IMG/VR virus record: IMGVR_UViG_3300027759_000051 | Reading direction: 5' to 3' (one strand) | Origin: a virus | DNA: 64,000 nucleotides | Shown here: piece after piece, positions 1-64,000 of the stretch | Numbering within the stretch: the stretch's first letter is position 1 | How the letters are laid out: each line of letters starts with the position of its first letter | Notes under the pieces: generated by a model | The model's database searches: none | Told to the model about the DNA's origin: nothing | The model's input: only the letters and a program-made list of their open reading frames with translations | Translations under genes and position numbers: made by a program

Positions 1-30
1 GCAGTTTCACACTAAATAATTGGTAATTGA

Positions 31-492
31 TTATTCTTTTCCGGGCTGCTCCGCGTCTGGATCAGATGCGCTTGCCGGGGTCATCAGCTCATCAGCTATT
101 TGTTTTGCGTATTTTCTACGCAGTTTCCATATTTTCGAGTTCATTTCGTCCATTGTTGAGGAAGCTCGAGCCCGCGCAATCGCGTGCCTGTCATAAACGC
201 CGTATTTATTAAATAAAATATCGTCAATATCGGAGTTCTCGAGAATTATGTCGCTTATCCACCCGGCTTTGCGGTCCATTACCATCATCATTTCACAAAA
301 GCCCTCGTAACCGAACTCCTCATAGAGCCTATCGGCGAGAATCGTGCAGAAATGTTTTCTATAAAGGTTTTCAGCGTCTACACTGGCCGTCATAAACTCA
401 CTCAGCCATAGCGCAAGCTCTTCCCGTGGTCGCTTGTGATCATCTTGATCTTCATCTTCGTCAAAGAATTCGTAGAATTCGTTCTCGCTCAC
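31..492 (-). CDS. hypothetical acidic protein
   Basis: 153-aa ORF, GGAAGGTG RBS-like sequence upstream, co-oriented with neighbours. Confidence 0.7.
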   Translation of the reverse strand: MSENEFYEFFDEDEDQDDHKRPREELALWLSEFMTASVDAENLYRKHFCTILADRLYEEFGYEGFCEMMMVMDRKAGWISDIILENSDIDDILFNKYGVYDRHAIARARASSTMDEMNSKIWKLRRKYAKQIADELMTPASASDPDAEQPGKE

Positions 493-540
493 TTAGATCA
501 CCTTCCACTAGGTACACAACAAGCATACATTTGCTGTATT

Positions 541-1566
541 TTATGTTAATGCCAATATGAATGCCTGGGCAGTATTCTTTTTCTGAGTAACAATAGAGGT
601 TGTACTCATAGACGCGAGTGCGCGCTCATCACCATCTGCGTCTCGATAATGATCAAGATACTCGACAATCGCATTATAAGCTGACCAACCCGTATAACCA
701 AATCCCCCGGCATTTCTTTCATTATCATACAGGGCGCGGACGGTAGATAGTATTTGTTCTCTGTTTCTCCGCTGCCTATCAGTTTCTTTTGGCTTTTCCG
801 GGAAAACAGTCTCGATTAAATCAGAAAACTGCTTACTTGAACCCGGCATATTTACGGAAAGCATTTTTTTTGCTGCTGCTTGGAAGGAGATTGCCCAAGC
901 TGTTGATATTTTAAGAACTTCTTGGGCTTCTTCCATTGCAGTTTCTGCGTTTCTTGTGTGGCGCGCTGTGAACACGCGCTGCGCATTCATCATTCCAGCT
1001 ATAACTGTATTTTTACACACTGCTCGAATGCTTGTATTTGCGAATGTTATTGCAGTTTTGCCATCGTGGCCGTTCCTGACGAGCAAATATCTATCAATTT
1101 TGTCATTTATTCCTGCCGGGTCAATTACTAAGCTGCCCAAATCTATCGAGGCAAAGAATTCTCGACCACCATCGAGGACTCCACAGGTATCAACAACAGC
1201 ATCTCCATTTGCTGCGCCCACTACAGCTAGTGCGCTCTCTAAACACTCTTTATTCTGCTGGACAACGTACCGCGTACCCACAGTAGCTAACCCATCAAAT
1301 GATCCATCAGGATTAACTCTTACCGTAGCTCTGCTGTCATCAATGATTACTGGCTTCCCGTCAGGGTTTCTTATGAACTCTCCATTGGCATCAACCGCAG
1401 CAACTGCCGTAGTGACTACATCAAAGTCTGCTTGCGCAGCAGAGAGCATTTCCCCGGCTGTCTGAAGGCCGTTCATACGCGTGCCAAGCCTATGCCAAGG
1501 TATTTCTCTATCGGCATAAGCCATTTTCGCTATACCTGACTTAGTGATCTCTAGCCTGTGTGCCAT
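541..1566 (-). CDS. DUF932 family phage/plasmid protein
   Basis: PWHRLG N-terminus, YVVQQN, NGHDG, IRAVCKNT, RHT, TGWSAYNAIVEYLDH motifs typical of DUF932. Confidence 0.85.
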   Translation of the reverse strand: MAHRLEITKSGIAKMAYADREIPWHRLGTRMNGLQTAGEMLSAAQADFDVVTTAVAAVDANGEFIRNPDGKPVIIDDSRATVRVNPDGSFDGLATVGTRYVVQQNKECLESALAVVGAANGDAVVDTCGVLDGGREFFASIDLGSLVIDPAGINDKIDRYLLVRNGHDGKTAITFANTSIRAVCKNTVIAGMMNAQRVFTARHTRNAETAMEEAQEVLKISTAWAISFQAAAKKMLSVNMPGSSKQFSDLIETVFPEKPKETDRQRRNREQILSTVRALYDNERNAGGFGYTGWSAYNAIVEYLDHYRDADGDERALASMSTTSIVTQKKNTAQAFILALT

Positions 1567-1687
1567 ATCGAGTGTTTCTCTCTGTACTGTTTATATAGAT
1601 TTATCTAAAACAATACTTTGCGCACACATATGCAAGGTAGAACTAATGAAAATACATCTGACCATAGAGCACCAGGCCCCATAGCTA

Positions 1688-2461
1688 CTAGCCTCCGTAG
1701 ATAGACCAGTTGCGCAACTTGCCTGAACTATTCTCCATAATCCATTTGGCAACTTTTAGGTTGCAGTCTGCTTTAAGCAAAGCCTCAAGATCCCGACGAA
1801 ATGAACCCGTATCAACTTTGCAGACTTCACGAACAGTACTAACCCACGAGGAGTTTATTTGCACTAATCCGCTGTCCCAAGTTCCGTTGTTGTTAAGTGT
1901 GTAGGTCAATTGACCTTTACTGTTCCAACGAGCATTAACTGCTTTGGGGTTACATTTACTTTCTCGGTAAGCAATATACGAAAACACCTCCACGGGGAGT
2001 CCGTATTCCTTGAACTTTGCTTCCCATTTTGGGCAGCGTAAAGTCTTATCACTAGGAAAACGTGGACCCGTTGATGCTTTGTACACAACTGCTGGAACGT
2101 GCTTGATAGACATATCACGGGTAGACAAAGCATATATGTGTGCTTTTCTTGTCGCTGACCCGTAGTACCCGTCTACTTTCACATTCCAAAGTAAACTCTG
2201 AAGGTTCCTCACAGAGTCGCTACGTTCACCAAACTTATAAGTCTTGCTTATAGCGCTTTGTATCTTTCGTTCTCTTGCTTGCGTTTCTACGCTCGCAGAT
2301 GAAACAGGGTGAGAACTAGAGGAAACTTCACTGATTGATAAGAGCGCTGGAACGCTCGCCACCACCTTTCCGCCCAATGGTTTTGCTTCCGAAACATTCG
2401 GCGTTAGCAAACCAAGCAGTAGTGCGAATAATGCAGTAGCCAATACAGTGTTTTTTCTCAA
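1688..2461 (-). CDS. secreted lytic transglycosylase (SLT/lysozyme-like) with peptidoglycan-binding-like segment
   Basis: Signal peptide; VRNLQ..VDGYYG PG-binding-like motif; IAYRES (catalytic Glu) and DSGLVQIN motifs. Confidence 0.75.
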   Translation of the reverse strand: MRKNTVLATALFALLLGLLTPNVSEAKPLGGKVVASVPALLSISEVSSSSHPVSSASVETQARERKIQSAISKTYKFGERSDSVRNLQSLLWNVKVDGYYGSATRKAHIYALSTRDMSIKHVPAVVYKASTGPRFPSDKTLRCPKWEAKFKEYGLPVEVFSYIAYRESKCNPKAVNARWNSKGQLTYTLNNNGTWDSGLVQINSSWVSTVREVCKVDTGSFRRDLEALLKADCNLKVAKWIMENSSGKLRNWSIYGG

Positions 2462-2592
2462 TGCTTTTCTCCTTACTCAGTGGATAGAACGCACTCTTTT
2501 AATAGCGAGTGATTAGTGCAGTAAGTAGTATCAAGTTTATCAAATAATAACGTCGGATTAGGGTATTGCTGTATTCAGATCAAGCAATAAGC

Positions 2593-2862
2593 TCAGTCTT
2601 TTGACAATATCCCCTCCATAAAGGGAATTACGCCAGCAATATCTGCTGTTATTTTTACAATAAATGTATTCTCTCCCTCAACGCTGATGAGTTCAGGCTT
2701 AAAACTATCCCATAGAACCCAAGTGAGATCTTGGCAATCAAGCAGTAAATCTTCTTTCTGATCTTCATCTACTGCATCATCTTCTTGGTATAGGAACCAA
2801 AACATACCACCCGCAAGGTGATCAACAATCTTTTCTTTTGCTTCATTGTCTGAGGTGCTCAT
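2593..2862 (-). CDS. hypothetical protein
   Basis: Acidic ORF; likely start MSTSDNE at 2862 rather than 2958. Confidence 0.6.
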   Translation of the reverse strand: MSTSDNEAKEKIVDHLAGGMFWFLYQEDDAVDEDQKEDLLLDCQDLTWVLWDSFKPELISVEGENTFIVKITADIAGVIPFMEGILSKD

Positions 2863-2974
2863 AGGTAAAACCTTAGCACCAAAACTGTTGGTTGCAACCT
2901 CACGAGAGTGCTGATAGAGTGACTGATGTCCCAAAAGGACACTAAGGTAAACACACAAAAAACAAGGAGATCAG

Positions 2975-3415
2975 ATGAACCCATCACCGACTGTGCTTAT
3001 AGGAAATATAACACAAGACCCGGAACTTACGTTTACATCAAATGGACAAGCCCGTTTAGGTTTTTCTATTGCGTGCAATTACGTATGGTACGACCAAGCT
3101 GGAGAAAAGCAAGAAAAAGTTTCTTACTTTAATATCGTAGCTTGGCGTTATGTAGCAGAAAACGCAGGGAGAGTTCTTGAGAAAGGACTTGGCGTTGTAG
3201 TTATGGGCCGCCTTGAGCAGCGCTCATACGAAACAAAAGAAGGCGAAAAGCGCTCGACTGTAGAGCTTGTTGCAGATGAAATTGCAATCAACGCGCGCAG
3301 TATCGAGGAAGTCGTACGTCGCAAGAAGTCTGACGGAGAGCAAAGCTCAAACACCCGTCGCAAGACAACAGAGCGTGTTCCAGCTGCAGTTGGAGCTGAC
3401 GACGAACCGTTCTAA
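2975..3415 (+). CDS. ssb: single-stranded DNA-binding protein
   Basis: GNITQDPEL, GRLEQRSYE, acidic C-terminal DDEPF; AAGGAG RBS. Confidence 0.95.
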   Translation: MNPSPTVLIGNITQDPELTFTSNGQARLGFSIACNYVWYDQAGEKQEKVSYFNIVAWRYVAENAGRVLEKGLGVVVMGRLEQRSYETKEGEKRSTVELVADEIAINARSIEEVVRRKKSDGEQSSNTRRKTTERVPAAVGADDEPF

Positions 3416-3438
3416 CCCGTAGTAAAAAATAACTAAAT

Positions 3439-3473
3439 AAAAAACCCCCGGACAAATCGCCGGGGGTTTTTTT
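3439..3473. terminator. bidirectional intrinsic terminator
   Basis: aaaaaacccccgg-acaaatcg-ccgggggttttttt between convergent genes. Confidence 0.85.
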
Positions 3474-3482
3474 ATTTCTCTT

Positions 3483-3698
3483 TTATTTGTTGTCTTTGTA
3501 TACGCCCATTGCTTCAGCAATGATTACGTATGATGAGCTACTCGGGTTTATGTAATCAGATACTCGAAGTATTCCTTGCCCGTAGGTCGGATCCTTAACA
3601 AGTTTAAGCATCTCACCGTAAGTAATAACTCCTGCTTCTTTAGGGTTATCAGCTTCACAAACAACAGACCATTGTACTGTGTATTTTTTCTTCACCAT
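3483..3698 (-). CDS. hypothetical protein
   Basis: 71-aa ORF, AGGAG RBS, coupled to upstream gene. Confidence 0.65.
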   Translation of the reverse strand: MVKKKYTVQWSVVCEADNPKEAGVITYGEMLKLVKDPTYGQGILRVSDYINPSSSSYVIIAEAMGVYKDNK

Positions 3699-4132
3699 TC
3701 TCCTGCTCTAGTGCTGTTCGCTTTTCCTAAGTGACCTTTGTTCCTTGCTTGACGCACCCATCTGTTTACCGTTGTGACAGGGCGACCAGTTTTCTGTGCG
3801 AGGTATGGTTGTACTGGCAAGCCCATACGGTATGCCTCCCTGTATAACTCTGCAACTATTTTCAGTTGTTCATCACTGCCAATCCACTTCTTTGCTGTTA
3901 CTGGCTCAAGTCTGCTATCTGATGAAAGTTCACTGTGACGCATTGACCTAGTTACTGATGCAACTGGCAATGAACGTAAAAACTTTTGTGAAACTATTGC
4001 ATTGTCATCTACTGAGTTAATGGATACGCCAGTAACCTCAATGCGACCGTTTATTAGTGACGTAGTGAATGATGCTGTGAACTCATTCTTCCTATCGTCG
4101 TAGAGCGTGATGCTCTGTGTTTCTTTTGTCAT
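3692..4132 (-). CDS. HTH DNA-binding protein (DUF6214-like)
   Basis: C-terminal VAELYREA..LAQKTGRPVTTVNRWVRQARNKGHL helix-turn-helix. Confidence 0.65.
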   Translation of the reverse strand: MTKETQSITLYDDRKNEFTASFTTSLINGRIEVTGVSINSVDDNAIVSQKFLRSLPVASVTRSMRHSELSSDSRLEPVTAKKWIGSDEQLKIVAELYREAYRMGLPVQPYLAQKTGRPVTTVNRWVRQARNKGHLGKANSTRAGEW

Positions 4133-4172
4133 TATTTATTCTCCTATGTTGGTGGCTTTGTATTACTTCAGT

Positions 4173-4433
4173 CTATGAGTTGATTATTGCTTTTGACATT
4201 CTTATTTTTTCTATTGTCTCATTATGTTCCTTCATCATTTTTGTTAGTTTTTCCCTTGAGGGAATGAGACCACTGCTACGTGCAAACATAATTTGCTTGG
4301 CGGCTGTTGAGACTGCAATGCCTAAAGACTGTGCGACTTCCCTCTGTGCTGAGACTCTGTTTACGTACGCCGTGAGGTATATCTCTGCAACTCTTTCTAG
4401 ATGTATGTCTGAATGCTTCTTACCTTGACTCAC
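4173..4433 (-). CDS. HTH DNA-binding protein, paralogous to adjacent gene
   Basis: VAEIYLTA..VAQSLGIAVSTAAKQIMFARSSGLI; GTG start at 4433 overlaps upstream stop. Confidence 0.6.
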   Translation of the reverse strand: MSQGKKHSDIHLERVAEIYLTAYVNRVSAQREVAQSLGIAVSTAAKQIMFARSSGLIPSREKLTKMMKEHNETIEKIRMSKAIINS

Positions 4434-4609
4434 TTCTTTCTCCAATCGGTAAGTTTCTTTTCCCACTGCAACATCGCTTCTTCACTTCCGCATTGCGAGC
4501 AGATCTCTGTCACGTTGTCGAGGCGTGATATCGCTCCGGGATATTCTCCCGGCGCTGCATTGCTTGGTATCCACCCGTAGCAACGTGGGCAAATGTTTGG
4601 TACTTTCAT
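4430..4609 (-). CDS. small zinc-finger protein (not in ORF track)
   Basis: Own translation MKVPNICPRC...ISRLDNVTEICSQCGSEEA, two CxxC pairs, 59 aa. Confidence 0.7.
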   Translation of the reverse strand: MKVPNICPRCYGWIPSNAAPGEYPGAISRLDNVTEICSQCGSEEAMLQWEKKLTDWRKK

Positions 4610-4768
4610 TTAGTAGTTCCTTTCGTCGTATTCGTCTACTGAAACAACTTCTATCATTGCGCCTTCTTCTAGTTTCCATTTAATAAATGACGCTGCCTCT
4701 GCAGCGTCAAGCGGTGCATCTAAGTCGTGCCTCTGTGACACTTTTACAATGAACGTATATTCTTTCAT
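4610..4768 (-). CDS. small hypothetical protein (not in ORF track)
   Basis: MKEYTFIVKV..ERNY, 52 aa, fills the gap in the operon, GGGAG RBS. Confidence 0.55.
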   Translation of the reverse strand: MKEYTFIVKVSQRHDLDAPLDAAEAASFIKWKLEEGAMIEVVSVDEYDERNY

Positions 4769-4773
4769 ATCTA

Positions 4774-5067
4774 TTACTCCCTTTCCATAGTGAATGTTAT
4801 TACTTCTCCGATACTCAAGTCAATACCATATTGCTTAACTATGTCATCTACTGCTTGACCTATGTGACCATCACAGTTTGCTTCAGTCATTGACCACACT
4901 GTGTCATTCGCTTCAGCCATTACGCTCTTTCCATTGCAAGAGTATGCGAGATCATTCTGTGACAATGCTTTACCAATAAAGAACGCTGATAGAACAACTG
5001 CTACCAAGAGAGTTGTGCGAACTGATGAACGAATGATGTAGTAGGTATTGCTGTGGTGTGTTTTCAT
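4774..5067 (-). CDS. membrane-anchored LysM-like protein
   Basis: TM helix followed by AEANDTVWSM...LSIGEVITF, resembling LysM. Confidence 0.55.
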   Translation of the reverse strand: MKTHHSNTYYIIRSSVRTTLLVAVVLSAFFIGKALSQNDLAYSCNGKSVMAEANDTVWSMTEANCDGHIGQAVDDIVKQYGIDLSIGEVITFTMERE

Positions 5068-5071
5068 ATAT

Positions 5072-5278
5072 TTACTCTATGCCACTTAGCATACCTATGT
5101 CAAGCATTGTTTGCTCTGTGAAGTGCCAATACTTTATGTCTCTGCCATTGCACTCAGGGCATAGGCATTCGAGTCCCACTGTCCAGCCATCGCTGATCAT
5201 ACGTCTGTATACCTCTAGCGCGGATAGGTGCTGTTCTCTGTGCTCAGCTTTGCACCTTGCACACACTGCTGCGGTCAT
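5072..5278 (-). CDS. zinc-finger hypothetical protein
   Basis: CARC and CPEC pairs. Confidence 0.55.
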   Translation of the reverse strand: MTAAVCARCKAEHREQHLSALEVYRRMISDGWTVGLECLCPECNGRDIKYWHFTEQTMLDIGMLSGIE

Positions 5279-5604
5279 ACCCGTATGCCACCCGTGAGGC
5301 TTCGGCTGTAGGTGTGTTGATCTGCTTCGCTCTCTCCTAGCTTTACGCCATCAAAGAATGCATCTGCTTGCAGACGGTCATAGTTTCGTGGTGGCTCAAG
5401 CACTACGGCTACTTCATACGCAATGCGAACGCCTAGATAGAACGCACTCCTGAGATCAGAGTTATCGCATCTATCTGCATCTCTGTAGTTGATCTCTGCT
5501 GCGACCTTCCATATCTCTAGTTGTTCTTGTGTTGGTTCTCTATCGCTTTCGCCTTGCAGTAACGTGGTGACGTACTGATCTACTTCTGTGTATGTGGTAT
5601 GCAT
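5275..5604 (-). CDS. hypothetical protein
   Basis: 109-aa ORF coupled to neighbours, AAGGAG RBS. Confidence 0.6.
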   Translation of the reverse strand: MHTTYTEVDQYVTTLLQGESDREPTQEQLEIWKVAAEINYRDADRCDNSDLRSAFYLGVRIAYEVAVVLEPPRNYDRLQADAFFDGVKLGESEADQHTYSRSLTGGIRV

Positions 5605-5993
5605 TAGACCTTCTCCTTCGGTCGGATTACTGAGATCGCCATCTCACCATCAGTAGCAATGATCTCTAGTATTCCCTCTGAACCATCACAACGTGCGATC
5701 ATCTCATTCACGTCATCACCAAGAAACTCTACGAAGTCATCTCCACCACAAGCGTCTATGAGTTTGTCGTAGTCACAACCACTCTCATATCCTTTTGCGT
5801 ACACGATTACGTTGTTTCCTTCACTGTCCACTAAACGTGGTGAACCATTAGACATTAGGTATGTACCATCATCTTTAATCCACCACAATCCTGCGCCAGT
5901 ATCCTCTCCATATAGAGTCTGTGCTTCAGGTGATGTCTTAGCGTGTGCGAGGAGTCGTGCTACTTCTCTGAGGTCAAAGCGTAATGCGGTCAT
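5604..5993 (-). CDS. DUF3085-like protein
   Basis: KDDGTYLMSNG, VYAKG and GGDDFVE motifs. Confidence 0.7.
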   Translation of the reverse strand: MTALRFDLREVARLLAHAKTSPEAQTLYGEDTGAGLWWIKDDGTYLMSNGSPRLVDSEGNNVIVYAKGYESGCDYDKLIDACGGDDFVEFLGDDVNEMIARCDGSEGILEIIATDGEMAISVIRPKEKV

Positions 5994-6139
5994 TAGTATC
6001 TCTTTCTGTAGGTGTATGCTCAGTGTATCAGGGCGACTAATCTATACCGACTCTCTAGCAGTGGTACACATATCCCTAGTGGGGGGTGTACCCGTATGGC
6101 TACCCGTGTGGCTGCGAGCCTTGAGCCATAAGGCTGAGG

Positions 6140-6915
6140 GGTTGATGGGGGTAAGGGGTAGAGGGGCTATGGGCTATGGGGTATGGGCTATGGGGTATGG
6201 GGTATGGGCCGGATATAGGTGATGGGCTATGTGTGGTGTATCACTACGGCTATTGGTATGGGTATCTGTTCGGCTACGTACTGTGTCTCTATGTACTAGG
6301 GGGTGTACTAATGAGTGGGGGGTGGTGATACCTATGTGTAGTGGGTGATGGTATGTAGGTGCGGCTCAGATGGTGATGATGAGTGAGGGTGATGAGTAGT
6401 GATGAGATGTTATTGAGTGAGGGTGATGGTGTTAGGTGATGTGTGTAGAGGAGAGATGAGAGAGGGGTTAGGTAGATGAGTGAGAGAGAAGTGGTGAGTG
6501 ATGAATGAGTAGAGAGAGATGAGGGGTGAGGGAGTGAGGAGTAGATGATGATCAGTGATGATGACATACATAGATGAGTGATGTGATGTGTAGTGATGGG
6601 TATCGAGTACTGGATGAGTGATGAGTGATGGTGATGATGGATGGTGATGATGGATGATGATAGGAGTGAGTGATGAGTGATGATAGGTAGTGGTGATGAG
6701 TGATGATGATGAATGAATGATGATGATGATGATGAGTAGTAGTGATGAGTAGTAGTGATGAGTAGTAGTGATGATGAGTAGGTAGTAGGTAGTAGGTGGT
6801 GATGATGATAGGTAGTAGTAGCTAGTAGTACGTACGTATGTGTAGTAGTAGGTACTAGTAGTAGTGGTATGTATGTAGTGGTATAGGTGGTATGTACTAT
6901 GTATATGGTGAGGTA
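6140..6915. repeat. C-depleted low-complexity tract (GAT/GAGT/AGT microsatellite-like)
   Basis: Plus strand nearly lacks C; 7-mer gg(c/g)tatg repeats at ~6165-6207; 13-mer gatgagtagtagt x3 from 6731. Confidence 0.9.
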
Positions 6916-7030
6916 CTAACTACCCGCAGAGATACCCGCAATGCTGCGCGATTCCCTGATGACTAAGGCCTCGCCTCGCCGGGCTACGTCGTGTCTACTA
7001 CGTGTGTGATGTGCCATACGTATTGACGTG

Positions 7031-7068
7031 CGCTCTCACTCGATGACGACGCTCTCACTCGATGACGA
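7031..7068. repeat. 19-bp tandem direct repeat x2
   Basis: cgctctcactcgatgacga repeated twice. Confidence 0.85.
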
Positions 7069-7420
7069 CGACTGCCCTTGCCCTACTATCACTGCGCTTG
7101 TGATGTGCTGAGTGAGTGATGTATGTATGAAGTGTTTATGTTTTATTTTTCATCACGACAACGAGCTTGCCTTGCTGCTGTGCGAAAACGTCTGCGTTCT
7201 TTTCTATTTGCGAGGGGTGTTTGTTTCTATTCCTGAGGGGCGGTTTCCGGCTGTCGTTTTTGCTGGCACGATTATTTTTTAAGGCATTTCCATAGGCACT
7301 TTTTGACTTGACTTGCCTCTAGGTTTTTGGTAGGCTGGAGGTTGTAGGGTTCGTTCGGTTGATAGGTTATTGTGTTACCTATACACTATAGACATTACCT
7401 ATAAGTGGTTCAGCACACTG

Positions 7421-7531
7421 TAAGGTGCACCTAACATACTTTGTAAGGGCAACCTAACAGATGATGTATGGTCAGCCTAACGCTGCTTGTAAGGTTAGCC
7501 TAACATTAGGTATTAGGTCAGCCTAACACGA
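7421..7531. promoter_or_regulatory. array of five IdeR/DtxR-like boxes with exact 23-bp period
   Basis: Boxes start at 7421, 7444, 7467, 7490, 7513; TAAGGTTAGCCTAACATTA matches TWAGGTWAGSCTWACCTWA at 18/19, the others at 13-15/19. Confidence 0.65.
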
Positions 7532-7555
7532 GGGTGCGAAGCCCCGACTGCCTTG

Positions 7556-7569
7556 CGAACGTGTGTTCG
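7556..7569. promoter_or_regulatory. actinobacterial/Gram-positive SOS (LexA) box
   Basis: CGAAC-GTGT-GTTCG, a perfect CGAAC-N4-GTTCG. Confidence 0.65.
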
Positions 7570-7918
7570 TAGTGGGGGGGTAGCTATAAACCAAATTTTT
7601 GAGTCCCCATTCTTTTAAATAGATTTATCCAAAGTTGCTGCTACAGCAATCCATCTTGATAGTCGTTCCCGGTGAAGAGTAAGTTGCGATACGCAGTTTC
7701 CTCAATGCTGGTCAGCGTGCGCCTTGTGCGCCTCTCGGGGGGTTCTAGGCGCTCCGTGATGGACTGTAAGTGCCTGTCTGCCCTCATGTGACCCTGAACT
7801 AAATACGACGTGTACAAACGCCTCAGGGCCGATTGTGACCAGCTGTGGTAATTTTATATTATCCACATATTGGGTATGCGCTATAAATATTGTAGGCAGC
7901 CTCGTCTTTCGGATAAAT

Positions 7919-8182
7919 TTATCCCAGAAGTGCTCGTCCTTCTTTTGAGATTTTGAGCGCTCGGGCGAGCCGTTTTCCATCTTTTGGCTGTTCTATGTAC
8001 CCTTTAGCAGATATCTCTGCCATCATCTCAGCAACCGTGGAGGTAGAAGGTACGCCCATCGCTTCTCCGATTTCTCGAATTGATGGGCTGTAGCCATTTT
8101 CTTTAGCGAACGAATCAATGAACCTGATTGCTTCTGTCATGCGCTCTTGCGTTTTTAGGTTTCTTTTAATATGAGCAGCCAT
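7919..8182 (-). CDS. LexA-type DNA-binding domain protein without peptidase domain
   Basis: FIDSFAKENGYSPSIREIGEAMGVPSTSTV..KGYI..RALKI is a LexA N-terminal wHTH; only 87 aa. Confidence 0.85.
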   Translation of the reverse strand: MAAHIKRNLKTQERMTEAIRFIDSFAKENGYSPSIREIGEAMGVPSTSTVAEMMAEISAKGYIEQPKDGKRLARALKISKEGRALLG

Positions 8183-8259
8183 TTAATCTCCGATGTGGTG
8201 GTTTATTTGAATAAATCTATCCGAGAAAGGCTCATTTTCAAAAAAATTTCGGAGGGTTT

Positions 8260-8574
8260 TTATGATTCTTTACTGTTGTCTTCTTCTTTGTATTTGCGGG
8301 GGTTCCGGGCGCGGTCAAATTCTTCCATTTGTGTGTTGAATCCGCAGGTGCACCTCCCGTACTTTGTTGCGCAACTTACTTTGTGCTGTGCGTAAACGAC
8401 TGTGGCGTCTATAACTCTCCATGTATTTACTGTTACATCAGCTGTCGGTCTTGCTGTGAGGTACCGCAGGCTTGAGATCTCTGTGATTATCTGCTTGACG
8501 AATACGGCCTCATCTGAGCCCTTCTTTTCCTCGTCAGCAAACCACTCTTGCAAGATATCTAAAATGTCTGTCAT
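8260..8574 (-). CDS. hypothetical protein
   Basis: 104-aa ORF with H..C..CTC cluster. Confidence 0.6.
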   Translation of the reverse strand: MTDILDILQEWFADEEKKGSDEAVFVKQIITEISSLRYLTARPTADVTVNTWRVIDATVVYAQHKVSCATKYGRCTCGFNTQMEEFDRARNPRKYKEEDNSKES

Positions 8575-8598
8575 AGTGCTAGATGCTATCGGCTATAT

Positions 8599-8868
8599 CT
8601 ATCTGCCACGGCAACAACCACAGCATTCGTGGTCTTTAGACTCGGTTGCCTCGTCTGGATCTGGATGCGCTATGTCGTGCATGCAGATTCTCTCAATAAT
8701 CTTCTTTGTTGAATTCCAGTTCTGAGACCACGCAACCATGTGATGATCTGACTGGTTGTGTATTGGGCACTTTCTACCCGAACACTTAGTTGGGCTATGT
8801 ACTCCTACGAGCACCTGCCCACCTACCAGCGTGTATGAAATACCATGTATTACTTCTTTTTCACTCAT
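8599..8868 (-). CDS. Cys/His-rich hypothetical protein
   Basis: CPIHNQSDHHM, ERICMHDIAHPDPD, CCGCC. Confidence 0.7.
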   Translation of the reverse strand: MSEKEVIHGISYTLVGGQVLVGVHSPTKCSGRKCPIHNQSDHHMVAWSQNWNSTKKIIERICMHDIAHPDPDEATESKDHECCGCCRGR

Positions 8869-9193
8869 CTAGACCCCACATATCGTCATACCAAGCATTA
8901 CCGTACACCAGAAATGGGTGGAAACCGTACTTAGTGCAGATTCTGTCAGCTTCATACACGGTGAGACCACGTTCCTCCCACTTAGATATTGATCTTCTGT
9001 AGTCAAGGGAGAATTCTTTTGGCAAAAACTCTAATAATGGCAAGATAGATAGGCGTGCAGCTTTTCTTGATTTTCTTTTTTCATTATTATCTTTAATTGC
9101 TTTTTTTATTCCGTCTGTGCACTCTTGACATCTGCATTTGAGTTTGTAATAGGTGTATTGTGATCCGTGGGCGAGTTCTTCCACTTTTTCCAT
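8861..9193 (-). CDS. hypothetical protein with zinc-binding N-terminus
   Basis: HG..Y..KCRCQEC then ADRICTKYGFHP..VYG. Confidence 0.7.
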   Translation of the reverse strand: MEKVEELAHGSQYTYYKLKCRCQECTDGIKKAIKDNNEKRKSRKAARLSILPLLEFLPKEFSLDYRRSISKWEERGLTVYEADRICTKYGFHPFLVYGNAWYDDMWGLDE

Positions 9194-9344
9194 TTTCTAG
9201 ACTTTCTTATTCTGTAGCCATTGATGTGAAGCTGGTCAATGATGTGCTCTGGAATATTCGTTGTTACAACTATCCCGTGATGATTAAGTGCTCGTCTAAT
9301 TATTTCATTTTTGTTACCCATTGTCAACCTCTCTCTACCGATAG

Positions 9345-9408
<64 letters not shown>

Positions 9409-9418
<10 letters not shown>

Positions 9419-9591
9419 GTATTCGGTTTTCCCTCAGACTTTTTTGCAATCAAAACGTTCATGGGGGCTCCATTCCAGGCAACTTGAAAATATTTATCTT
9501 GATGGCTGCCGCAACATGGTGTTCCCCATGTGGCACCGTTCTTACATTGCTTGCCCTTGCTAGTTTTTGCTAGGCACCTGACGTATGTCAT
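9409..9591 (-). CDS. small zinc-finger protein
   Basis: RCLAKTSKGKQCKN..CCGSH. Confidence 0.55.
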
Positions 9592-9802
9592 GTTTATTTT
9601 TTATTCTCTAGATTCATTTTCAATTTCCTCATCTCCTCTACTTGTAGCCATTTTTTGAGTTTCTCGCTCCGTATATGCACTTGTGATTGTCGTGCCACAT
9701 TTGCACATGTTCCCACTTGTGCCAGCGAAATGATTTCCTGCGACACTCCGTACAAATTCCACGAAAGCTTTTATCGGTGCTTATATTTAAAAGTGTTTCC
9801 AT

Positions 9803-9955
9803 TTATTTAATTTTGTTCTCTTTGTAAAACAATTCTAGTGCTTGTCGGATTACAGAACTTCTAGCAAGCTTCATGTTCTGAGATGCTAGTTCCATCTTTC
9901 TAGCGCTTTCTCCAGAAAGGTAAACAACCAATCTCTCTGATTCTTTTTTACTCAT
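9803..9955 (-). CDS. ribbon-helix-helix (CopG-like) protein (not in ORF track)
   Basis: Own translation MSKKESERLVVYLS..ARSSVIRQALELF, 50 aa. Confidence 0.6.
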   Translation of the reverse strand: MSKKESERLVVYLSGESARKMELASQNMKLARSSVIRQALELFYKENKIK

Positions 9956-10196
9956 CATTCGCCTCTTCTGAATCGGTAGAACTCATAAATTTATTAGCAG
10001 ATGGAGTTACTGGAGGGAAGCGCATTATTGGTAGGTCAATATAGGGATGTTTTGGCAGACGCATTAACTCAAGTTCATGTTCAAGTTCATGTATCCTTAT
10101 CTGGAGACTCAGTATATCTGGATAGTTGTCTATTGAACGTGGACACTCATTGCATGTGTACTTTCCACCTGGGGTGAATGGCTTCCAATGTTTCAT
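9948..10196 (-). CDS. hypothetical protein
   Basis: 82-aa ORF with CNEC, AAGGG RBS. Confidence 0.55.
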   Translation of the reverse strand: MKHWKPFTPGGKYTCNECPRSIDNYPDILSLQIRIHELEHELELMRLPKHPYIDLPIMRFPPVTPSANKFMSSTDSEEANDE

Positions 10197-10223
10197 ATCA
10201 TTCCCTTCTTTCGTTAACTATAG

Positions 10224-10297
10224 TACCGCACCTGGGAATTGAACCCAGCCGTGGATGTTTATAAGACATCTGTGTTCTACCAGCTCACCCGTGCGGT
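10224..10297 (-). tRNA. tRNA-Ile(UAU), atypical
   Basis: ACCGCAC/GTGCGGT acceptor stem, GATGT-CTTATAA-ACATC anticodon arm, CTGGG-TTCAATT-CCCAG T arm; weak D stem, G at position 8. Confidence 0.75.
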
Positions 10298-10384
10298 CAG
10301 AATCATGCCCGCACAAAGCGGGCTAGGTTATTGAATTCGCACGAAAAATTGAGCTTGGCACGCCGTTATTATATCTGGCTTTTT

Positions 10385-10579
10385 TTATTTTTCTATTTTT
10401 TTACCGAAATATTTCTTCATTTCATCTCCATCTAATATTATGTCTGGAGTCATGTTTCTTATATCCAGCAACCTGTCTATGACGCTACTAATTGACAAAA
10501 GCCTATGTTGGTCATGAGCGTATATACTGGAAAGTTCTTCTAGGTAATCGTCTATTTCTTTCACTTCTGAAGCATACAC
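10385..10579 (-). CDS. hypothetical protein
   Basis: 64-aa ORF. Confidence 0.45.
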   Translation of the reverse strand: MYASEVKEIDDYLEELSSIYAHDQHRLLSISSVIDRLLDIRNMTPDIILDGDEMKKYFGKKIEK

Positions 10580-10693
10580 GATTAAGGTTGAATATTTTTA
10601 AAATAATATTTGTTAGAGGTTGTTGTATTTAAAAAAATCTCATAATATAACAACAACCTACAAACAATGGCTAAATGCCTAAAGGAGATTAAA

Positions 10694-10897
10694 ATGTCCG
10701 AATACAATAAGCTTAAAAGCAAAGGACTTGGACGCGGTCGTCCAGCACTCAGCGCAGAAGAGCGTGAATCACGCCGTGACAGCAATGCGAAGCGCCAAGA
10801 AGCACGTCGTCGTGCTCATATTGTTTTGCAGCATAAGTACGCTGAAGAGTACGAGCGAATCTTCTCTACAGAGCTTCGTGAACTTACAAAAAAGTAA
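10694..10897 (+). CDS. small basic protein with AT-hook-like GRGRP motif
   Basis: AAAGGAG RBS before MSEYNK; followed by a terminator. Confidence 0.75.
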   Translation: MSEYNKLKSKGLGRGRPALSAEERESRRDSNAKRQEARRRAHIVLQHKYAEEYERIFSTELRELTKK

Positions 10898-10909
10898 TAC
10901 TTTTTAACT

Positions 10910-10949
10910 AGACACCAGGTGATTTAACGTCGCCTGGTGTCTTTTTTTT
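10910..10949 (+). terminator. intrinsic terminator
   Basis: agacaccaggtga/tcgcctggtgtct stem plus T tract. Confidence 0.85.
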
Positions 10950-11292
10950 ATTCATTTTGAACTCAAGTGATGCTATTTGATCAAGCATATCTTCTCGTTC
11001 TGCTTTGTCTTTTTGCTCGTAAATTTTAACGCTACTTATCTGGGCTTTTTCTGATGAGTTTCTTATTGGAAGTGGCATTTTTACATCTCGTAATATTTGT
11101 TGTTGTTTTTTTGTTTATGTGGTCTTTTGCGTGATTCGCCGTAAGCAGTTTGAACCCATGTATCGTAATCTTCTGGTATTCCAGAATTTGATATTACGTA
11201 TTTTTGATACATTTCAAAAAGATCTTCATCTTCCTCAAAATTTGGCATTTTATTTTTTATCTTTCATATATTTATGTACTTAACTTTTTATT

Positions 11293-14200
11293 TTAGAAAT
11301 CAATTTTTGATTTTATCCTGATTGACGTTCCTGCCCACCTGTCGTTGTTGGCTAAGCGCATTCTTGCGTTCTTGCTCAACTCCGCCAACTGTCTTGCGCC
11401 GTATTCCATTTTTTTTCTACTCTTGGACACTGCTTGCTCCATCCAGTAATGGGACATGTCAGCATGTGCGCCAAATGCAGCGCCAAGATTCTCTGCTAAA
11501 CGGCGCGCTGCTTCGTCTTGCGCTGTCGTTGAGTATGACTCTCCGCCAGTGAATATTTTTCTTGCTCCCATTTCCTTAAGCATGTCAGCTACTTCTTTGT
11601 CAACAGTGTCACTGTTTTTGTTTTTAACTACTCTTGCGTTAGGAAGCCTTAGCGGTTCTCCCGGTTTTGGAACTAGATACGTATCTACGGGAAATAAAAC
11701 ATCAAGACTGTCTGGGTTTGCATCAAGAACGTCTTTTAATGGAACAATAATTATATTTGTCCCAGAATCACTACGTTGTCTCCACATGTGACCCTGAGCT
11801 AGGTGGTTTAGCGTGAAGTGAAGAGTGTCTCTGTAGTATTCGTATGGTTTTCCATCAGCGTCTACAGTTTCTCCATCATACCCTTTTATTTCATAGTCAC
11901 CCATTGGACGCAGAATAATATTTCCATCTTCGTCTTCCTCTGTGTCGTATTTTGATTCATGGACTAGATAGAGGTCTTCAATTTTCAGATCAGACACACC
12001 TTCTCTGGCCATTTCAGATTCTATTTGCTTTAATCGTTCTTCAGATCGAGTAAAGCCAGTCAATCTTTCCTGTCTGGCTTCTTCTATTAGTCTTTCTCCG
12101 CTCTCAGCCAACGCATTGAACTCATCCATGGCATCTTCGTCGCCCCTTGACCCGGCATATAGGAGTGCTTCAACCTTGGTGCCGTCTCCTGACGCAGCCT
12201 TTGCTGCCGTCCACTTGAGTGCGAACTCCTGTCCCTCTATTGAATCAGGAGAATACCCAGTTATCTCGTATGGGTTTATAGCAACTCTTTCAAAATCTTG
12301 CTCACTCCAGTCTTCCCCAGAGAATTCATCTTGCGACATGAACGCTACTTTTTCTCCACCAATATCCCATACGTCTGCTTCAAACGACACGTCCTCCGAA
12401 GAATTAACTGCCTTTTCTTTACTTGAAACAGATGTTGGTTCTGGTTTGAGGTCGCCTCTTTTAAAATTCCTAGAAACTTTTTTGCCAGACGATAAACCTA
12501 TTTGCTTACTATCCTTAACATCGCCTCTGTCAATCAAGAACTCCAAGTCAAATGGCGATAGGTCTCCAAATTCGTTGCCATCTTGTTTTTTTATTTTCTG
12601 TTTTGCTGCGCTTAATCCAGAACTGAGCGAACTAGCCGTGTCGTTATCAACCTTTTGTAAAGATAGGAAATCAGCCATGTCCTTTTCGTACTGAGCCATT
12701 TCTTGGGCGTACTTTTGTTTCTTGGCATCTTGTCTCTTTGGTATGCCTTCTACGTCTAATAGTTGTCTTGGTGCTCTCTGATTTCTAATGCCATACTCAA
12801 ACATCTTGTTCACGATCTCTGCAGATGTTTCTGAATCTACGTCAGCAGTATGCCAACCACCAGCCATATCAACTCCAAGGTAATCAGCAACTGGACCCAG
12901 TGAACTAGATGCAGACTTCTTTCCGTTCCTCTCGGTAAATGGTCCATCTGGATTTTCTGGAGACCATCTTGGCAGTAACTCATCAGCCATTGGCTTGCTA
13001 TCAATTACGCCAGCATGTTGAAAGTCAAGACCGCTTTCACTGAGAGATCTTTCAAGAAAACCTAAGTCAAAAGGAGTGTACTGACCGCCAAGTAAAGGGT
13101 TTTTCCCCGCCCACGTAATAAACTGAGCGTGAGCTTCTTTATTTGACATCTGACTATCAGCCCACTCTTGAGTTAGTGGATCGCCATTTGCGTCTTTCAG
13201 ATTCTTGAGTGACCACTCACTTAATTTTCTGTCTGGTTTTATAAATAGATTAAATCTTTCAACAACTTTTCCGCCCTTAACTCTGACAGCACCAAGTTGA
13301 ACTGGCTTGTCTTCATCTCCAAGACCAGTTGTCTCGTAGTCAAAAAATATAACCTCTAGAGCCTCGTACCTTTGTTTCATTTCTTCGTATGTTGTACAGC
13401 CCTTGAATATCTCTAAGAATTTTCCAGTGAATGGGCCATTGTCGGGTGGTCTTGGAGCAAAAGGTTCTCTTGCGGGTTTTTTTGCTTCTTCTGGTTTGCT
13501 GATTTCTTTCCCTAAGTCAAGCGATATCTGATCGGTGTCTTCTTTTCTTTTTCTCTTACGACCAGAAGAAAGTCCATTTGGAAGGACGTCCCAAGGAGAT
13601 TCGTCTTTGTCAACATCGAGCATGTCTTCTATGTCTTTTTTCAAAACATCATTTATGGCGAAATGTTTTACTTCTCTGTTTGGGTGAAGATATGCAGAAA
13701 AACCTTCCGCAAGCATCTCACTCATTGATGAGTGTGCGTAAGCCGATCTAGCCCACGGCATACTCTTGTCGGAACTTCCAGATAGCAAATTCTGGACAAG
13801 TGGTTTTTCTGTATTATATTTTTCAGCTATTGATTTTTGTTTATATGAATTTTTTCTTGTAAGTAATTTCTTGCCTGTTGGCATCTCGTCATCTTCACTC
13901 ATTAAGGCATGAAGATAATGACCCCACTCATGCCTAATTATTCCACCAAGCGTTTCATCAATAACAGCCATTCCAACCGGAGTTGTGTATCCGTCTTCAC
14001 CAAAATTTATTTTGTTCTGGTCAATGGGGGAAATAAATACTGTTCTTATGTTTCCATAGGTCGTTGCGACTGGTGGATCTACGTCAACATTTTCAAGGTC
14101 TGGTCTTTTTGCTACTGCATCTGCTGCGTATATTTTTTGTTCTGGCAAATCCATGAACGCATCATTTGCTGATTTTGTTCTTTTTACAAAAGACGGCATT

Positions 14201-14868
14201 CCGTAGTTTGAAACAGCCCATTGAAATGATGGTGATTCATCTATTGCTTTTTCAACAATCGCTCTTACTTCGGCAACCGCAGAATCACTAAAGTCAATCT
14301 GCTTGTGGGGGGCATCAAGCGCAGATGAAAATAGTAATTTTGCTTGTTTTTGCATTGCTGGATCAGATATGTGAGAAAGGCGGGAGTTTTTAAACATCTC
14401 CCACATTTGGTCTTCGTTGCCGGGAACAACAAGTTTTGAAATCTGCTTAGAGGTGAGACCCTTTAGCCAGTCTGCCCTGTTCGGCAATATTTGCTTTCCG
14501 TCAATTTCACTAATATCGCCTAATTTATAATCTTTTGCTTGGTGTCTTGCTAGCGCTTCAGATACTCCGCTTGGTAGAGCGCCGAGGGATGGACGAGCAC
14601 TAGGTGGAGACTGCTCAGGTTGCATTTCGTTCTTTGGCGATGGTTTTGCTGAGCTCAGTCCCCCAACATTTGGTACTGCTGGCCTTCTGAAAAGTGGACT
14701 GTCATCTTGCACGAATCCATCATCATCACCGTCTATGGCTTTTGGGTCAAAGCTGTCAACAGCTCCCCTAGCCTTACCGATAGTGCGACCTAATTTTCTA
14801 GATTTAGTATCTATTCTTCTTCTAAATCCCCTTGGCGTTCCATCAAGGTTGATGTATCTATTTTCCAT
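11293..14868 (-). CDS. GLSSG-linker polyprotein: DGD leader, HExxH zincin, DEDDh 3'-5' exonuclease, unknown domain
   Basis: HEWGH..EMLAEGF; FFDYETTG..FDLGFL..HTADVD; four LSS[GA] linkers; likely start MENRY at 14868 (track start 14907). Confidence 0.8.
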   Translation of the reverse strand: MENRYINLDGTPRGFRRRIDTKSRKLGRTIGKARGAVDSFDPKAIDGDDDGFVQDDSPLFRRPAVPNVGGLSSAKPSPKNEMQPEQSPPSARPSLGALPSGVSEALARHQAKDYKLGDISEIDGKQILPNRADWLKGLTSKQISKLVVPGNEDQMWEMFKNSRLSHISDPAMQKQAKLLFSSALDAPHKQIDFSDSAVAEVRAIVEKAIDESPSFQWAVSNYGMPSFVKRTKSANDAFMDLPEQKIYAADAVAKRPDLENVDVDPPVATTYGNIRTVFISPIDQNKINFGEDGYTTPVGMAVIDETLGGIIRHEWGHYLHALMSEDDEMPTGKKLLTRKNSYKQKSIAEKYNTEKPLVQNLLSGSSDKSMPWARSAYAHSSMSEMLAEGFSAYLHPNREVKHFAINDVLKKDIEDMLDVDKDESPWDVLPNGLSSGRKRKRKEDTDQISLDLGKEISKPEEAKKPAREPFAPRPPDNGPFTGKFLEIFKGCTTYEEMKQRYEALEVIFFDYETTGLGDEDKPVQLGAVRVKGGKVVERFNLFIKPDRKLSEWSLKNLKDANGDPLTQEWADSQMSNKEAHAQFITWAGKNPLLGGQYTPFDLGFLERSLSESGLDFQHAGVIDSKPMADELLPRWSPENPDGPFTERNGKKSASSSLGPVADYLGVDMAGGWHTADVDSETSAEIVNKMFEYGIRNQRAPRQLLDVEGIPKRQDAKKQKYAQEMAQYEKDMADFLSLQKVDNDTASSLSSGLSAAKQKIKKQDGNEFGDLSPFDLEFLIDRGDVKDSKQIGLSSGKKVSRNFKRGDLKPEPTSVSSKEKAVNSSEDVSFEADVWDIGGEKVAFMSQDEFSGEDWSEQDFERVAINPYEITGYSPDSIEGQEFALKWTAAKAASGDGTKVEALLYAGSRGDEDAMDEFNALAESGERLIEEARQERLTGFTRSEERLKQIESEMAREGVSDLKIEDLYLVHESKYDTEEDEDGNIILRPMGDYEIKGYDGETVDADGKPYEYYRDTLHFTLNHLAQGHMWRQRSDSGTNIIIVPLKDVLDANPDSLDVLFPVDTYLVPKPGEPLRLPNARVVKNKNSDTVDKEVADMLKEMGARKIFTGGESYSTTAQDEAARRLAENLGAAFGAHADMSHYWMEQAVSKSRKKMEYGARQLAELSKNARMRLANNDRWAGTSIRIKSKIDF

Positions 14869-14884
14869 GATTATATTGTAGTTC

Positions 14885-15196
14885 CTATTTTGGTAGACGT
14901 TTCCCACATTTAGTGCAAATAGTCGCCCAAGGGTAGAACTTAGTCATGTTCACTGGATGATCGCATTCGAGGAGTGATCTAGCAGCGGCATCAAGGGTGT
15001 CTCTTATCCATGAAGAAAGTGTTTCTCCTGATATCTCAGAAGCCTTTTTCCAGTAATCCCTTTGCTTATCTGTTGTTCTTATAAGAACCTGCTTGTCAGC
15101 AGTTCCGCCGTCTTCGTTGATTATTGGACTAACCCCAAGGTCTTTTGATTCCATTACCTTGTCTATGGCTGCTCTTATGTTGTTGTCTTTACTCAT
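14885..15196 (-). CDS. hypothetical RHH-like protein with zinc ribbon
   Basis: QVLIRTT..WKKAS..LSSWIRDTL then CDH..CTKC. Confidence 0.6.
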   Translation of the reverse strand: MSKDNNIRAAIDKVMESKDLGVSPIINEDGGTADKQVLIRTTDKQRDYWKKASEISGETLSSWIRDTLDAAARSLLECDHPVNMTKFYPWATICTKCGKRLPK

Positions 15197-15806
15197 CTGC
15201 TTCTCCAACTATCTCTGCATCAACTATTGAATCATCACCAAGCATTCTCTTGACCTGCTCGGGGGGTAGAACTCCAGATATCCCCATTAGTTCAAGAAGT
15301 TGTCTTGCCTCTGTCTCTGGATTAAATGCATCAACTGCAGGTATGTCGCTTATTGACCCAGCAAGCGTGGCCTTTATCGGTTCCGAGTTTCTGGACTGAA
15401 CATCCATCTGGACACTGACGTTGACCTGATCCATTCCTAGCAGCTTTGTTCTTCTATCCATGATTGACAGAACTTGCTGGATGGCTTTCAGGTCTGGTTC
15501 TATTTGTACTTCTGTACCATCGTCCATTACCTGTCTGCGGTGTTGCGTGAGTGGCCATATTGCCTGCTGAAGACTATCTAAGCGTTCCAACTCAAGACGA
15601 AGTACTTCTGGGTAGGCAAGAAGAACTTCTCTGTTCATTTTTTCAAGCTGACGCTGTATGGATTTTGATACGGCTGCTGTTGTTATTCCGAATCTGCGCG
15701 CTATCTCGCTTGTAGATGTACCCGCTTGGCGCATCTTGAATATGCGCATATCACGTTCTGATAAAAATTCTTTCGTAACAATTTTGTTTGATTTTTCGTC
15801 AGCCAT
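15189..15806 (-). CDS. HTH protein, candidate terminase small subunit
   Basis: N-terminal HTH; ELERLDSL..AIQQVLSIMDRRTKLLGMD motif familiar from actinophage TerS-like proteins. Confidence 0.55.
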   Translation of the reverse strand: MADEKSNKIVTKEFLSERDMRIFKMRQAGTSTSEIARRFGITTAAVSKSIQRQLEKMNREVLLAYPEVLRLELERLDSLQQAIWPLTQHRRQVMDDGTEVQIEPDLKAIQQVLSIMDRRTKLLGMDQVNVSVQMDVQSRNSEPIKATLAGSISDIPAVDAFNPETEARQLLELMGISGVLPPEQVKRMLGDDSIVDAEIVGEADE

Positions 15807-15833
15807 TACACACCTAAGACAACTGTAGCCGAA

Positions 15834-17561
15834 CTATGTACTAACTTTAGCGAACTCCAGTACGTGGAATGGGAACATCTTTCCTCTAGTTATTTTTGTG
15901 GGCCATTGCCTCTCGTCTCGGGCTCCACGGAAATGCCTAAGATCATATACATACGGGGTTGGGGCAGTGAAGTCTGGGGTTATGGATATTCCGAATTCTG
16001 GCCACCTAGACCACACTGCTGATCCGAATGGTCGCAGGTCTCTGGTCGTCATACTTGTCCCAAGTGGGGCGTGGTGTTCTAGCCATAGAGCACATCCGTA
16101 GATGGTTCTGATGTAGTCAAGATATTTTGCAACCTCCAACGCAACTGCCTCGGATGTTCTTCCACCTGGGTCAACGAACGACTTATACAACGGCCCCAAC
16201 ACCAGTAGCTCTGGCTTTGCTTCCTCTATTTGTTGCTCCAGAAGCATCCTGTCTTCTTTTTTCAGAAGATCAAGACCTGCTGGCTGTGTATAAAGGTAGT
16301 TTGATGGATTTTTCATTCTTGACCTAGAAACGGCAGCCTCTAGAATTCTTCTTGATGTTCTCCTAATAATTCTTTCTGGGTTTTCTAAGTCAATGGTGAG
16401 CGTTCTTACGGGTTTTATATCCTGAAGTGTGAACGGATGTATCCCACATGATGACAAAATTGCCACTTGCCTAGCAAGCATTGTTTTTCCGACACCTTCG
16501 GCGGCAACAATTATTACTCTTTCTGATCTTTCCAGCAAGCCCGGAATAATCCAGTCGTAGGAATCGTCATCTGATTCTTTTACGAATTCATCCCAAAGGA
16601 CTAGACGACCCGTGTTGACTGGTTGCTCAGAAGATGTTGATTCAAGAATTGAATATGTCTTTGCAATCTTTTGGATTAGTGACATATCATCTCTTGATAG
16701 GAGAAGTGATATTTTTTCCAGAGCCAATTCTTCGGCTGATTTTTCTACTTCTTCTACTGCTTCGGCTTGTGGCTTATCTACGTCACCATCAAACCCGAGT
16801 TCAACCAAATCAGAAAAACGACCACCAGCAACAATGTGGTCAGTAATGTCCTTAGACGTAGGGGAGTGCATCACCATGACGGAACAACCAGCGGCAGAAA
16901 GTTCTTGCGAAACTAGTTTGGCATGGTTTTTTCCAGGTTCATCATTGTCGGCGATTATTGTTATGTACCCACCACGAAGTGTTTCCGTGTGAATGTCAAG
17001 CCATTTGCCAGCACCTCCGGGCATTGTCGTTGCAATTACCCCTTTTTCTGTGAGCGTGTCAGCATCTTTCTCGCCCTCAACTAAAAATACTCTGTCACCA
17101 TTTTTTATTGCTTGAGTAACTAGTGGTAAATTATACAAAACTTTTGGAGTGTCACCAAGCGAGTAGACCCATTCATCTTTCCCGTTTCCCACTGGTTTTC
17201 TTTGTCTAAAAGTCTTTTTACCATCTTGATCTATGTATCTGACTTTTTGGAATAGAAGATTCCATTCTTCGTCAACGTAGTCGTACGCCTTGACGAAAGT
17301 TATATATTCTTTTTTCTTTTCTAACTGCTTTTCTGGCATTAGGTCAGCAACCTTTATTCCAACAGAAGTACATATTGCCCCCACATCACACACCCCCCTG
17401 TGGCAGTGAACTAATGCCCTTCCGTCATTTCCCTCACTAACCACAAGGCTGGGATTCTGATCGTCATTTCTGCATGGGCATCTTGCTTGCCATCCAGTTG
17501 AGGTTTCTTTTACCCCCTCAAGCCTGTCTAATAAATTTTGTACCTGCGGTGAAGTGCTCAT
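15834..17561 (-). CDS. DNA primase-helicase (Zn-binding, TOPRIM, RecA-like AAA)
   Basis: CPC..CH..C; VEGEKDAD, ADNDEPG; Walker A AAEGVGKT. Confidence 0.9.
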   Translation of the reverse strand: MSTSPQVQNLLDRLEGVKETSTGWQARCPCRNDDQNPSLVVSEGNDGRALVHCHRGVCDVGAICTSVGIKVADLMPEKQLEKKKEYITFVKAYDYVDEEWNLLFQKVRYIDQDGKKTFRQRKPVGNGKDEWVYSLGDTPKVLYNLPLVTQAIKNGDRVFLVEGEKDADTLTEKGVIATTMPGGAGKWLDIHTETLRGGYITIIADNDEPGKNHAKLVSQELSAAGCSVMVMHSPTSKDITDHIVAGGRFSDLVELGFDGDVDKPQAEAVEEVEKSAEELALEKISLLLSRDDMSLIQKIAKTYSILESTSSEQPVNTGRLVLWDEFVKESDDDSYDWIIPGLLERSERVIIVAAEGVGKTMLARQVAILSSCGIHPFTLQDIKPVRTLTIDLENPERIIRRTSRRILEAAVSRSRMKNPSNYLYTQPAGLDLLKKEDRMLLEQQIEEAKPELLVLGPLYKSFVDPGGRTSEAVALEVAKYLDYIRTIYGCALWLEHHAPLGTSMTTRDLRPFGSAVWSRWPEFGISITPDFTAPTPYVYDLRHFRGARDERQWPTKITRGKMFPFHVLEFAKVST

Positions 17562-17908
17562 GAAATATCCGTTTTTGCGTAGTTGTAATTATTGATAATC
17601 ACTCCAGCACTGTACGAAACATTTTTTATATACCCCGATAGGACTATTCCTCTTTTGTTTCTCATATCCGCTCTTTGAGATTCGTTTTTTCCACCCCATG
17701 TTCCAAAAGGTTCATGCCTTAGTGAGTATTCGAGGCAATGTTCCCGAACTTCGCATCCTCCACATACTTGAGCTACGTAGGTGTCATTTGCAATTTTCTG
17801 TTTCTTCTCCGAAGGATTCATTCCGCCTTTTTTTATTGACGGAAACCAAAGCTGAACATCTTTCCCGGCACAAGACCCTCCAACTGGAGCGAAGTCGTAG
17901 TTGCTCAT
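17558..17908 (-). CDS. whiB: WhiB family transcription factor
   Basis: Four Cys (C..CGGC..C) and FGTWGG motif. Confidence 0.9.
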   Translation of the reverse strand: MSNYDFAPVGGSCAGKDVQLWFPSIKKGGMNPSEKKQKIANDTYVAQVCGGCEVREHCLEYSLRHEPFGTWGGKNESQRADMRNKRGIVLSGYIKNVSYSAGVIINNYNYAKTDIS

Positions 17909-17934
17909 AAATTCCCCTCTACAGATGCATATTT

Positions 17935-18357
17935 TTAATTAGGTTTTGAGATCCTAGCAACATCATGTGAAGAAAGAAATACCACTGCGCTCTTAATTAC
18001 AAATTTTCCGTCAACGTCACGAACTGATATGTCAATCGCATCAATGGGAATACCAAACCTACTGGCAATACCGGATCTAGTTCTTTCTACTGTCATTTCA
18101 AAATCAGTTAAAGACTGTTCTTCTTCTTCTTCTTCAAAAATATGAACAGGAGAAGCGGAAATGGCTTTCATCTCCGATGACTTTTCATCCACGCGAAGGC
18201 ACCATGCACAAGCAAGCGACTCGGTAGAAGATGCTCTTGCTCTTGATTCAACGTGACCACAAGAAAGTTTATGCAAATAACGCACCTGACCCCAAGAGCC
18301 AGTTTTAGTTACTTCAGTTACTTTTCGTCTAGGAGCACGGCGATGCTCTGTGGACAT
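17935..18357 (-). CDS. hypothetical protein with zinc-binding motif
   Basis: LSCGH..CAWC. Confidence 0.65.
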   Translation of the reverse strand: MSTEHRRAPRRKVTEVTKTGSWGQVRYLHKLSCGHVESRARASSTESLACAWCLRVDEKSSEMKAISASPVHIFEEEEEEQSLTDFEMTVERTRSGIASRFGIPIDAIDISVRDVDGKFVIKSAVVFLSSHDVARISKPN

Positions 18358-18363
18358 ATTTTA

Positions 18364-18717
18364 TTACTTGGCTTTAATACCAAGAATACGACGCCAGAAC
18401 TTAATTTTCTTTTGGCCGTTGTTGATTGCTTCACTGAAGATAGTGGTTGCTTCCGAGATCAACTCATCAGCTTTCTGAGTATCAATCACTTCGCTTGCTT
18501 CAGCGACTAAGCGTGAAAGACCAGCGCGATCAATTACATCATCAATGAATGATCCACTAGTGCTTTCTTCTTCAACTTTAGTTGTTGCTACTTTTTTAGC
18601 TGGTGCAGTCTTTTTTGCTGCAGCTTTTTTTACAGGTGCTTTTTTAGCAACTGTTTTTTTAGCAACTTCTTTTTTTGTAGTTGATTTTTTAACTGGTGTT
18701 TTTTTGTTATTTGACAT
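18364..18717 (-). CDS. histone H1-like Lys/Ala-rich protein
   Basis: KKTVAKKAPVKKAAAKKTAPAKK repeats; likely start MSNNKK. Confidence 0.7.
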   Translation of the reverse strand: MSNNKKTPVKKSTTKKEVAKKTVAKKAPVKKAAAKKTAPAKKVATTKVEEESTSGSFIDDVIDRAGLSRLVAEASEVIDTQKADELISEATTIFSEAINNGQKKIKFWRRILGIKAK

Positions 18718-18801
18718 GACAGTAATACTAGTCACAAATGTTTCCCTCATGGCGGAATTGCACCTCCCCTAGAAAAATTTAAAACAGTTTAGGCTCTTAG
18801 T

Positions 18802-19440
18802 ATGGAGGACAGTTACGCCGACAATTTCAGTAAACTCGCACTAGCTGCCACATCTGCGCAGCTAGCCAAAACTGTCTGCGTTCAAGAATACGGGGTCGGC
18901 GAAGATCTAACCTTTAATTTCATGGGGTGGAATGGTGATGAACTCATCATTGTTTGCCAAATGAAAAAAGAAATGATGCGAATGCACCCAAATGATAGGT
19001 TGGAGCGCTGTTCTTCCCTACTTACCGCACTCCGCAGGTACTGGTACATTACCGCTGTAACTATGGTTGCCGAAGGGTATTGCTCTCTTGACCCAGAAAA
19101 GACAAAGGGTGTTGAGTTAGCCAAAGATTTTGCAAAACAGGATTCAGCAGTTGAGGAGTGCATAACGCTAACTCATGCAGAAATAATTGATAACACTATA
19201 ATTAATGTTAATTTAATTGCTTTACCATATGTTTACGAAATTGGAAGAAACATAACTTGGCTAGAACTGCTCACTTGGCCGACGAAGGCTGAAAAGATAC
19301 TAAGAAATTCAGAATATCCAAAAATGCTAGAAAACTGCCTTAGGGGTGGCGTTGCTATGGATGATATTCCCATAGAGGCATACGACGAACTTCGTAGCAC
19401 AATAAATCAAAATGGATTCTATATACAGGAACTATTTTAG
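18802..19440 (+). CDS. hypothetical protein
   Basis: 212-aa ORF. Confidence 0.7.
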   Translation: MEDSYADNFSKLALAATSAQLAKTVCVQEYGVGEDLTFNFMGWNGDELIIVCQMKKEMMRMHPNDRLERCSSLLTALRRYWYITAVTMVAEGYCSLDPEKTKGVELAKDFAKQDSAVEECITLTHAEIIDNTIINVNLIALPYVYEIGRNITWLELLTWPTKAEKILRNSEYPKMLENCLRGGVAMDDIPIEAYDELRSTINQNGFYIQELF

Positions 19441-19452
19441 TACAATCTACTT

Positions 19453-19797
19453 ATGGACAGGCCATTCTACGATTCTCAATATAACAATTCAGAATCTTCA
19501 CGTAGGCTCTTTGATGACACCACAATAAGCGGAGCAAATAGGGAACCATGCATTGTCTGTGGACACCCAACCGGCGACTGTCACGGAGAGTCTGCCCCAC
19601 TAAAGGGAATAGCTGGCTTCGGTATTACTGAATCGCTTAAGCAAGTGCAAACTTTTTATGTTGAAGAAGATATTTATGAAGAAAAACAAATAACTCCGTT
19701 CACGAAAATAAAAGTGCTTGTCCATCGAGCAGGAAAGCACATTCCGTACTTAGAAGCAGAAAAACTTGGGTTAATTGTTGACAAAAATGGTAAATAA
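19453..19797 (+). CDS. hypothetical protein
   Basis: CIVCGHPTGDC motif. Confidence 0.7.
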   Translation: MDRPFYDSQYNNSESSRRLFDDTTISGANREPCIVCGHPTGDCHGESAPLKGIAGFGITESLKQVQTFYVEEDIYEEKQITPFTKIKVLVHRAGKHIPYLEAEKLGLIVDKNGK

Positions 19798-19917
19798 AAA
19801 ACACAGAAGTGCATATTTGTTAACGGCAAAAATTTAACACAACTTTAGACTCTTTCAGTATTTTGTGGTACGTTAAACTCTTACTTCCAAGTCAATCACA
19901 ACACACCTAGGAAAATC

Positions 19918-21840
19918 ATGAAAATTCTTGAACAATCATTTGTAGATTCGTATTCCCAAAAAGTAGCCCCATGGGGTTTTAGTGGCTTGGGTGAAATCGT
20001 TTTCTTGCGTACGTACAGTCGCAAAAAAGACAACGGTGACACTGAAACATGGCCCGAAACAATTCAGCGTGTTATTGATGGCGCTTACGCTATTGGTGTT
20101 CCGTACACCAAGAAAGAAGCGGAAAAATTGTTTGACCACGTATTTAATCTTCGCTGTTCTTTTAGCGGAAGAGCGCTATGGCAACTCGGCACGCCAATGG
20201 TTGAAAAGTTTGGCGGAGCATCTCTCAATAACTGCTACTTCACCAACATTGAAAAAGTTGAAGACTTTGAGTTCCTGTTTGAGTACTTAATGCTTGGTGG
20301 TGGAGTTGGATTTTCTGTTGAGCGCTCAAAGATCCATGATCTGCCAAAGGTAAGGGGATCTGTTGTTATCTCGCATGAGCGCAGCAATGACGCAGACATA
20401 ATCGTCCCAGACAGTCGTGGCGGTTGGAAGCGTCTTCTTCATAGCGTTCTCAAGTCCTACTTTGAGACTGGCAAGTCGTTTACCTACTCAACAATTCTCG
20501 TCAGAGAATACGGTGCTCCGCTTAAGGGATTTGGTGGGACAGCATCGGGGCCAGGGGCACTAATTGACGGAATTGCCGATATCTGCAAAGTGCTAGATGG
20601 AAGAGTTGGAAAGAAACTCCGCTCTATTGATGTGCTCGATATTTGTAATATCATTGGACGAATTGTTGTTTCTGGTTCATCTCGTAGGTCTGCTCAGATC
20701 TCAATGGGAGATCCTGACGACGTGCTGTTTCTGCGTGCAAAAAACTGGTCATCTGGATCAGTGCCTGCTTGGCGTGCTAACAGCAATAACTCAATATATG
20801 CAGATGGGTACGAAGAACTCCCAGCAGAGCTCTGGAAGGGATATGACGGCTCTGGAGAGCCTTATGGACTCATCAACCGCAAGCTTGCACGCAATGTTGG
20901 TCGTTTAGGAGAGAAGCGATCAGATCCGAGCATTGAGGGATTTAACCCATGTGCAGAAATTGGTCTTGCAGATGGCGAATCGTGCAACTTGGCAACAATA
21001 TTCCTGCCAAATATTGACACAATTGAGCAGTTCAAAGAAGTCTCACGCCTCTTGTACATGACCCAGAAGCAAATAACCCGCCTTGCGTACCCATATGAGA
21101 AAACAACCAATATTGTTCGCCAAAATGCTCGCCTAGGGCAGAGCATTACGGGCATATTGCAGTCCTCAAGCAAGCAACTCTCATGGTTGTCACCTGTTTA
21201 CTCGTATCTTCGTGAAATTGATAAAGAGTATTCAGCGAAAAATGGATTCCCAGAGTCAATTCGCATGACTACAGTGCAGCCTTCGGGAACATTATCCCTT
21301 CTCCCTGGAGTAACGCCCGGCGTTCACCCAGCATACGCTTCGCACTACATTCGGCGTGTTCGGTTTGGCTCAAATGACCCATTGGTTGACGCATGTCGTA
21401 AGCGTGGATACAAAGTTGTTTGGGATATAGGCATTGATGGACGCGAAGATCACACACGTTATGTTGTTGAGTTCCCATGCCAGTCACCTGAAGGTTCAAT
21501 TCTTGCCAAGGACATGACTGCCGTTGAGCAACTTGAGTGGGTAAAGAAAATGCAAACAGAATGGGCCGACAATGCCGTCTCTGTGACTGTGTATTACCGC
21601 AAGGAAGAACTTCCATTAATCAAGGAATGGCTAGAGAAGAATTACGACAAGAGCGTAAAGTCTGTTTCATTCCTGCTCCATTCTGACCACAACTTCTCGC
21701 TACCTCCATACGAGGAAATCACAAAAGAAGTGTATGAAAAACTCTCCAGCAAGGTGGATATGAGCATCCCATTGGTGCGGAGTTCTTTTGGAATGGTTGA
21801 CTTTGGGGATTGCGAAGGCGGAGCCTGTCCAGTACGTTAG
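19918..21840 (+). CDS. nrdJ: class II (B12-dependent) ribonucleotide reductase
   Basis: LNNC, RRSAQI, NPCAEI, CNLA, VQPSGT, C-terminal CEGGACP; no nrdB nearby. Confidence 0.9.
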   Translation: MKILEQSFVDSYSQKVAPWGFSGLGEIVFLRTYSRKKDNGDTETWPETIQRVIDGAYAIGVPYTKKEAEKLFDHVFNLRCSFSGRALWQLGTPMVEKFGGASLNNCYFTNIEKVEDFEFLFEYLMLGGGVGFSVERSKIHDLPKVRGSVVISHERSNDADIIVPDSRGGWKRLLHSVLKSYFETGKSFTYSTILVREYGAPLKGFGGTASGPGALIDGIADICKVLDGRVGKKLRSIDVLDICNIIGRIVVSGSSRRSAQISMGDPDDVLFLRAKNWSSGSVPAWRANSNNSIYADGYEELPAELWKGYDGSGEPYGLINRKLARNVGRLGEKRSDPSIEGFNPCAEIGLADGESCNLATIFLPNIDTIEQFKEVSRLLYMTQKQITRLAYPYEKTTNIVRQNARLGQSITGILQSSSKQLSWLSPVYSYLREIDKEYSAKNGFPESIRMTTVQPSGTLSLLPGVTPGVHPAYASHYIRRVRFGSNDPLVDACRKRGYKVVWDIGIDGREDHTRYVVEFPCQSPEGSILAKDMTAVEQLEWVKKMQTEWADNAVSVTVYYRKEELPLIKEWLEKNYDKSVKSVSFLLHSDHNFSLPPYEEITKEVYEKLSSKVDMSIPLVRSSFGMVDFGDCEGGACPVR

Positions 21841-21849
21841 TAATGGTTA

Positions 21850-21922
21850 GCTCCCATGGCTCAGCGGATAGAGCAACAGTTTCCTAAACTGTAGGTCGCA
21901 TGTTCAAATCATGCTGGGAGCG
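21850..21922 (+). tRNA. tRNA-Arg(CCU)
   Basis: GCTCCCA/TGGGAGC acceptor, ACAGT-TTCCTAA-ACTGT anticodon arm, TTCAAAT T loop. Confidence 0.9.
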
Positions 21923-21926
21923 CAAT

Positions 21927-22394
21927 ATGGAAAACGCACACCCACACGAAGTTAAATGGTTGAAAGCGTGTTCTACGCTGGCAGAAATATTTTCAACTTG
22001 TTCAAAAAGGCAATACGCAGCAGTTATTCTGGCGCCAAATAAACGAGTGGCTGGATTTGGATATAACGGCTCACCTCCCGGAATGGCTCACTGTTCTGAC
22101 GGCGCATGCCCAAGGCTCCAAGCAGATTCGGACTCTGGCAGCAATTACGATACCTGCATATCTCAGCACGCTGAAGCAGGGGCGCTACTTTGGTCTGATC
22201 CATCAATGCGTATTGGCGGAACCATAATAGTAAATGGCCCACCATGTATGGGGTGTGCGAAACTTATTGCAAGTTCTGGATTATCTAGGGTTGTGCACAG
22301 AGAAGACACAAGTTACTCTCAATGGCCCGACATTGGTAAATATCTAAATAGTGCAGGTATCGTAACGGTAGGCGTTAATTTAACTCAAGAGTAA
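21927..22394 (+). CDS. dCMP deaminase family protein
   Basis: GYNG, HAE and PCMGC zinc motifs; start MENAHP downstream of the tRNA. Confidence 0.9.
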   Translation: MENAHPHEVKWLKACSTLAEIFSTCSKRQYAAVILAPNKRVAGFGYNGSPPGMAHCSDGACPRLQADSDSGSNYDTCISQHAEAGALLWSDPSMRIGGTIIVNGPPCMGCAKLIASSGLSRVVHREDTSYSQWPDIGKYLNSAGIVTVGVNLTQE

Positions 22395-22403
22395 AAGGGC
22401 ATA

Positions 22404-22946
22404 ATGGCTGAAAAATATAGTGCTTACTATTTTAACGATAAAGAAAAGGGAACTGCGTTCTTTACCGCTCAACTCGAACAGGGTCATAAATGGACAAATC
22501 ACATTGCGGGAATATTCCAAGAAAATAACATTGAATGCTACGTTGATAAGATGCATGTCGCCAAGACTGTTGACGAAAGAAAAAAGTTCCACAATGAAAA
22601 AGATATTGTTTTTACAAAAATGCCCGGCTGCATAGAGACCAAATCCCAAAGCAGGCACTTTACCGAAGACCCAAAGAGTTTCCCATTTAAAAAAACAATA
22701 GTTGACACGGAACTTGGGTGGTCTAGAAAGAACCCCAAGCCGTTAGCGGTAGTTCTTGTATCAATACAGACTGGAAATTCATTAGTCATACCAAGAAGCA
22801 CTGAAGGCTCGTGGTGGACAGAGAAAATCTACGACAATTTCAGGAAAATAAACGACACGTTTTTGTGTGCTGACATAAAAGTGCTTAGACCACTTGACGA
22901 GTTAATTGAGTTTTTGCAAAAAAGGCAACACAAATACTGCAAGTAG
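22404..22946 (+). CDS. PD-(D/E)xK-like hypothetical nuclease
   Basis: KDIV..CIETKSQ pattern. Confidence 0.45.
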   Translation: MAEKYSAYYFNDKEKGTAFFTAQLEQGHKWTNHIAGIFQENNIECYVDKMHVAKTVDERKKFHNEKDIVFTKMPGCIETKSQSRHFTEDPKSFPFKKTIVDTELGWSRKNPKPLAVVLVSIQTGNSLVIPRSTEGSWWTEKIYDNFRKINDTFLCADIKVLRPLDELIEFLQKRQHKYCK

Positions 22947-22963
22947 TTAGGTAAGATAGGTAC

Positions 22964-23179
22964 ATGAAGCACATAATACACGTACATCAGCAGAACATAA
23001 AAAAGGGAATATCTGCGATTATTGATAGAACATATAAGGGGTCTAAACATCAAAGGAAACTTAGTATTGTTTGCCCCAACTGCAACAGTATTGCCGCAAC
23101 AGTAGTTCAGTCAGATGAGCCAGACAGATGTGGCGCTAGAGTATGGATAGAAGCAGAAAAGACTGGAATAGCGGAATGA
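22964..23179 (+). CDS. hypothetical protein
   Basis: IIHVHQQNI..CGARVWIE, a familiar small phage protein pattern. Confidence 0.65.
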   Translation: MKHIIHVHQQNIKKGISAIIDRTYKGSKHQRKLSIVCPNCNSIAATVVQSDEPDRCGARVWIEAEKTGIAE

Positions 23180-23277
23180 GATACTACATTTGATGGTCAA
23201 TAGGAATTTTAAATCTTGCAGTAACTATCTATCTGCATAAGCTAAACAAAAAAAGATAGTTTCATAAAGAACAAAAT

Positions 23278-23350
23278 GCCCTCGTAGCTCAGGGGATAGA
23301 GCAACGGACTTCTAATCCGCAGGTCGTACGTTCAAATCGTACCGAGGGCG
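23278..23350 (+). tRNA. tRNA-Arg(UCU)
   Basis: GCCCTCG/CGAGGGC acceptor, CGGA-CTTCTAA-TCCG anticodon arm. Confidence 0.9.
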
Positions 23351-23626
23351 CAATTAATGTAAATGGAGAGTTCCAGCATGGCACCATACAGTTATGGAAG
23401 ATTAATAATACTTAGATGCTGTAGAGACTGGCCGTGTCACGAAGCGTACGCTTACGGCAGAGGTGGAAGATGTGCTATTTGCAGGAACTTTCCGGTAGTC
23501 ATTGAAGAAGACTACGTTACTCCCACATCTCCTTGTGTAGATTAATCAATTCTCTAGACCCAGATGATCTTACGTAAAAAGCGATGACTGCTAGTAATGG
23601 GAGAATGATGAACAATATTGCTTTTT

Positions 23627-23812
23627 TCATTTCTTTTCCAGGTTCATCATTTCAGCAGTAACAGCACCATCGTGCCAATGGTTTATTGAGTGCTCAATAC
23701 TGTCAAATTGATTCTTGGTTTTTATATCTGGCGGGAATTTATTTATTTTCTCTGGGTCATAAATATATTCTTCTGGATTCTCGTTATCTAAAAACATATT
23801 TTTTTCATTCAT
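23627..23812 (-). CDS. hypothetical protein
   Basis: 61-aa ORF at the end of the minus-strand operon. Confidence 0.45.
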   Translation of the reverse strand: MNEKNMFLDNENPEEYIYDPEKINKFPPDIKTKNQFDSIEHSINHWHDGAVTAEMMNLEKK

Positions 23813-23817
23813 TTTAT

Positions 23818-24438
23818 TTAAGTATCCTTATTTTTTTTACTTACCCATTCAAAAAAATTAAATAATTGTATTTCATTTAGATCCGCAATAGATTTTTCGT
23901 ATTCACCAGAGTCCATTTTCCCAGAACGGTAACCGCCGCCGCGTTTTTTATATTCTCTAACTAGCCATGCGTTTGCGTAAGCGGATGGGTAAACATCAAA
24001 TTTTGCTTTAGCTTCTGCTTTTACTCGAGCGTACAGTTCTGGGTTTGTTGGAATTGCTGCTTTTTCTTCTACTGGCGTAAATCTTGCATCTTTTTTTTCC
24101 GTTGACACGTTAATTGGTTTTTTGTCTTTTCTAACCTGTGTTGACTCTGCTCGTCTTTTTCTTGAAACTGCAGACCTTATTTCATCTGCTGACATTGTTC
24201 TTGCTTTTGACAGAGGAACGCATTTTGGATACTTTCCACTCCCTGCTTCGTCTCTTCCGCATGGCTCAAAACCACCACCTGGTTTTGGTCGTGATATATC
24301 AACCCATTTTTCTTTAAACCATTGCTTTAGAGATTTTTCCTCATAAGAGAAATCAAGATCTTCATGAGATTCTTTTTTTTCTTCAAAACGAAAACCTAAA
24401 ATTTTTCCTTCGTAGTTTCCCCACGTGACTTCATTCAT
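23818..24438 (-). CDS. two-domain basic phage protein (DUF5872-like C-terminus)
   Basis: LKQWFKEKWVD..YPKCVP and NPELYARVK..YPSAYANAWLVREYKKRGG. Confidence 0.7.
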   Translation of the reverse strand: MNEVTWGNYEGKILGFRFEEKKESHEDLDFSYEEKSLKQWFKEKWVDISRPKPGGGFEPCGRDEAGSGKYPKCVPLSKARTMSADEIRSAVSRKRRAESTQVRKDKKPINVSTEKKDARFTPVEEKAAIPTNPELYARVKAEAKAKFDVYPSAYANAWLVREYKKRGGGYRSGKMDSGEYEKSIADLNEIQLFNFFEWVSKKNKDT

Positions 24439-24839
24439 TTTGTCTTAAATTCTTTCCACGTTTTGTCACCGATTCCAAAGTATTCTCTAGCATAGCCAGA
24501 CTCAATAATGTCTTTATTGAGGCATGCCGTATCTGGCAATTCTATATTGTCGGATGAGTAGATACGAGCAAGCACGCGACCGTACTTATCGTTTTTATCT
24601 GGAATTGTGTTTACGTAAACCCATTTGTGGTTTGTCATCCAGTCCTCAGTGAAACTTTTTGCTTTTAAGCCAAGTTCCTTCTCCGCAAGATCTTTTGTGC
24701 GTGACTCTGGAGTATTCACTCCATAGAGCCTAACTCTTATCTTGTGATGTATGTTAAATCCAAGATCAATCATCAGATCCAAGGTATCGCCATCAATTAC
24801 TTTTAGTACAGTTGCTCCGTACCAAAATCTTTCACTCAT
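24435..24839 (-). CDS. SNase/thermonuclease-like protein
   Basis: VIDGDT, RVRLYGVNTPE, DKYGRVLA. Confidence 0.85.
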   Translation of the reverse strand: MSERFWYGATVLKVIDGDTLDLMIDLGFNIHHKIRVRLYGVNTPESRTKDLAEKELGLKAKSFTEDWMTNHKWVYVNTIPDKNDKYGRVLARIYSSDNIELPDTACLNKDIIESGYAREYFGIGDKTWKEFKTK

Positions 24840-25732
24840 TATTTTCTACCAGTATTTTTTGTTTTTTCATATCTAGCAAGGAGAGATCTTCCTTTTTCTG
24901 CAAGCTTTGCAGCTGATTCCATATTTTGTGGAATTGGCTCTCCCCAAGCAGCTGCGGACAGTGCGAGTCTTGTCGGTTGCCCTTTTTCGTCTTTCATTGG
25001 GCCAGATGGATTTGTGAAGAATCTTGTCAAGAAAGAACCTTTACGCCTCATTTTTTCTGGAGTGTCTGCTGGACCCTTTACACCAGGCTTAAGGTTTGCG
25101 CCTTGAGTTCTTTTGAAGTATTTCCTGCCAGCAGCGGTAAGTCCACCCTTTGGATTCTTTAATCTTTGCTTTGCTGCTTTGGCATCTATTATTGCATTCT
25201 TATCGTTAATTGCTTTTGATGATAAAAAATAATATTCATTATGTTTTGGCAAGTATTCTTTATCTAGCGACTTTACTTCAGTTTTGCGATCTTCGGTTAT
25301 CGGTCCACCAACAACCCACGCATCGCAGGTTCTTGATGCAGCGCATTTAAAATCAAATGCTTCGCAGTATCCGAGTTCTGCCTTGTCAATAGCATCCCAT
25401 GCATTACTTTTGCTACTATCTCCAGATTCAAGCCCCTTCTCAATGCATTCAAGAATACTTGGTGTGCGTATAAACATTACACAGTTTCCACAAAGTGACT
25501 TTTTTGCCTCATCTTCGCTGACGTCCCAGCGATCCATCTTTTCTTTCCAGAAGTCCTTATTCTCTTCTTCTGGATTCAATGGACCGTACTTTGCGGTCTT
25601 GATTGACTTTTCCCTATTCTGGAGGTTTACGCCAATGTCCTTGGTGGCGATTGGGCATTTTTCATCGGCTTTTACCAGTATGTCTTCAATTCTTTTCAGT
25701 TCTTCATACAGGTTTTCTATTTGATTTTCCAT
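24839..25732 (-). CDS. Cys-rich domain plus DUF6321-like basic domain
   Basis: CGNC..C..FKCAASRTCDAW; KNPKGGLTAAGRK..RRKGSFLTRF. Confidence 0.65.
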   Translation of the reverse strand: MENQIENLYEELKRIEDILVKADEKCPIATKDIGVNLQNREKSIKTAKYGPLNPEEENKDFWKEKMDRWDVSEDEAKKSLCGNCVMFIRTPSILECIEKGLESGDSSKSNAWDAIDKAELGYCEAFDFKCAASRTCDAWVVGGPITEDRKTEVKSLDKEYLPKHNEYYFLSSKAINDKNAIIDAKAAKQRLKNPKGGLTAAGRKYFKRTQGANLKPGVKGPADTPEKMRRKGSFLTRFFTNPSGPMKDEKGQPTRLALSAAAWGEPIPQNMESAAKLAEKGRSLLARYEKTKNTGRK

Positions 25733-25784
25733 AGGTTTATTCTCTCATAGTTATTTGGTATGGATAAGAAGTATCCAATATACG

Positions 25785-25823
25785 AAAAAAGCCCTACACC
25801 GCAATTTACGATGTAGGGCTTTA
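25785..25823 (-). terminator. intrinsic terminator
   Basis: aaagccctaca/tgtagggcttt stem with A run on the plus strand. Confidence 0.7.
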
Positions 25824-25836
25824 TTTCAACTACCTA

Positions 25837-26214
25837 TCAGTAGTAGCCTCTTGCCGTTGGCAAAACGCTAATAGCAATAGTGAAACCAGTTGATGCTACA
25901 GATGAACCAATCTGGTCACAGTCAACAGTAATAACGTCGCCAAGTGCGAGTGTTGTTACGTTTGGCAAAGCTACGGAAGCCGATACTGCTCCAGCAACAA
26001 TTGTTGGGCGGTTAGCCTGGGTTGTGAACAGAGTTGTGCCATTGTTGTTGACATCAAAAATCAGCGAAGCACCAGTTGGTGCAATATCAGTTGCAACTGT
26101 TACTGCCCTGATTTTACATGCAAATGGAACTCTGAAACGCAATTTATTCGCAGCAACGCTGTTTGCAGCATCTCTGCTGAGCGTAAATGTTGATACGGGG
26201 ACCTTTCCAAACAT
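25837..26214 (-). CDS. putative capsid decoration protein
   Basis: Beta-rich Ala/Thr/Val protein directly after the major capsid gene, AAAGGAG RBS before MFGKVP. Confidence 0.55.
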   Translation of the reverse strand: MFGKVPVSTFTLSRDAANSVAANKLRFRVPFACKIRAVTVATDIAPTGASLIFDVNNNGTTLFTTQANRPTIVAGAVSASVALPNVTTLALGDVITVDCDQIGSSVASTGFTIAISVLPTARGYY

Positions 26215-26283
26215 AATTTCTCCTTTGAACGAAGTTTGGCTTATACGGACAATATAGATTATACCATTAGTTGTTTTTATAAA

Positions 26284-26330
26284 AAGCAAAAACCCCACTC
26301 ATCCCCTATAGGACAAGTGGGGTTTTGCTT
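26284..26330 (-). terminator. terminator downstream of major capsid gene
   Basis: aagcaaaaaccccact/agtggggttttgctt stem. Confidence 0.7.
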
Positions 26331-26338
26331 ACAGGTTA

Positions 26339-27676
26339 TTAGGCTGGTTCGTTGTCAAATGTTACTTCAACGAATGCCTCTGGACGCTTGACAGCAAGCG
26401 CAAGTCTCTGCTCTGCAAGGATGACGATTGCGTTGCGGACGAAGAAGTCCGAATGCTGTTCGCTGATGCGGATTGAAGCCTGCTCACGGTCGTACAGCTG
26501 AGCGCCAGTGCCGAATGCACCAACGAGAGCTGTTCCTGCTGCGATTGCTGGAGTGTCAACGATTGGCATACGCCATACCTTTGGCTCGCCACCCATTGCA
26601 ACCGAAACTGCGATGAGGTACTGGCCGTTGGCATCCTTGGTCAACTCGATGTCTTCCCAATCGTTCGGGTGAAGAACGATACCGGTTGGCTCGTAGTAAG
26701 CGAGGAATGACAAGGTAGCGGCACGGCGAAGTGCGTCAGCCTTTGTGTCAGGAACTGGCGTTGACAAGCCCGAAGACCAGCTGTACGTCTGAATTCCTGA
26801 AGTCTGAAGAACGCCGAGCAAGTTTTCGCCTACTCCGTCACCGTTGAGGATTTGTGAATCCTCAAGAAGGCGAAGACCGTACATCAACTCGTTGTCAATG
26901 ATTGAACGAAGTTGTGGTTCGTCAGCAAGCACGTTGCGGTGTGCAGCTTCCCAGTGTGCGAGTGTACGCACTGGAGCCTGCTCACCAACAAAAGCGAACG
27001 ATGACTGTGGTTTTGCACCAAATGCGGCGTTTCCAGCGGCTCGTTCTGCTACTGAAGAAGCGCTGTTGACGCCATGACCAGCATCCAAGGTTGTGAAACC
27101 AAGTTGACGGAAGTATTCAATAACTGCTGCAGTTGTGGTACGGGTTGGGAACAAGTCACGAACGCGCTTTGTGCGGGTTGGTGGCGTAACGATTGGGTCA
27201 CGCTGAATTGTTCCGAATGAACCTGGTGTGCCAGATGGGATTGCTGAGTAAACATCTTTAACATTGTACGAAGACAACGAAACATTTGCTTGCCAAGGGG
27301 CAGGCATGTTTGCGCCGTTACGTCCACCGTTAAGTGCTTTGAACTCTGCTGACTCAAGGAACATTGCGCCAATTGACTTGATTTCACGTGAAGAGAGTTG
27401 AGCAACTTCATTTGCAGTTGCTGCATATGTTGATCCTACTGATGCCTGTGGATCTCTTGCCCATGAGTCAACCTGGTCCATGGTCTCGAGACCAGAGATG
27501 AGGCTCTTGATTTCCTTGATATCTGACATGTTCTTGTCAAAAGCTGTTTTTTGTTCAGTAGAAACAACTACTGTTCCGTCTTCTATTTTGAAAGAATCTG
27601 CAATGGCTTTGTTGTCTGCCATTTTTACTCTAAGAGCTGATTGGAGCTCTTGTACTCTTGCTTTGTCCTGCGACAT
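26339..27676 (-). CDS. HK97-family major capsid protein
   Basis: Coiled-coil delta domain, GAKPQSS, EDSQILNGDG, FVRNAIVILAEQRLALAVKRPEAFV. Confidence 0.95.
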   Translation of the reverse strand: MSQDKARVQELQSALRVKMADNKAIADSFKIEDGTVVVSTEQKTAFDKNMSDIKEIKSLISGLETMDQVDSWARDPQASVGSTYAATANEVAQLSSREIKSIGAMFLESAEFKALNGGRNGANMPAPWQANVSLSSYNVKDVYSAIPSGTPGSFGTIQRDPIVTPPTRTKRVRDLFPTRTTTAAVIEYFRQLGFTTLDAGHGVNSASSVAERAAGNAAFGAKPQSSFAFVGEQAPVRTLAHWEAAHRNVLADEPQLRSIIDNELMYGLRLLEDSQILNGDGVGENLLGVLQTSGIQTYSWSSGLSTPVPDTKADALRRAATLSFLAYYEPTGIVLHPNDWEDIELTKDANGQYLIAVSVAMGGEPKVWRMPIVDTPAIAAGTALVGAFGTGAQLYDREQASIRISEQHSDFFVRNAIVILAEQRLALAVKRPEAFVEVTFDNEPA

Positions 27677-27827
27677 AATTTTCTCCTGTTTAGAATTTGA
27701 AGGGTTGGGGGTTTATGTTTTTTTAGTGCGGCTTAGGTAAGCACCCAGCCCTGCTTATACAAAAGTAACAGAGATTAATGATATTTAGTGGAACTACTTA
27801 TGTTTTACAACTATTGTGTGTAAATAG

Positions 27828-28871
27828 TTATTCTAAACCATAAATTTCTTCAAAAATTGAAACCTTGCGTTTCAGCTTTCTATTCTCATCTCTGACTACT
27901 GTTCTAATAGCGTTTTCAAAGTTGCGCCTTTGCCCTCGTCTACCAAGGGAGGTAGTTCCAGCGAGCCTTGAGTAGTCAGACATGTTTGTACATGGCATCC
28001 AAACGGCTCTTCCGGTCTTTGAAATTCTCCTACTTATCCCGATACATCCAAGTTGCCTTGATCTAAATTTTGCAGATTCTGGATCAATGAAAACATCTGG
28101 GTCGTTGTCCCTTACGTATTCAGGACCAGTTGTTTTTACAGCCTTGGTTTCCATTCCCTCGTCATAGTCGGATTTGCCTCTTTGGTATGGTTTGCCGTCT
28201 TCATCAACGAGGTCGTACTTGTCTGCTGGGTAGTTTTTTGGGTCAGGACCGTTGGGCATCAAGGAACGTGAGTTTCTTCTACCGCCACTATAAATGGTTT
28301 GTTTCTTTTTCTTTGGTTGCGGCAAAGTCTGGCCGCTTGTTTTTGGGGCGACGATGGCTGGTGTTCGTTTTGCTGCGTTTGGTTTCTTTATTGGAGCTGA
28401 ACGTTCATCATCTGTTCCATCATTGATTTTCCCATCTCCGTCTTTGTCAATACCACCTGAACCACCAGATGATGAGGCTCCGCCCATTCTTTCCCCGATA
28501 GATGCACCAAGGGCGGACTTGCTCCCAGGAGTATGCAAAGTTTTTCCAGAGGTTATTCCTAGGCCTGGAGTGGCATTTATTGATATAACGCCACGCCCCT
28601 TAAGTTTTTCCCATTCATTATCTTTATCTTTTTCAAGATCCCCGAAATCTTCAATAGATCTTCTTTTTTGCTTACCCGTTATGAATCTTGTTTTTTTAAA
28701 CTTCTTAGCGTCTCTTAAAGATTTTTTACCGGGTTCAGCTGCATTTGATATTTTCTCAAGTTCCTCCATGCTTGAGCACGGCATCCAGTTTCCTTCACTA
28801 TCCTCATGAGCGCCACTGCAGCCAATGTTCTTTGCCATTTTAAGCGCATCAATTTTTTTAACAATGCTCAT
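27828..28871 (-). CDS. head-cluster protein with two GCxG..WMPC repeats and DxDGDG motif
   Basis: IGCSGAH..WMPC and LGCIGIS..WMPC; DKDGDGKINDGT. Confidence 0.75.
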   Translation of the reverse strand: MSIVKKIDALKMAKNIGCSGAHEDSEGNWMPCSSMEELEKISNAAEPGKKSLRDAKKFKKTRFITGKQKRRSIEDFGDLEKDKDNEWEKLKGRGVISINATPGLGITSGKTLHTPGSKSALGASIGERMGGASSSGGSGGIDKDGDGKINDGTDDERSAPIKKPNAAKRTPAIVAPKTSGQTLPQPKKKKQTIYSGGRRNSRSLMPNGPDPKNYPADKYDLVDEDGKPYQRGKSDYDEGMETKAVKTTGPEYVRDNDPDVFIDPESAKFRSRQLGCIGISRRISKTGRAVWMPCTNMSDYSRLAGTTSLGRRGQRRNFENAIRTVVRDENRKLKRKVSIFEEIYGLE

Positions 28872-29449
28872 TACGCCCTAAACTTTCTGGACTTGTCATC
28901 CATGGATATCTCTATTTTCTTACGCATTGAATAAGCATTTTTTGAATAATTTGCTTCAAGCGATTTAACCCTACGGGATATCCTTCTTACTGCTGCCCTG
29001 TTTGCTACTTCGTTCTGCGTACTTGATTTTTTAATTCTTTTTAAAAACATCTTTGCTTTAAAGTCAATAATTGAATTTTTTGTTTTTCTATCAAAATTTC
29101 TAATATTTGCAAAAGATGAAACTACTGATTTTTTACCAGTTTTGCTTCTCTTCGTAAAGACATGCTTAGCATCCAAAAGATTGGAGAATAGTAAAACTTC
29201 TTTTTTTTCAAATTCGTTACAGCACTGATTTGTTAATTTGCTTATTATTTTTTCCGTCTTTGTCGTTACTTGCTTAAACCCCGACGAAGTCATGCCGTCC
29301 GGCACTGAATAATTGTCATCAAACTGCGAGTTTGCCCAAGATTTTGCTTGATTGTTAAAAGGAAATATATTTATTTCATTGTTTTCTTTTACTACTAATG
29401 CAAAAACTGAATTCCTGACTGGATCTTTTATTAAAGAAAACTCAGACAT
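28871..29449 (-). CDS. basic hypothetical protein
   Basis: 192-aa ORF coupled in the operon. Confidence 0.7.
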   Translation of the reverse strand: MSEFSLIKDPVRNSVFALVVKENNEINIFPFNNQAKSWANSQFDDNYSVPDGMTSSGFKQVTTKTEKIISKLTNQCCNEFEKKEVLLFSNLLDAKHVFTKRSKTGKKSVVSSFANIRNFDRKTKNSIIDFKAKMFLKRIKKSSTQNEVANRAAVRRISRRVKSLEANYSKNAYSMRKKIEISMDDKSRKFRA

Positions 29450-29450
29450 A

Positions 29451-31460
29451 TTAGCCTCCCAGCAGTTCTATTAGTTTCTTTTTTTGCGAAGATAAAGATT
29501 CAACTCGAATCTCAAATAATCTGTCAATAATCTTGATGTGCGCCAACTCTCCCACAGACAACCCATCTAGCGCCATGCGGGAACGAAGGTCATCAACCCT
29601 AAAGGATCTTGCTCTTTTTAGCATGCTTTCAATAGCTTTTTTAAAAATAATTTGCTGTTCAATTTTTAGTTCTTTGTAATAGTCTGAGTAGTCAATTTTC
29701 CCAGTTTCTCCATAAAACTCTAAAATATTCATTTTTGTTCTTTTTGTAATTTCTATTTTGCTCAAGTCGGTGAGACCGGACGTAGTGTTTTGAGCAAGCA
29801 TTGGAATAACTCCATCAATCGTCTGCATTCCGTAGACTGATGAAAGATCCCTTTCTCTCTGATCTGTCAAGAAATCTGAAATCATCATGATTGCGACATC
29901 TTTTGGATTCAAGTCATAAAGTTTTACGTCTGGGTTAAAAACTGAACCAGGCATTGCCGTTTCAACGTCTTGCCTCATGTATCGTCTTTTATCTCCCTGT
30001 GGCCCAGAGAATATTACGTCTGGAGATGAGAGACCAAGATGCTCTTGAAGATCCGAAGCAAATCTTTCGCCAATGTGCTGGAATTGCTTTGGATTCGTAT
30101 ACTCAAAGTATTTTCCATTGCCAACAGTGAGCAAGTTTTGGCTTTGTGAAATTTTTTCTTTTTTCACGAGGTTTGTTTTTGCGAGTACACGCTGAAGTAT
30201 TTTTGGGTCAATCATTGATAGCGATCCACCATTGTTTACAAATTCAATAGCATCCGTCAGTGATGAGATCTTTTTGCTCATTGCTGCATTGCTTGTTGTT
30301 TCTCTGCCTAGAGTTCCGTCTTCACCTACTGGTTTTGTTATATTTTTCTTGTTAAATACTTCGTTTGCCCATCTTGGCTTATTATTTTTTATTTCGTTCG
30401 GATTCCTTATATTTACAAACTCTTCAGAGTAGGATATTCCATCTCCCATTTCATTTGCTAAGTACTTGAGCCTCGCAGATGGGTCTTTTGAGTTATTCTG
30501 CGCCATTGAGATGGTTATTGTCTTGCCAAGTTTTCTTCTCTCACCAACGGTCAACTGTCTTGCTTTTTCAATCGTGAGACTAGAGCCACTTGGTGTTACG
30601 TAGATAACTGATTTTACTCCACTGTTTGACAGCATCCCAAGCTCGTCATTGCCGATGTCTTGTGGACCAAAAGCGGAGAGGATGTAGGTAGCTCCATCCA
30701 TATCCCTGTTATCTGGGATTTCCCTTAGTACCTTTGCTGGAACAACTGGTTCAAGAAGGAATCCATCACGGCGAACCATTCTCGCTGTTTTTGCGGGATG
30801 GGTAGCTATTGACCGTTTCATTTCTTTAATTCTTATGTCGGCAAGCCGTGAGTTATCTTTTGAAACTTTTGGTATTTGCGGTTTTCTTGACTCAATGAGT
30901 GAATCTGGATACTCTCCGCCAGTTATTGGATTACCAGTTATTGGGTCAGCGGCGCGTGTTCTGAATTTTTTTGCTAATGCTGATATGAGCATCCCAAGTG
31001 GAGATGGTATGTCAAAAAGTTTAACTCCGCACGTTGATAGCCGAGAGTCCGTGAAGCGTCCTCCATACTGGTAACCCTCTGGGCACCTGTATGGCTTGCC
31101 TTTTCTCCGAGAGCTTCCGCCACTCCCAAAACCCGGGGTGAGTGTTCTGTATATGGCGGAGCGCACTGGAGAACGAATTGGATCACTATCGCCAGGGATT
31201 GCCAAACTTGCCAAAGTATGAATAGCTCTTCCGCCAGAACCTGCTTTTATTGAATATTCTTCGGTAATTCTTTCGCTAGCCATCCTTCTAGAAGAGCCAT
31301 TAACTAGAGAAGTTGCCTTAAAGTCAATAAAGTTTTTACTTAGGGGTGTTTTTGTGCGCACCACATGGGTATGCGTCTTTTGTTCCGAAGATTCAAAAAT
31401 AACTCTTGTTATTATTGTTTTTCTAATGTCACCAGAACAGCAACTTTCATCTTTATTCAT
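29451..31460 (-). CDS. large head-cluster protein with degenerate HipA/PI4K-like kinase C-terminus
   Basis: YRCPEGYQYGGRFTD motif; GERFASDLQEHLGLSSPDV and ISDFLTDQRERD; likely start MNKD. Confidence 0.6.
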   Translation of the reverse strand: MNKDESCCSGDIRKTIITRVIFESSEQKTHTHVVRTKTPLSKNFIDFKATSLVNGSSRRMASERITEEYSIKAGSGGRAIHTLASLAIPGDSDPIRSPVRSAIYRTLTPGFGSGGSSRRKGKPYRCPEGYQYGGRFTDSRLSTCGVKLFDIPSPLGMLISALAKKFRTRAADPITGNPITGGEYPDSLIESRKPQIPKVSKDNSRLADIRIKEMKRSIATHPAKTARMVRRDGFLLEPVVPAKVLREIPDNRDMDGATYILSAFGPQDIGNDELGMLSNSGVKSVIYVTPSGSSLTIEKARQLTVGERRKLGKTITISMAQNNSKDPSARLKYLANEMGDGISYSEEFVNIRNPNEIKNNKPRWANEVFNKKNITKPVGEDGTLGRETTSNAAMSKKISSLTDAIEFVNNGGSLSMIDPKILQRVLAKTNLVKKEKISQSQNLLTVGNGKYFEYTNPKQFQHIGERFASDLQEHLGLSSPDVIFSGPQGDKRRYMRQDVETAMPGSVFNPDVKLYDLNPKDVAIMMISDFLTDQRERDLSSVYGMQTIDGVIPMLAQNTTSGLTDLSKIEITKRTKMNILEFYGETGKIDYSDYYKELKIEQQIIFKKAIESMLKRARSFRVDDLRSRMALDGLSVGELAHIKIIDRLFEIRVESLSSQKKKLIELLGG

Positions 31461-32121
31461 AAACGGGTCCACCGCAACATTTCTCACTTAGCGAAGAATC
31501 AAAGTTAACTGATTTAATCCGACCCTTATCATCTTCCCCGACGACTTCCCAGTTGTTCTCATCGCGGAGGTAGTCACAGAATGATTTTTCCATTTCAACA
31601 AAATCTGCCAAAACCTTCATTGCGTAAGTAACATCATCCTCTGTGACTACTTCTTCTGTCATGCCTTTTACGAGTGGTTGAAACTCCGTATAGAAAAAAT
31701 CTTCTTTTCTAAGGTAATCGTACTCAGCAGACTTCTTTCCAGCAGTTTTTGGTGGTGTTATTGATCTTTTTAGTCTTGACGCAAATTGCGAATTTGACCA
31801 ATTTTGCTTTTTTAGCTTACCTTTGCAGTTCTTCATGCCGGGGTGGTGGCATCCCTCGTTGGGCCATAGGCCAGTTGTTTCGTGGTGAAGCCAAGCACAA
31901 ATTCTCTCAAGAGGATAAAGTTCTGGGTGATTCGCCAGAATGACTCGACAGCGTGTGAATCCACCTTCTTTACGCATGATTGGACGCCAGTAGCGGAGAA
32001 GTCTTTCCAGGTTGCCACGACGCGGCCCACGACCCTTAAGGATGTCTCCGGTTACGCGCTCCTGCGGGAGATCAAGAATTGCATCTTGGGGAGCTTTTAT
32101 CCTTATGTTTCTCTCGTACAT
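31453..32121 (-). CDS. hypothetical head-cluster protein
   Basis: LLRYW..GGFTRC..CAWLHHETTGLWP motif. Confidence 0.75.
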   Translation of the reverse strand: MYERNIRIKAPQDAILDLPQERVTGDILKGRGPRRGNLERLLRYWRPIMRKEGGFTRCRVILANHPELYPLERICAWLHHETTGLWPNEGCHHPGMKNCKGKLKKQNWSNSQFASRLKRSITPPKTAGKKSAEYDYLRKEDFFYTEFQPLVKGMTEEVVTEDDVTYAMKVLADFVEMEKSFCDYLRDENNWEVVGEDDKGRIKSVNFDSSLSEKCCGGPVYE

Positions 32122-32133
32122 TTTTTCTCAGTT

Positions 32134-32448
32134 CTATTTTTTTGTGTCAAGACTTGTTATAACTGGTAATCCATCTATCATTTTATCATCAATTTGATTT
32201 TTCTTTAAAAGAAACATATTGACCCATTCTTTTTTCTTACTTTCCGTAGGCGGAGCCCAAAGAAGGTTGTGAAATGGTGATTTCATTATTTTGTTGATAC
32301 CTGTTGTCTTGTTGACGAATGAGAAAAAATTAAACTCCATTACTTTGCCTGCGGCAGTTACAAGTGCACCGTCATTCTCGTCGGGACCGGCATCAATTAT
32401 GTAGTAGAGCCTTCTATCTCCCACTGTCCCAACTAGCGTTGCCTTCAT
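32134..32448 (-). CDS. hypothetical protein
   Basis: 104-aa ORF coupled in the operon. Confidence 0.65.
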   Translation of the reverse strand: MKATLVGTVGDRRLYYIIDAGPDENDGALVTAAGKVMEFNFFSFVNKTTGINKIMKSPFHNLLWAPPTESKKKEWVNMFLLKKNQIDDKMIDGLPVITSLDTKK

Positions 32449-33356
32449 TTGTCCTCTTTTGCCATCTTCGCTGGTTTATTCATTTTTCCAATATCTTTTG
32501 ATATTACTGCAGAGACTTCCCTTTTTATTTTGTTTATCAAAGTTTTCTCTACGCCATCAATCATGTTCGCTGATTTTTCGTATGTTCTTGGATCATCAAT
32601 ACTCTTCCCATCTGGGCGATTGAAAAGAACGTAGCCAATACCAAGGTCTTCGTACTTTTTCTTTATATTGAGCGATGTTCTATATACCTTTAGATCTTTT
32701 AATGATGGCGTAATCGGTATTGATTTGTTGTATTTATTTTTTAATTCATTTATATTTTGTTCTGATAAATTTTCATTCTTCATTATTGATTCAATGTCAA
32801 TTTTTAAAACAACATCAGAAACTTCTGCATTTTCTGAGTCTTGAACGAGTCTGTCGTAAGAGTAGGAAATGCCCTCAATGTCATCGGAGTCAAACCCACC
32901 AAGGATCTGTGCCTCTATGGGCTCGGTACCTTCTTTGTATTTACCATTTTTGTCTTTTGAAAGAGATTTTGTTAATCCAGAAAAATCTTTTTCAGTATAC
33001 GATTTAAGTAAACCTAATAATGAGTCAGCTATGTTACTTGCAGACTTTCTTCCATCGGAATTCACCAGCGCATCAACAATTGCATCGCTATCATTTGACG
33101 AGAGTGGGACAGTTCTTCCTCCGGTTTTAAGAGGATCACCTCTTGTGTAAGAAGTTCTATTTGCGGTGTCTTTCCTCAGGATCACTTCTATGTCACCCTG
33201 TGCTTCTATCTCTGGAGGAGCAGATCCAAAGCCCATAGGAGCGTCTTTGTGGACTAGGTAGCCCGACAACGGCCTTGAACTCAATGGGGTATCTTTCGGT
33301 ATCCCATTTCTCTTATTGAACTCTTGCCTTACGAATTCATCTGAACTTCTAGCCAT
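32445..33356 (-). CDS. DUF3626-like (ART-related) domain protein, possibly a partial domain
   Basis: RPLSGYL..GDIEVILR..RTSYTRGD..IEAQILGG. Confidence 0.45.
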   Translation of the reverse strand: MARSSDEFVRQEFNKRNGIPKDTPLSSRPLSGYLVHKDAPMGFGSAPPEIEAQGDIEVILRKDTANRTSYTRGDPLKTGGRTVPLSSNDSDAIVDALVNSDGRKSASNIADSLLGLLKSYTEKDFSGLTKSLSKDKNGKYKEGTEPIEAQILGGFDSDDIEGISYSYDRLVQDSENAEVSDVVLKIDIESIMKNENLSEQNINELKNKYNKSIPITPSLKDLKVYRTSLNIKKKYEDLGIGYVLFNRPDGKSIDDPRTYEKSANMIDGVEKTLINKIKREVSAVISKDIGKMNKPAKMAKEDK

Positions 33357-33603
33357 TTCTGTACTCTCCGAGAAGCTCTTCTATGTCTACGTTTGGATAT
33401 AGTTTTTGTGCTTCCTCTTCATCTATTTCGTCAATTTCTGTTGACCCAGTTATTAGTGACTTCATGACTTCACTTGTTTCAATTAGTTCGCCTTCGCGTA
33501 ATTCAAACTCGTCTAACGTTTTTTTTGCATCATCAAATATTAAGACCATAAGTTTTACATTATCTGTATTGTTTTTTACTTTTGTGAAAAATCTTAACCT
33601 CAT
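33349..33603 (-). CDS. small acidic protein, candidate immunity/antitoxin
   Basis: ATGA overlap with the stop of the protein ending in a RelA/SpoT-like domain. Confidence 0.55.
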   Translation of the reverse strand: MRLRFFTKVKNNTDNVKLMVLIFDDAKKTLDEFELREGELIETSEVMKSLITGSTEIDEIDEEEAQKLYPNVDIEELLGEYRNG

Positions 33604-36600
33604 GAAGAAACTCCCATTGTTTCCAATTCCCTGATTAGTGACTTTATGTCAACTTCTTGGAATGGCTGAAACTTTGTTTCTCCTATGCTGAGTAACTCGT
33701 CAGGCGGGTATGGAACGCCGATCTTGTTAGCCATTTGAACCATCTCATCATAAAGCTGACGGCGTTGTGCATTGTCTTTTGACTCCCTGTACGTCTCGTA
33801 CAGTTTGTGTATATCTTCTTTGTCTTCAACAGACTGTGGCGTGTGGAACTGTAATTCAAATTTTGTTCCGTCTGGGCCAATTGCTGCGATGTTTATGCCC
33901 TGATATGGGTCATCGCCCTTCCAGTAGTTTTTTATTCTTAGTTTGTATCCAGCGGCTTGTAGTTCTTCTACCATGTTCTTCACGCCGGAAACATATTCTT
34001 CTGGATCAAAAGCAGTTGTGTACCTGATTACGTCGCTCATTGACTCGGCGGCTTTTTGAGCATCGCCGCCATGTTCTGTATCTTTTTCATCAAGGATCTT
34101 GCGGACCAAAGATTTGAGTGCTTTTATTCTAAAGTCAAGACCACGCATTTCTCCTTCATGCTTATTAGCGAGGTCAATCAGTGTCTTTGTTATCTCTTTT
34201 TCTGCTTCTACTAGTTTTTCTCTTTGTGCAGTAGCTGCTTCAATAACGTCTCTTGGGGCGCCGGGTTTTGGTTCGGGGTTATCTGGCTCGATCATGTCGT
34301 AGCCACCGTGCTTGTACTGCACTTTTTTAATTGTTTTACCAGAAGATAGACCTGCCGACCTTCCGGGGGACGAGCCTCCCCTGCCGAATCCGTATTCGTC
34401 TTCAAGTTTCGCTAGGCTTTCTCTATCTTCTCTGCTCCATCCAGAAGTATCTGGGGCAACCGACATGAGGAAATCTCTTATTCCTGCGTCTTCTCCTGCG
34501 TACTCTTGTTCTCTGTCTGCGTCTTGCGAACGGTTGGCTTTTCCTCGCCCTAACTGACTAACGGTATTTCTGTACCAACTTGAGTAATCTGTTGATGCCT
34601 TCTGCTTGGGGTTGAAGTTTTTGGGCTGCTCCGCAGTTCCTTTTCCGAACCATCTTGACCTTGCGTCGTTATACCCAACTTCTCGTGCGCGAAGGAAATC
34701 TGGCGAGAACCTTCCGCCGACCTCATCTCGCTGACGTTCAATTGTGGTGAAACTCATATCCATTCCAGCTTCCCAGTCTGATATGAACTTTTCGTGTGCT
34801 TCGCGTTTTGCGTTCTCTTCTGGGTCTGGGAATTGACGCTCAAGATCAGGATCCCTGTTTGAGTGACGAGTTGTCTTGCGTCCAGAAGATAGACCTGCTG
34901 ACCTTCCAGAAGATAGACCTGCTGGTTGTCTGTCTTGAGTTCCCCACGGAGCGCTTGTCTCTCTCAAGTCCAAAACACGTGCTTGCATATTCTTGTTACC
35001 AAGAGCTCTATGCATAGCAACTCTGTTGTGTCCATCAATTACGAATATCTTGCCAGTTTCATCTATCAGCAGGTATGGGTCGTAACCCTCTCTAAACGGC
35101 TCTTCACCCGAAACAACCTTGTCTATGGAGGATCCCTTGAGGTGTGACTCCGTAGGGAGAATGTCTAGATCAAGATCAACTTTTGAAACAGGAATATCGT
35201 CCCACCCATCCCATGTTTTTGCTGACTCAACGTTGGCATCTTCGGTGTATTCGAGTTTCCAGTCCATCCCGTACTCGCTCATGGGGCGATCCCTGTTTGC
35301 CTTCAAGCCAGGAGACCTATCTGGTGTTGCTCCTTTTTTAATATCCCTAACTACTGGAGGACTAGAATTACCATCGCCTTTTCCTGATTTTGAAGCCATA
35401 CCAAAATCTGTGGCCCACTTGTTTGCTTCCCTGAGTATCTCGGATATTGGAGAGTCAACCACGATAACGTTTAGTTCAAGGTCGCCAAGTTTTCCATCGC
35501 TTAGGTCTCTTCCTACCTGAGCAGCCCATCTGTGGTGTCCGTCAATAACGTAGCCGTCTCTACTTACAAATATTGCTTCACCTTCTGGATCAAATTTTTC
35601 GTTTGTGATCATTCCCACTACTTTTGATCCAACTAACTCATTTTGCGTTGCTTTAAGTTCTGAGGCTTTTACCTTTTTCCTCTTTACGCCTATTCCTATT
35701 TTAGATAGGTGCTCTTCAAATGCTTTTGTTCCGTCAACTCCGCCCCCTTTGTCCTTTGGCAACTTGTCAGCATCAGAACCCGGAACTGGAGTACCACTGA
35801 ACTGTGGCATATTTATTCTTTCTATGCCCTTTGAATCAGAGCAGAACAAGTTTGTTCCCGGCACAGAGACTCTACATAGGTCATAGTTTGGAGCCTTGTC
35901 TCCCTTGCTCAAGGCATCCTGAACTATCTCGTTTAGTTTGTCAATCAATGTTGATACTTGGTCAACTGAATCAAGTTCAACTAATTTTCCTTCTTTTATC
36001 ATCTTCAGGGCATCATCAATTGATTCTGGCTTGAATATTTCTTCGCCACGGGAAGATACTGATTTCTTTGCCCCAGAAGAAAGACCTCTTCTTTTTTCCC
36101 TTCTTGTTCTGACTGCTGCTCTGGCGGCGTTCAGCTTTCCAAATGCCCAGTCCTCTGCGCTTGTGGCATCTATGCCTTTCATTAGCAAGGCAATCATTAG
36201 CAGGTCTTTTGTTCCTTGTAGGTTGTCTGGATCTGCGTTGTTCCACTCATTCCAAGCACTTACCGCAGTTCCGACTAAGCCTGAACTTAACCCAGAACTT
36301 CTTCTAGCAGAATTTTTTGCTTTTTGTTTTTCTATAACAGACGTTATTGCTTCAAAAAGTTCAAAAGAATCAAAATCTGCTTCGTTTTCTGGTATCGCTA
36401 CATCAAGTATGTCTTCAAGCTTTTTCTTTGTATCTAATTCAATTGTTCCATCTTCAACAAGGTAGTCAAGTTCGTCCTTAGCTAGTTCCCGCATAGCCTT
36501 TTTGCCCATTGATGTTGCGAATTTTTTAGACTCATCAGTAGTTAAAGTGTCAAGTGCGTCTCTTAATTGAGCGGCTAGTACATCTCTTCTTCTCTGTTCA

Positions 36601-39600
36601 TTGACAAATGATCTATCGCCGTAGCGAAGTGGTCTGCCGCTTGGCCCAACCATTACATCATCTAACTCTTCGCCAGAAAGTCTGACCCTCGGTCTCTTGT
36701 CTACTGAATTATGGAACTCAAGAGCTTGTTTGATTATTATTTCAGACAGTTCTTCATTTGACTTTGTTTTTAGCAATGTGCGGACTGATTCAGGTACGTC
36801 TGATTCGGATATTTCAATATCGTCGTCGCTTCCGCCGAACTGGAGAACGTCACGTAGCCTCTCAAACGTCTCGGAAGTGCGTGACTGTAGTTCCACTTTT
36901 CTATCTACCGGAGAAAGCTCCTCACCATATACGTCATCAAGTGGGTCTGGATCTGCTTTTGGTGCTCTTCTCTGTGGACTACTTGAAGCTTTTACTACAT
37001 CTATGTCGTCATTTATCTTTTTTGTTTTTGCTTCAATATCTTTTTGTTTTGTAAGCGGGGTAACGACAGTTGAAGACTTTCCTTCTTTTCTTCTCCTCGC
37101 AGCATGGGAGTTTACTGATTTCTCCAACTTCCTTCTTGTCCCCTTGGCATGCTGGTTTGGGTTTGGTCCTTCTTCGCCTATATTTGAGATCATTGAATCG
37201 AGTGACTGCATTGGGTCGTTTTGATGAACTATCTCAGCGATTAGAATCTCATTGCCATCGTCGTCTATTTTTGTGCCTACAATTTTAAGTTTTCCGGGAG
37301 GGAGCAGAAGTTTTTGCTCGTAGTCGTCTGGCTTATCTGAAGATAAATCGCTCCAGTGGGGGAAGTGACCCTTCTGTCCTGCTTGAACCCGAACCATTAC
37401 TCTTGTTGGCTTTTTCCCACCATCAGTAGGGTTGCCTTCCAAGGAATCAGCATTAAATGGTCTTTTCTTACCAAGAACTGAACCCGTAAGTATTCCATCC
37501 ACTATTACCAAATCAGCATCTTTTTTTGCACCTAGTTGATTCAAGTCAAGATCAAGCGTTGTCTCAATCTCAATTGCATCGGTAAGTTCCGACCTGTCAA
37601 TAAGTTCCAGAGATGGTATTAATATGTTGTCAACTTGACCAACCAAAGACCCAGTAAGTCTTGATGTATCGTCAACATCAGCGCCACTGCCGTCAGAGTA
37701 CATTTTGATGGCGCGACGATTTCTTTTGTTTATTGCCTTCGCAGCGCCAACTTGTTTTTCTGGATCTAAAATGTTTCCAATATCAACTTGCTCTGGATCT
37801 GCGAGTTGTGTTATTGCGTCACGCTCTTGTGGTGTTGCTGTTTTTAGAAGTTTTGCTCTTTCGTTTAATGCGTGCTCTTCTGCGTCTTTTTTACTGTTAA
37901 AAGTTTTAGGTTTTGGCTTTTGTTTTTTATTTTTTCCAGAACTAGTTAATATTGCATCAACTTTTTTATCAATAAACTTATTTAGAGAACTTACTGACGC
38001 ATTCTCGTCAGATTCGCTACGCCGATCCCTTATCGCTTGACGATACTTTCTTTTTTCTGCTTGAAGTTTTGATTTTAGATCTTCACTGATGCCATCCTGC
38101 ATGAGATCAACTTCTATCTCAGCAAGCCTGTTTAGTAGTTGTTCTTCTGTATCGTTATTGACATTATTGTTTATTTCTTCAATTCTTCTTTTTTCTGCAA
38201 TTTCAGATATTTCTTTATCTGATAGCAAGCCATTTTGTTCTCTCGCAGTTTTTAAAATGTCAGAAAAGCTATCCTTAAACTTTGAGTTTCCAGCTTTTTC
38301 GTATTCTTTTGCTATGTCACTGAAGTACGAAGAATCGTCAAGATTTCCATCTATTTTTGCTTTTTCTGCACTCGCTTCATGAGCGATTATCGCTTTAATT
38401 ATTTCATCTTCAGAAAGATCTGATGCTAGAGTTTTTACATCTTTTAGATTTTGTGATCTTCTGTCATTTCTTCTTTTTCTCACATCATCAATTGATGATT
38501 GATAATATATTTTATTTTTGGAAACTTTTGATAGCGGACTTGATCCAGCAGTATTGAAAACATCTTGCTCATATAGGTCATATTCTGCCCTATCTTCAAA
38601 AAATCTTCCATCAGAAACGTCATCCATCCACTCAAGCGCCCCATCAACGTCGTCGCCCCATATGAGCCCAGACATTCTTAATGCAAACAATTCAGCAGAT
38701 ACTTCCGCTGCTCGTATCCCTGGGTTTTCTACTGTTTGTGGATACGAGCCAGCAAGAAACTTAACTGAATCAGAACGACTCATAACGTTATTTATGGACT
38801 CAAGAAGATCGGGATCACTAAATGCATCAAGAACCGCTTCTGGTGTTATTTCTTCTACTTTTGTTATTCTTTTTTTATTTCCTTGGTAATCAAAGTATTC
38901 ATAGTATCCATTTGAATCAATTTCTGATTTTATTTTTCTTCCTACTGCGGTTATTTGCAGAGTATGTCCAAGTTCGTGGTACATTATGTGCCTTGCAAAA
39001 CCTTCGTGACCCAAGGCGAGGGCGGCAGTCCTGCGGGCTTCTAGTTGTGAGCTAACTAAGAAGTCGTTAGCGGCTTGTGCATTTTCTGAGTCTGAACCAC
39101 CTATTGCGTCAATCCTCATTCTTGAATACTCATCAAGGCTTGGCAACATTGCTTCTTGGTTGTCCATTATTGTTTCAAGGTCAATACCTATTGTTGAGTG
39201 CTCAAAACCAGAGCCGAAAGCATTTGCCCTTGCCTCATCAGGACCTTCTGGGTTCTTACTCCAGCTTAGTTCCCTTAAGTTTTTTCCTATATGGTCAGGC
39301 ATCTGGACATACGTATCAAGCAATGCGTCGAGCATTGATCTTTCTGTTGCGTACCATCTGTCAACATCTGCTTCAATTAACTGCTGTCTTTGATTGTCAG
39401 ACATTTTTGCCCAAGCTTCTGGGTTTTTGTCTCTTAATCTGTTTGATATGACTGATACAACTTCGCTGTAAGATTTTCTATCAGTAAGTTCTAATTCAAG
39501 CAATCCTCTTTTATTGAGTTCTTCAATTGCTTCTATCCTGTCGGCGTTAACTGCTTCTTTTTCTGGAGATGACTCTATTCCAAGTGAATCCTGAAGTCTA

Positions 39601-40616
39601 GAGACTCGCCGCTTTGATGCTTCAAGACCAGTTCTTGCCCTTTTTGCTCCACTGACAAACCAGCGAAACTCAGACGGTGTTTCCTCTACGGAAACATTCT
39701 CTAGATCTAGTTCTGGAGAATATGGGTCATTTCTATTCTTTGCCCTTGTCTGCTTTACTCCCCAGTGATTTTTCCACCACATATTGTTAAAGACGCGACC
39801 AGAAGAAAGTCCAGCCGTTTGCGGTCTTCCTCTTATTGCATCTCTTTCGCTGAGTTCAATACGTGACATTTCATCTGCCACGCCCGTCACTCTTCGTGCA
39901 AAATCTATTAGTTTCCCTGGAGAAAATCCAAAGCAGTTTGAACCACTTGCATCAGTAAATTGGTTTGCGGCAGGACTTCCTGGAGGGCACCTAAACTTGT
40001 TTAAGTCGTCAACCCATATACCTAGTTTTGCTGCTGCTCTTGCGCCAAGGCTCCCACCGGCAACGCTCCTACCAATATTCATTCCTGGTAATTTTTTAAA
40101 CTCAATAGATTTCTCCATTGGTTCACCAGACCAGAGCTTATAAGGATTTACCCGCTCTTCCGAGCCTTCAATAACTCCACCAGTCTTCGGACTGATCTTG
40201 TATTTACGTACACGGATTTCTGGTTTTTTTCTTTTTTCTTCTGCTTCTGGTTTTGCTTTTTCAACCCAGCCAAAGTTAACATCTTTTCTTGATTCGTTAA
40301 TTTTTGATTGTAGGTTTGGAAGCCACAGGAACGTTTTGTTTTCTCCGCCCTTTTCTCCCGGCTTGAATCTCACACCGTTTATATCAACTACACCAGGAAT
40401 CTCTCCGGTGTTGGTTCTTTTCTTTCCGTCTGAGTCTTTTGCACCAGGGAGTGCTTTGACTGCAAGATCTGCATTAAGGCGTGCAGATTTAATTGAATTT
40501 ATTACTGAGTTCTTAAAAGCTATGGCAGTCTCGTCAAAGTCTCTCATTTCTGAGAGAGGTGAGAAAAGACTAGGAGATAGATAGACTCTATTTTTACGGT
40601 GTCTCTTACCCGTCAT
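33600..40616 (-). CDS. 2338-aa GLSSG-linker polyvalent protein: zincin, ART-like, two ParB-like, shared cassette A, RelA/SpoT-like
   Basis: HELGH; EQKLLLPPG; IDGHHRW and IDGHNR; RIKALKSLVRK/DVIRYT/YQGIN/FELQFHT; six GLSSG. Confidence 0.85.
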   Translation of the reverse strand: MTGKRHRKNRVYLSPSLFSPLSEMRDFDETAIAFKNSVINSIKSARLNADLAVKALPGAKDSDGKKRTNTGEIPGVVDINGVRFKPGEKGGENKTFLWLPNLQSKINESRKDVNFGWVEKAKPEAEEKRKKPEIRVRKYKISPKTGGVIEGSEERVNPYKLWSGEPMEKSIEFKKLPGMNIGRSVAGGSLGARAAAKLGIWVDDLNKFRCPPGSPAANQFTDASGSNCFGFSPGKLIDFARRVTGVADEMSRIELSERDAIRGRPQTAGLSSGRVFNNMWWKNHWGVKQTRAKNRNDPYSPELDLENVSVEETPSEFRWFVSGAKRARTGLEASKRRVSRLQDSLGIESSPEKEAVNADRIEAIEELNKRGLLELELTDRKSYSEVVSVISNRLRDKNPEAWAKMSDNQRQQLIEADVDRWYATERSMLDALLDTYVQMPDHIGKNLRELSWSKNPEGPDEARANAFGSGFEHSTIGIDLETIMDNQEAMLPSLDEYSRMRIDAIGGSDSENAQAANDFLVSSQLEARRTAALALGHEGFARHIMYHELGHTLQITAVGRKIKSEIDSNGYYEYFDYQGNKKRITKVEEITPEAVLDAFSDPDLLESINNVMSRSDSVKFLAGSYPQTVENPGIRAAEVSAELFALRMSGLIWGDDVDGALEWMDDVSDGRFFEDRAEYDLYEQDVFNTAGSSPLSKVSKNKIYYQSSIDDVRKRRNDRRSQNLKDVKTLASDLSEDEIIKAIIAHEASAEKAKIDGNLDDSSYFSDIAKEYEKAGNSKFKDSFSDILKTAREQNGLLSDKEISEIAEKRRIEEINNNVNNDTEEQLLNRLAEIEVDLMQDGISEDLKSKLQAEKRKYRQAIRDRRSESDENASVSSLNKFIDKKVDAILTSSGKNKKQKPKPKTFNSKKDAEEHALNERAKLLKTATPQERDAITQLADPEQVDIGNILDPEKQVGAAKAINKRNRRAIKMYSDGSGADVDDTSRLTGSLVGQVDNILIPSLELIDRSELTDAIEIETTLDLDLNQLGAKKDADLVIVDGILTGSVLGKKRPFNADSLEGNPTDGGKKPTRVMVRVQAGQKGHFPHWSDLSSDKPDDYEQKLLLPPGKLKIVGTKIDDDGNEILIAEIVHQNDPMQSLDSMISNIGEEGPNPNQHAKGTRRKLEKSVNSHAARRRKEGKSSTVVTPLTKQKDIEAKTKKINDDIDVVKASSSPQRRAPKADPDPLDDVYGEELSPVDRKVELQSRTSETFERLRDVLQFGGSDDDIEISESDVPESVRTLLKTKSNEELSEIIIKQALEFHNSVDKRPRVRLSGEELDDVMVGPSGRPLRYGDRSFVNEQRRRDVLAAQLRDALDTLTTDESKKFATSMGKKAMRELAKDELDYLVEDGTIELDTKKKLEDILDVAIPENEADFDSFELFEAITSVIEKQKAKNSARRSSGLSSGLVGTAVSAWNEWNNADPDNLQGTKDLLMIALLMKGIDATSAEDWAFGKLNAARAAVRTRREKRRGLSSGAKKSVSSRGEEIFKPESIDDALKMIKEGKLVELDSVDQVSTLIDKLNEIVQDALSKGDKAPNYDLCRVSVPGTNLFCSDSKGIERINMPQFSGTPVPGSDADKLPKDKGGGVDGTKAFEEHLSKIGIGVKRKKVKASELKATQNELVGSKVVGMITNEKFDPEGEAIFVSRDGYVIDGHHRWAAQVGRDLSDGKLGDLELNVIVVDSPISEILREANKWATDFGMASKSGKGDGNSSPPVVRDIKKGATPDRSPGLKANRDRPMSEYGMDWKLEYTEDANVESAKTWDGWDDIPVSKVDLDLDILPTESHLKGSSIDKVVSGEEPFREGYDPYLLIDETGKIFVIDGHNRVAMHRALGNKNMQARVLDLRETSAPWGTQDRQPAGLSSGRSAGLSSGRKTTRHSNRDPDLERQFPDPEENAKREAHEKFISDWEAGMDMSFTTIERQRDEVGGRFSPDFLRAREVGYNDARSRWFGKGTAEQPKNFNPKQKASTDYSSWYRNTVSQLGRGKANRSQDADREQEYAGEDAGIRDFLMSVAPDTSGWSREDRESLAKLEDEYGFGRGGSSPGRSAGLSSGKTIKKVQYKHGGYDMIEPDNPEPKPGAPRDVIEAATAQREKLVEAEKEITKTLIDLANKHEGEMRGLDFRIKALKSLVRKILDEKDTEHGGDAQKAAESMSDVIRYTTAFDPEEYVSGVKNMVEELQAAGYKLRIKNYWKGDDPYQGINIAAIGPDGTKFELQFHTPQSVEDKEDIHKLYETYRESKDNAQRRQLYDEMVQMANKIGVPYPPDELLSIGETKFQPFQEVDIKSLIRELETMGVSS

Positions 40617-40633
40617 CTGCGGGCCAGTCTTTC

Positions 40634-42196
40634 TTAGTTGGTGTCTGTGTCTGATTGGAGCAACTCAAACTCAACCAAAGATGCGATGAAACTTTCATCA
40701 ACATTCCCTGACTTCTTTGACATATCTCCACCCATAACCCAATTTGGTGGGATCAAGTTTTCTTTTCCAAGATCCTTGGCACGCTTCATGATGTGAAGTC
40801 TTGCTGCTTCTTTATCCTTGGCACGACCATAGGACTGCACCGCGTTACGCAAGTCTTCTTCTGAAGTTATTGGGTAAGATCCATCAGGAAGGGCCATTCC
40901 TTCCTTAGCAAGAGACATTCTCTTATCATCAGAGAAAGCTCTCTTCAAGGCGATCTCTGCTGCTTCAGCTTCAATCTCTTGTGCTTCCTCTGATTCGTAC
41001 TTGTCGTAGCCAAGAACTTCGCCATCAAGTGACACGAAAACATCGTATGACTTTCCATCTATTCCATCAATCTCTACAGCGTATGAGTCAACGCCTTCAA
41101 ATACGTCTGGCTCAACTGCGATTACTTGTCCCTCTATTGACTTGATTGCAATTTCAGCAGCATCAGAGAAACCAATAACAGTCATTCCACTAAGTGCTGA
41201 CTTTTGCTCAAAGACTGACTCGTCAAGTTTGTGGAAACCAACAACTTCTGCTGAAGTTCCATCAACGAAAACTTCACGTACTTGACCATCTTTTGTTTGA
41301 ACATCAACAACGAACATGTCAGCGGCAGCGGAGTATCCAGAGTCAATGACTATTCCCTTGAATTGTGATTCAACCAATCCTTCAATTTGAAGTAATCCGG
41401 GGAATCCTTTTTCTGAGATGCATCCACCTGGGCAGTCATCACATACTGCTGCGTTGCCGGGGTGTGTCTTTCTCTCAATTGCGCAAACGTATCCGTTTTT
41501 GCCAATTTCGGCAGCCTTCATACCCATTGATTCAATTCTGCGCTTACGCATGTCTTCGAGCATCATGGCTTTTTCTTCGTCCATCATCTCGTCGTCTTCT
41601 TCTTCATCTTCCATCATAGGCACGCCCATGCCCATGCCTTTTTTCTTCTTTGGCATCGTATTCATGCCGTACATCTTCTCTTCGCCGTACTCTGCTGCTT
41701 CAAGCTCTTCGTCTGACATTTCTGCCATCATGCCCATTGGCGATGGAGCATTACGCTTGCCCATGCCTTTTTTCTTAGGCATGCCGTGCATGCCCTTTTC
41801 TTCGGTCATTTCTTCGCCCATTTGCTCTGGAACATAAGGCAGTTTTCCGTACTTTTTCTTATATCCATCCCAGCCATACTGCTTGTAGTAGGACATCTTC
41901 ATCTCGTCCATGTCTTCTGGAGACTCAACTTCTTCTTCTATCTCGTCGGCTTCTTCGTCGCCTTCGCCGAGATAGATATTTACTTCGTTCTCATCTTCCG
42001 ACATCTCTTCATCTTCCATCATTTCCTTATTTTTGGAAATTGGAATCATTTTCATCTCAACTGGAGCTGCTCCACACTTTGCACATACCGCTGCGCCAGC
42101 CTTGTAGCCGCAATCGGTGGCTACTGCACCTTTTGCACATTTAAGGACATTTCCTTCTCCGTCAATGCTTAACATTGGTTTATTTTCAGTTTCCAT
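40634..42196 (-). CDS. Met/Glu-rich scaffold-like protein with PepSY-like repeats
   Basis: Low-complexity E/M/K centre; DAAEIAIKSIEGQVIAVE..YAVEI..YDVFVSLDGEVL; ALPDGSYPI domain. Confidence 0.65.
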   Translation of the reverse strand: METENKPMLSIDGEGNVLKCAKGAVATDCGYKAGAAVCAKCGAAPVEMKMIPISKNKEMMEDEEMSEDENEVNIYLGEGDEEADEIEEEVESPEDMDEMKMSYYKQYGWDGYKKKYGKLPYVPEQMGEEMTEEKGMHGMPKKKGMGKRNAPSPMGMMAEMSDEELEAAEYGEEKMYGMNTMPKKKKGMGMGVPMMEDEEEDDEMMDEEKAMMLEDMRKRRIESMGMKAAEIGKNGYVCAIERKTHPGNAAVCDDCPGGCISEKGFPGLLQIEGLVESQFKGIVIDSGYSAAADMFVVDVQTKDGQVREVFVDGTSAEVVGFHKLDESVFEQKSALSGMTVIGFSDAAEIAIKSIEGQVIAVEPDVFEGVDSYAVEIDGIDGKSYDVFVSLDGEVLGYDKYESEEAQEIEAEAAEIALKRAFSDDKRMSLAKEGMALPDGSYPITSEEDLRNAVQSYGRAKDKEAARLHIMKRAKDLGKENLIPPNWVMGGDMSKKSGNVDESFIASLVEFELLQSDTDTN

Positions 42197-42301
42197 GAAT
42201 TCTGGCTCCTAAGTGTCGTGCCGTAAAATTATACCTAAAATTTAGTCTATAAAAATAACTTATGATGAAAGAGTACCCTATTATTCGCTGAGAATAATGG
42301 A

Positions 42302-45300
42302 TCATTTCTTTTTTCTTGTTGTTGGTTTCCTTGTTGTTGCTGATCTCTTCTTTGGTGCTGGGCGTGATGCTTTTACGGCATCTGCCCTTTCCTTTGCTTC
42401 TTGCCTCGCTTCGTTGGCAATAGCGTCTGCTCTGTCTTGCGCTTCCTTGAGGGCTGGAACGTTCTCAATTATGTAATCAACGGCTTTTTGTGCAGATGTT
42501 GCTGCGCGCATCAAGCCGTCTGGATCATCTTTTAGCCTCTGTACCCAGAATGCGAGGTATTGAGCATGGTCTTCTCTCGGCTCAACAGTTATGTCAAGTA
42601 TTGACATAAGGTATGCCGTTCCAAGTTCTGCTATTAATTCCTCAAATGCATATTCTGACTCAACTTTGGGTGAACCCATGTTTGGCCTATCAAGACGACT
42701 GCTGTGCCCAGTCCAGTGAACTATCTCGTGGAGAAGTGTTCCGTAGTACCCCTCTGGAGATGAGAACTCCGAGAATGGCGGGATTACTATCTTGTCTTGA
42801 AGGGGGCTGAAGTATGCCCTATCTCCAGAATGGTTGAGGTCAATATTTAGAGCTTTAGAGATGTCATCAACATCTGTTCTTCTCATGTCCTCAGGCAATG
42901 CATCCTCAGGGTCGTATATTGAACGATCTATCCCTTCAACCTGATCTAAGTTGAAAACATAACTTTCGCGGAGTATTCCACGGCTCTCCGTTTTAAGTTC
43001 TCCTGGATTGTTCCTATCTTCAACTTCCCTGCCAACTCTTGAGTAGAAGATAATTGGAGTTCCTTTTTCTCCCTTTTTGACACTTCCACCCTTGCTCTTC
43101 CATTGGTCAAAAGAAGCCCATATTGGCTTTTCGTAGCCACCTTCCTGCTGGGCTATTGAGAGCATTAGTGTATTTATGCCTCTGTATCTGGCCTTAGTCG
43201 TGCCGTTTTGAGGAGTCATTCCACCCATGCGCCATGGCGGTGACCATCTTGTGCCATTTGCTATTGAATCTTCCATTTGCTGTATAACGCTCTTGGTCAA
43301 TGTCTGGTATAGCTCGTCTCTTCTTCCCGACGAAAGGGGGGCGCCATCGAGCCTTGCTGGGGTTGGAATGTCTGAAATATTTGAATATGCCTTTGGCAGC
43401 GATGGGTACTTAACGTCAACGCGTGCAGTCATTTTCCTATTCGCATTTCCATCTACATTTGAGAATCTTTTTGCGCCACTACTAAGCCCAGACGAAGGAT
43501 TTCCAAATATTTCATCGTACGTAAGGGATGGGAGTCCTTTTTTCTTCGCTGCTAGGTTGTATCTTTCAACCATCTCTTTTTTCTTAGAATCGGAGATACG
43601 TGATGCTTTTCCTGAAATCTTTATTGGCGAAGTAGGGCTAGCAGCCTTTGCTTTTGCTTTTCTTTCTTTCCATCTAGATATTATTCCATCTAGATCTTCC
43701 GACTTACTAAAGTTGAGAATTGCGTATGCTTTACCAACTCTGTTTTTCTCAACAACAGCCTTAAATCTCTCGTAAGCTTCTCCGGCCTGTGACATTCTGT
43801 CAAACTCTCCGACTTCTGGGCCAAATGCATCTGCGGCGCTCTTGATCACGCCACGGTCAATAAGGTGGTCAATATACTGCGATGGAACACCCTTCTTAGC
43901 CCAGTTGTTGAACCCTTGTTTGTCAATAACTAATCCTGTATCTAGTATTTTTTGCAAAACATCTAGTCTATTGTCTGGATCTGCCCCAAGTGCTTGAATT
44001 AGTTTACTCAATGGGAAGTTTGAACTCTCTAGTACAACACCTTGTGGAACCAGTTCCCCAGCATTTGCGCTAGGAGCTTTTGTTACCGTCTCGGCTCCAA
44101 TGACCACATCAGACAAATCGTCCGTGTATCCAAATGGTTCTGGAGATGGGTAAACGCTTCTTAGAATTTCCCCATCCTCAAGCAGTGCTCGGAATGAATC
44201 TTTTGCTCTATCTGAATCTCTTGATGTTTTGCCAATAGAAGTTATTGTTGTTTCTTCAGTGCTATCTATCCAGTAAGGAGAGTAGCCAAATCCCCATATT
44301 TGAGTACCAACTACATCTGGGTAGTCAAGGATCCCAATACGGCTACCAACTCCTTGGGATTCTTCGGCTGACTGGAATAAAGCTCCAGCCAAACCCCTAT
44401 CTTTTTCAGGGATTCGGCTAAGTTCTTGTTCGCTTATTACCGAGCTATTCACTCTTCCTTCAGTCAAGCCAAGGAAAATTGCCTCTGTTATTTTACGAAT
44501 ATCAAGTTCTGATACTCCATTACCTTCTGCTGTTATGCTTTCCAGTTCTTTAACTGAAATGTTCAAAGTCTTTGCTATTTGGCTGTCTGGTATTGATTTT
44601 CCAGTTTCGTCAACAAATAAGCTACGGATTTTTGCTCCATCCAGCAACCATTCTCCACCAGGAGAGTGCTCCAAGTTTTGCGTCATTGGTCTTGACTTTA
44701 TTTTTGAACCAATAAATCTTGTTCTTATTTTTTCTTTAATAAGATCATTCATTGGTGGAACATAAGTGCTTCTAGCCCCGGAAGACAAACCTCTGGAAAC
44801 GGTTAGTGGGAGTTGGGTTCTCCTGCTCAACCTGTTAGTTGGCGTTCCATCTCTTTGAACTAAATTAGTTGAAGAGTTTCTATTTGGTTTTCTGAAAACA
44901 GATATTTCTTCAAGTTTTCTTGGAATTGAAACAAGTCTTCCAGAAGTGTTTGGAGTTCCATCATTCCACTCCAGTGGCTTGATCCAGATATTCCTTCTGT
45001 CAACTCTTTCTACCGAGCCCCAGTCTTCTCCGCCAACCTGCACCATGTCGCCAACTTCTACGTTGCTACGTTCTGCTAGTGCTGCGCCAGATGAAAGTCC
45101 AGCTCTAGACCTATTTTCATAGGATCCTGGCCTGTTTCCAAATTCGTTATACCTGTCTGACAGCATACGTACTGCCATGTCTTCTTGTTCTTTGTCTCCG
45201 TCTGCAAAACTAAGCAAATCGTATGCAATTCTTTCGCGCATTGAAGCCAATTCTTCACGCTCATTAGCAAATGATGGTACTGATTCGTACTTTCTTCTAT

Positions 45301-45613
45301 ATCTGCTCTGTGCTTCTGAAACTTCTTTTGGCGTAGAGTTAAGCCTCTTGGCTATGTCTTCTGGAGTTAGTCCTTCGTAGCCAAGTAACCACATTTCACG
45401 GTCATTTGCGCGCTCTTCTACTCTTGCTGTTGCGCCAGATGTCCTTGAGGTACTTTTGCCTGAACTTAATTCTCTGTACTCGTCGGATGACGGGCCTGGT
45501 CTTCTTTTTCCTGGGCGTGTTTGTGCGCGTAGGATATCCCTATCCGCAAATTTCTGCCTATCTTCTTCAGACCAGGGGCGACGATTTGATACCTCGCCCC
45601 TTACCCTTTTTTT
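42302..45613 (-). CDS. -1 frame extension of the protease polyprotein ending in an ArdC-like antirestriction domain (track ORF 42302-45394)
   Basis: Frame is open from 45616 with no ATG until 45394; five LSSG linkers; WSPPW, YRGIN, VKKGEKG, VFNLDQ, HEIVHWTGH, YAFEELIAE match ArdC. Confidence 0.8.
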   Translation of the reverse strand, partial: KKRVRGEVSNRRPWSEEDRQKFADRDILRAQTRPGKRRPGPSSDEYRELSSGKSTSRTSGATARVEERANDREMWLLGYEGLTPEDIAKRLNSTPKEVSEAQSRYRRKYESVPSFANEREELASMRERIAYDLLSFADGDKEQEDMAVRMLSDRYNEFGNRPGSYENRSRAGLSSGAALAERSNVEVGDMVQVGGEDWGSVERVDRRNIWIKPLEWNDGTPNTSGRLVSIPRKLEEISVFRKPNRNSSTNLVQRDGTPTNRLSRRTQLPLTVSRGLSSGARSTYVPPMNDLIKEKIRTRFIGSKIKSRPMTQNLEHSPGGEWLLDGAKIRSLFVDETGKSIPDSQIAKTLNISVKELESITAEGNGVSELDIRKITEAIFLGLTEGRVNSSVISEQELSRIPEKDRGLAGALFQSAEESQGVGSRIGILDYPDVVGTQIWGFGYSPYWIDSTEETTITSIGKTSRDSDRAKDSFRALLEDGEILRSVYPSPEPFGYTDDLSDVVIGAETVTKAPSANAGELVPQGVVLESSNFPLSKLIQALGADPDNRLDVLQKILDTGLVIDKQGFNNWAKKGVPSQYIDHLIDRGVIKSAADAFGPEVGEFDRMSQAGEAYERFKAVVEKNRVGKAYAILNFSKSEDLDGIISRWKERKAKAKAASPTSPIKISGKASRISDSKKKEMVERYNLAAKKKGLPSLTYDEIFGNPSSGLSSGAKRFSNVDGNANRKMTARVDVKYPSLPKAYSNISDIPTPARLDGAPLSSGRRDELYQTLTKSVIQQMEDSIANGTRWSPPWRMGGMTPQNGTTKARYRGINTLMLSIAQQEGGYEKPIWASFDQWKSKGGSVKKGEKGTPIIFYSRVGREVEDRNNPGELKTESRGILRESYVFNLDQVEGIDRSIYDPEDALPEDMRRTDVDDISKALNIDLNHSGDRAYFSPLQDKIVIPPFSEFSSPEGYYGTLLHEIVHWTGHSSRLDRPNMGSPKVESEYAFEELIAELGTAYLMSILDITVEPREDHAQYLAFWVQRLKDDPDGLMRAATSAQKAVDYIIENVPALKEAQDRADAIANEARQEAKERADAVKASRPAPKKRSATTRKPTTRKKK
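45574..45613 (-). promoter_or_regulatory. candidate programmed -1 ribosomal frameshift signal
   Basis: In-frame A_AAA_AAA, 5-nt spacer, then AGGGGCGA..TCGCCCCT hairpin; joins the two ORFs in the correct frame. Confidence 0.7.
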
Positions 45614-48600
45614 CTGTTACGTCCTGACGAGAGTCCACGCCCAGAATCTCTTCCAGACATTTCTCCGCTATCTTCACGCATTATCAAGTCGCTCTCAAGC
45701 CCAGCGATCCATCTCTTGAAAGAAGGGTCATTTGGGTTTGGGGACTTGCCTGTTTCACGCCTGTAGCTTGCGAACGCAGAAGCCCTCTCAGATGACGGAC
45801 GGCTCATGAATGAACTGTACATCCTGTCGGTTTCTGCCATGTCGGCATCAAGCAATGACTCACGTCTAGCGCTGTTCTCATCTGCGGCTATTGTGTCTTG
45901 CATCATCTCACGACGCCCAGATGAGAGGGAAGAACGTCGAGCGCTTCTTGGGTTACCAGAATCACTGAAGTTCATGTAGTTAGCAACCATGTCATTAACC
46001 TGTGCTGACATTTTACCATCACCAAAAAATGCAGCTTCCGATACTTCTTCTGCCAAATCGTCTCGATTGCTTCTATATTCATCAAGCTGTTGATTAAGTT
46101 CATTTACTCTTGAGTTTATTTCTTCAACCAATTTTGTGTATTCGTCTAGTTCAATGTCGCCTTCATCAAGATCCATTCTTGCTGACTCAAGTTCAAGTTT
46201 TGCTGCCTCAACTTCTCTATATGTATCCGGAATTAGTTCTCTTGCATCTTCTAAATCCTGAGACTTCCTGTCGTACCTGTCCTCAAACATTTCAACTTCA
46301 TCACGGATCTTTTGAATAAAATCATCAAGATCAGCAAGACTATCAACCGTTTCCGAACGTAATGGACCTCCATTATTTTTGTCAAAGTCGTATACGTCCA
46401 TTGCGTTTATTTGTCTTTGTACGTCTGGATTTTTTTCGTATACTGCTTTTACTATTTCTTCACGCACCTTGAGAGCATGTTCCAATTTTGCAAGTTGGTA
46501 ATTTCTTATTTCATCTCGATATGGTGCTGAGTTTTCTGCGTTTGGCATTACATATGAATACAGTTGTTCACCTGAAAATTCTTTTTCAACTTCTGGTGTC
46601 TCTGCCAAAACTTGAATAGCTGCTGTCCTGAGGGACGATTCGTTATTTGCATCAATCCTCTCGTAAGCATCGCCCATTGGCTCAAACTTCATTCCAGAAG
46701 ACATTCCTCTTGTTGCTGTTGAACTGTATACAGATCCAGCTACCGTTCCTACGTCTACGCCGTCGCTGTCACTTCTGCTGCGTCCAGAGGAGAGTCCCCT
46801 TGCGCTGCTTGGTGTTCTAGGCTTGCTAGGAACGTCAACATCTTGCAATGCTGCGTTGACTGCGTTTGTCGCTTCTGCTTCAAGTTTAAAGATTTCATTT
46901 ATATTTTCTTTTTCTGAAGCATTTAGAGCTGGGTCATTTGCTTGTAGTTTTGATGCAACTTCTTTATAGCGGTTTAATTCAAGTTCAATCTGTTTTGCCT
47001 GATTGAAAGCCAATACCCGTATAACGTTTTCGTCAGGTATCAAAGCAGCAACATCATTAAAAACTAAACCAGAAAGAATCTCTTCTGCGTCTTCATCATC
47101 TTTTGCTTGTCCGCTGTCTACGAGGACATTTACTAAATTCCAATCTTTTATTAGATCCTGCTTGGCATCTTCTACATCATAAAATGCACTTTCAGAACCA
47201 ATGTACTCGCCATCTTCATCAAAGTCTTCTGATAAATTTTCTTCAAATATTTCTCTTGCCGTAGATGCTAAATCCTCATCATCTACGTCATATATTTCCT
47301 TGAGCTTTGCGTTGACTATTTTATTATCTTCTGATCGCAGCGCTTCAAGATCTTTATCGGCAGTTTCAAACGATACTCCAGCTAAGCGTAGCTTTTGCTT
47401 GGCTAGCCTTAGTGCTTGAACATCTTTCATACGCTGAGTTGATGGGTGTTCTGCAATAAGATCACTTCTTCTAGAAAGTATATCTTTGTTGGTTTTTAAT
47501 GCAGTGTCATACTCTTGTGCCAGCTCAATTCTTTCTCTTCTTAGCCTTTGCACTTCTCTTGATGGAGATGGTATATCAGTAGCTCTTCTATCGCCGTCAA
47601 AAGTTTCAGGAGCTAACTCTGCTACTGAATCAAGAACATCATGTATCTGCAATGGCGTTGCATTAAACCTGTAAGCAAGTTCATCTACGCTTAGTCCACT
47701 ATGTGAAAAATCTTTAGCTATTGCTTCAGCAACTAATTGCTTTTTGTATTCCGTTTCGTCTTCACTCATCTGCCCAAACTGACGAATACGCTTTGGCTTT
47801 AGTTTTCCATCAAATGGCAATCCCATCCTAAAGCGCCTCGCAGCTGCAAGTCTTTGCACTCTGCCTGATATGGCAGGGCTTTTTTCTCCAGCAACAACTG
47901 GGTATTCGGCTAGGAGTTCTTGGTACGGGATTGTAACGTAGTCCCTCCAGAACATATCGTGGTCTTCTGCTGGTGTATCGGGAGTATCCCAGTTATGTGG
48001 TCGGGTTTTTGATGTTCCGTCATCTGGAGTGTCATAAACCCATTGTCCGGACTTTCCGTCCCAACGCGGCCTATGAGGTTCTCCATTGAGTTGTGCGTAA
48101 TCGCTTGGATCTCTCTTTGAAGGATCGTATTCCTCTCCGTACCTACCAGAAGACAGACCACCCCTGCCGTAAGGCCTATCAAGGTAGTCATCGTACGCAC
48201 TGGTCATTGCCTCAAGCGTGTTGCCATTAGCCATTCCTATGTACCGATTATGAATGGCATCACTTTCTTCCCAGTACCCAACTATGCTTGCTGCATCATC
48301 TGAAGAAACGCCATTTTCCTTGAGTGCGTTAATCGCGTCTCTTCTGAAGTTTGCTGAATAACCATATTTTGCTGGATTGTCTTCAAAGTCGGCTTTGGCA
48401 ATTTCTGGGTCATAATCACGCGAACCGGGTCGTTCGCTGTTTGCATTGTCTACGAAATAAATCTGCTCAATATTGGATCGTTCATTGTCGCTGAGTTCTT
48501 CCCATGAGGAGAATGGTTTACCTAGTTCTCTTCTTCCAGAAGACAATCCTCTTCTGCCTGAAGACATTCCTGCTCTGCTGTATGGGCCAGATGACGTGCT

Positions 48601-51600
48601 TTGCCTGCTTGCTCCAGGGATAAGTCCCTCTATTCTGTCAAGCCTGAATGTCCTATATTCACCGGACTCGCTATCTATGCCACCAAAGTAAAGAGCTCCA
48701 GCCTTTGACCGACGAAGAGAGTCGTAAATACCATTATCCGACTCTGCTCTGATCTCACGCATTTTGCCGTTGTACTTGAATGCAACCGCATCTGGGGAAA
48801 CAAACAAGTATCTGAAGTTTGCACCAATGTCATCGGTGCGGGCTGCTGCCTCTTCTGGGGTTATGTTTGCTGGGTCTCCTTGGCGTGGATCAATTCCTCG
48901 TCCAGAAGAGAGACCACCTTCACCTTCTAGGCCAGCCTCAAGTTCGGATGAAGTCTTTAAAAAGTTCCGCTGCTCATCTTCGGACATTGAATCTTCTATT
49001 GCTTGCCTGATGTCATAACTGTCTTCATCGTACGAGCGGTACCCAAAGTCGCCGGGGCGGTTTTTGTAGTCGGACTTATTGATGCCGTGGTTTCTTTCTA
49101 AATAATCCCAACCAGGGTCGTCGCTTAGTGAACTCGTAGTGTTGGTCAGTACTTCATATACTTCGTAACCTAGATCTTCAGTGGAAAATTCGTCTATTTC
49201 TTTCAGGCGCTCAGCCAATGGCACATCTTTGCCAAGGGAGTTGACGACAAGTTTTTCACCAGTTGGCTTTTTACCAGAAGACAGACCACCTTCTGGAATA
49301 AATATACCTCTAGTTGCGCCACTTTCATAGTCTCTTATTGACTTTTCAAACTGTTCTGGCGTCATATTTGCTCTGAGGGCGGTAAGGAAATCCTCGCCAG
49401 TCATTTCATCAATAGACTCTGATATATATGCTTCTTCAACTTCATCGCTTGATGGGCTGTAGTCACGTTCTGACCCACGTGATCCAGATGACTCAAAACC
49501 AAAATCAACACTGCCCGCATACGAGTCAAGTTCATCTTCATCCGGCATGCCACCATAAACGGCATCATAGATCTCTGCGTCACTCATCACGTCCCGTGCG
49601 GAGTTTGATGAATAGTCATACCAAGAGTTATCACCTGTAATCGTTCCGTCAGATATCAACTTCTCAATTACGTCTGCGTATTTTTTATCATTATCAGAAA
49701 GGTTTATATAAACTTCTTCTTTGCGATGATCGGGAAGTGCTGCAACCATCCTCAGTCGTTCTTTTAATTGCTCAGGAGACATTCTTCTACCAGAAGACAG
49801 ACCACCCCTGCCATACGGTCTATCAAGGTAGTCGTCGTAAGCACTGGTCATTGCCTCAAGCGTGTCGCCATTTGCATTTCTCAGGTAGCGCTTATGAATA
49901 GCGTCATTCTGTTCCCAGTTGGCAACTATGTCTCCTGCTTCATCTGAGGAGAGTCCAGTTTTCTTGAGTGCATTGACAGCGTCTCTTCTGAAGTTTGCAG
50001 AGTAACCATACTTTGATGGATTATCTTCAAAGTCTGCTTTAGCAATTTCTGGGTCGTAGTCACGTGAACCAGGACGCTCGCTGCCTGGATTATCCGCAAA
50101 ATACGTCTGCTCAATAGCGGAGCGCTCATTATTGCTGAGTTCTTCGTATGAGGAGAATGGCTTGCCTAGTTCTCTTCTACCAGAAGAGAGACCACCTCGT
50201 TCGGCATCCATTTCGGCAAGCATTTCAAATGCCTTCTCATATTCAGCGTCGTTTGTTTTGTTGTTTCTAAGCTTTTTAATTGTTGGGTGGTCTTCTTCGA
50301 GGACCCCTCTGTCAATCAGGAAATCGGCAAGTGCTTTAGGATCGTTTCCTGCTTCTTCTTCTGCGAGGTCTACCCAACTCTTTTTACCAGAAGAGAGACC
50401 ATCCCGCTGAATATCTGCGGCTAGAATTTCTTGCATTTTCTGTGCAACCAGTGAATTTGGCTCCCCATACTCATTGGTTAATCTATATCCCGGAACGCCC
50501 TCATTTGAAAGAGCTTCCCTTGCTCTTTGCATGATGGAGTCATATTCTGCATCACCAGAATTCGCCATCTCCTCAAGCCTGCGCTCGGCAGTCATCATTG
50601 CTCGATTTTTTGAGGTATTTCTTAGACTTGGGTCAACTGTCCGTTTAGGCTTTCTAGGCTTTGCGGGAATGTCTCCAGATTCATTAAAGCGAATGCCAGA
50701 AGAGAGACCGCCTCTACCGAATCCATATTCGCTTTCGAGTTTGGCTAGACTTTCTCTATCTTCCCTGGCCCAGCCAGAAGTATCTGGAGCGACGGCCATG
50801 AGGAAATCTTTCATTCCTGCGTCAATTCCTGCGTACTGCTGTTCTCTGCTTGAATCTTCCGAGCGGTTAGCTTTGCCTCGTCCTAATTGAGAAACGACGT
50901 CTCTGTACCAACTTGAATACTTCGTAGAAGCCTTCTGCTTTTCATTGAAGTCTTTTGGCTGCTTTGCTGTGCCTTTGCCAAACCAGCGTGACCTTGCGTC
51001 GTTGTAGCCAAGTTCACGACCACGAAGGAAGTCCTCTGAGAATCTGCCACCACGCTCGTCTTGCTGACGCCCAATCGTGGTGAAGCTCATGTCCATGCCA
51101 GCTTCCCATGCATCAATCAGTTTGTCATGCGCTTCTCTCTTTGCATTTTCTTCTGCATTTGGGAATTGCTTCTCAAGGTCACGATCCCTATTTGAGTGAC
51201 GGCTCAGATCTCTTTTACCAGAAGATAGAGCTCTCCTGTCTGCTGCTGGTTTCTTGCTTCCGCCTTTTTGCTTCTTGAATGCTGCTGTTGCGCGTGCTGC
51301 GTCAACGACGCCTCTTGTTCCGAAGTCATTGATGCCTGGAATTGCTGGTCTTTGGTATGGAGTTCCTTCTTGAACTAATCCGTCGTTGTCGCCGTCCCAT
51401 GCCTTTGGATTAAATCTTGCAGCCATTCCACGGCCAGCCCTAGCAGTACGTCCTGCAAGGTTTCTGCCGAGTGCTTTTACTGCGTTATTAACTGCTTCTG
51501 CAAAATCTTTATTTACGCCAGATGTGAAAACAATTCCACCATCATCAACATATGCTTCTGCTCGGTAGTAGTCAATGATTGGGTCAATTGCCTGCTTCAT

Positions 51601-53070
51601 CTCAAATGCATCTTTTTTAGTTACTGGCAAGTAATAAATTTCATTGCTTGCAGACTTTACGGAGTATTCGCCTATGCGTGTCAACTTGACTGAAGGCACA
51701 AGCGCATCACGCTTGCTCTTGACTGCATGCCTTAGGTCGCCTTTTACAAATACTTCTAGGTACTTGTCTTCAACCTCTTTGAGCCACTTGACTTCTTCTT
51801 CTTGCATTTCTTCTAAGACTTCTTGCTTCTTGATAGGGCTTACCTTCACTACGCCCTCTGGGATAACGGCGAAGCGACACTTGCCACCATCTTCCACTTT
51901 CAATGCAATTATCTTGCAAACACCATTGCCTTCATACATGACGCAGTTTGAGCATTTGACGCCAATTTTTGCGACCATGTTCTCCGCTGCAGGCTTATAT
52001 CCAGCCCAAACGCCGTTCGCATCTTCGTTGAACTTGCCGTGTCTTTTGGTTATCTTTATAAGGGCTTCAGCAAGATCTGCTTCTTCCTGAACCAACTTTG
52101 GCTTTCCTGCTGGCTTGCTTGATGAATCTTCACCAGCGTAGTCAATTTGAACAAGTGGCATCTGGTTAGGCATGCCACCTGGCAAGACCTGTGGAACAAT
52201 AACTGTCTGATTTGGATTCTGTGGAACCATTGGACGCGAAGGCATTCCCATTGGCATCATTGGTTGTGGTTGTTGTGGCATCTGGCCTGGCATTTGCATT
52301 GGCTTATTTATGCGCTGTGGAGCAGAGAACATATAGGTACCGTTGTCATTATGAAAACGACACTTGTATGACTCTTCTTCGTCTTCTTCGCCAGTGGTAA
52401 ATGTGACAGAGCCATCCTCAATGGACGAGATCTTTACTTTTGATCCAGTTTGCAAAGAAAGTTCTTCCTGCAGCTTCCTCTGAACTTCATCTTCTGGGAT
52501 GTTTGGCATTCCCTGCATCATTGGCATCATCATTGGTTTTACGCCATCTGCGTTTTTTACAGAAATTGTGCCAGTCAGCTGATTAGCACCGTGCAAAACT
52601 GGAGAAACTTCATAGAGTTCAACTTCGTACAAGATGTTTGCTTGTGATCCTTGGTCAAACTGTGCACGGAGAGTTTTGTATCCGATAGACCACTCTTGCT
52701 CTTCACCAAAAAATGCAACATTGGCGAATGCTTCTTTGCCTTTTTCTGAGTTTAAGTTGAATTGGACTTTCGCATAAAGTCCACCGATTCCGGCTGATCT
52801 CATTTTTGGTGGGAGGCGAGGATCGTTTGGCGGAACCTCATACATTTCAAGGACTTTACCTATTGGATCGTTCCAGTTATGACCCCATACAACACGTGGC
52901 TTACGGCGCAGAAGGCTCTTAGCAAATGCTCCAGTTGCGCATACGTCACCAACGGAATCCTTGTTACCTATACCAGCAACAAAACACTCAACTATTCCCT
53001 GTGCTTGGTCTAGATTTACCTGACCAGTGCTTGCTTTGTATTGAATATTTTGTGAGTATGTATAGGACAT
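45601..53070 (-). CDS. HK97-type prohead protease fused to a giant GLSSG-linker cassette array (2489 aa)
   Basis: N-terminal DSVGD, WGHNWNDPIG, WSIGY, LYEVSPVLHGAN; directly after portal; 14 [GAS][LM]SSG linkers; WYL-like YRTFRLDRI. Confidence 0.9.
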   Translation of the reverse strand: MSYTYSQNIQYKASTGQVNLDQAQGIVECFVAGIGNKDSVGDVCATGAFAKSLLRRKPRVVWGHNWNDPIGKVLEMYEVPPNDPRLPPKMRSAGIGGLYAKVQFNLNSEKGKEAFANVAFFGEEQEWSIGYKTLRAQFDQGSQANILYEVELYEVSPVLHGANQLTGTISVKNADGVKPMMMPMMQGMPNIPEDEVQRKLQEELSLQTGSKVKISSIEDGSVTFTTGEEDEEESYKCRFHNDNGTYMFSAPQRINKPMQMPGQMPQQPQPMMPMGMPSRPMVPQNPNQTVIVPQVLPGGMPNQMPLVQIDYAGEDSSSKPAGKPKLVQEEADLAEALIKITKRHGKFNEDANGVWAGYKPAAENMVAKIGVKCSNCVMYEGNGVCKIIALKVEDGGKCRFAVIPEGVVKVSPIKKQEVLEEMQEEEVKWLKEVEDKYLEVFVKGDLRHAVKSKRDALVPSVKLTRIGEYSVKSASNEIYYLPVTKKDAFEMKQAIDPIIDYYRAEAYVDDGGIVFTSGVNKDFAEAVNNAVKALGRNLAGRTARAGRGMAARFNPKAWDGDNDGLVQEGTPYQRPAIPGINDFGTRGVVDAARATAAFKKQKGGSKKPAADRRALSSGKRDLSRHSNRDRDLEKQFPNAEENAKREAHDKLIDAWEAGMDMSFTTIGRQQDERGGRFSEDFLRGRELGYNDARSRWFGKGTAKQPKDFNEKQKASTKYSSWYRDVVSQLGRGKANRSEDSSREQQYAGIDAGMKDFLMAVAPDTSGWAREDRESLAKLESEYGFGRGGLSSGIRFNESGDIPAKPRKPKRTVDPSLRNTSKNRAMMTAERRLEEMANSGDAEYDSIMQRAREALSNEGVPGYRLTNEYGEPNSLVAQKMQEILAADIQRDGLSSGKKSWVDLAEEEAGNDPKALADFLIDRGVLEEDHPTIKKLRNNKTNDAEYEKAFEMLAEMDAERGGLSSGRRELGKPFSSYEELSNNERSAIEQTYFADNPGSERPGSRDYDPEIAKADFEDNPSKYGYSANFRRDAVNALKKTGLSSDEAGDIVANWEQNDAIHKRYLRNANGDTLEAMTSAYDDYLDRPYGRGGLSSGRRMSPEQLKERLRMVAALPDHRKEEVYINLSDNDKKYADVIEKLISDGTITGDNSWYDYSSNSARDVMSDAEIYDAVYGGMPDEDELDSYAGSVDFGFESSGSRGSERDYSPSSDEVEEAYISESIDEMTGEDFLTALRANMTPEQFEKSIRDYESGATRGIFIPEGGLSSGKKPTGEKLVVNSLGKDVPLAERLKEIDEFSTEDLGYEVYEVLTNTTSSLSDDPGWDYLERNHGINKSDYKNRPGDFGYRSYDEDSYDIRQAIEDSMSEDEQRNFLKTSSELEAGLEGEGGLSSGRGIDPRQGDPANITPEEAAARTDDIGANFRYLFVSPDAVAFKYNGKMREIRAESDNGIYDSLRRSKAGALYFGGIDSESGEYRTFRLDRIEGLIPGASRQSTSSGPYSRAGMSSGRRGLSSGRRELGKPFSSWEELSDNERSNIEQIYFVDNANSERPGSRDYDPEIAKADFEDNPAKYGYSANFRRDAINALKENGVSSDDAASIVGYWEESDAIHNRYIGMANGNTLEAMTSAYDDYLDRPYGRGGLSSGRYGEEYDPSKRDPSDYAQLNGEPHRPRWDGKSGQWVYDTPDDGTSKTRPHNWDTPDTPAEDHDMFWRDYVTIPYQELLAEYPVVAGEKSPAISGRVQRLAAARRFRMGLPFDGKLKPKRIRQFGQMSEDETEYKKQLVAEAIAKDFSHSGLSVDELAYRFNATPLQIHDVLDSVAELAPETFDGDRRATDIPSPSREVQRLRRERIELAQEYDTALKTNKDILSRRSDLIAEHPSTQRMKDVQALRLAKQKLRLAGVSFETADKDLEALRSEDNKIVNAKLKEIYDVDDEDLASTAREIFEENLSEDFDEDGEYIGSESAFYDVEDAKQDLIKDWNLVNVLVDSGQAKDDEDAEEILSGLVFNDVAALIPDENVIRVLAFNQAKQIELELNRYKEVASKLQANDPALNASEKENINEIFKLEAEATNAVNAALQDVDVPSKPRTPSSARGLSSGRSRSDSDGVDVGTVAGSVYSSTATRGMSSGMKFEPMGDAYERIDANNESSLRTAAIQVLAETPEVEKEFSGEQLYSYVMPNAENSAPYRDEIRNYQLAKLEHALKVREEIVKAVYEKNPDVQRQINAMDVYDFDKNNGGPLRSETVDSLADLDDFIQKIRDEVEMFEDRYDRKSQDLEDARELIPDTYREVEAAKLELESARMDLDEGDIELDEYTKLVEEINSRVNELNQQLDEYRSNRDDLAEEVSEAAFFGDGKMSAQVNDMVANYMNFSDSGNPRSARRSSLSSGRREMMQDTIAADENSARRESLLDADMAETDRMYSSFMSRPSSERASAFASYRRETGKSPNPNDPSFKRWIAGLESDLIMREDSGEMSGRDSGRGLSSGRNRKKG

Positions 53071-53165
53071 GCGAATAACTCCTTTGGTTATGAAACGATA
53101 ATAAACGAGGAAATGGTCGTTACAAAGGAAGTATTAGCAATTTATTGATGTTTTACAGAAATGGT

Positions 53166-55253
53166 TTACTGAAACATTCTTCCAAATGTCCACGCTCTGC
53201 GTGATTCGTCTTCGGCAACTTCAAATCTCTTCCGCGCCATGACGTTTGCATAGTGAGAAACTACTAATTCCCTAAATGCTGATGATCTTTGCTCTTCTCC
53301 TGCAACATTTAAGGATGTGAACATTGATTCTGAGATTTTGTCTCTTGTTTCTTTATTTATTTCTTTTATTCTGATCATCTGGGAACTTACTTGAGCCTGA
53401 ATATCTTGACTAGAAGCCCACGCTTTAGCGCTCTTGGTGTCTTTGTTTGTGACTTCTTTGTGCGCATCTTGAATAATTGCCGCAATGACTGGCTTTATGT
53501 CTTCATCCATCTGGCGATCCCATGTTTCTGACTGAAATATGGAGTCAATGTCTAGAGTTCCAGCAAAGAGTGATTTTTTAGCCTTTGCTCCTGAGATTTT
53601 TTCCAGAACAACACGCTGTTGTCTCTCTACAACTCTTTCAATGCTTCTGTTCAGAATCTCTTCCCACCTGTCAAGATCCAACTGCTCTAGCGATTTCGTG
53701 CCAGGGACTAGTGGTATTGGGGAAAACTGTTCTTCTTCTTCTTCTTCTTCTGGCGGAGCTGTCGCTAAGGTTGTTTCTGGTGGTGACTGCTCTGGCGGAA
53801 CTCCCAATGGTGGGGCAACTGCATCTTGAGGCATTGTTGTTTGAGCAAGTGCTCCAGCCATTGTGTTTGGATCAATCGGCTGCTCTCCGCCTGGCATGCC
53901 AGGAGGCATTCCCATTACTGGAGGCATTCCCGGCATTCCGGGAGCACCTGGTGGCATTCCTGGGGCACCTGGAGGCATTCCTGGAACTCCGCCTTGCTCC
54001 GCAGCAGGTGGTTCCATCTTCTTCTTTGTATTTGCAATCGGAATGAGGTTTGGATTCATCAATAGCGAGTCCGACAAATCGCTTTCTGTCTCTTTGCGCC
54101 CAGAACCATATCTGTATTCGTTGTTTGATATGAGTCCAGCTTGGAACTCATCCATCAAGTATCTTCTCTGCTCTTGCTTGTAAAGCATGATGATTGGGAC
54201 GTTTGATGTGTCAAAGTCTAGGTAGTAGTCATCGTCAAGTTCATCAAGCCCCCGCTCAAGGATCTCAAGATGAGGAAGCATTGTTTCCATCCAGAAAACA
54301 CGAATCTCTTCGGCTGCATTGCTGAAGGTTCTGCCAGCAGCGTTTCCTATTACGGATTCTGGTACACCGAATGATGCAAGTATTTCTTCTTTTGTTATCT
54401 GCCTCATCTGCATGTATGCAGCATCTCGTGGGCTGGCAGATGTGTCAACGTAGTCAACGCCATCATCAGATGCGATCACAGAGGTGTACCCAGTTCTAGA
54501 CAGGTTTCCCCTGAAGCGACTCTTGAGTTCTTCCTTGTCATCGTCGTCAATTTCGCCACGGAGAACTAAAAGTCCACCTGGTCTTCCGTCGTTGAGCAAG
54601 TAGTTTCTATTGTAGAGCTTTGCTAAGTTTTCTATTTCAATCGCTACTCCACATGCTTCTAGCGGAGTCAACGAAAGGTAAGGATCGAGCGGGTGAGGTC
54701 TGCGAATCCACAGAACATCCTCAGGTTTTAGAGTAACTTTTTGTCCATGAGGCATTTGAACCTCAAATCCAGAAACGAACTTTTTTGCATCTGGAATTGG
54801 AGCCGTAGATTGAGGCGGAAGAAGGTTCAGGCCGACAATGCCGCCATCACGTCCCCGCACCTTCTCTATAAAGACACCACGGGTACCAAGCAACAATTGA
54901 GCAGAAACTCTATATCTAAAGATAAAAGAGTTTTCACCGATATTTGATTTATTGTTCAGAACTTCAAGAAGCCTTGAGTTTTTTGCGCCCTTACCAGAGA
55001 GTATTTCCCCGTCTGGCGAGTTATCTTTTCTCAGTTGTATTGGAAGTCTTGCTTGGTTTCCTGCAATAGCGTCAATACACCTAGCAACCCAAGTGACCTT
55101 CTGCATGCCCTCTTTGTATGCTCGCTCAATATCCCATGAGTCCCTATATGGTCTTCCTGAATAGCCGGGGTTGTGAGATATTGGAGCACCAGGCCCAAGA
55201 TCTTTTGATTCCGCCCCATTTATAGATTTATCACTACGGGAGTTCCATGCCAT
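53166..55253 (-). CDS. HK97-family portal protein with Pro/Met-rich C-terminal extension
   Basis: VARCIDAIAGNQARLP, LTPLEA, NDGRPGG, EEILASFGVP..IG, NEYR. Confidence 0.92.
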   Translation of the reverse strand: MAWNSRSDKSINGAESKDLGPGAPISHNPGYSGRPYRDSWDIERAYKEGMQKVTWVARCIDAIAGNQARLPIQLRKDNSPDGEILSGKGAKNSRLLEVLNNKSNIGENSFIFRYRVSAQLLLGTRGVFIEKVRGRDGGIVGLNLLPPQSTAPIPDAKKFVSGFEVQMPHGQKVTLKPEDVLWIRRPHPLDPYLSLTPLEACGVAIEIENLAKLYNRNYLLNDGRPGGLLVLRGEIDDDDKEELKSRFRGNLSRTGYTSVIASDDGVDYVDTSASPRDAAYMQMRQITKEEILASFGVPESVIGNAAGRTFSNAAEEIRVFWMETMLPHLEILERGLDELDDDYYLDFDTSNVPIIMLYKQEQRRYLMDEFQAGLISNNEYRYGSGRKETESDLSDSLLMNPNLIPIANTKKKMEPPAAEQGGVPGMPPGAPGMPPGAPGMPGMPPVMGMPPGMPGGEQPIDPNTMAGALAQTTMPQDAVAPPLGVPPEQSPPETTLATAPPEEEEEEEQFSPIPLVPGTKSLEQLDLDRWEEILNRSIERVVERQQRVVLEKISGAKAKKSLFAGTLDIDSIFQSETWDRQMDEDIKPVIAAIIQDAHKEVTNKDTKSAKAWASSQDIQAQVSSQMIRIKEINKETRDKISESMFTSLNVAGEEQRSSAFRELVVSHYANVMARKRFEVAEDESRRAWTFGRMFQ

Positions 55254-55258
55254 ACTTT

Positions 55259-55438
55259 TTACTCACGACCCAAGATATAACCGAATAGGCCGCAGGAGAT
55301 ACCCGCGGTTATTAAACCAGCTGGCGCATAGATTAACCCAGCGCCAATTCCACTCAACAGTATAAATGAACTCATTAGCAAATAAGCGAAGGTTGACCGA
55401 TTAAACTTGATTAGCAGTGACTGCAGGATTTTTCGCAT
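55259..55438 (-). CDS. small membrane protein upstream of portal (not in ORF track)
   Basis: Own translation MRKILQ..FILLSGIGAGLIYAPAGLITAGISCGLFGYILGRE, 59 aa, two hydrophobic helices. Confidence 0.7.
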   Translation of the reverse strand: MRKILQSLLIKFNRSTFAYLLMSSFILLSGIGAGLIYAPAGLITAGISCGLFGYILGRE

Positions 55439-55489
55439 ATGCTACACAGTAGCCTAATGCAGTGGCTTGTGGCGTAGGAGATAAAAATA

Positions 55490-56797
55490 ATGACAACCGA
55501 TTGGAATAAGGTTCTTGAATATCTTCAGCCAAGAATGCCACCGTTTTGCCCAGAGGAACCATCAATAAACCAAAAAGTTTTTTTACGCACAAATTCAATT
55601 GAGGGATTATTTGGCGGAGCAGCAGGTGGTGGAAAGAGTTCAGCATTATTGATGTCTGCTCTGCAGTATGTTGACGTTCCTAGCTATTCAGCGATCCTTT
55701 TTAGACGTACCTTTGCCGACCTCTCGCTTCCCGGCGCACTCATGGACAGATTTAAGAGCTGGATAAATCTTTACGACGATGTCCACTGGAATAACAACAG
55801 TTTCGTGGCGACTTTCCCATCTGGGGCAAGAGTATCCTTTGGGTACCTAAATAACGCTGGGGACTATCTTCGTTACAAAGGTTCAGAGTTTCAGTTCATA
55901 GGAATGGACGAGGTTACGGAAATACGAGAATCGGACTATAGGTACATGTTCTCCCGTCTACGTCGTCCATCATCTGGTCCGCTTGCCAAGGTTCCACTCA
56001 GAATGAGGGCAGCATCCAACCCTGCCCCAAACTGGGTTAGGCAAAGGTTTATTGTTGAAGGGTTGGCAGAGGGAAGGATATTTGTCCCCTCAAAGTTGAC
56101 CGACAACCCCGGAATTGACGCAGCATCATACCGTCAAGCACTTTCCGCCCTTGACCCGATAGAGCGAAGAAGGCTCGAAGAGGGAGACTGGTGGTCAACT
56201 ACTCTCGGATCGTTGTTTGATAGGACTGCTTTCGTTATTATTGATAACAATGAGATTCCTCAAATAACAAGTTCCGCAAAAGCAGTTAGATTTTGGGACT
56301 TAGCGGCAACTGAGCCGTCCCATTCAAACCAAAACCCAGACTACACGGTTGGGACTTTAATGCTATTTGACCAAGGCATTGCTTATGTTCTTGACGTAAA
56401 GAGATTCAGGCTAAAAGGCGATAAGGTTGAGCACATGATTGCTCAAACCGCTTATGAAGACGGGCATGGAGTTCCAATAAGAATTGAACAAGAACCAGGG
56501 TCGAGCGGAAAAGCGTTGATGGATCAATATGCTCGCTATGTTGTCCCTGGATACGACTTTGGTTCAACTAGGCCTACTGGAGACAAGACAACAAGGGCTA
56601 GACCTTTCGCTGCAGCAACCGCCAATGGAAACGTAAGAGTTGTTCGTGGGCCGTGGCTCACTGACTGGCTAGATGAGTTCTCAAGCTTTCCAGAAGCATG
56701 TGATCACGACGACCAAGTTGACTCCGCCGTTGGTGCATTTACTCATCTTGCAGGGTTGGGGTTGCCACAAAGAAGATCAATCGCTATAGTGGTCTAA
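55490..56797 (+). CDS. terL: terminase large subunit
   Basis: Walker A GGAAGGGKS, Walker B IGMDE, ASNP, WDLA, HDDQVDS. Confidence 0.95.
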   Translation: MTTDWNKVLEYLQPRMPPFCPEEPSINQKVFLRTNSIEGLFGGAAGGGKSSALLMSALQYVDVPSYSAILFRRTFADLSLPGALMDRFKSWINLYDDVHWNNNSFVATFPSGARVSFGYLNNAGDYLRYKGSEFQFIGMDEVTEIRESDYRYMFSRLRRPSSGPLAKVPLRMRAASNPAPNWVRQRFIVEGLAEGRIFVPSKLTDNPGIDAASYRQALSALDPIERRRLEEGDWWSTTLGSLFDRTAFVIIDNNEIPQITSSAKAVRFWDLAATEPSHSNQNPDYTVGTLMLFDQGIAYVLDVKRFRLKGDKVEHMIAQTAYEDGHGVPIRIEQEPGSSGKALMDQYARYVVPGYDFGSTRPTGDKTTRARPFAAATANGNVRVVRGPWLTDWLDEFSSFPEACDHDDQVDSAVGAFTHLAGLGLPQRRSIAIVV

Positions 56798-56826
56798 GTA
56801 TAAGTAATTAGCAAAAAGGAAATATT

Positions 56827-57369
56827 ATGGACACGGAAGATTTTATTAGTAACTCTATTATTGAAAATCCAGTAGAAGCAGTAAATGCTCTACGGAAAGC
56901 AATAGTTAAAATTGACTCAACATTTACCGCTTTTACAGAAACAAACCCTAGCGTTTCTGAAACTGCAGGAATTTTGCTTGAGTTGAACCTTGCCAAGAGA
57001 GATCTCGCAATGGTTTACGACTCACTGAGTGCGTCTTTCTCGCGACTCATGGAAATTGAAAACAGCACAGAGGTTGAACTTGATGGCGGTGCGACTATTG
57101 AGAAAAAGAGTTCTTATGATCGCAAGGGATGGCAACATAAAGAACTTGCCTCTGCTGTCGTTGATCGCATTATTCAGTATTCGGTTGATATGGACACTGG
57201 AGAAAACTTAAAGAGCTCGAGAGAAGTGGCACTCGAACTTCTCAACTATTGCGCACCTTCGTATTGGAGAGTAAAAGAACTTTCCTCAATAGGGATCAAT
57301 GCTGATACTTATTGCGAAACAGGAGATCTCAAAACATCAATTATAGTTAGGAAAGGTAATAACCAATGA
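56827..57369 (+). CDS. hypothetical protein in recombination operon
   Basis: 180-aa ORF, AAGGAA RBS. Confidence 0.75.
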   Translation: MDTEDFISNSIIENPVEAVNALRKAIVKIDSTFTAFTETNPSVSETAGILLELNLAKRDLAMVYDSLSASFSRLMEIENSTEVELDGGATIEKKSSYDRKGWQHKELASAVVDRIIQYSVDMDTGENLKSSREVALELLNYCAPSYWRVKELSSIGINADTYCETGDLKTSIIVRKGNNQ

Positions 57370-58049
57370 GTAATGAAATTATGAAGCAATTAGCGGAACC
57401 GTTTGCTCCAGAGATGGAAAAAACAATGTCAAAGGGTGGGACACGACTCACCTATATCCCCGTAAGTGAAGTTATCAACAGGCTGAATAAGGTTCTTGGT
57501 ATTGATAAGTGGTCTTTTGAGGTCATCTCGTGCAGTAGGGACGCTATGGATCCAGAGTACATCGTTGCTCACATCCGCCTTTCGTGGATGACTAGCGACA
57601 AGTACACAGAAAATTACGGCCCAGTAATCACAAGGGACGGTATTGGTGGTCAAAAGATCAAGCGCACAAAAGCTGGAGACATTGTTGACCTTGGCGATGA
57701 GATGAAGGGTGCTATGTCTGATGCACTCAAGAAGGCAGCACAGACTCTGGGCGTTGGTCTTTACCTTGCTCGTTCTGACGATGCTATGGATGCAGAAGAT
57801 ATTGCAGAATCACCCGCTCCCGTTGTTGTTCAAGACAAAGAACTTGCTGAGAAGTGGGATCGGTTTACTTCCATTGTTAAGGATTTCAGCAGTGAGCAAA
57901 AGGCTGAACTAAATAACTACTGGATTGCAAATGGTGAGGGAAATCCAAAGCCAACAAAATCAACAGCAACACACCAAAGCCTAGATTTGCTTGTCGCAGA
58001 GTCGGTTCGCATCTCTTTTGGCGGTGAGTATGCAAATAGAGCAGATTAA
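57366..58049 (+). CDS. Rad52/Sak-like single-strand annealing protein
   Basis: LTYIPVSEVINRLNKVLG..W, KGAMSDALKKAAQTLGVGLYL. Confidence 0.9.
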   Translation: MSNEIMKQLAEPFAPEMEKTMSKGGTRLTYIPVSEVINRLNKVLGIDKWSFEVISCSRDAMDPEYIVAHIRLSWMTSDKYTENYGPVITRDGIGGQKIKRTKAGDIVDLGDEMKGAMSDALKKAAQTLGVGLYLARSDDAMDAEDIAESPAPVVVQDKELAEKWDRFTSIVKDFSSEQKAELNNYWIANGEGNPKPTKSTATHQSLDLLVAESVRISFGGEYANRAD

Positions 58050-58812
58050 TCTAACTCCCCCACCTCATCTTTCGGTTTCTTCAATACAGACATATCAACA
58101 GTGTCCATTAAAGTTTAAGTTCAGTAAAATAGACTTGATCAAAGACGCACCAAATGAATCGTCAATGCTTGGAAACTTCGTTCATGATGTTCTCGAAATG
58201 CTTTATAAGCAAGAAAAAAATTCACGAACATTAAATTTGGCGAAGTTTTACGCAAGGCAACTATGGGATGAGGTTTGGTTTCCAAACGTGCAAACCCTGA
58301 TGCTCAGCGAAGAGAAAATTCGCCTATTCAGGTGGAATGCTTGGTGGTGCATTGAGAATCTTTGGAGACTAGAGAATCCAGAATTAATAGTTCCGCTAGG
58401 TATTGAACATGAAGTAAATGTTGATATTGGCGGAGTAAAAATAAAGGGATTCATAGATAGATATTCACAAAGTGAAGACTCTTTGATGCTTACTGTAAGT
58501 GATTACAAGACTGGCAAGACTCCTAGAAAAGAATTCCAAGATGATAAATTTTTTCAACTTAACGTATACGCAAAAGCGCTGTCCGTTTCAGGGGTTGGAT
58601 ACGCAGATCACTTAGAACTTCTATACCTAAAAGATGGTGTCAGACTGAAGCGAGACATAAGCGAAAAGGGAATAGAAGAAGCTGTAGAAACAATACAGCA
58701 AGTTAAAAGTGATATAGATAACAGTTGTTCAACTGGAAATTTCCCAGCAGTAAAGTCAGTCCTTTGTGGCTGGTGTAGTTATAAACCTATTTGTCCGAAA
58801 TGGAAAAAGTAA
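58030..58812 (+). CDS. PD-(D/E)xK RecB/Cas4-like exonuclease
   Basis: LSVSSI..CP, GFIDR, DYKTG, QLNVY, C..C..CP; likely start MQIEQ. Confidence 0.9.
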   Translation: MQIEQINLTPPPHLSVSSIQTYQQCPLKFKFSKIDLIKDAPNESSMLGNFVHDVLEMLYKQEKNSRTLNLAKFYARQLWDEVWFPNVQTLMLSEEKIRLFRWNAWWCIENLWRLENPELIVPLGIEHEVNVDIGGVKIKGFIDRYSQSEDSLMLTVSDYKTGKTPRKEFQDDKFFQLNVYAKALSVSGVGYADHLELLYLKDGVRLKRDISEKGIEEAVETIQQVKSDIDNSCSTGNFPAVKSVLCGWCSYKPICPKWKK

Positions 58813-59318
58813 TGATAAATGATGATGCATTCGCAGAAATGGTTGCAGAAGAAGTTAAGAATAAACTCCACTCTTCTGAGAAGAAAATTCTTCTTCAAGA
58901 AGAGAACTGGGATAGATGGAAGCAGTGCTTGCTTGCGCTGGTTGACAATCTAGAAGAGCAGATTTACAACATTGAGAACGACGCTGCTCATGACAAAATT
59001 AGATATGAGGCAATGGGTGCTGATGGGCGAAGATTAGCCAAGGAAGCAGCACAAGCTTACAATGGTCGTAAATCAAAGATCGGCAGATTTCTATTCCACG
59101 TAAATAAAAGACTTGACCAAGTAACAGGAATGATGGAAACCGGGAAAGTTATTGAGTCTGACGGATGGATAGAAGCAGAGTTGCTGAAGAAGGCAATTAT
59201 TCGTCACCGCTCAATGCTGCGTGATTACGATCTTGAAGAGACAGCAATTGACAGGGCTCTATGGAGTACACTTGACGGTAGTTGGAAATTTGACGAGATA
59301 GATCCGTCATCACTATAG
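58812..59318 (+). CDS. coiled-coil hypothetical protein
   Basis: ORF coupled by TAATG overlap. Confidence 0.7.
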   Translation: MINDDAFAEMVAEEVKNKLHSSEKKILLQEENWDRWKQCLLALVDNLEEQIYNIENDAAHDKIRYEAMGADGRRLAKEAAQAYNGRKSKIGRFLFHVNKRLDQVTGMMETGKVIESDGWIEAELLKKAIIRHRSMLRDYDLEETAIDRALWSTLDGSWKFDEIDPSSL

Positions 59319-59326
59319 ATCCCAAC

Positions 59327-59683
59327 ATGGAGGCATCCATGCTGAACAGGAAAAAACCCCTCAAGCAAAAAAGTCAAATTAAAAAAAGATCTAAAAAAAC
59401 AGAAGAACTGTACAAACAGCGTCGTCCCTTTGTTGAAAAGATACTGAGAGAGCGACCACTTTGTGAAGCATGCAAAGTTTTTGCGATACATGATGAAAAA
59501 GTAACATTTAATCAACATATGAGCAGAGATGTTCATGAGATCATCCGCAGATCACAGGGCGGATCAATCCTTGATGAAAATAATGTTCTTGCTGTTTGCA
59601 GGCCGTGCCATGTGCGAATTGGTAATTATCCACAATTAGCATTTGATCTTGGACTAGCCAAGCACGGATGGGAAAATAATTAA
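59327..59683 (+). CDS. HNH-like endonuclease
   Basis: CEAC..DVHEIIRRSQGGS..NVLAVCRPCH. Confidence 0.85.
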   Translation: MEASMLNRKKPLKQKSQIKKRSKKTEELYKQRRPFVEKILRERPLCEACKVFAIHDEKVTFNQHMSRDVHEIIRRSQGGSILDENNVLAVCRPCHVRIGNYPQLAFDLGLAKHGWENN

Positions 59684-59732
59684 TACAACTATTACTCCTT
59701 TCTGTAAAATGAATAAGTCTAAACTTTTTTAC

Positions 59733-60003
59733 TAGGTACCTAAAGCAACGCTAACTTTCGAGAACAGAAAGGCAAGGTGGTCCAATGTCTAGTGGATTTC
59801 TCCACGGCAAGGAAGCTCGGGTCTCATAGGCATATTGAACCTATAACCAAAAGCCACAACCGCTGGTTTGCTCTGCAGGCACCGGCGGTTGTTTGCTGTT
59901 TTGGGACGAAAATTGATATAAAATGTTTATCTGGGCGCGCCCAAACCCTTAGGACCGTTACAGATGCAGAAGCCGGGAGATTAAATTCTTCCGGCTTCTG
60001 CAT
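59733..60003 (+). ncRNA. candidate structured RNA
   Basis: Several nested hairpins plus 5'/3' pairing ggtacctaa/ttaggacc in a 340-bp intergenic gap. Confidence 0.4.
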
Positions 60004-60019
60004 GTAGTAGGTTTGTTTC

Positions 60020-60550
60020 ATGAACCTCATGGGGCTAGACCTCTCATTAACGTCTACTGGTTATTGCATCAATGAGGAACCTTCTGTCATAAAAACAAAA
60101 TTTAAAGGGGCGGAAAGACTTTCAGTTATCTCTAACTTGATACTTGAAGCCGCCATTGGAAAAAATGTTAATTTAGTGCTAATTGAAGGTTATGCATTTG
60201 GGGCTAGGAATAGTCAGTCGCACAGCATTGGCGAACTTGGAGGGGCGGTGAGGATGAAACTCTGGGAATCCAAGATCCCATTTGTTGATATCCCACCAAC
60301 GTGCAGAGCAAAGTTTGCAACAGGAAAAGGTAATGCAAGCAAGAACGAAGTCATCTCTTCAATATCTGCAAAAACTGGAATTGTTTGGGCTGGATCTGGA
60401 GCAGATGATATGTGTGATGCTTGGATTCTTGAGCAAATGGCTATAGCGAAACTTGGTATTTCAAGATATGATTGGACGCAATTACAACTATCTGCCCTAG
60501 ACAGTATTGAATGGGGACTACTGAAGGAGATTGATATTGAACAGATCTAA
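60020..60550 (+). CDS. ruvC: RuvC-like Holliday junction resolvase
   Basis: GLDLSLTSTG, IEG, ATGKGNASK, DDMCDA. Confidence 0.9.
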   Translation: MNLMGLDLSLTSTGYCINEEPSVIKTKFKGAERLSVISNLILEAAIGKNVNLVLIEGYAFGARNSQSHSIGELGGAVRMKLWESKIPFVDIPPTCRAKFATGKGNASKNEVISSISAKTGIVWAGSGADDMCDAWILEQMAIAKLGISRYDWTQLQLSALDSIEWGLLKEIDIEQI

Positions 60551-60875
60551 TCCTATTAGCCAAGTTGACGTAGAGTCGGAAATTCTCCGTCTTTTGGATG
60601 ATCTAGAGAGGGAAACTGAGGCATTTGAAACCCTCGCAGTTGATTCCTCAAAAAAAGAAGCTCTTTACAAATCAAACTGGGCTAAAGAATATCTTTCGGC
60701 AAAAGGATCAATCAAGGAAAGAGAGGCATGGGCAGACTACAAGATGGACACCATTGCCTATGACCTAAAAATAGCTGAAGCGCTAACCAAGTCAAAGCGC
60801 GAGAAGCTGCTAAGTCTCAGAACGGCGATTGACGCCATGAGAACACTAAACGCTAACGTAAGGGCTCAGGTATGA
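60531..60875 (+). CDS. coiled-coil hypothetical protein
   Basis: 114-aa helical ORF. Confidence 0.7.
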   Translation: MILNRSNPISQVDVESEILRLLDDLERETEAFETLAVDSSKKEALYKSNWAKEYLSAKGSIKEREAWADYKMDTIAYDLKIAEALTKSKREKLLSLRTAIDAMRTLNANVRAQV

Positions 60876-61165
60876 AATTTATAAAAAAGAATAAATCACT
60901 ATTCCCAGAGAACTTAACAAAACATTGGGAATCGGCAGCGCACAGAAGATACTCAAGTATGAACGACGACGATGTTTGTCCATGGAATCTAAGTCCAAAG
61001 ACAATTGATGAATTCGTACTAGCATGCGATAAGCGCAATGAGTGGCACAAGAGTAATGCCGGAGACCATCGCTATTCTTGGTGGTCATGCCTATTGACGC
61101 ACGACTTAATGGAAGACATCGCAAGAACATTAAAGGAAGTTAAAGATGCCCAACGGAATACATGA
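60872..61165 (+). CDS. hypothetical protein
   Basis: 97-aa ORF coupled to neighbours. Confidence 0.6.
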   Translation: MKFIKKNKSLFPENLTKHWESAAHRRYSSMNDDDVCPWNLSPKTIDEFVLACDKRNEWHKSNAGDHRYSWWSCLLTHDLMEDIARTLKEVKDAQRNT

Positions 61166-61925
61166 GTCGTTAAAAAACTTATCAGTTGAAGTTAATACGC
61201 TTTCTCCGCTCGATGGTAATCCAAGAATTGGAGACGTTGATGCGATCATGGCTTCATATAAAGAATTTGGTCAATTAAAGCCGATAGTTGCCAAAAAAAA
61301 CGACGACGGAACAGCAACAGTAATTGCCGGAAACCATCAATTAGCTGCCGCAATACAACTTGGGTGGGACAAGATTGCAGTTGTTTTCATTGAGGCTGAC
61401 GACAAGAGGGCGATTGCTTACGCTATTGCTGACAACAGAACCATGGAACTCGGGTATACCGAGCCAGAGTTGCTTGAGAACATGTTAAATGAAATATCTG
61501 ATTACTACCCAGAGTTACTGGACGGTCTTGGCTGGGACGAGTTTGACATGGCAGAGATTGAGCAATCTTCACTGCGTGAAGGTTCTGAACTTTCCACCAG
61601 TGGAGTCTACTCAACTCCAGTAATGGTTGACCAAAAACCAAAGTTTGACGATCCCGTAAGACTTCACGTAGAAGAAGACGAGGATGGCGATAGGAAAATA
61701 GTTGCTTCGCCCGGAATGGATCACAACGATATAGCAATCAGGGGTTCAACGATAAACTCACCTTCGCCACAGGCTGTCGTTCAGTACACATTAGTGTTTG
61801 ATAACACGGATCAGCAAGCAATTTGGTATGACTTCATAAGGTGGCTAAGGAATGATCCAGCAATTGTTGGGTCAACAACCGCAGAACGCTTAGTTGATTT
61901 CATACAGGCACGCACAGAGGTATGA
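61146..61925 (+). CDS. ParB/Srx-like N-terminal domain protein
   Basis: NPRIG, FGQLKPIV, IAGNH, AIADNRT. Confidence 0.85.
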   Translation: MPNGIHESLKNLSVEVNTLSPLDGNPRIGDVDAIMASYKEFGQLKPIVAKKNDDGTATVIAGNHQLAAAIQLGWDKIAVVFIEADDKRAIAYAIADNRTMELGYTEPELLENMLNEISDYYPELLDGLGWDEFDMAEIEQSSLREGSELSTSGVYSTPVMVDQKPKFDDPVRLHVEEDEDGDRKIVASPGMDHNDIAIRGSTINSPSPQAVVQYTLVFDNTDQQAIWYDFIRWLRNDPAIVGSTTAERLVDFIQARTEV

Positions 61926-63064
61926 CAAGACAGAGAATGTTCCTTGACATGACATGTGTTGAGGCTGCTAGGCAGAGAATAAGACACGTATACGATACTT
62001 TTGACACCGTATGCGTTCAGTTCTCTGGAGGCAAGGACTCAACAGCAGTTATGTACCTCGCAAAAGAGATACACGAAGAGCGTGGACTCGGCCCGGTGAA
62101 AGTTATCTTCAGAGATGAAGAAATGGTTAGTCCAGCGACAATCAAGTATGTTGAGAAGGTTCGCAATTACGACTGGGTTGACATGGAATGGTATTGCCTT
62201 CCATACCCAGCGGAGATATGGATACTTGGAACCAGAGTAACAACACTGCTATGGAGTAATGCCAGAAAAGAACAGGGAAGGCTTGTCAGAGATATTCCTG
62301 AATGGGCAATTACTGGAGAAAACTTCGGGCTGACTCATGATGTCTCTCTTCCAGAACAGACTGATTACTACACCATGCAGGGAAAGACTGGAAACGTAGC
62401 TTTCATCACTGGAGTTAGAGCCAGTGAGTCAATGGTTCGCTACAGGTCATGCGTACAGAAGTTACACGAAAGCTACATAGTTACTCCGTACAAGTTGAAG
62501 CGCAGTATTCCAATGAAGTTCGCAAAGATCATTTACGACTGGAATACGAATGATGTATTCAAGTATATAATTGATGAGCATGACGCTGACTTTTGTGAGT
62601 ACTACGAACTGGCTGCAATGACGGGAAGTAATACAAGAATTGGCATTCCTCTTCACAGCGTGGCGATTAGGAGAATAGGTGACGTTGTGGCAACTGAGCC
62701 AGAATTCTATGATCGCCTCTTCGAGTGCTTCCCTGACATTGATGCTCAAAAAAGATGGTGGCCTGATTTTGATATTGAAAAACTTATTTTAAAGTATTCG
62801 GAAAAAGGATTTGACGGAGCATCTGCGTTCATCAACGATTACTTAATTGGTGACAGGAGAAAAATGGAGGCCAAGGCTTATGTCGCCAAGTTTAGGAAAA
62901 AACACTTTGAGAGTCCTTCCTCTTACCCGATAAGTTGGCTAATAAGAAACCTCGCCTTAAATGATATAGATGTAAATTCACCAAGCCCAGTCGGACCTGG
63001 AACTAGGGCTTATACCGTTCGTGAAATGGAAACAGAGAAAAGTAATGAACATCCCGAAGATTGA
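61922..63064 (+). CDS. PAPS-reductase-like PP-loop protein (IbrA-like)
   Basis: FSGGKDS PP-loop, GVRASES..R, IYDW..DV. Confidence 0.88.
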   Translation: MTRQRMFLDMTCVEAARQRIRHVYDTFDTVCVQFSGGKDSTAVMYLAKEIHEERGLGPVKVIFRDEEMVSPATIKYVEKVRNYDWVDMEWYCLPYPAEIWILGTRVTTLLWSNARKEQGRLVRDIPEWAITGENFGLTHDVSLPEQTDYYTMQGKTGNVAFITGVRASESMVRYRSCVQKLHESYIVTPYKLKRSIPMKFAKIIYDWNTNDVFKYIIDEHDADFCEYYELAAMTGSNTRIGIPLHSVAIRRIGDVVATEPEFYDRLFECFPDIDAQKRWWPDFDIEKLILKYSEKGFDGASAFINDYLIGDRRKMEAKAYVAKFRKKHFESPSSYPISWLIRNLALNDIDVNSPSPVGPGTRAYTVREMETEKSNEHPED

Positions 63065-63602
63065 GATTGTGCCCATTGATGAATTAGTCGTCCCTAGTTG
63101 GAGAGCAACTCACACGCTGAGACCAAACTTGCTGACAGTTTCAGCCTCCTTGGTAAAGTACGGGTTCATACAACCGATCCACGTTATGAGCCGTAAAAAC
63201 ATAATTATTGACGGCACGGAAAGGGTGAACCTATGCATGTCGGTAAAGAAACTATCTGAAATAAAAAGCAGTGGTATACCAGTCATTTTTCATGACATAT
63301 CTGAACAAGAAGCAATGATGATGCACCTTCAGTTCAATAGGGGAAATGGAAACATCGTTGCGAAGAGAATGTCTTCAATAGTAAGGAAGCTGTACGTTTC
63401 TAGTGCATATACAGAAAAAGACTTCAATGAAATGCTTTGCATGAAGAATTCAGAGTTTAGTTTAATGCTTGACGGATCTATTTTTAAGAATAGAAAGATA
63501 CAGGAACACAACTACTCAAGGGCGTGGGTTCCAGTAGAGGCTCCACCTGGCACGATTGACAATGGACCCTTCATAGAGAAACCGCCAAATGACGATAGGT
63601 GA
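63045..63602 (+). CDS. ParB-like protein (IbrB-like)
   Basis: SLVKYGFIQPI, IIDGTER, HLQFNRGNG. Confidence 0.8.
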   Translation: MNIPKIEIVPIDELVVPSWRATHTLRPNLLTVSASLVKYGFIQPIHVMSRKNIIIDGTERVNLCMSVKKLSEIKSSGIPVIFHDISEQEAMMMHLQFNRGNGNIVAKRMSSIVRKLYVSSAYTEKDFNEMLCMKNSEFSLMLDGSIFKNRKIQEHNYSRAWVPVEAPPGTIDNGPFIEKPPNDDR

Positions 63603-63664
63603 AAGTTAAAAAAATTGAAAATGCTATAATCTTCTCTACCGACTATCATTAGAGGAGCAAATTT

Positions 63665-64000
63665 ATGCCTGGATTGCGCTATGGCCCAGACATTACGGAT
63701 GATGCGGCATCGTTGATGATTTCCGAAAACAAGATGAAAGCAAGGCTTCGTGCTGCGCAGAATCCAAGAACTCAGCAAACCATTAAAGCAAGACTTGCAA
63801 GACTCAATCAAACTACTCAGGATGTTTTCGGCAGTAGGGAAAACAGAAACAGACTTGCGCAGTATTCAATTGGAAATGCTGGCTATGCAAGGGGAAACAG
63901 GACTAGCGGAACAAGAAAAGCAATTAGGAGTCCATTGGGCGGACCTGCGCAGAAAGCTGGGAAAACAGGGTTTAGAGCTCGTCCCGGCATAAAGAGATCG
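63665..64000 (+). CDS. basic hypothetical protein, partial (runs off window)
   Basis: AGAGGAG RBS then MPGLRYGPDITDDAA.., open to the window end. Confidence 0.65.
   Translation, partial: MPGLRYGPDITDDAASLMISENKMKARLRAAQNPRTQQTIKARLARLNQTTQDVFGSRENRNRLAQYSIGNAGYARGNRTSGTRKAIRSPLGGPAQKAGKTGFRARPGIKRS

Follow-up and report, generated by a model that had tools for sequence, protein, structure and literature searches.

A short peptide tag, GLSSG in its most frequent form, recurs at the borders between modules in the giant proteins of an uncultured phage of actinobacteria, known from a virus-derived stretch of DNA (the window; 64,000 nucleotides of IMG/VR record IMGVR_UViG_3300027759_000051). The observations below support the view that modules are joined by this tag and that the joint is conserved at the level of the peptide. 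That it is also a site at which the chains are cut is a reading of the sequence comparisons to which we assign a probability of about 0.6. The tag-bearing frames, taken from open reading frames and their translations, are listed here with the first base of every tag (six-frame scan, combined for A with a per-gene count):

45601..53070, minus strand: gene A, a fusion of an S78 prohead protease with a cargo polyprotein, 2,489 residues, 14 tags (51231, 50709, 50400, 50193, 49803, 49287, 48915, 48570, 48549, 48159, 46797, 46707, 45930, 45636)
42302..45616, minus strand: −1-frame continuation of A, 1,104 codons, five tags (45472, 45100, 44791, 43489, 43339)
33600..40616, minus strand: gene B, a 2,338-residue giant, six tags (39812, 36293, 36086, 34919, 34895, 34352)
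11293..14907, minus strand: gene C, a 1,204-residue giant, four tags (14661, 13575, 12630, 12498)

Exact GLSSG occurs 21 times in the window (10 copies in A, 3 in the −1-frame extension, 6 in B and 2 in C), and the inclusion of ALSSG, SLSSG, GMSSG, ELSSG, PLSSG and GLSSA raises the number of tags to 29 (14, 5, 6 and 4). The six-frame scan and per-gene count thus reproduce exactly the totals of a preliminary description of this DNA, as well as its split over three giant products and a frameshift extension. Composition alone predicts 0.02 GLSSG and 0.3 LSSG in the 7,135 residues of the giants. The remaining xLSSG strings, in any frame, lie outside the listed open reading frames or on the strand opposite genes; no tag is present in the portal, capsid protein, terminase, primase/helicase or ribonucleotide reductase of the window, as had been claimed for its capsid, portal, terminase and replication proteins. 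The residue that follows is R or K in 21 of the 29 tags, which bears out the description's 'usually', and the form in this window is [R/G/S/A]-G-L-S-S-G-[R/K].

All six leucine and all six serine codons are in use within the tags, AGY included, and this variety at serine indicates that selection acts at the level of the peptide. The synonymous variation noted in the preliminary description is therefore real, with the qualification that TCT makes up 62–72% of tag serine codons compared with 23% elsewhere in the tag-bearing genes (about 50% compared with 24% in relatives). The over-use of TCT-TCT and the clear shuffling of modules at tags are what would favour a conserved 15-nucleotide DNA micro-homology for module shuffling, of which the peptide would be a by-product. 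We consider this very improbable, given the use of six leucine and six serine codons, the inability of AGY to pair with TCN and the shortness of 15 nucleotides for homologous exchange; in addition, the peptide is largely conserved even where the nucleotides have diverged, and the lineage-specific forms of the tag described below preserve its peptide logic. The two- to three-fold TCT excess at tag serines has no explanation in the cleavage model.

Three modules show how the tags relate to domains:

50710..51216, minus strand: module X, residues 619–787 of A, with a second copy in B (34353-34880)
42497..43315, minus strand: ArdC-N (42953-43315) and an MPTase-PolyVal zincin (42497-42871), one module in the extension (Pfam)
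33699..34229, minus strand: RelA/SpoT-type small alarmone synthetase module at the C terminus of B (PDB 8vx3)

The two copies of module X (A 614–792 and B 1908–2085; 79% identity) each span from tag to tag and end 0–4 residues from the tags. The module is modelled as helical (pLDDT 60–85) with flanks below 50, and a protein atlas search with it gave no usable match. The preliminary description had placed the tags between domains and had proposed an AlphaFold comparison of linkers with domain boundaries; the two modelled tags, at residues 614 and 788 of A, are both in coil (pLDDT < 50) beside folded module X, and no tag falls inside any Pfam- or PDB-matched domain. Of 40 distinct homology-block starts, 19 are within 12 residues of a tag, compared with 4.1 ± 2.0 at random, and tag flanks are disorder-prone (0.73 versus 0.64; about 5 s.d.). 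In more than 20 relatives, the ArdC-N/MPTase module (PF08401, E = 1.1e-29; PF18818, E = 2e-37) begins 2 residues past a tag. A, B, C and the tape measure protein each have a leader and, behind it, a first tag, and some tags are paired 7–8 residues apart (A 1501/1508, B 1900/1908). From the list of domains proposed earlier, ArdC-N, a zincin (MPTase), the small alarmone synthetase (PDB 8vx3 'SaSAS', E = 2.2e-17 over 177 residues; Pfam RelA_SpoT, E = 0.0046, under the cutoff) and a DEDDh exonuclease stand, whereas ParB-like (ParBc_2), WYL and HTH domains gave only weaker matches; most modules have no match in Pfam.

The largest array is joined to a head-maturation enzyme and lies among virion genes, with the exonuclease-bearing C elsewhere:

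52564..53001, minus strand: Peptidase_S78 (HK97-type prohead protease), residues 24–169 of A (Pfam PF04586)
53166..55253, minus strand: portal protein, tag-free (Pfam Phage_portal, 1.5e-48)
40634..42196, minus strand: P0004, 520 residues, acidic, Met/Glu-rich, scaffold-like, tag-free (translation)
26339..27676, minus strand: HK97-fold major capsid protein, lacking a co-varying tag (Pfam Phage_capsid, 1.3e-40)
12814-13350, minus strand: DEDDh exonuclease in C (Pfam RNase_T, E = 1.3e-12)

A opens with Peptidase_S78 (E = 8.4e-11; score 42.7 bits, cutoff 21) and sits within the portal-to-capsid operon, which supports the earlier claim that the array is fused to the maturation protease. The domain shares 39–43% identity with annotated capsid maturation proteases of Gordonia phages, and H64 (VVWGHNW) and S128 (EWSIGY), which we take to be catalytic by analogy with HK97 gp4, are invariant in the sequences of 26 relatives. 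As to an assemblin-like fold, its AF2 model is of modest quality (pLDDT 60–75), and Foldseek with residues 1–800 of A gave no significant match in the PDB, T4 gp21 and HSV-2 protease being listed only as weak rows (E 0.2–0.3). PHROGs gave no match for residues 170–613 of A, P0004 or the open reading frame at 29451-31487, and no GenBank phage matched the cargo part of A or the core of B. Both the tag and the cargo fusion are absent from Gordonia phage ChisanaKitsune, a cultured relative. A, the extension and B all lie between the genes for the portal and the capsid protein, the latter matching HK97 structures at about 5e-50. Relatives keep P0004 in the same place, with the protease fusion on one side and the B-type giant on the other, and the C terminus of its homologue in two of them (G004 and G001) is 59–62% identical to that of Gordonia phage gp30, a capsid maturation protease. 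Gene C sits outside the head operon, among replication genes; its leader is homologous to residues 540–580 of A (50% over 42 residues, E = 3e-10) and it carries a zincin-like HEWGH motif.

The frameshift extension proposed in the preliminary description stands in part: the reading frame is real, and both a slippery run and a hairpin are present, but in relatives the frame continues without a shift.

45574..45613, minus strand: candidate −1 frameshift cassette of A7 run, stop and hairpin (sequence and fold)

The first 74 codons of the extension precede its first ATG (45394), and codons 1–53 share 59–72% identity with a mini-module that lies inside the uninterrupted frame of relatives. The slippery heptamer A_AAA_AAA is in the zero frame (45613-45607), the TAA stop of A comes just after (45603-45601), and an 8-bp GC-rich hairpin (45601-45574) begins 5 nucleotides past the A7 run. 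The region folds with −23.2 kcal/mol (z = −3.0; 1 of 200 shuffles was equally stable). Seven relatives carry the same mini-module in one unbroken frame, so the frameshift is not conserved. When IMG/VR and the metagenome contigs were scanned for the exact pattern, the A7 locus did not turn up again. It is possible that the A7 run is a homopolymer error.

To place the tag in a wider context, we collected IMG/VR stretches that encode this S78 protease domain (more than 595) and kept 80 loci. LSSG is repeated in the protease-fused giant in 64 of the 80, with up to 16 copies per open reading frame, in line with the enrichment in related head-operon giants that the preliminary description suggested looking for. 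Two sister lineages use different forms of the tag, referred to here as dialects: R[F/L]SSG in G004 (15 sites in the protease fusion, 9 in the B-type giant and 2 in the tape measure) and GL[A/R/S]SS[T/S] in G001 (4, 5, 5, 2, 6 and 2 sites over six proteins). In more general form, the sister dialects read [R/K]-[L/F]-S-S-G or G-L-x-S-[S/T]-[T/S]. At homologous joints, the position is kept and the sequence of the tag is changed between dialects; a hydrophobic second residue and serine at position 4 are fixed across dialects, and position 3 varies freely in G001. Within a genome, all giants and the tail tape measure carry one dialect, that of the genome, and the N-terminal tag of the tape measure occupies the same alignment column in 7 related genomes as [K/R][L/F]SSG or, in G001, GLASSS. 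The G004 tape measure was called from sheath-tube-chaperone synteny because a PHROGs search found no match for it. In the literature searched, we found no paper tying LSSG to phages, and capsid-protease/polyvalent fusions were not described beyond Iyer et al.

A dialect shared within a genome is more readily explained by a recognition site than by a passive linker, and with dialects common to several proteins per genome, a recognition or cleavage site is the best reading of these sequences. It is unlikely, in our view, that the tag is instead an uncleaved inter-module element, such as a hinge or a docking or threading motif for a shared partner (portal, tail channel or chaperone), that would aid the loading and ejection of the giants and the tape measure as unfolded strings. 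All of the tag-bearing proteins (cargo giants and tape measure) are expected to exit via the tail and the tag flanks are disordered, as such an element would have it; strings close to the tag (LSS lacking the G, xSSG) show no depletion within the giants, in small counts, which gives no sign of selection against stray sites; and N4 vRNAP, ArdC and TraC1 travel uncleaved (Iyer et al., PMC5512222). However, a passive linker needs neither five fixed residues nor a genome-wide change of dialect, tag pairs 7–8 residues apart make little sense as hinges, and proteases are embedded in the same chains.

One of these embedded proteases occupies the position directly behind the first tag of B, which is laid out as leader, tag, zincin core and modular array:

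38601..39569, minus strand: zincin domain of B, residues ~350–672 (conserved residues and AF2 model)

Every B-type giant has an HExxH...E zincin, and an alignment of 30 divergent giants shows no variation at H547-E548-x-x-H551, E638 or E642. The domain has no Pfam match and no significant Foldseek match in the PDB. Its AF2 model (pLDDT 78.8) aligns best, using VIA-align, with the catalytic domain of anthrax lethal factor (1yqy_A; Z = 9.7, 193 aligned residues, r.m.s.d. 4.5), the sole match with Z ≥ 8, followed by PPEP-3 (Z = 6.5) and PPEP-2 (Z = 6.0). Some zincin-bearing B-type giants carry few or no recognizable tags, so the zincin may have another job; the DNA around these tag-poor giants, where there was any, was a 5-kb contig and gave no information on their context. 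A complex prediction of S78, the B zincin core, Zn and a 36-residue tag peptide, run without controls, scored 0.00, a value that weighs on neither side of the question of binding.

The maturation protease had been proposed as the enzyme that reads the tag. Its fusion to the array agrees with this, but the absence of a co-varying tag from the capsid protein, the tagged tape measure and the conserved zincin of B weaken the proposal. A dialect-matching tag was sought in the N-terminal region of the capsid protein, with five lineages aligned, and none was found, which argues against S78 as the reader. In this lineage the capsid protein has a QLSSR string, but G001 and G003 show a plain deletion there. 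A conserved capsid motif, E-[I/T]-[K/R]-[S/T]-I-G, was considered as an HK97-like maturation site and rejected, as alignment with HK97 puts the equivalent N terminus near residue 142.

In its strictest form, the proposal would make S78 the sole reader, cutting all tags inside the prohead in the manner of T4 gp21 and phiKZ gp175; we think this improbable. The protease is physically joined to the largest array, and the fixed hydrophobic residue 2 and Ser 4 fit the P3–P1 pattern of hydrophobic-x-small/acidic residues of the assemblin clan, the sites of which are (V/L)-x-A, cut before S, in herpesviruses and (L/I)-x-E, cut after E, in T4. Substitutions that separate the dialects cluster at residues 134–148 of S78, beside the Ser128 strand, but dialect is confounded with clade, which makes this cluster weak evidence, and 114 of 176 positions of the domain are invariant across three dialects. 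Moreover, the capsid protein, an obligatory substrate if maturation is HK97-like, lacks a dialect-matching tag, and conserved tags are present in the tape measure, a protein assembled outside proheads.

If the tag is cut, a zincin (the core of B or the embedded MPTase), cutting before Leu/Phe, has about an even chance of being the reader, and we regard it as at least as likely a candidate as S78. S78, which would cut after the second serine in the hydrophobic-x-small pattern of the assemblin clan, comes second, and a host or other enzyme third. The variant in which a host protease or a Ser-Ser modification enzyme reads the tag after ejection, with dialects that track the host lineage, seems to us quite unlikely: dialects do vary with the phage lineage, and the hosts of these lineages may be different actinobacteria; there is also a precedent in staphylococcal phage 80alpha, the capsid and scaffold of which are cleaved by the host protease Prp, but this phage encodes several suitable proteases within the tagged proteins themselves. 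A more specific form of the zincin reading is possible, although doubtful as a whole. In a large clade of uncultured actinophages, the lethal-factor-like zincin of B would read a drifting five-residue tag as a second proteolytic code of tailed phages, independent of head maturation; the capsid protease fusion would be a loading handle only, the −1 frameshift would set the dose of ArdC/MPTase, and dialects would drift with compensating changes at dozens of joints in cargo, giants and tape measure.

From the arrangement of genes, leaders and tags, we infer cleavage, capsid loading and injection, together with their timing and the identity of the reader, along the following lines. The accessory proteins that an actinophage of ~120–170 kb delivers with its virion would be made as a small number of giant polyvalent chains, with the tag as a protease-recognition joint. 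The chain of A and its −1 extension, tethered to the S78 prohead protease, would be carried into the procapsid; chains B and C open with a leader and then the first tag. A phage-encoded endopeptidase would cut the tags and free the modules, among them ArdC-N/MPTase, the small alarmone synthetase, the DEDDh exonuclease, ParB-like and WYL-like modules and many without known function. Capsid loading of B and C has only their gene position and their leaders in its favour, and C lies among replication genes.

The processing of polyvalent proteins after delivery was predicted in 2017 and no site is known to have been defined; the tag is a candidate for an explicit one, with unambiguous statistics and conservation across the phylogeny. 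Its two candidate enzymes differ in the predicted scissile bond (before Leu/Phe for the zincin, after the serines for S78), and an explicit site with two enzymes that cut differently reduces the old hypothesis to a simple reporter assay, in which the dialects would serve as ready-made controls of specificity. Cutting at the tag, if it occurs, would also mean that hundreds of giant metagenomic phage proteins can be divided from tag to tag free of annotation, and the segments would be candidate anti-host modules, most of which, here, match no known family. The fusion also suggests that an N-terminal capsid protease may be a general handle for cargo loading. If the zincin does read a code of its own, it would give direct access to the way in which polyvalent proteins are unpacked.

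Several known systems resemble parts of this arrangement. The T4 internal proteins IPI–III and Alt are head-packaged, injected anti-host proteins with a capsid-targeting sequence that is cut by gp21; they come from separate small genes, each with a single (L/I)-x-E cut made by an S77 protease, and the same motif is in the capsid protein. The leader-then-tag order recalls these cleaved capsid-targeting sequences, whereas here as many as 19 joints lie in one polyprotein and the cargo motif has no match in the N-terminal region of the capsid protein in five lineages. The −1 frameshifts of dnaX and of the phage tail chaperones G/GT use A_AAA_AAA/G, a 5-nucleotide spacer and a hairpin to make two products in a fixed ratio; slippery run, spacer and hairpin are alike here, but unconserved in the nearest relatives. 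The B zincin shares HExxH and a downstream Glu with MEROPS family M34 (lethal factor, 1yqy; Pro-Pro endopeptidases, 9g0j and 6fpc), the catalytic fold of which is the best structural match to its model and of which lethal factor and PPEP are sequence-specific endopeptidases that act on extended peptides; with a longer HExxH–Glu spacing, a place in a phage giant of more than 1,000 residues and no sequence match, the resemblance is one of fold only.

The inner-body and ejection proteins of phiKZ and SPN3US are processed by a gp175-type protease at (S/A/G)-x-E and encoded by separate genes (PMC5694885); the likeness is in many head-internal proteins and a short consensus, but there the protease is not fused, and these phages belong to another group with other hosts. 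Phage P1 packages the antirestriction proteins DarA, DarB and DdrB in its head, some of them processed and DdrB with an MPTase domain; these proteins, cited in PMC5512222, are products of separate genes and are not known to have a repeated joint motif. The closest likeness is to the polyvalent proteins, giant chains that mix ArdC-N, MPTase, RelA/SpoT, ParB-like and nuclease domains, the genes of which lie beside virion genes; the chains were predicted to enter the host together with the DNA and to be processed by peptidases within them (Iyer et al. 2017, PMC5512222). The multi-domain repertoire is shared, with several unrelated effector domains (ArdC-N, MPTase, RNase_T and alarmone synthetase), as is the neighbourhood of virion genes for A, the extension and B. 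In that survey, assemblin-like peptidases were rare and 'always at the C termini', and a cleavage motif was not given (PMC5512222). Here, by contrast, S78 is N-terminal, the zincin of the B core lies outside the MPTase family, and an explicit tag with lineage dialects joins the modules and marks the tape measure as well.

The pentapeptide GLSSG occurs 21 times in the giant proteins A, B and C and in the -1-frame continuation of A (the extension), and 29 times if one-residue variants are included; scanning all six frames and counting gene by gene gave the same figures, in agreement with the preliminary description. The 29 tags comprise 14 in A, 5 in the extension, 6 in B and 4 in C, compared with ~0.02 GLSSG and ~0.3 LSSG expected from composition. 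As initially described, both counts found the tag to be absent from the portal, capsid, terminase and replication proteins, and R or K follows it in 21 of 29 cases. The remaining xLSSG strings of the six-frame scan lie outside the listed ORFs or on the strand opposite to genes.

Features of the window, a phage region with head and replication genes
55253-53166, minus strand: portal
53070-45601, minus strand: gene A, 2489 aa
45574-45613, minus strand: putative frameshift cassette (A7 run, 5-nt spacer, hairpin)
45616-42302, minus strand: -1-frame continuation of A
40634-42196, minus strand: P0004, acidic 520-aa protein, between the A extension and B
40616-33600, minus strand: gene B, 2338 aa
Between B and the capsid protein, minus strand: five smaller ORFs
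27676-26339, minus strand: HK97-fold capsid protein
17558-17908, minus strand: WhiB-family transcription factor gene (Pfam, 1.2e-11), adjoining the primase/helicase gene
11293-14907, minus strand: gene C
Plus strand: terminase, divergent from the minus-strand head genes
9344-9418: tRNA Met-CAT
10223-10297: tRNA Ile-TAT
21850-21923: tRNA Arg-CCT
23278-23351: tRNA Arg-TCT

The capsid, portal, terminase and tail proteins are 36-49% identical to their counterparts in Gordonia and Brevibacterium myophages, which together with the WhiB gene points to an actinobacterial host; no close phage was found in GenBank. Rfam confirmed three of the four tRNA genes. Degenerate tandem repeats rich in purines, made up of GAT, GAG and GTA units with periods of 3-33, span ~0.8 kb at 6148-6918, 6567-7702 is free of any ORF of at least 60 aa, and GC skew reaches the extreme of the window in bin 6001-8000 (+0.34).

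The S78 prohead protease domain of A is encoded by more than 595 IMG/VR stretches, and tag enrichment extends to these relatives: LSSG occurs in the protease-fused giant of 64 of the 80 loci kept, in up to 16 copies, with the family logo [R/K/G/S]-L-S-S-G-[R/K/A]. Loci that seem to be without the tag have another form of it. We compared two nearly complete relatives, G004 (148 kb, with terminal repeats) and G001 (136 kb). The form in G004 is R-[F/L]-S-S-G, with 15 copies in the protease fusion, 9 in the B-type giant and another 2 in a protein of 1706 aa; that in G001 is G-L-[A/R/S..]-S-[S/T]-[T/S], with 4, 5, 5, 2, 6 and 2 copies in six proteins. Synteny with the sheath, tube and chaperone genes of Gordonia phages identifies the 1706-aa and 1649-aa proteins of the relatives as predicted tape measures. 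In seven genomes their N-terminal tag occupies the same alignment column and reads [K/R][L/F]SSG or, in G001, GLASSS; these are data from the relatives, as the tape measure of the window phage itself lies beyond the 64 kb. Each genome thus uses one dialect in all of its tagged proteins, at conserved positions, as one would predict for a recognition site whose reader co-evolves with it, and not for a passive linker.

The tags also mark the borders of modules, as had been proposed. Residues 614-792 of A and 1908-2085 of B are 79% identical, and the limits of this similarity fall 0-4 residues from tags; a second module is duplicated tag-to-tag within A. Comparison of the giants with the 80 related loci shows stepwise drops in similarity at tags, and of 40 distinct homology-block starts, 19 are no more than 12 residues away from a tag (4.1 ± 2.0 at random). 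A tag lies two residues before the start of the ArdC-N/MPTase module in more than 20 relatives, in which the module has differing chain positions. Disorder-promoting residues are over-represented in the tag flanks (0.73 versus 0.64), and hydrophobic residues are under-represented. In A 1-800, modelled with AlphaFold from a 26-row alignment (mean pLDDT just 51.6), tags 614 and 788 lie in coil (pLDDT <50) and flank a helical module (pLDDT 60-85). The structure models covered only these two tags and the low-confidence stretch directly past tag B269.

Several domains attributed to these chains were recovered: Peptidase_S78 at the start of A (8e-11), a prohead protease domain to which the tag array is fused; ArdC-N (1e-29) and MPTase-PolyVal (2e-37) at the end of the extension; an RNase_T/DEDDh exonuclease in C (1e-12); and a small alarmone synthetase as the C-terminal module of B (PDB 8vx3, 2e-17). 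The ParB-like, WYL and HTH assignments were weak, and most modules of the giants match nothing.

These observations partly support the earlier interpretation of the tag as a candidate cleavage site, and two enzymes may read it. The invariant tag positions, a hydrophobic residue at 2 and Ser at 4, fit both. Assemblin-clan proteases are expected to cut after serines and zincins before Leu/Phe, so that the scissile bond would follow the serines if S78 is the reader and precede Leu/Phe if a zincin is. The S78 domain is invariant at 114 of 176 positions, including H64 and S128, across 26 sequences and three dialects; its lineage-specific changes cluster at residues 134-148, a pattern in which dialect cannot be separated from lineage. 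Two observations speak against reading by S78: the capsid protein lacks a co-varying tag (the QLSSR string in that of the window lineage is deleted in the relatives G001 and G003), and the tape measure carries the tag yet is not a substrate inside the prohead. In favour of a zincin, HExxH occurs in every tagged giant of the window (as HELGH in B, as HEWGH in C and within the MPTase of the extension), and the B core residues H547, E548, H551, E638 and E642 are invariant in the 30 of its relatives that were aligned; some B-type giants, however, have few or no tags. A model of the B core (pLDDT 78.8) best matches the catalytic domain of anthrax lethal factor (Z 9.7 over 193 residues), the only structural match with Z of at least 8, followed by Pro-Pro endopeptidases (Z 6.5 and 6.0); a Foldseek search with it gave no match. 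Lethal factor and Pro-Pro endopeptidases are sequence-specific endopeptidases, and the modelled likeness is one of fold only. Just 44 relatives of the B core (726-4121 aa) were found among 1.84 billion representatives; HExxH is present in 43, in 41 of them at residue ~480-640, and their tags lie mostly beyond residue ~1220.

Tag codons include all six for Ser and all six for Leu, which argues for selection on the peptide, as the preliminary description held. The synonymous variation is biased: TCT is strongly over-used at tag serines (62-72% in the window versus 23% elsewhere in the same genes; ~50% versus 24% in relatives L002-L081), an excess that cleavage-site reading leaves unexplained. 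We found no overall depletion of near-cognate strings. The duplicated module within A contains G-L-S-S-D (aa 1040-1044), which is G-V-S-S-D in the second copy, the string not being kept. The only relaxed tag-like string in other real proteins of the window is G-I-T-S-G-K, at aa ~104-110 of a DUF3721 protein of the head operon (27828-28871, minus strand), the G001 homologue of which (879 aa) has two full dialect tags.

The tagged giants may be packaged and injected. In Gordonia phage ChisanaKitsune, gp30, named a capsid maturation protease, consists of S78, an acidic linker and a C-terminal piece. The last ~70 residues of this piece match the C termini of P0004 homologues in G004 and G001 at 59-62% identity, which suggests that the tagged family has split an ancestral protease-scaffold gene and added cargo behind the protease. 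The leaders of A (540-580) and C (40-81) are similar (50% identity, E 3e-10), and each has a D-x-D-x-D-G loop directly upstream of the first tag, a position that suggests a possible role in docking or targeting. The loop, D-x-D-[G/N/D]-D-G-x-[V/I]-x-[D/E], occurs at aa 559-575 of A (~51346-51396), 59-75 of C and 142-158 of ORF 27828-28871, as well as at the head of giants in G001, and we take it to resemble an EF-hand or dockerin-type calcium loop. The leader of B (aa 209-230) shares a weak R-C-P-x-G...F-T-D...C string (E 0.013) with aa 134-155 of a 678-aa head-operon protein (ORF 29451-31487); the string is kept in the B-type giants of relatives.

A ends in G-L-S-S-G-R-N-R-K-K-G-stop, and from 45616 onwards the -1 frame is open. 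Its first 53 codons, which precede any ATG, share 59-72% identity with a mini-module that tags delimit in uninterrupted relatives; this indicates that A and the extension are, or were until recently, one predicted product. An A7 run (A_AAA_AAA, 45613-45607) lies exactly at the junction, 5 nt before an 8-bp GC hairpin (-23.2 kcal/mol, z -3.0). The relatives have no frameshift at the equivalent site and read the mini-module in one frame, so the junction would be either a lineage-specific programmed -1 shift, to which we give about an even chance, or a homopolymer error, a more tentative explanation; a recent mutation is unlikely.

The searchable literature contained nothing on a GLSSG-type tag of these phages. 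A, B and C correspond to the polyvalent proteins of Iyer et al. 2017 (PMC5512222), who predicted processing of such proteins by peptidases at a site left undefined, and in whose account assemblin-like peptidases are rare and C-terminal. The logic of processed head cargo, predicted here from genes, resembles that of T4, phiKZ/SPN3US and P1, in which, unlike in the giants of the window, the cargo is encoded by separate genes. In T4 and phiKZ, the cargo motif also matures the capsid protein.

Follow-up and report, generated by a model that had tools for sequence, protein, structure and literature searches.

The stretch of DNA analysed here, 64,000 nucleotides long and called the window below, comes from an uncultivated tailed phage and likely carries its head-assembly module, in which three to four giant ORFs encode polyproteins of shufflable units, separated by a short motif that is cut by an S78 protease; cleavage, enzyme, packaging and ejection are all inferred. 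What we can demonstrate is that a unit is duplicated in two of these genes with ends exactly on the motif, that its insertion is polymorphic among relatives, and that units are shuffled. Demonstrated too are the enrichment of the motif, its specificity, its conservation at the amino-acid level and its change from lineage to lineage.

Giant genes and their units

The portal, the protease, the giant ORFs and the major capsid protein all lie on one strand, and each giant ORF holds 8 to 15 motif-bounded units. The main features are the following.

53166-55253: portal gene, which precedes P0002 (Pfam Phage_portal)
45601..53070, (-): giant ORF P0002, 2489 aa, with a prohead protease, a scaffold-like region, then 13 motif-bounded units; 14 motif sites (ORF list, translation, Pfam)
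52564..53001, (-): Peptidase_S78 (HK97-type prohead serine protease) domain, P0002 residues 24-169 (PF04586, phrog_80)
49804..50178, (-): cassette B, copy 1, motif-bounded, P0002 residues 965-1089 (family F20)
48160..48534, (-): cassette B, copy 2, a dispersed duplicate, P0002 residues 1513-1637
45607..45613, (-): slippery heptamer A_AAA_AAA where P0002 ends, read from the sequence; 5 nt later, a GC-rich hairpin
42302..45616, (-): ArdC-N and MPTase-PolyVal ORF (PF08401 and PF18818, above Pfam cut-off), 5 motif sites, open upstream of its ATG (45394)
33600..40616, (-): giant ORF P0001, 2338 aa, with an HExxH region, two ParB-like DGH(H/N)R units, cassette A and a C-terminal small-alarmone-synthetase-like unit
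11293..14907, (-): ORF of 1204 aa, not part of the head module, that contains 3 LSSG sites, an HExxH region and, at ~12640-13506, an RNase_T exonuclease unit

The domain that heads P0002 matches PF04586 with an E-value of 8.4e-11 (42.7 bits, for a cut-off of 21) and phrog_80, the head maturation protease, with an E-value of 1.5e-26; a sequence search of the PDB with the protease gave no match. An S78 domain heads the polyprotein in all relatives, and this N-terminal region is nearly invariant in all of them. Its GHNW and SIGY stretches do not vary in any relative read, an observation made without alignment to a solved S78 active site.

Judging from the sequence, a -1 frameshift probably links the ArdC-N/MPTase-PolyVal ORF to P0002. 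The hairpin that follows the slippery heptamer has a folding energy of -19.9 kcal/mol (z -3.5), and in relatives a homologue of the bridge peptide between the two ORFs is an internal unit, in frame. The last residues of P0004 are those of P0002. Residues 2130-2306 of P0001 match SaSAS (PDB 8vx3, E 5.6e-16); its RelA_SpoT and ParBc_2 Pfam matches are weak and under the cut-off, and the ParB-like PF08857 has an E-value of 0.037. The RNase_T unit of the 1204-aa ORF matches PF00929 (E 1.3e-12), and the two copies of cassette B share 81% amino acid identity, with a dS of 0.76 and a dN/dS of 0.14.

Cassette A in two genes and across relatives

The first-pass annotation had claimed that a unit of about 165 amino acids is shared by the protease fusion and the 2338-aa protein, with similarity bounded by LSSG linkers and unrelated flanks. 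Both observations hold. The sole significant BLASTP match between P0002 and P0001 joins residues 614-792 of the former to residues 1908-2085 of the latter, with 79% identity and an E-value of 3e-84. The unit, cassette A, is 169 amino acids long, and its two copies are 79-81% identical as protein and 76% as DNA.

51217..51231, (-): ALSSG motif upstream of the P0002 copy; the polyprotein's first motif, where the protease-scaffold unit ends
50710..51216, (-): ancestral copy of cassette A, P0002 residues 619-787 and second unit of that polyprotein; in relatives its homologue stands at residue ~660 and immediately follows the first LSSG
50695..50709, (-): GLSSG motif downstream of the P0002 copy
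34374..34880, (-): cassette A, derived (inserted) copy, P0001 residues 1913-2081; absent at the same position in L028/P0035, P0027-P0030, P0032 and P0039
34881-34895 and 34338-34352, (-): AGLSSG motifs flanking the P0001 copy
34882..34907, (-): 26-nt direct repeat, upstream copy, 25/26 identical to its partner at a distance of 543 nt
34339..34364, (-): 26-nt direct repeat, downstream copy, encoding GRSAGLSSG and including the AGLSSG at 34338-34352 (repeat search)
34906-34931, (-): third, partial 17-nt copy of the direct repeat (repeat search)

The composition-adjusted match ends at the motifs; without adjustment it spreads into the flanks, but only at the noise level of about 16% identity. The DNA alignment gives about 76-78% identity over about 510 nt and no similarity beyond. 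An ordinary segmental duplication would have arbitrary ends and similarity running past the boundaries, and neither is seen: the match stops on motifs in both genes, with no extension past the linkers. There is only one motif per 180 residues or so, which puts the coincidence of motifs with both ends of the unit in both proteins far beyond chance. The P0001 copy has kept only a decayed form, GGSSPG, of its own downstream site. Both copies are under purifying selection (dN/dS 0.11, dS 1.38). An assembly artefact is ruled out by the 24% of bases at which the copies differ, and a recent segmental duplication by the dS.

In about 25 relatives, the second place in the protease fusion almost always belongs to cassette A, and the near constancy of this position is the reason for considering the P0002 copy as ancestral. 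In the P0001-like gene of L028/P0035, the units on either side of the window's cassette A are joined by one RLSSG with nothing else in between; the cassette is missing from more distant relatives of the 2338-aa gene, in which the neighbouring units meet at a single LSSG. Orthologues of P0001 that are 92-96% identical have zero, one or two tandem copies, with junctions exactly at AGLSSG (these are predicted proteins from single contigs). The 543 nt between the direct repeats, or 181 codons, equal the period of the tandem duplication in P0025. The most likely history is that cassette A was copied into the 2338-aa gene at the motif where the synthetase-like unit follows the second ParB-like one, and that unequal recombination between the flanking 26-nt repeats then yielded the zero, one or two copies of close relatives. 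A metagenome scan with the P0001 copy confirmed no relatives.

Shuffling extends beyond cassette A. When 27 giant proteins are cut at the motif, both the order and the content of the units vary between phages. The RNase_T exonuclease unit is found in the ORF at 11293-14907 of the window and in the P0001-like gene of L028, motif-bounded in both. Two other units of P0002 reach 72% identity with differently placed units of distant relatives in which identity falls to 55% for the protease or to 34% for cassette A. Over 23 proteins, the 2808 ends of BLAST matches lie at a median of 19.5 aa from the nearest motif, versus 61.5 aa with randomly placed motifs. The proposal that linker-bounded units move between genes as modules is thus supported by the copy numbers, the empty sites and the variable unit order; a cassette order invariant across relatives, which would have refuted it, was not found.

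The search for a standalone cassette A gene that had been suggested was run on 1.84 billion representative proteins and detected none: 21 proteins match, nearly all of 1,000-4,100 aa. One match of 240 aa was rejected as a standalone gene, since it begins within the protease-scaffold unit and looks like a fragment. The function of the cassette remains elusive. Pfam searches with 11 family members gave nothing below an E-value of 0.09, this part of P0002 has no match in PHROGs, and tblastn against 50,697 phage records found none either. An AlphaFold2 model (mean pLDDT 71) predicts six helices, hence a helical bundle, for which Foldseek returned no match in PDB or BFVD at E <= 0.001, and the ESM Atlas no usable match. 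The biochemical role is unknown, but after the protease-scaffold cassette A alone keeps an almost constant position, a hint that it has a core role inside the head.

The motif and its possible cleavage

The consensus between units is [G/R/K/S]-L-S-S-G-[R/K/A]. Its strict form has 28 matches in four giant ORFs of the window versus none in 105 smaller ORFs (19,181 aa), and over the 27 giant proteins the motif is enriched 15-35-fold over shuffles. In the motif logo, only positions -1 to +2 carry information. The 4-mer that occurs most often in a given giant protein is its lineage's own motif: LSSG, LASG, FSSG or GFAS(RG). Some sites link no domains: there are pairs 7-8 residues apart, and one site is 6 residues from the stop.

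At the DNA level, 12 sites of the window are within one mismatch of a 14-mer, versus 0.01 expected, and sites often share the DNA GGTCTNTCTTCTGG; the serine codon AGT is used alongside TCN. In relatives, 18 sites contain 17 different 12-mers and use all six serine codons, with the residues L-S-S-G kept. A function of the linker purely at the DNA level is ruled out, since the codons differ between sites in relatives. Both serine positions favour TCT in every lineage, which hints at some nucleotide-level constraint, as yet unexplained. We read the linker as a recognition motif at the protein level, probably a cleavage site, and not as a passive spacer.

Could the units nevertheless be joined by flexible spacers that are never cut, the giant proteins acting intact and shuffling occurring only through microhomology of linker DNA? 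The 14-mer common to many window sites and the 26-nt repeat that frames the inserted cassette A fit such a scenario, and some polyvalent proteins are transferred at full length (Iyer, Burroughs, Anand, de Souza, Aravind 2017, PMC5512222). However, L-S-S-G is kept in relatives whose sites share almost no DNA, four fixed residues and a basic +1 position are more than a spacer needs, a concerted change at 10-16 sites per lineage would not be expected, and sites a few residues from each other or from a stop join nothing. We consider uncut spacers unlikely. That an ordinary segmental duplication or an assembly chimera ended near LSSG by coincidence is barely conceivable: it accounts for the bare fact of a repeated segment and for nothing else, whereas all ends are exactly on the motif in both genes, independent contigs have the same junctions with zero, one or two copies, and match ends cluster at motifs across 23 proteins.

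A different question is which enzyme would cut. Zincin-type domains, namely MPTase-PolyVal and two HExxH regions, are present in the same proteins as possible processing enzymes, an observation that counts against the S78 protease. MPTase-PolyVal is above the Pfam cut-off in the ArdC ORF, P0001 and the 1204-aa ORF both contain HExxH, almost every relative has the ArdC/MPTase unit (family F3), and MPTases are predicted to process polyvalent proteins (PMC5512222). Yet S78 alone is a constant first unit, far better conserved than any other part; the known job of its family is to cut head-internal proteins; and we found no report of such a repeated motif in MPTase-bearing polyvalent proteins generally. 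Cleavage of the motif by the metallopeptidases instead of S78 thus seems to us distinctly unlikely, more so than uncut spacers. Co-occurrence does not discriminate between the two kinds of enzymes.

The most likely reading remains that the motifs are cleavage sites of the fused S78 prohead protease, whose action releases capsid cargo, with the caveat that this cleavage is inferred, without proteomic or biochemical evidence. The motif would be both the recognition and the cleavage site of the protease that heads the largest polyprotein; the polyproteins would enter the procapsid and then be cut into separate cargo or ejection proteins. Their units would include the protease-scaffold, cassette A, ArdC/zincin, ParB-like, RNase_T exonuclease and alarmone-synthetase-like units, and many unknown ones. 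The major capsid protein, the portal and the other small head proteins have no motif, so that the usual substrates of a prohead protease are unmarked, except if what is fused to the protease is the scaffold. Some polyvalent proteins are delivered uncut, the N4 virion RNA polymerase among them, which also counts against this reading.

Because the same short site frames every unit, recombination between any two sites would give an in-frame product that is still correctly processed, and the shared DNA GGTCTNTCTTCTGG would favour such recombination in this lineage. With uniform framing sites, units can undergo duplication or deletion and can pass from one gene, or one phage, to another. If the motif is a cleavage site, near-identical phages that have gained, lost or tandemly duplicated cassette A show this portability in action. 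A cleavage site would also give a map of mature head cargo, readable from sequence, for a whole group of uncultivated phages; together with a capsid-resident protease, such a short portable site would be a means to load chosen proteins into phage heads and release them. With a motif that differs between lineages, these phages are also a natural setting in which to study the co-evolution of a protease and its sites.

Going further, we lean slightly towards a clade of dsDNA tailed phages whose strategy is truly that of a polyprotein: a prohead protease, fused at the front of an ORF that spans 2,500-4,300 aa, would process itself along with another two or three giant proteins at no fewer than 30 copies of a lineage-specific site, the site evolving with the protease. 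Head cargo, with its antirestriction, nuclease, helicase and alarmone-synthetase units, would then consist of plug-and-play cassettes that recombine at the sites, both within a genome and between genomes. A search of the literature on this motif, or on protease-led phage polyproteins, found nothing relevant.

Comparison with known systems

Positive-strand RNA viruses have polyproteins cut at repeated sites by a 3C or 3C-like protease. As in the window, one long ORF contains the protease and many products, and the repeated short site changes with the lineage. The differences are that the window belongs to a dsDNA tailed phage, that its protease has an unrelated fold, that the products would be head cargo and not replication proteins, and that cleavage has not been demonstrated. 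The Dar system of phage P1 has DarB and DdrB, antirestriction proteins packaged in the head, at least one of which is proteolytically processed. The likeness lies in large anti-defence proteins built into the head with some processing; in P1, however, the proteins come from separate genes, and we know of no repeated motif between units and no fusion to a protease.

As a precedent for the proposed cleavage, prohead proteases that cut ejection or internal proteins at short motifs are documented in T4 (gp21, acting on the internal proteins IPI-IPIII and on the ADP-ribosyltransferase Alt) and, with the motif AXE, in SPN3US (gp245) and phiKZ-like phages (PMC7411985). There too a short consensus recurs in several capsid-packed proteins that enter the host, but the substrates are separate genes with one propeptide each, the protease is of the T4 gp21 type and the motif is another one, whereas the window has up to 14 sites in one ORF and the protease inside that ORF.

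The closest comparison is with polyvalent proteins, giant multidomain proteins encoded among phage late genes, with a mosaic domain order, predicted to be packaged, injected and proteolytically processed into individual units (Iyer et al. 2017, PMC5512222). The giant ORFs of the window likewise hold many domains among packaging and late genes, and carry the hub domains MPTase (PF18818) and ArdC-N (PF08401), a RelA/SpoT-like domain and weak ParB-like ones. In polyvalent proteins, assemblin-like peptidases are rare and only at C-termini, autoprocessing by MPTases is favoured and no repeated site is described (PMC5512222). In the window, by contrast, each unit is framed by one strict, lineage-variable motif, and an HK97-type protease is N-terminal. 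If the motif is a cleavage site, the answer to how polyvalent proteins are processed would include a repeated site and a prohead protease, not only zincin autoprocessing, and the rapid change of such proteins would be explained by uniform sites that make every unit portable. We judge the giant proteins of the window to be a new form of the known polyvalent proteins.

The head module and its giant proteins

Every large gene from 11 kb to 55 kb of the window is encoded on the minus strand. The genes of the head module are, in transcription order:

53166-55253 (-): portal gene (PF04860, E 1.5e-48), first
45601-53070 (-): P0002, an ORF of 2489 aa that opens with 170 residues of Peptidase_S78 prohead protease (PF04586, 42.7 bits with a cut-off at 21; phrog_80), second
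(-): ORF of 1030 aa with ArdC-N and MPTase-PolyVal, third
(-): ORF of 520 aa, between the ArdC ORF and P0001, fourth
33600-40616 (-): P0001, an ORF of 2338 aa, fifth
26339-27676 (-): major capsid protein (phrog_10, E 7e-60), last

Identity of the capsid protein to its counterparts in Brevibacterium and Gordonia phages does not exceed 49%, and in these phages the genes from portal to capsid (RNA ligase, ADP-ribosyltransferase, protease) are separate: the window thus holds the head module of a phage without a close cultured relative.

In P0002, residues ~180-310 (~52140-52530, -) form a low-complexity stretch, rich in Pro, Gln and Met, that leads from the protease domain to the rest of the first unit, and residues 1391-1500 (48571-48900, -) are a unit with a WYL-like stretch (PF13280, E 3.6e-4, just below the cut-off), kept as family F8 in many relatives. 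The last unit of P0001 (33600-34337, -) matches, at residues 2130-2306, the solved small alarmone synthetase PDB 8vx3 (E 5.6e-16); the Pfam match to RelA_SpoT is weak (E 0.0046, under the cut-off).

P0002 ends with AGA AAA AAA GGG TAA (45560-45620, -). A -1 frame opens just before the heptamer A_AAA_AAA (45607-45613) and continues into the ArdC ORF; a hairpin of -19.9 kcal/mol (z -3.5) lies 5 nt past the heptamer. The peptide that bridges the two ORFs belongs to a unit of ~50 aa, internal and in frame in relatives, and protease and ArdC lie within one ORF in two of these (P0101 and P0102). Since the homologue P0004 ends on the same residues, the end of P0002 is no sequencing error. Judging from sequence, a -1 frameshift probably yields a P0002-ArdC product of ~3590 aa.

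Cassette A and its insertion in P0001

The first-pass annotation held that cassette A, a unit of ~165 aa, is shared by P0002 (~50711-51216) and P0001 (~34376-34880), bounded by linkers and with unrelated flanks. Its coordinates were correct within a few bases (the unit, of 169 aa, lies at 50710-51216 and 34374-34880, -), and both claims stand: comparing P0001 to P0002 by BLASTP gives a single significant match, 1908-2085 against 614-792, at 79% identity (E 3e-84). The match runs from A/GLSSG to GFGRGG, which in P0002 is followed by LSSG; in P0001 the end site has decayed to SSPG, and AGLSSG stands four residues on. At the DNA level the copies share 76% identity across 168 aligned codons, and alignment of both genes reveals no DNA likeness in the flanks. 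A dN/dS of 0.11 shows that selection has preserved both copies as proteins, and a dS of 1.38 that they were duplicated long ago.

In relatives of P0001 that lack cassette A (P0035, of 2917 aa, from locus L028; P0028-P0030, P0032 and P0039), the units homologous to P0001 1758-1904 and 2089-2319 meet at one LSSG. The copy in P0001 was therefore inserted at a linker, and the ancestral copy is the one in P0002. Among four orthologues at 92-96% identity, the number of copies is the only difference: P0027 has none and reads QPAGLSSG-KTIK, the window and P0026 have one, and P0025 has two in tandem, which recur every 181 residues and match both one another and the window's copy exactly. The cassette in P0001 stands between direct repeats of 26 nt (34339-34364 and 34882-34907; 25/26 identical) at a spacing of 543 nt, or 181 codons, and a third, partial copy of 17 nt lies just upstream. 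Unequal recombination between the 26-nt repeats would produce the two-copy form, and recombination involving the partial copy, the form without cassette.

Units across genes and phages

Homologues of cassette A (~40% identity) occur on 25 IMG/VR contigs, always inside an ORF of 3,200-3,700 aa, around residue 660, directly past the first LSSG. Among 1.84 billion representative proteins, 21 matched, nearly all giant, with no convincing standalone cassette A gene. When 27 proteins were cut at the motif and the pieces clustered at a coverage of at least 60% of both partners, 32 families were obtained. Cassette order and content, whose comparison across relatives had been proposed, are not invariant: the protease-scaffold unit is first in all, and cassette A second nearly always, with three units ahead of it in P0005 and two copies of it in P0003, while the ArdC/MPTase unit, the UvrD-like helicase unit and several others change position among phages. 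The 2808 ends of BLAST matches lie at a median of 19.5 aa from the nearest motif or terminus, against 61.5 aa for randomly placed motifs (range 48-76, 300 trials); the pieces bounded by motifs therefore evolve as units.

The predicted structure of cassette A is a six-helix bundle (mean pLDDT 71), and nothing in Pfam, PDB, BFVD or ESM Atlas matches the cassette. Its fixed place beside the protease-scaffold unit suggests a core role inside the head, which is a guess.

Other units have moved as well. Cassette B, 125 aa long and bounded by motifs, is duplicated inside P0002 (49804-50178 and 48160-48534, -) with four other units between the copies (81% amino acid identity, dS 0.76, dN/dS 0.14). An RNase_T exonuclease unit, motif-bounded in both places, sits in a 1204-aa ORF of the window and in the P0001-like gene of L028. 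This relocation, the insertion in P0001 and its variation from zero to two copies support the proposal that linker-bounded units move between genes as modules. Units 3 and 4 of P0002 (50401-50694 and 50194-50385, -) are 72% identical to units that sit elsewhere in two relatives' proteins, at residue 3161 of P0102 and residue 438 of P0016; the protease of P0102 is merely 55% identical, and cassette A of P0016 merely 34%. As far as sequences can tell, this points to exchange between distant phage genomes.

The 1204-aa ORF (11293-14907, -) lies among replication genes, 19 kb off the head module, and contains three LSSG sites, an HExxH region and the RNase_T unit. Its N-terminal residues 40-129 resemble the end of the protease-scaffold unit, P0002 540-632 (36% identity, motif FDPKA-DGD-DG-VQ), a shared stretch that might be a capsid-targeting leader.

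The linker motif as a probable proteolytic site

P0002 has 14 occurrences of LSSG or MSSG, P0001 has 6, the ArdC ORF, in its own frame, has 5 and the distant 1204-aa ORF has 3: 28 in four giant ORFs, against none in the 19,181 aa of ORFs of 100-999 aa, in any frame. The relaxed motif [LFM][SAG]SG, counted in 27 giant proteins from the window and from relatives, is 15-35 times commoner than in shuffled sequences, and the logo of 279 sites reads [G/R/K/S]-[L/F/M]-S-S-G-[R/K/A]-[R/K], with no information farther out. In the window, 12 sites are within one mismatch of GGTCTATCTTCTGG, where 0.01 are expected. Nearly each site of the relatives has its own 12-mer, all six serine codons are in use, and some sites of the window have the serine codon AGT: the peptide is thus what is conserved, not the DNA. 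TCT is favoured at both serines in every lineage (window, L005, L006, L019, L028): it stands at 40-75% of the sites, compared with 13-38% in the remainder of these genes, and all six codons are nonetheless in use; this preference may be a trace of the sites' common origin, or a nucleotide-level or translational constraint.

In an unbiased count, the 4-mer that ranks first in a giant protein is its lineage's motif in each case:

window: LSSG
P0005: LASG (GLASG)
P0013 and P0023: FSSG ([G/D]FSSG)
P0101-P0103: GFAS, within GFASRG (DGFASRG(D))

At least ten sites per protein have therefore changed together, as one would expect if a single factor reads them all.

We interpret the motif as a site of proteolysis, because its four-residue core is strict, with a basic +1 position; because it is exclusive to giant head-module proteins and changes in concert by lineage; because some sites, 7-8 residues apart or, in one case, 6 residues before the stop, link nothing; and because the prohead protease is the constant and most conserved first unit. 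Cleavage, enzyme and packaging are inferences, and we found no paper on this motif in the literature. Prohead proteases cut ejection proteins at short motifs, with specificities that vary widely among phages (PMC7411985). Polyvalent proteins are predicted to be cleaved into their units (PMC5512222); the same paper considers zincin MPTases the probable enzymes and reports assemblin-like peptidases at C-termini only. The zincin domains of the polyproteins are a real alternative to the S78 protease as cleaving enzyme. The motif is missing from the capsid and portal proteins, which would leave the polyproteins themselves as the protease's sole marked substrates. The ~430 residues from the protease domain to the first site may have a scaffold function.

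We judge the whole, with cleavage inferred, to be a protease-led phage polyprotein in which a uniform, lineage-specific site between units makes them portable, a new form of polyvalent proteins. No repeated site is described for those of PMC5512222; compared with them, the repeated inter-unit site and the leading protease are features of the phage of the window.

Follow-up and report, generated by a model that had tools for sequence, protein, structure and literature searches.

The locus described here raises the question whether a giant phage protease polyprotein ends where its open reading frame (ORF) ends, or whether a part of the translation continues in another frame into the following ORF. 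The window, a stretch of 64,000 nt of virus DNA, carries all genes of the locus on the minus strand, and on this strand the 3' end of a 2489-aa ORF reads GGA CGT AAC AGA AAA AAA GGG TAA. The -1 frame is closed just upstream of this end and then contains no stop from 45616 to 42302, which corresponds to 1101 codons with the translation QKKRVRGEVSNRRPWSEEDRQKFAD...ELSSGK...NDREMW. Only 16 nt are common to the 0 and the -1 frame, and a shift within them would yield a predicted product of 2488 + 1101 = 3589 aa. An earlier inspection based on the letters of the DNA (the sequence-only reading) had proposed a programmed -1 frameshift that extends the polyprotein to about 3590 aa; its description of the ORF end, the A7 run, the -1-frame TAA, the open -1 frame and the hairpin matched base for base, and the computed length differs by a single residue. 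In all relatives examined, gene callers report two genes with 210 nt of "intergenic" DNA between them. The elements of the junction are as follows:

45601-53070, minus strand: 0-frame ORF of 2489 aa, from the ORF listing
45622-45633, minus strand: last LSSG linker of the 0-frame product (CTC TCG TCA GGA), from reading the sequence
45617-45619, minus strand: TAA that shuts the -1 frame shortly before the slip site, from reading the sequence
45607-45613, minus strand: slippery heptamer A_AAA_AAA (codons AGA AAA AAA; Lys2487 and Lys2488 in the 0 frame)
45601-45603, minus strand: 0-frame stop codon TAA, 3 nt past the heptamer
45574-45601, minus strand: putative stimulatory hairpin with an 8-bp GC-rich stem and a 12-nt loop, separated from the heptamer by a 5-nt spacer (GGGTA)
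42302-45394, minus strand: 1030-aa ORF, called from its first ATG and forming the distal part of the product in the frameshift reading

The heptamer is of the X_XXY_YYZ type and in register with the upstream 0 frame, and the -1 frame is open across the site with the overlap of both frames confined to the slip region, as is canonical for -1 frameshifting. A stable 3' structure at the expected distance of 5-9 nt past the heptamer is also present: the arms AGGGGCGA (45601-45594) and TCGCCCCT (45581-45574) pair to a hairpin with a predicted fold of -17.2 kcal/mol by itself and -19.8 kcal/mol in its 51-nt context (z = -4.3; 0 of 200 shuffles as stable), and the in-context z-scores range from -3.1 to -4.3 across three lineages. 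The 2489-aa ORF contains ten in-frame X_XXY_YYZ heptamers and runs of A6-A8 are numerous in this window of 43% GC; the weight of the signal lies in its position, its hairpin and its conservation and not in the A-run itself. Upstream, AGGA or AGGG is located 8-9 nt 5' of the heptamer, closer than in Escherichia coli dnaX, within Ser-Gly linker codons that are conserved anyway. All five clade sequences introduced below retain TCA GGR in this last linker, which is an unusual codon choice, with TCT TCT GGN in 12 of the 14 linkers of the ORF. It is possible that the linker-borne AGGA is a Shine-Dalgarno (SD)-like stimulator, and we list it as a candidate.

Rfam covariance models run over 45300-45900 detected no frameshift element, and the sole match was a chance snoRNA (E 0.3). 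A pseudoknot was rejected by eye, as the loops vary between the lineages and share no downstream complement. Reading the hairpin as an intrinsic terminator was discarded for the missing T-run after the stem, and a scan of the coding strand at the junction found neither promoter-like nor terminator-like sites.

The signal was compared in five distinct sequences from seven samples, namely the window, L004/L005, L006, L007 and L077/L078. Both the signal and the trans-frame coding capacity are conserved in these relatives, a further canonical feature of -1 frameshifting. GAAAAAAAGG is unchanged in 5/5 sequences with the run always exactly A7 and in heptamer register, and the stem is paired in 100% of the cells of the comparison. 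Seven pairs are invariant (G-C, C-G or A-U), one compensatory pair changes from A-U to C-G in L004, and the loop occurs in three different versions. In L004, each of the two stem changes replaces an amino acid in the -1 frame (E to A and R to Q). The covariation score, which rests on this one pair in one lineage, was reached by 106 of 500 shuffles, and the conservation of the 3' arm is partly protein-driven, because CGC CCC TGG specifies the conserved residues R-P-W in the downstream module as well. Conservation of the slip site and compensatory hairpin changes, named beforehand as a check of the frameshift, were both found, the latter as one pair.

The signal-bearing relatives extend down to 69-74% identity in the conserved N-terminal 620 aa and to about 33% in the C-terminal cassettes, and the -1 extension is colinear throughout the clade (window residues 254-1101 versus 194-1037 of L006, 45% identity, with ArdC at the end). 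L077/L078 (97% identical) do not possess the TAA that closes the -1 frame upstream. Among 120 family members listed, the C-terminal sequence LSSGRNRKKG occurs only in P0001, P0003, P0004 and P0005, the window's clade, which are monophyletic in a quick tree (SH-aLRT 100); the P0007 contig is another probable clade member. All known members of the clade come from ENA, JGI and Logan assemblies and were found via protein searches. Neither blastn of the junction against a phage collection nor tblastn of the bridge against phages gave a match; a protein-seeded search of viral_contigs returned nothing with the polyprotein C-terminus and ArdC-domain relatives only with the -1-frame product (bridge and ArdC ORF), and pattern scans for the slip-site DNA in viral_contigs and genome_contigs produced chance matches only.

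This comparison also bears indirectly on an error or variation at the DNA level, by which the true genome would contain A8 and one continuous ORF, an outcome that the sequence-only reading had named as refuting, or the population a mixture of A7 and A8. Homopolymers are indeed error-prone on some platforms, but A7 recurs in each of the seven samples and across at least three assembly sources, with ENA k141 contigs, ENA scaffolds, JGI and Logan represented; among them are L004/L005, which are MEGAHIT-style k141 contigs from a pipeline other than that of the scaffolds. L004 keeps A7 despite a different 0-frame tail (GQGAR*), and if the ORF were continuous, there would be no reason to conserve a 0-frame stop and a hairpin directly behind the run. 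We regard such an error or variation as extremely improbable.

The main rival to ribosomal frameshifting is transcriptional slippage, in which RNA polymerase adds one A at the A7/T7 run in some transcripts and gives rise to the same 3589-aa protein (...RKK RVRG...). The run is homopolymeric, phage and IS genes provide established cases of slippage by bacterial RNA polymerase (PMC5009743), and both processes could act together. However, efficient cases are documented at runs of nine A or T, compared with seven here, and the structures known to stimulate it are stem-loops of the nascent RNA directly 5' of the run (PMC5009743), whereas no conserved 5' hairpin was seen and the conserved structure is located 3' at classical frameshift spacing. 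In addition, the run is fixed at seven and in heptamer register in 5/5 sequences, so that we consider transcriptional slippage unlikely and assume that the shift would be ribosomal.

Between the slip site and the first ATG of the downstream ORF lies a segment which contains the following elements:

45395-45607, minus strand: bridge of 71 codons in the -1 frame, in the frameshift reading translated only after the shift
45476-45583, minus strand: conserved basic module of about 36 aa, RRPWSEEDRQKFADRDILRAQTRPGKRRPGPSSDEY, with relatives across dozens of loci
45458-45469, minus strand: LSSG linker within the bridge (ELSSGK), from the -1-frame translation

No ATG, GTG or TTG is present from the upstream -1-frame stop to 45394. 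Nevertheless, the bridge is under coding selection: substitutions between the window and L004 are distributed 7/10/27 over the codon positions of the -1 frame, with 20 synonymous and 11 non-synonymous codon differences, whereas the other two frames show just 2-3 synonymous differences as well as stops. Judged by this pattern, the bridge evolves as a protein, and in the -1 frame only. Its module follows the pattern PWSxEDRQxFAD...PGKR, was assigned to no family in searches of Pfam and PHROGs, and also occurs on its own as a small phage protein; the AlphaFold2 model built from 21 sequences (pLDDT 70.6) contained only a single short helix and was uninformative.

These data speak against the absence of any recoding, in which case the polyprotein would end at 45601 and the 1030-aa ORF would start by itself at the ATG at 45394 or at a non-canonical start in the bridge. 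This is how gene callers annotate every relative, and a separate start could coexist with frameshifting. On the other hand, the bridge 5' of the ATG shows selection as a -1-frame protein and contains a module common to dozens of loci, and no ATG, GTG or TTG precedes this module. Moreover, the first ATG is not homologous between relatives (extension residue 72 in the window; in L004 and L006 residue 47, the Met of GMSSG), a well-spaced Shine-Dalgarno sequence is missing before it in the sequences read, and a promoter-like site is absent. Independent initiation at 45394, which the sequence-only reading had named as a possible refutation, is therefore very unlikely in view of the bridge selection, the non-conserved ATG position and an alignment across the ATG (E 3e-19) to a fused relative.

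In more distant relatives from uncultured phages, the bridge module is found in frame within continuous protease polyproteins of 2000-3200 aa. In P0011, P0013, P0014, P0015 and others, it directly follows LSSG and a K/R-rich stretch in an ORF headed by an S78 protease, and P0011, P0013 and P0015, but not P0014, encode ArdC-N and MPTase in the same ORF. Residues 1-109 of the -1 frame (from 45616) align in frame to P0014 with the above E-value, spanning the annotated Met. Upstream of the module, the C-terminus of P0001 gave no alignment to P0014, and because of this, colinearity with a fused relative across the junction holds only from the linker onward. The combination of A7 and GGGGCG hairpin is missing from the fused and free-standing homologues of the module. 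The domains recognised at the two ends of the window's predicted extended polyprotein are:

about 52564-53001, minus strand: N-terminal S78 prohead serine protease, residues 24-169 of 2489
42497-43315, minus strand: terminal cassette with ArdC-N (about 42953-43315) and zincin-like MPTase-PolyVal (about 42497-42871)

By its profile matches (PF04586, E 8.4e-11, 42.7 bits versus a gathering cut-off of 21; phrog_80, E 1.5e-26), the N-terminus of the 2489-aa ORF is recognised as a Peptidase_S78 prohead protease. The following cargo cassettes are set apart by 14 [LM]SSG linkers, and four further LSSG linkers are located in the 1030-aa ORF. The terminal cassette matched ArdC-N (PF08401, 1.1e-29), MPTase-PolyVal (PF18818, 2e-37) and phrog_7245, which places the ArdC noticed earlier in the distal part, an anti-restriction module, at the very end of the extension. 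P0011, P0013 and P0015 share with the window the N-terminal protease, at 49-54% identity in the first 620 aa, as well as the linkers, the PWSxEDRQ module and the ArdC-N/MPTase cassettes; in contrast to it, they are single ORFs without a frameshift and with equimolar cassettes, whereas in the window's clade the ORF is broken where the PWS module begins with its K/R-rich stretch. Relatives carry UvrD helicase, WYL and HTH as further domains.

Taken together, the anatomy of the junction, the conserved signal, the selection on the bridge and the fused relatives support the proposal of the sequence-only reading, and the junction is very probably a programmed -1 ribosomal frameshift in the window's uncultured phage and its closest relatives. 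Ribosomes would reach Lys2487-Lys2488 (AAA AAA) with the 8-bp hairpin, 5 nt downstream, at the mRNA entry channel, and in a fraction of them both tRNA-Lys would re-pair one base back on A_AAA_AAA. Unshifted ribosomes would read GGG and stop, which gives the 2489-aa product ending six residues past the last LSSG linker, whereas shifted ribosomes would read AGG GUA AGG and carry on for 1101 codons to the 3589-aa product. The extension would add the PWSxEDRQ module, an HTH-like cassette, more cassettes and the terminal ArdC-N/metallopeptidase, each bounded by LSSG linkers. With an efficiency below 100%, the distal cassettes would be present in a lower molar amount than the proximal ones, and it is a reasonable inference that frameshifting sets a sub-stoichiometric dose of them. 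The LSSG linkers may be cut by a phage protease and the resulting pieces may serve as capsid cargo.

The mechanism of -1 frameshifting itself is textbook knowledge, and the present case shares features with several known systems. The tau/gamma signal of E. coli dnaX consists of A_AAA_AAG, an upstream SD and a downstream hairpin (PMC5389563, PMC5009743), and the double-Lys heptamer and the stable hairpin a few nt downstream recur here, with the candidate SD-like sequence as a possible further likeness. In contrast to dnaX, the heptamer ends with A instead of G and the outcome is reversed, as the dnaX product is truncated by the shift, whereas in the present case the unshifted frame stops immediately and shifting adds 1101 residues. 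A point against the ribosomal reading is that A_AAA_AAA shifts far less readily in E. coli than A_AAA_AAG does (PMC5009743). A late -1 shift to a minor longer fusion, with two products in a fixed ratio from one mRNA, is also known from lambda G/GT and IS3-family orfA/orfAB, and such a late shift from other tail assembly chaperones as well (PMC5009743). Lambda G/GT and the IS3 type concern a chaperone or a transposase and not a cargo polyprotein headed by a prohead protease, and only here does the extension exceed 1000 aa and itself form a string of cassettes.

Like the polyvalent proteins (Iyer et al., 2017; PMC5512222), the product is giant and multi-cassette, includes ArdC-N and a zincin-like MPTase and is presumed to travel with the DNA; the multiple unrelated conflict-type domains, with the typical ArdC-N and MPTase, place it among these proteins. 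The assemblin-like peptidases of polyvalent proteins are always C-terminal (Iyer et al., 2017), whereas S78 is N-terminal in the window and at least 300 relatives, and the cassettes are punctuated by LSSG. The word "frameshift" does not occur in the text of Iyer et al. (2017), and our literature searches found no report of frameshifting in prohead proteases, in agreement with the sequence-only reading, which did not count them among the best-known cases in phages. We regard the junction as a new and well-supported case of a known kind of recoding, in a class of genes for which our searches returned no report of it.

As a speculative extension, which we consider doubtful, the island of last LSSG linker, SD-like AGGR, A7, hairpin and PWSxEDRQ module might be a self-contained dosage valve that is retained while the adjoining upstream cassette swaps between phages. 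A few ArdC-tipped copies of about 390 kDa would then be loaded beside many shorter protease-cargo forms, and the PWS module might have a role, for example in binding DNA or the capsid interior, that needs the first place after the shift.

When annotated as two genes, the locus loses the bridge module from view, as well as the physical connection of the head protease with the ArdC cargo. The sister lineages, which make the same cassettes as a single continuous ORF, are natural controls. If the shift is real, it would extend the gene classes with -1 frameshifting in phages beyond tail chaperones and capsid/tail extensions and would represent a concrete and testable translational control of the dose of virion-packaged anti-defence cargo.

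All genes of this locus lie on the minus strand of the window, and the predicted frameshift site is located at the 3' end of the 2489-aa ORF:

53166-55253, minus strand: portal gene
45601-53070, minus strand: 2489-aa ORF, protease polyprotein
42302-45394, minus strand: 1030-aa ORF
40634-42196, minus strand: 520-aa acidic ORF between the giant genes
33600-40616, minus strand: 2338-aa ORF
45619-45617, minus strand: upstream TAA in the -1 frame
45613-45607, minus strand: A7 run in the register A_AAA_AAA
45603-45601, minus strand: 0-frame stop
45601-45574, minus strand: hairpin 5 nt 3' of the heptamer, 8-bp stem AGGGGCGA / TCGCCCCT, 12-nt loop

The Peptidase_S78 prohead protease occupies residues 24-169 of the 2489-aa product (PF04586, E 8.4e-11; phrog_80, E 1.5e-26) and is followed by a string of cassettes with 14 [LM]SSG motifs between them, mostly of the form G-L-S-S-G-R/K. 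The product ends in ...GLSSGRNRKKG* (GGA CGT AAC AGA AAA AAA GGG TAA), and in the -1 frame 1101 sense codons, the first being AGG (45607), precede a stop at 42302; this extension adds five linkers of the LSSG type and ends in an ArdC-N/MPTase cassette. A -1 shift would join 2488 and 1101 residues to a 3589-aa product. The A7 run, the stops, the open -1 frame and the hairpin 5 nt downstream described in the sequence-only reading all match the sequence, its estimate of about 3590 aa was accurate and the ArdC it placed among the distal cassettes is present.

The heptamer by itself is not beyond chance, because the window has 43% GC and many A6-A8 runs, and the 2489-aa ORF contains ten in-frame X_XXY_YYZ heptamers. 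The stability of the hairpin is unusual, with -17.2 kcal/mol by itself and -19.8 kcal/mol in its 51-nt context (z = -4.3; equally stable shuffles 0/200). It is not followed by a T-tail, no promoter-like or terminator-like site was found nearby on the coding strand, and an Rfam search near the junction gave no family match. The linker before the slip site (45622-45625 region) reads TCG TCA GGA; the usual form, in 12 of the ORF's 14 linkers, is TCT TCT GGN. The TCA GGA places AGGA 8-9 nt 5' of the heptamer. All five clade sequences retain TCA GGR and with it AGGA or AGGG, and it is possible that this AGGR is a third signal, a dnaX-like Shine-Dalgarno stimulator.

Judged by the homologous junctions, the signal is beyond chance, and this comparative evidence is decisive. 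The C-terminal part of the polyprotein, used as a query, returned three S78-headed polyproteins (P0003, P0004 and P0005), whose contigs are syntenic with the window in terminase, portal and polyprotein; in the related locus L006 synteny extends to an ArdC ORF, an ORF of 529 aa and a giant ORF. Two further contigs (L077/L078) were found through P0006, a copy 97% identical to the 1030-aa ORF. All junctions read ...TCA GGR [CGT AAC | AGC AAA] MGA AAA AAA GG..., then GGGGCG[A/C], loop and [T/G]CGCCCC TGG, with exactly A7 in 5/5 distinct sequences; these stem from seven samples (the window plus ENA k141 contigs, ENA scaffolds, JGI and Logan). Stem pairing is intact in every clade sequence, and the loops are of three unrelated sequences. 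In the related locus L004 an A-U pair is replaced by C-G, and each of the two changes alters a -1-frame amino acid (Glu to Ala, Arg to Gln), so that the homologues carry both the conserved slip site and, in one pair, the compensatory hairpin change envisaged in the sequence-only reading. As the covariation is statistically weak (one event, observed score reached by 106/500 shuffles) and the 3' arm doubles as code for a conserved Arg-Pro-Trp, we consider the structure to be conserved and plausibly under selection, short of covariation proof. The 0-frame tail of L004 differs (GGT CAA GGG GCG CGG TAA) at an unchanged A7, which argues against a common assembly error, and an artefact or variation at the DNA level is highly improbable.

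The 71-codon bridge from the slip site to the first ATG at 45394 contains no ATG, GTG or TTG. In the 50 codons that separate the slip site from the next SSG, the window and L004 differ by 7/10/27 substitutions at the three -1-frame codon positions, with 20 synonymous and 11 non-synonymous codon differences, whereas the other two frames show merely 2-3 synonymous differences, plus stops. This substitution pattern marks the -1 frame of the bridge as coding. Clade members do not share a homologous first ATG. L004 and L006 have a GMSSG linker whose Met (extension residue 47) is encoded by this ATG, whereas the window has ELSSG at this linker and its first Met 25 codons later, within the next cassette. 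No well-spaced Shine-Dalgarno precedes the first ATG in the clade sequences inspected. These three features speak against independent initiation of the downstream ORF without any recoding, which we consider very unlikely.

The -1 frameshift proposed in the sequence-only reading is supported by the signal kept in five sequences and by the start-less bridge coding in the -1 frame, and ribosomal frameshifting at A_AAA_AAA is the probable mechanism. The layout resembles classical bacterial -1 sites, in that a double-Lys heptamer is followed at 5-6 nt by a hairpin; the E. coli dnaX reference site combines A_AAA_AAG, an upstream Shine-Dalgarno and a downstream hairpin (PMC5389563). According to a 2016 recoding review (PMC5009743), A_AAA_AAA is far less shift-prone than A_AAA_AAG in E. 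coli, and about half of all bacteria possess just one tRNA-Lys. The main rival, transcriptional slippage at A7, would yield an identical protein, but it is unlikely: the same review associates high-efficiency slippage with runs of 9 and names nascent-RNA hairpins directly 5' of the run as stimulators, whereas the run here is 7 and the conserved structure lies 3', not 5'.

The first 760 residues of the -1-frame translation from 45616, right after the upstream TAA, served as the query of an exhaustive HMMER search, in which residues ~2-60 matched inside continuous polyproteins of 1342-3231 aa (P0011, P0013-16, P0019, P0023, P0025) and in free-standing proteins of 46-115 aa. The bridge encodes the unit in question:

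45476-45583, minus strand: PWS module, ~36 aa (other copies: loci L034-L058; proteins P0018, P0024, P0026-P0032)

Its alignment consensus is R-x-P-W-S-x-E-D-R-Q-x-F-A-D-x3-L-R-A-x-T-x-P-G-K-R-x2-G-P-S-x-D-E-[FW], polyprotein copies have an LSSG linker and a Lys/Arg-rich stretch directly N-terminal, no family match was found in Pfam and PHROG, and AlphaFold2 gives one short helix (pLDDT 70.6). By these alignments the module is a widespread unnamed unit, a cassette of giant polyproteins and elsewhere a free-standing gene. Among the 36 module-bearing loci recovered, an in-frame stop 13 codons upstream occurs only in the window and L004-L007, and the remaining polyprotein copies are continuous across the DNA examined; L077/L078, with a junction identical in kind, were obtained after this set. 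Four continuous polyproteins (P0011, P0013, P0014, P0015) start with Peptidase_S78; P0011, P0013 and P0015 carry ArdC-N and MPTase-PolyVal within the same ORF, and P0014 has UvrD and HTH domains and no ArdC match. Residues 1-109 of the translation from 45616 align in frame to P0014 1942-2048 (E 3e-19), across the annotated Met. Colinearity with P0014 directly upstream of the slip site was not found, and the cassette adjoining it varies among clade members. Within the clade the extension is colinear (window 254-1101 vs L006 194-1037, 45% identity, ArdC at the end). The combination of A7 and GGGGCG hairpin is absent at homologous positions of fused or free-standing relatives.

A 620-aa N-terminal query returned at least 300 proteins of 1368-4356 aa. 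Among the 120 matches listed, the LSSGRNRKKG terminus occurs only in P0001, P0003, P0004 and P0005 (...KKGQGAR in L004), which form one clade (SH-aLRT 100, quick ML tree of the N-terminal region). The confinement of this ending to one clade indicates that the predicted frameshift is a lineage-specific interruption of an architecture that is elsewhere a continuous polyprotein; it is maintained over ~0.5 substitutions per site in the protease region. The at least 300 metagenomic proteins (matches listed: P0033-P0140) have the S78 protease N-terminal, then polyvalent cassettes such as ArdC-N/MPTase, UvrD helicase, WYL, sigma-70 r4 HTH and pentapeptide repeats.

Four giant minus-strand ORFs contain 28 [LM]SSG motifs in total (14, 5, 6 and 3):

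11293-14907, 33600-40616 and 42302-53070, minus strand: [LM]SSG-bearing regions

The motif is absent from the portal, from the 520-aa ORF and from the others checked; the three plus-strand frames together contain LSSG just once. We infer that the linkers are putative cleavage sites and the pieces putative capsid cargo. The 520-aa ORF, very Glu/Asp/Met-rich in its first half and with Cys clusters, has no family match in Pfam or PHROG; its position is kept in L006 (529 aa) and L077/L078 (520 aa). The 2338-aa ORF matches head-morphogenesis PHROGs (phrog_7625, phrog_2859) at residues ~2102-2322 and resembles another cargo polyprotein, with a C-terminal head-targeting domain; it contains two more in-frame A_AAA_AAA heptamers, at 40230 and 37527 (-). 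The window also carries tRNA genes:

9344-9418: tRNA-Met(CAT)
10223-10297: tRNA-Ile(TAT)
21850-21923: tRNA-Arg(CCT)
23278-23351: tRNA-Arg(TCT)

Past the -1 shift the first codon is AGG, which tRNA-Arg(CCT) decodes, and AGA sits before the heptamer. AGR codon use in the polyprotein is high (AGA 69, AGG 33), which alone may account for the two Arg tRNA genes.

Polyvalent proteins with ArdC-N/MPTase were described by Iyer et al. (2017; PMC5512222), whose text does not contain the word "frameshift"; the authors state that assemblin-like peptidases are always C-terminal, whereas S78 is N-terminal here and in at least 300 relatives. Among cultured phages the nearest are Gordonia Bendigovirus (39-43% identity, confined to the protease domain); their protease gene encodes 1633 aa, with S78 near the C terminus, the opposite orientation to the window:

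ON755184.1, 22424-27325: 1633-aa "capsid maturation protease" of Gordonia phage DalanDe (L079), closest cultured protease homologue

DalanDe indicates that large protease fusions occur in isolated actinophages too. A literature search combining prohead or maturation protease with frameshift gave nothing relevant, at a limited coverage that does not prove novelty; "prohead" is absent from the available part of the recoding review (PMC5009743), and the phage gene classes given in the PRFect paper are different ones. The evidence supports a well-conserved example of the canonical -1 frameshift class in a gene context for which we found no earlier report. The mechanism is ordinary and the gene context moderately interesting; the shift is predicted to supply the distal cassettes in sub-stoichiometric amounts.
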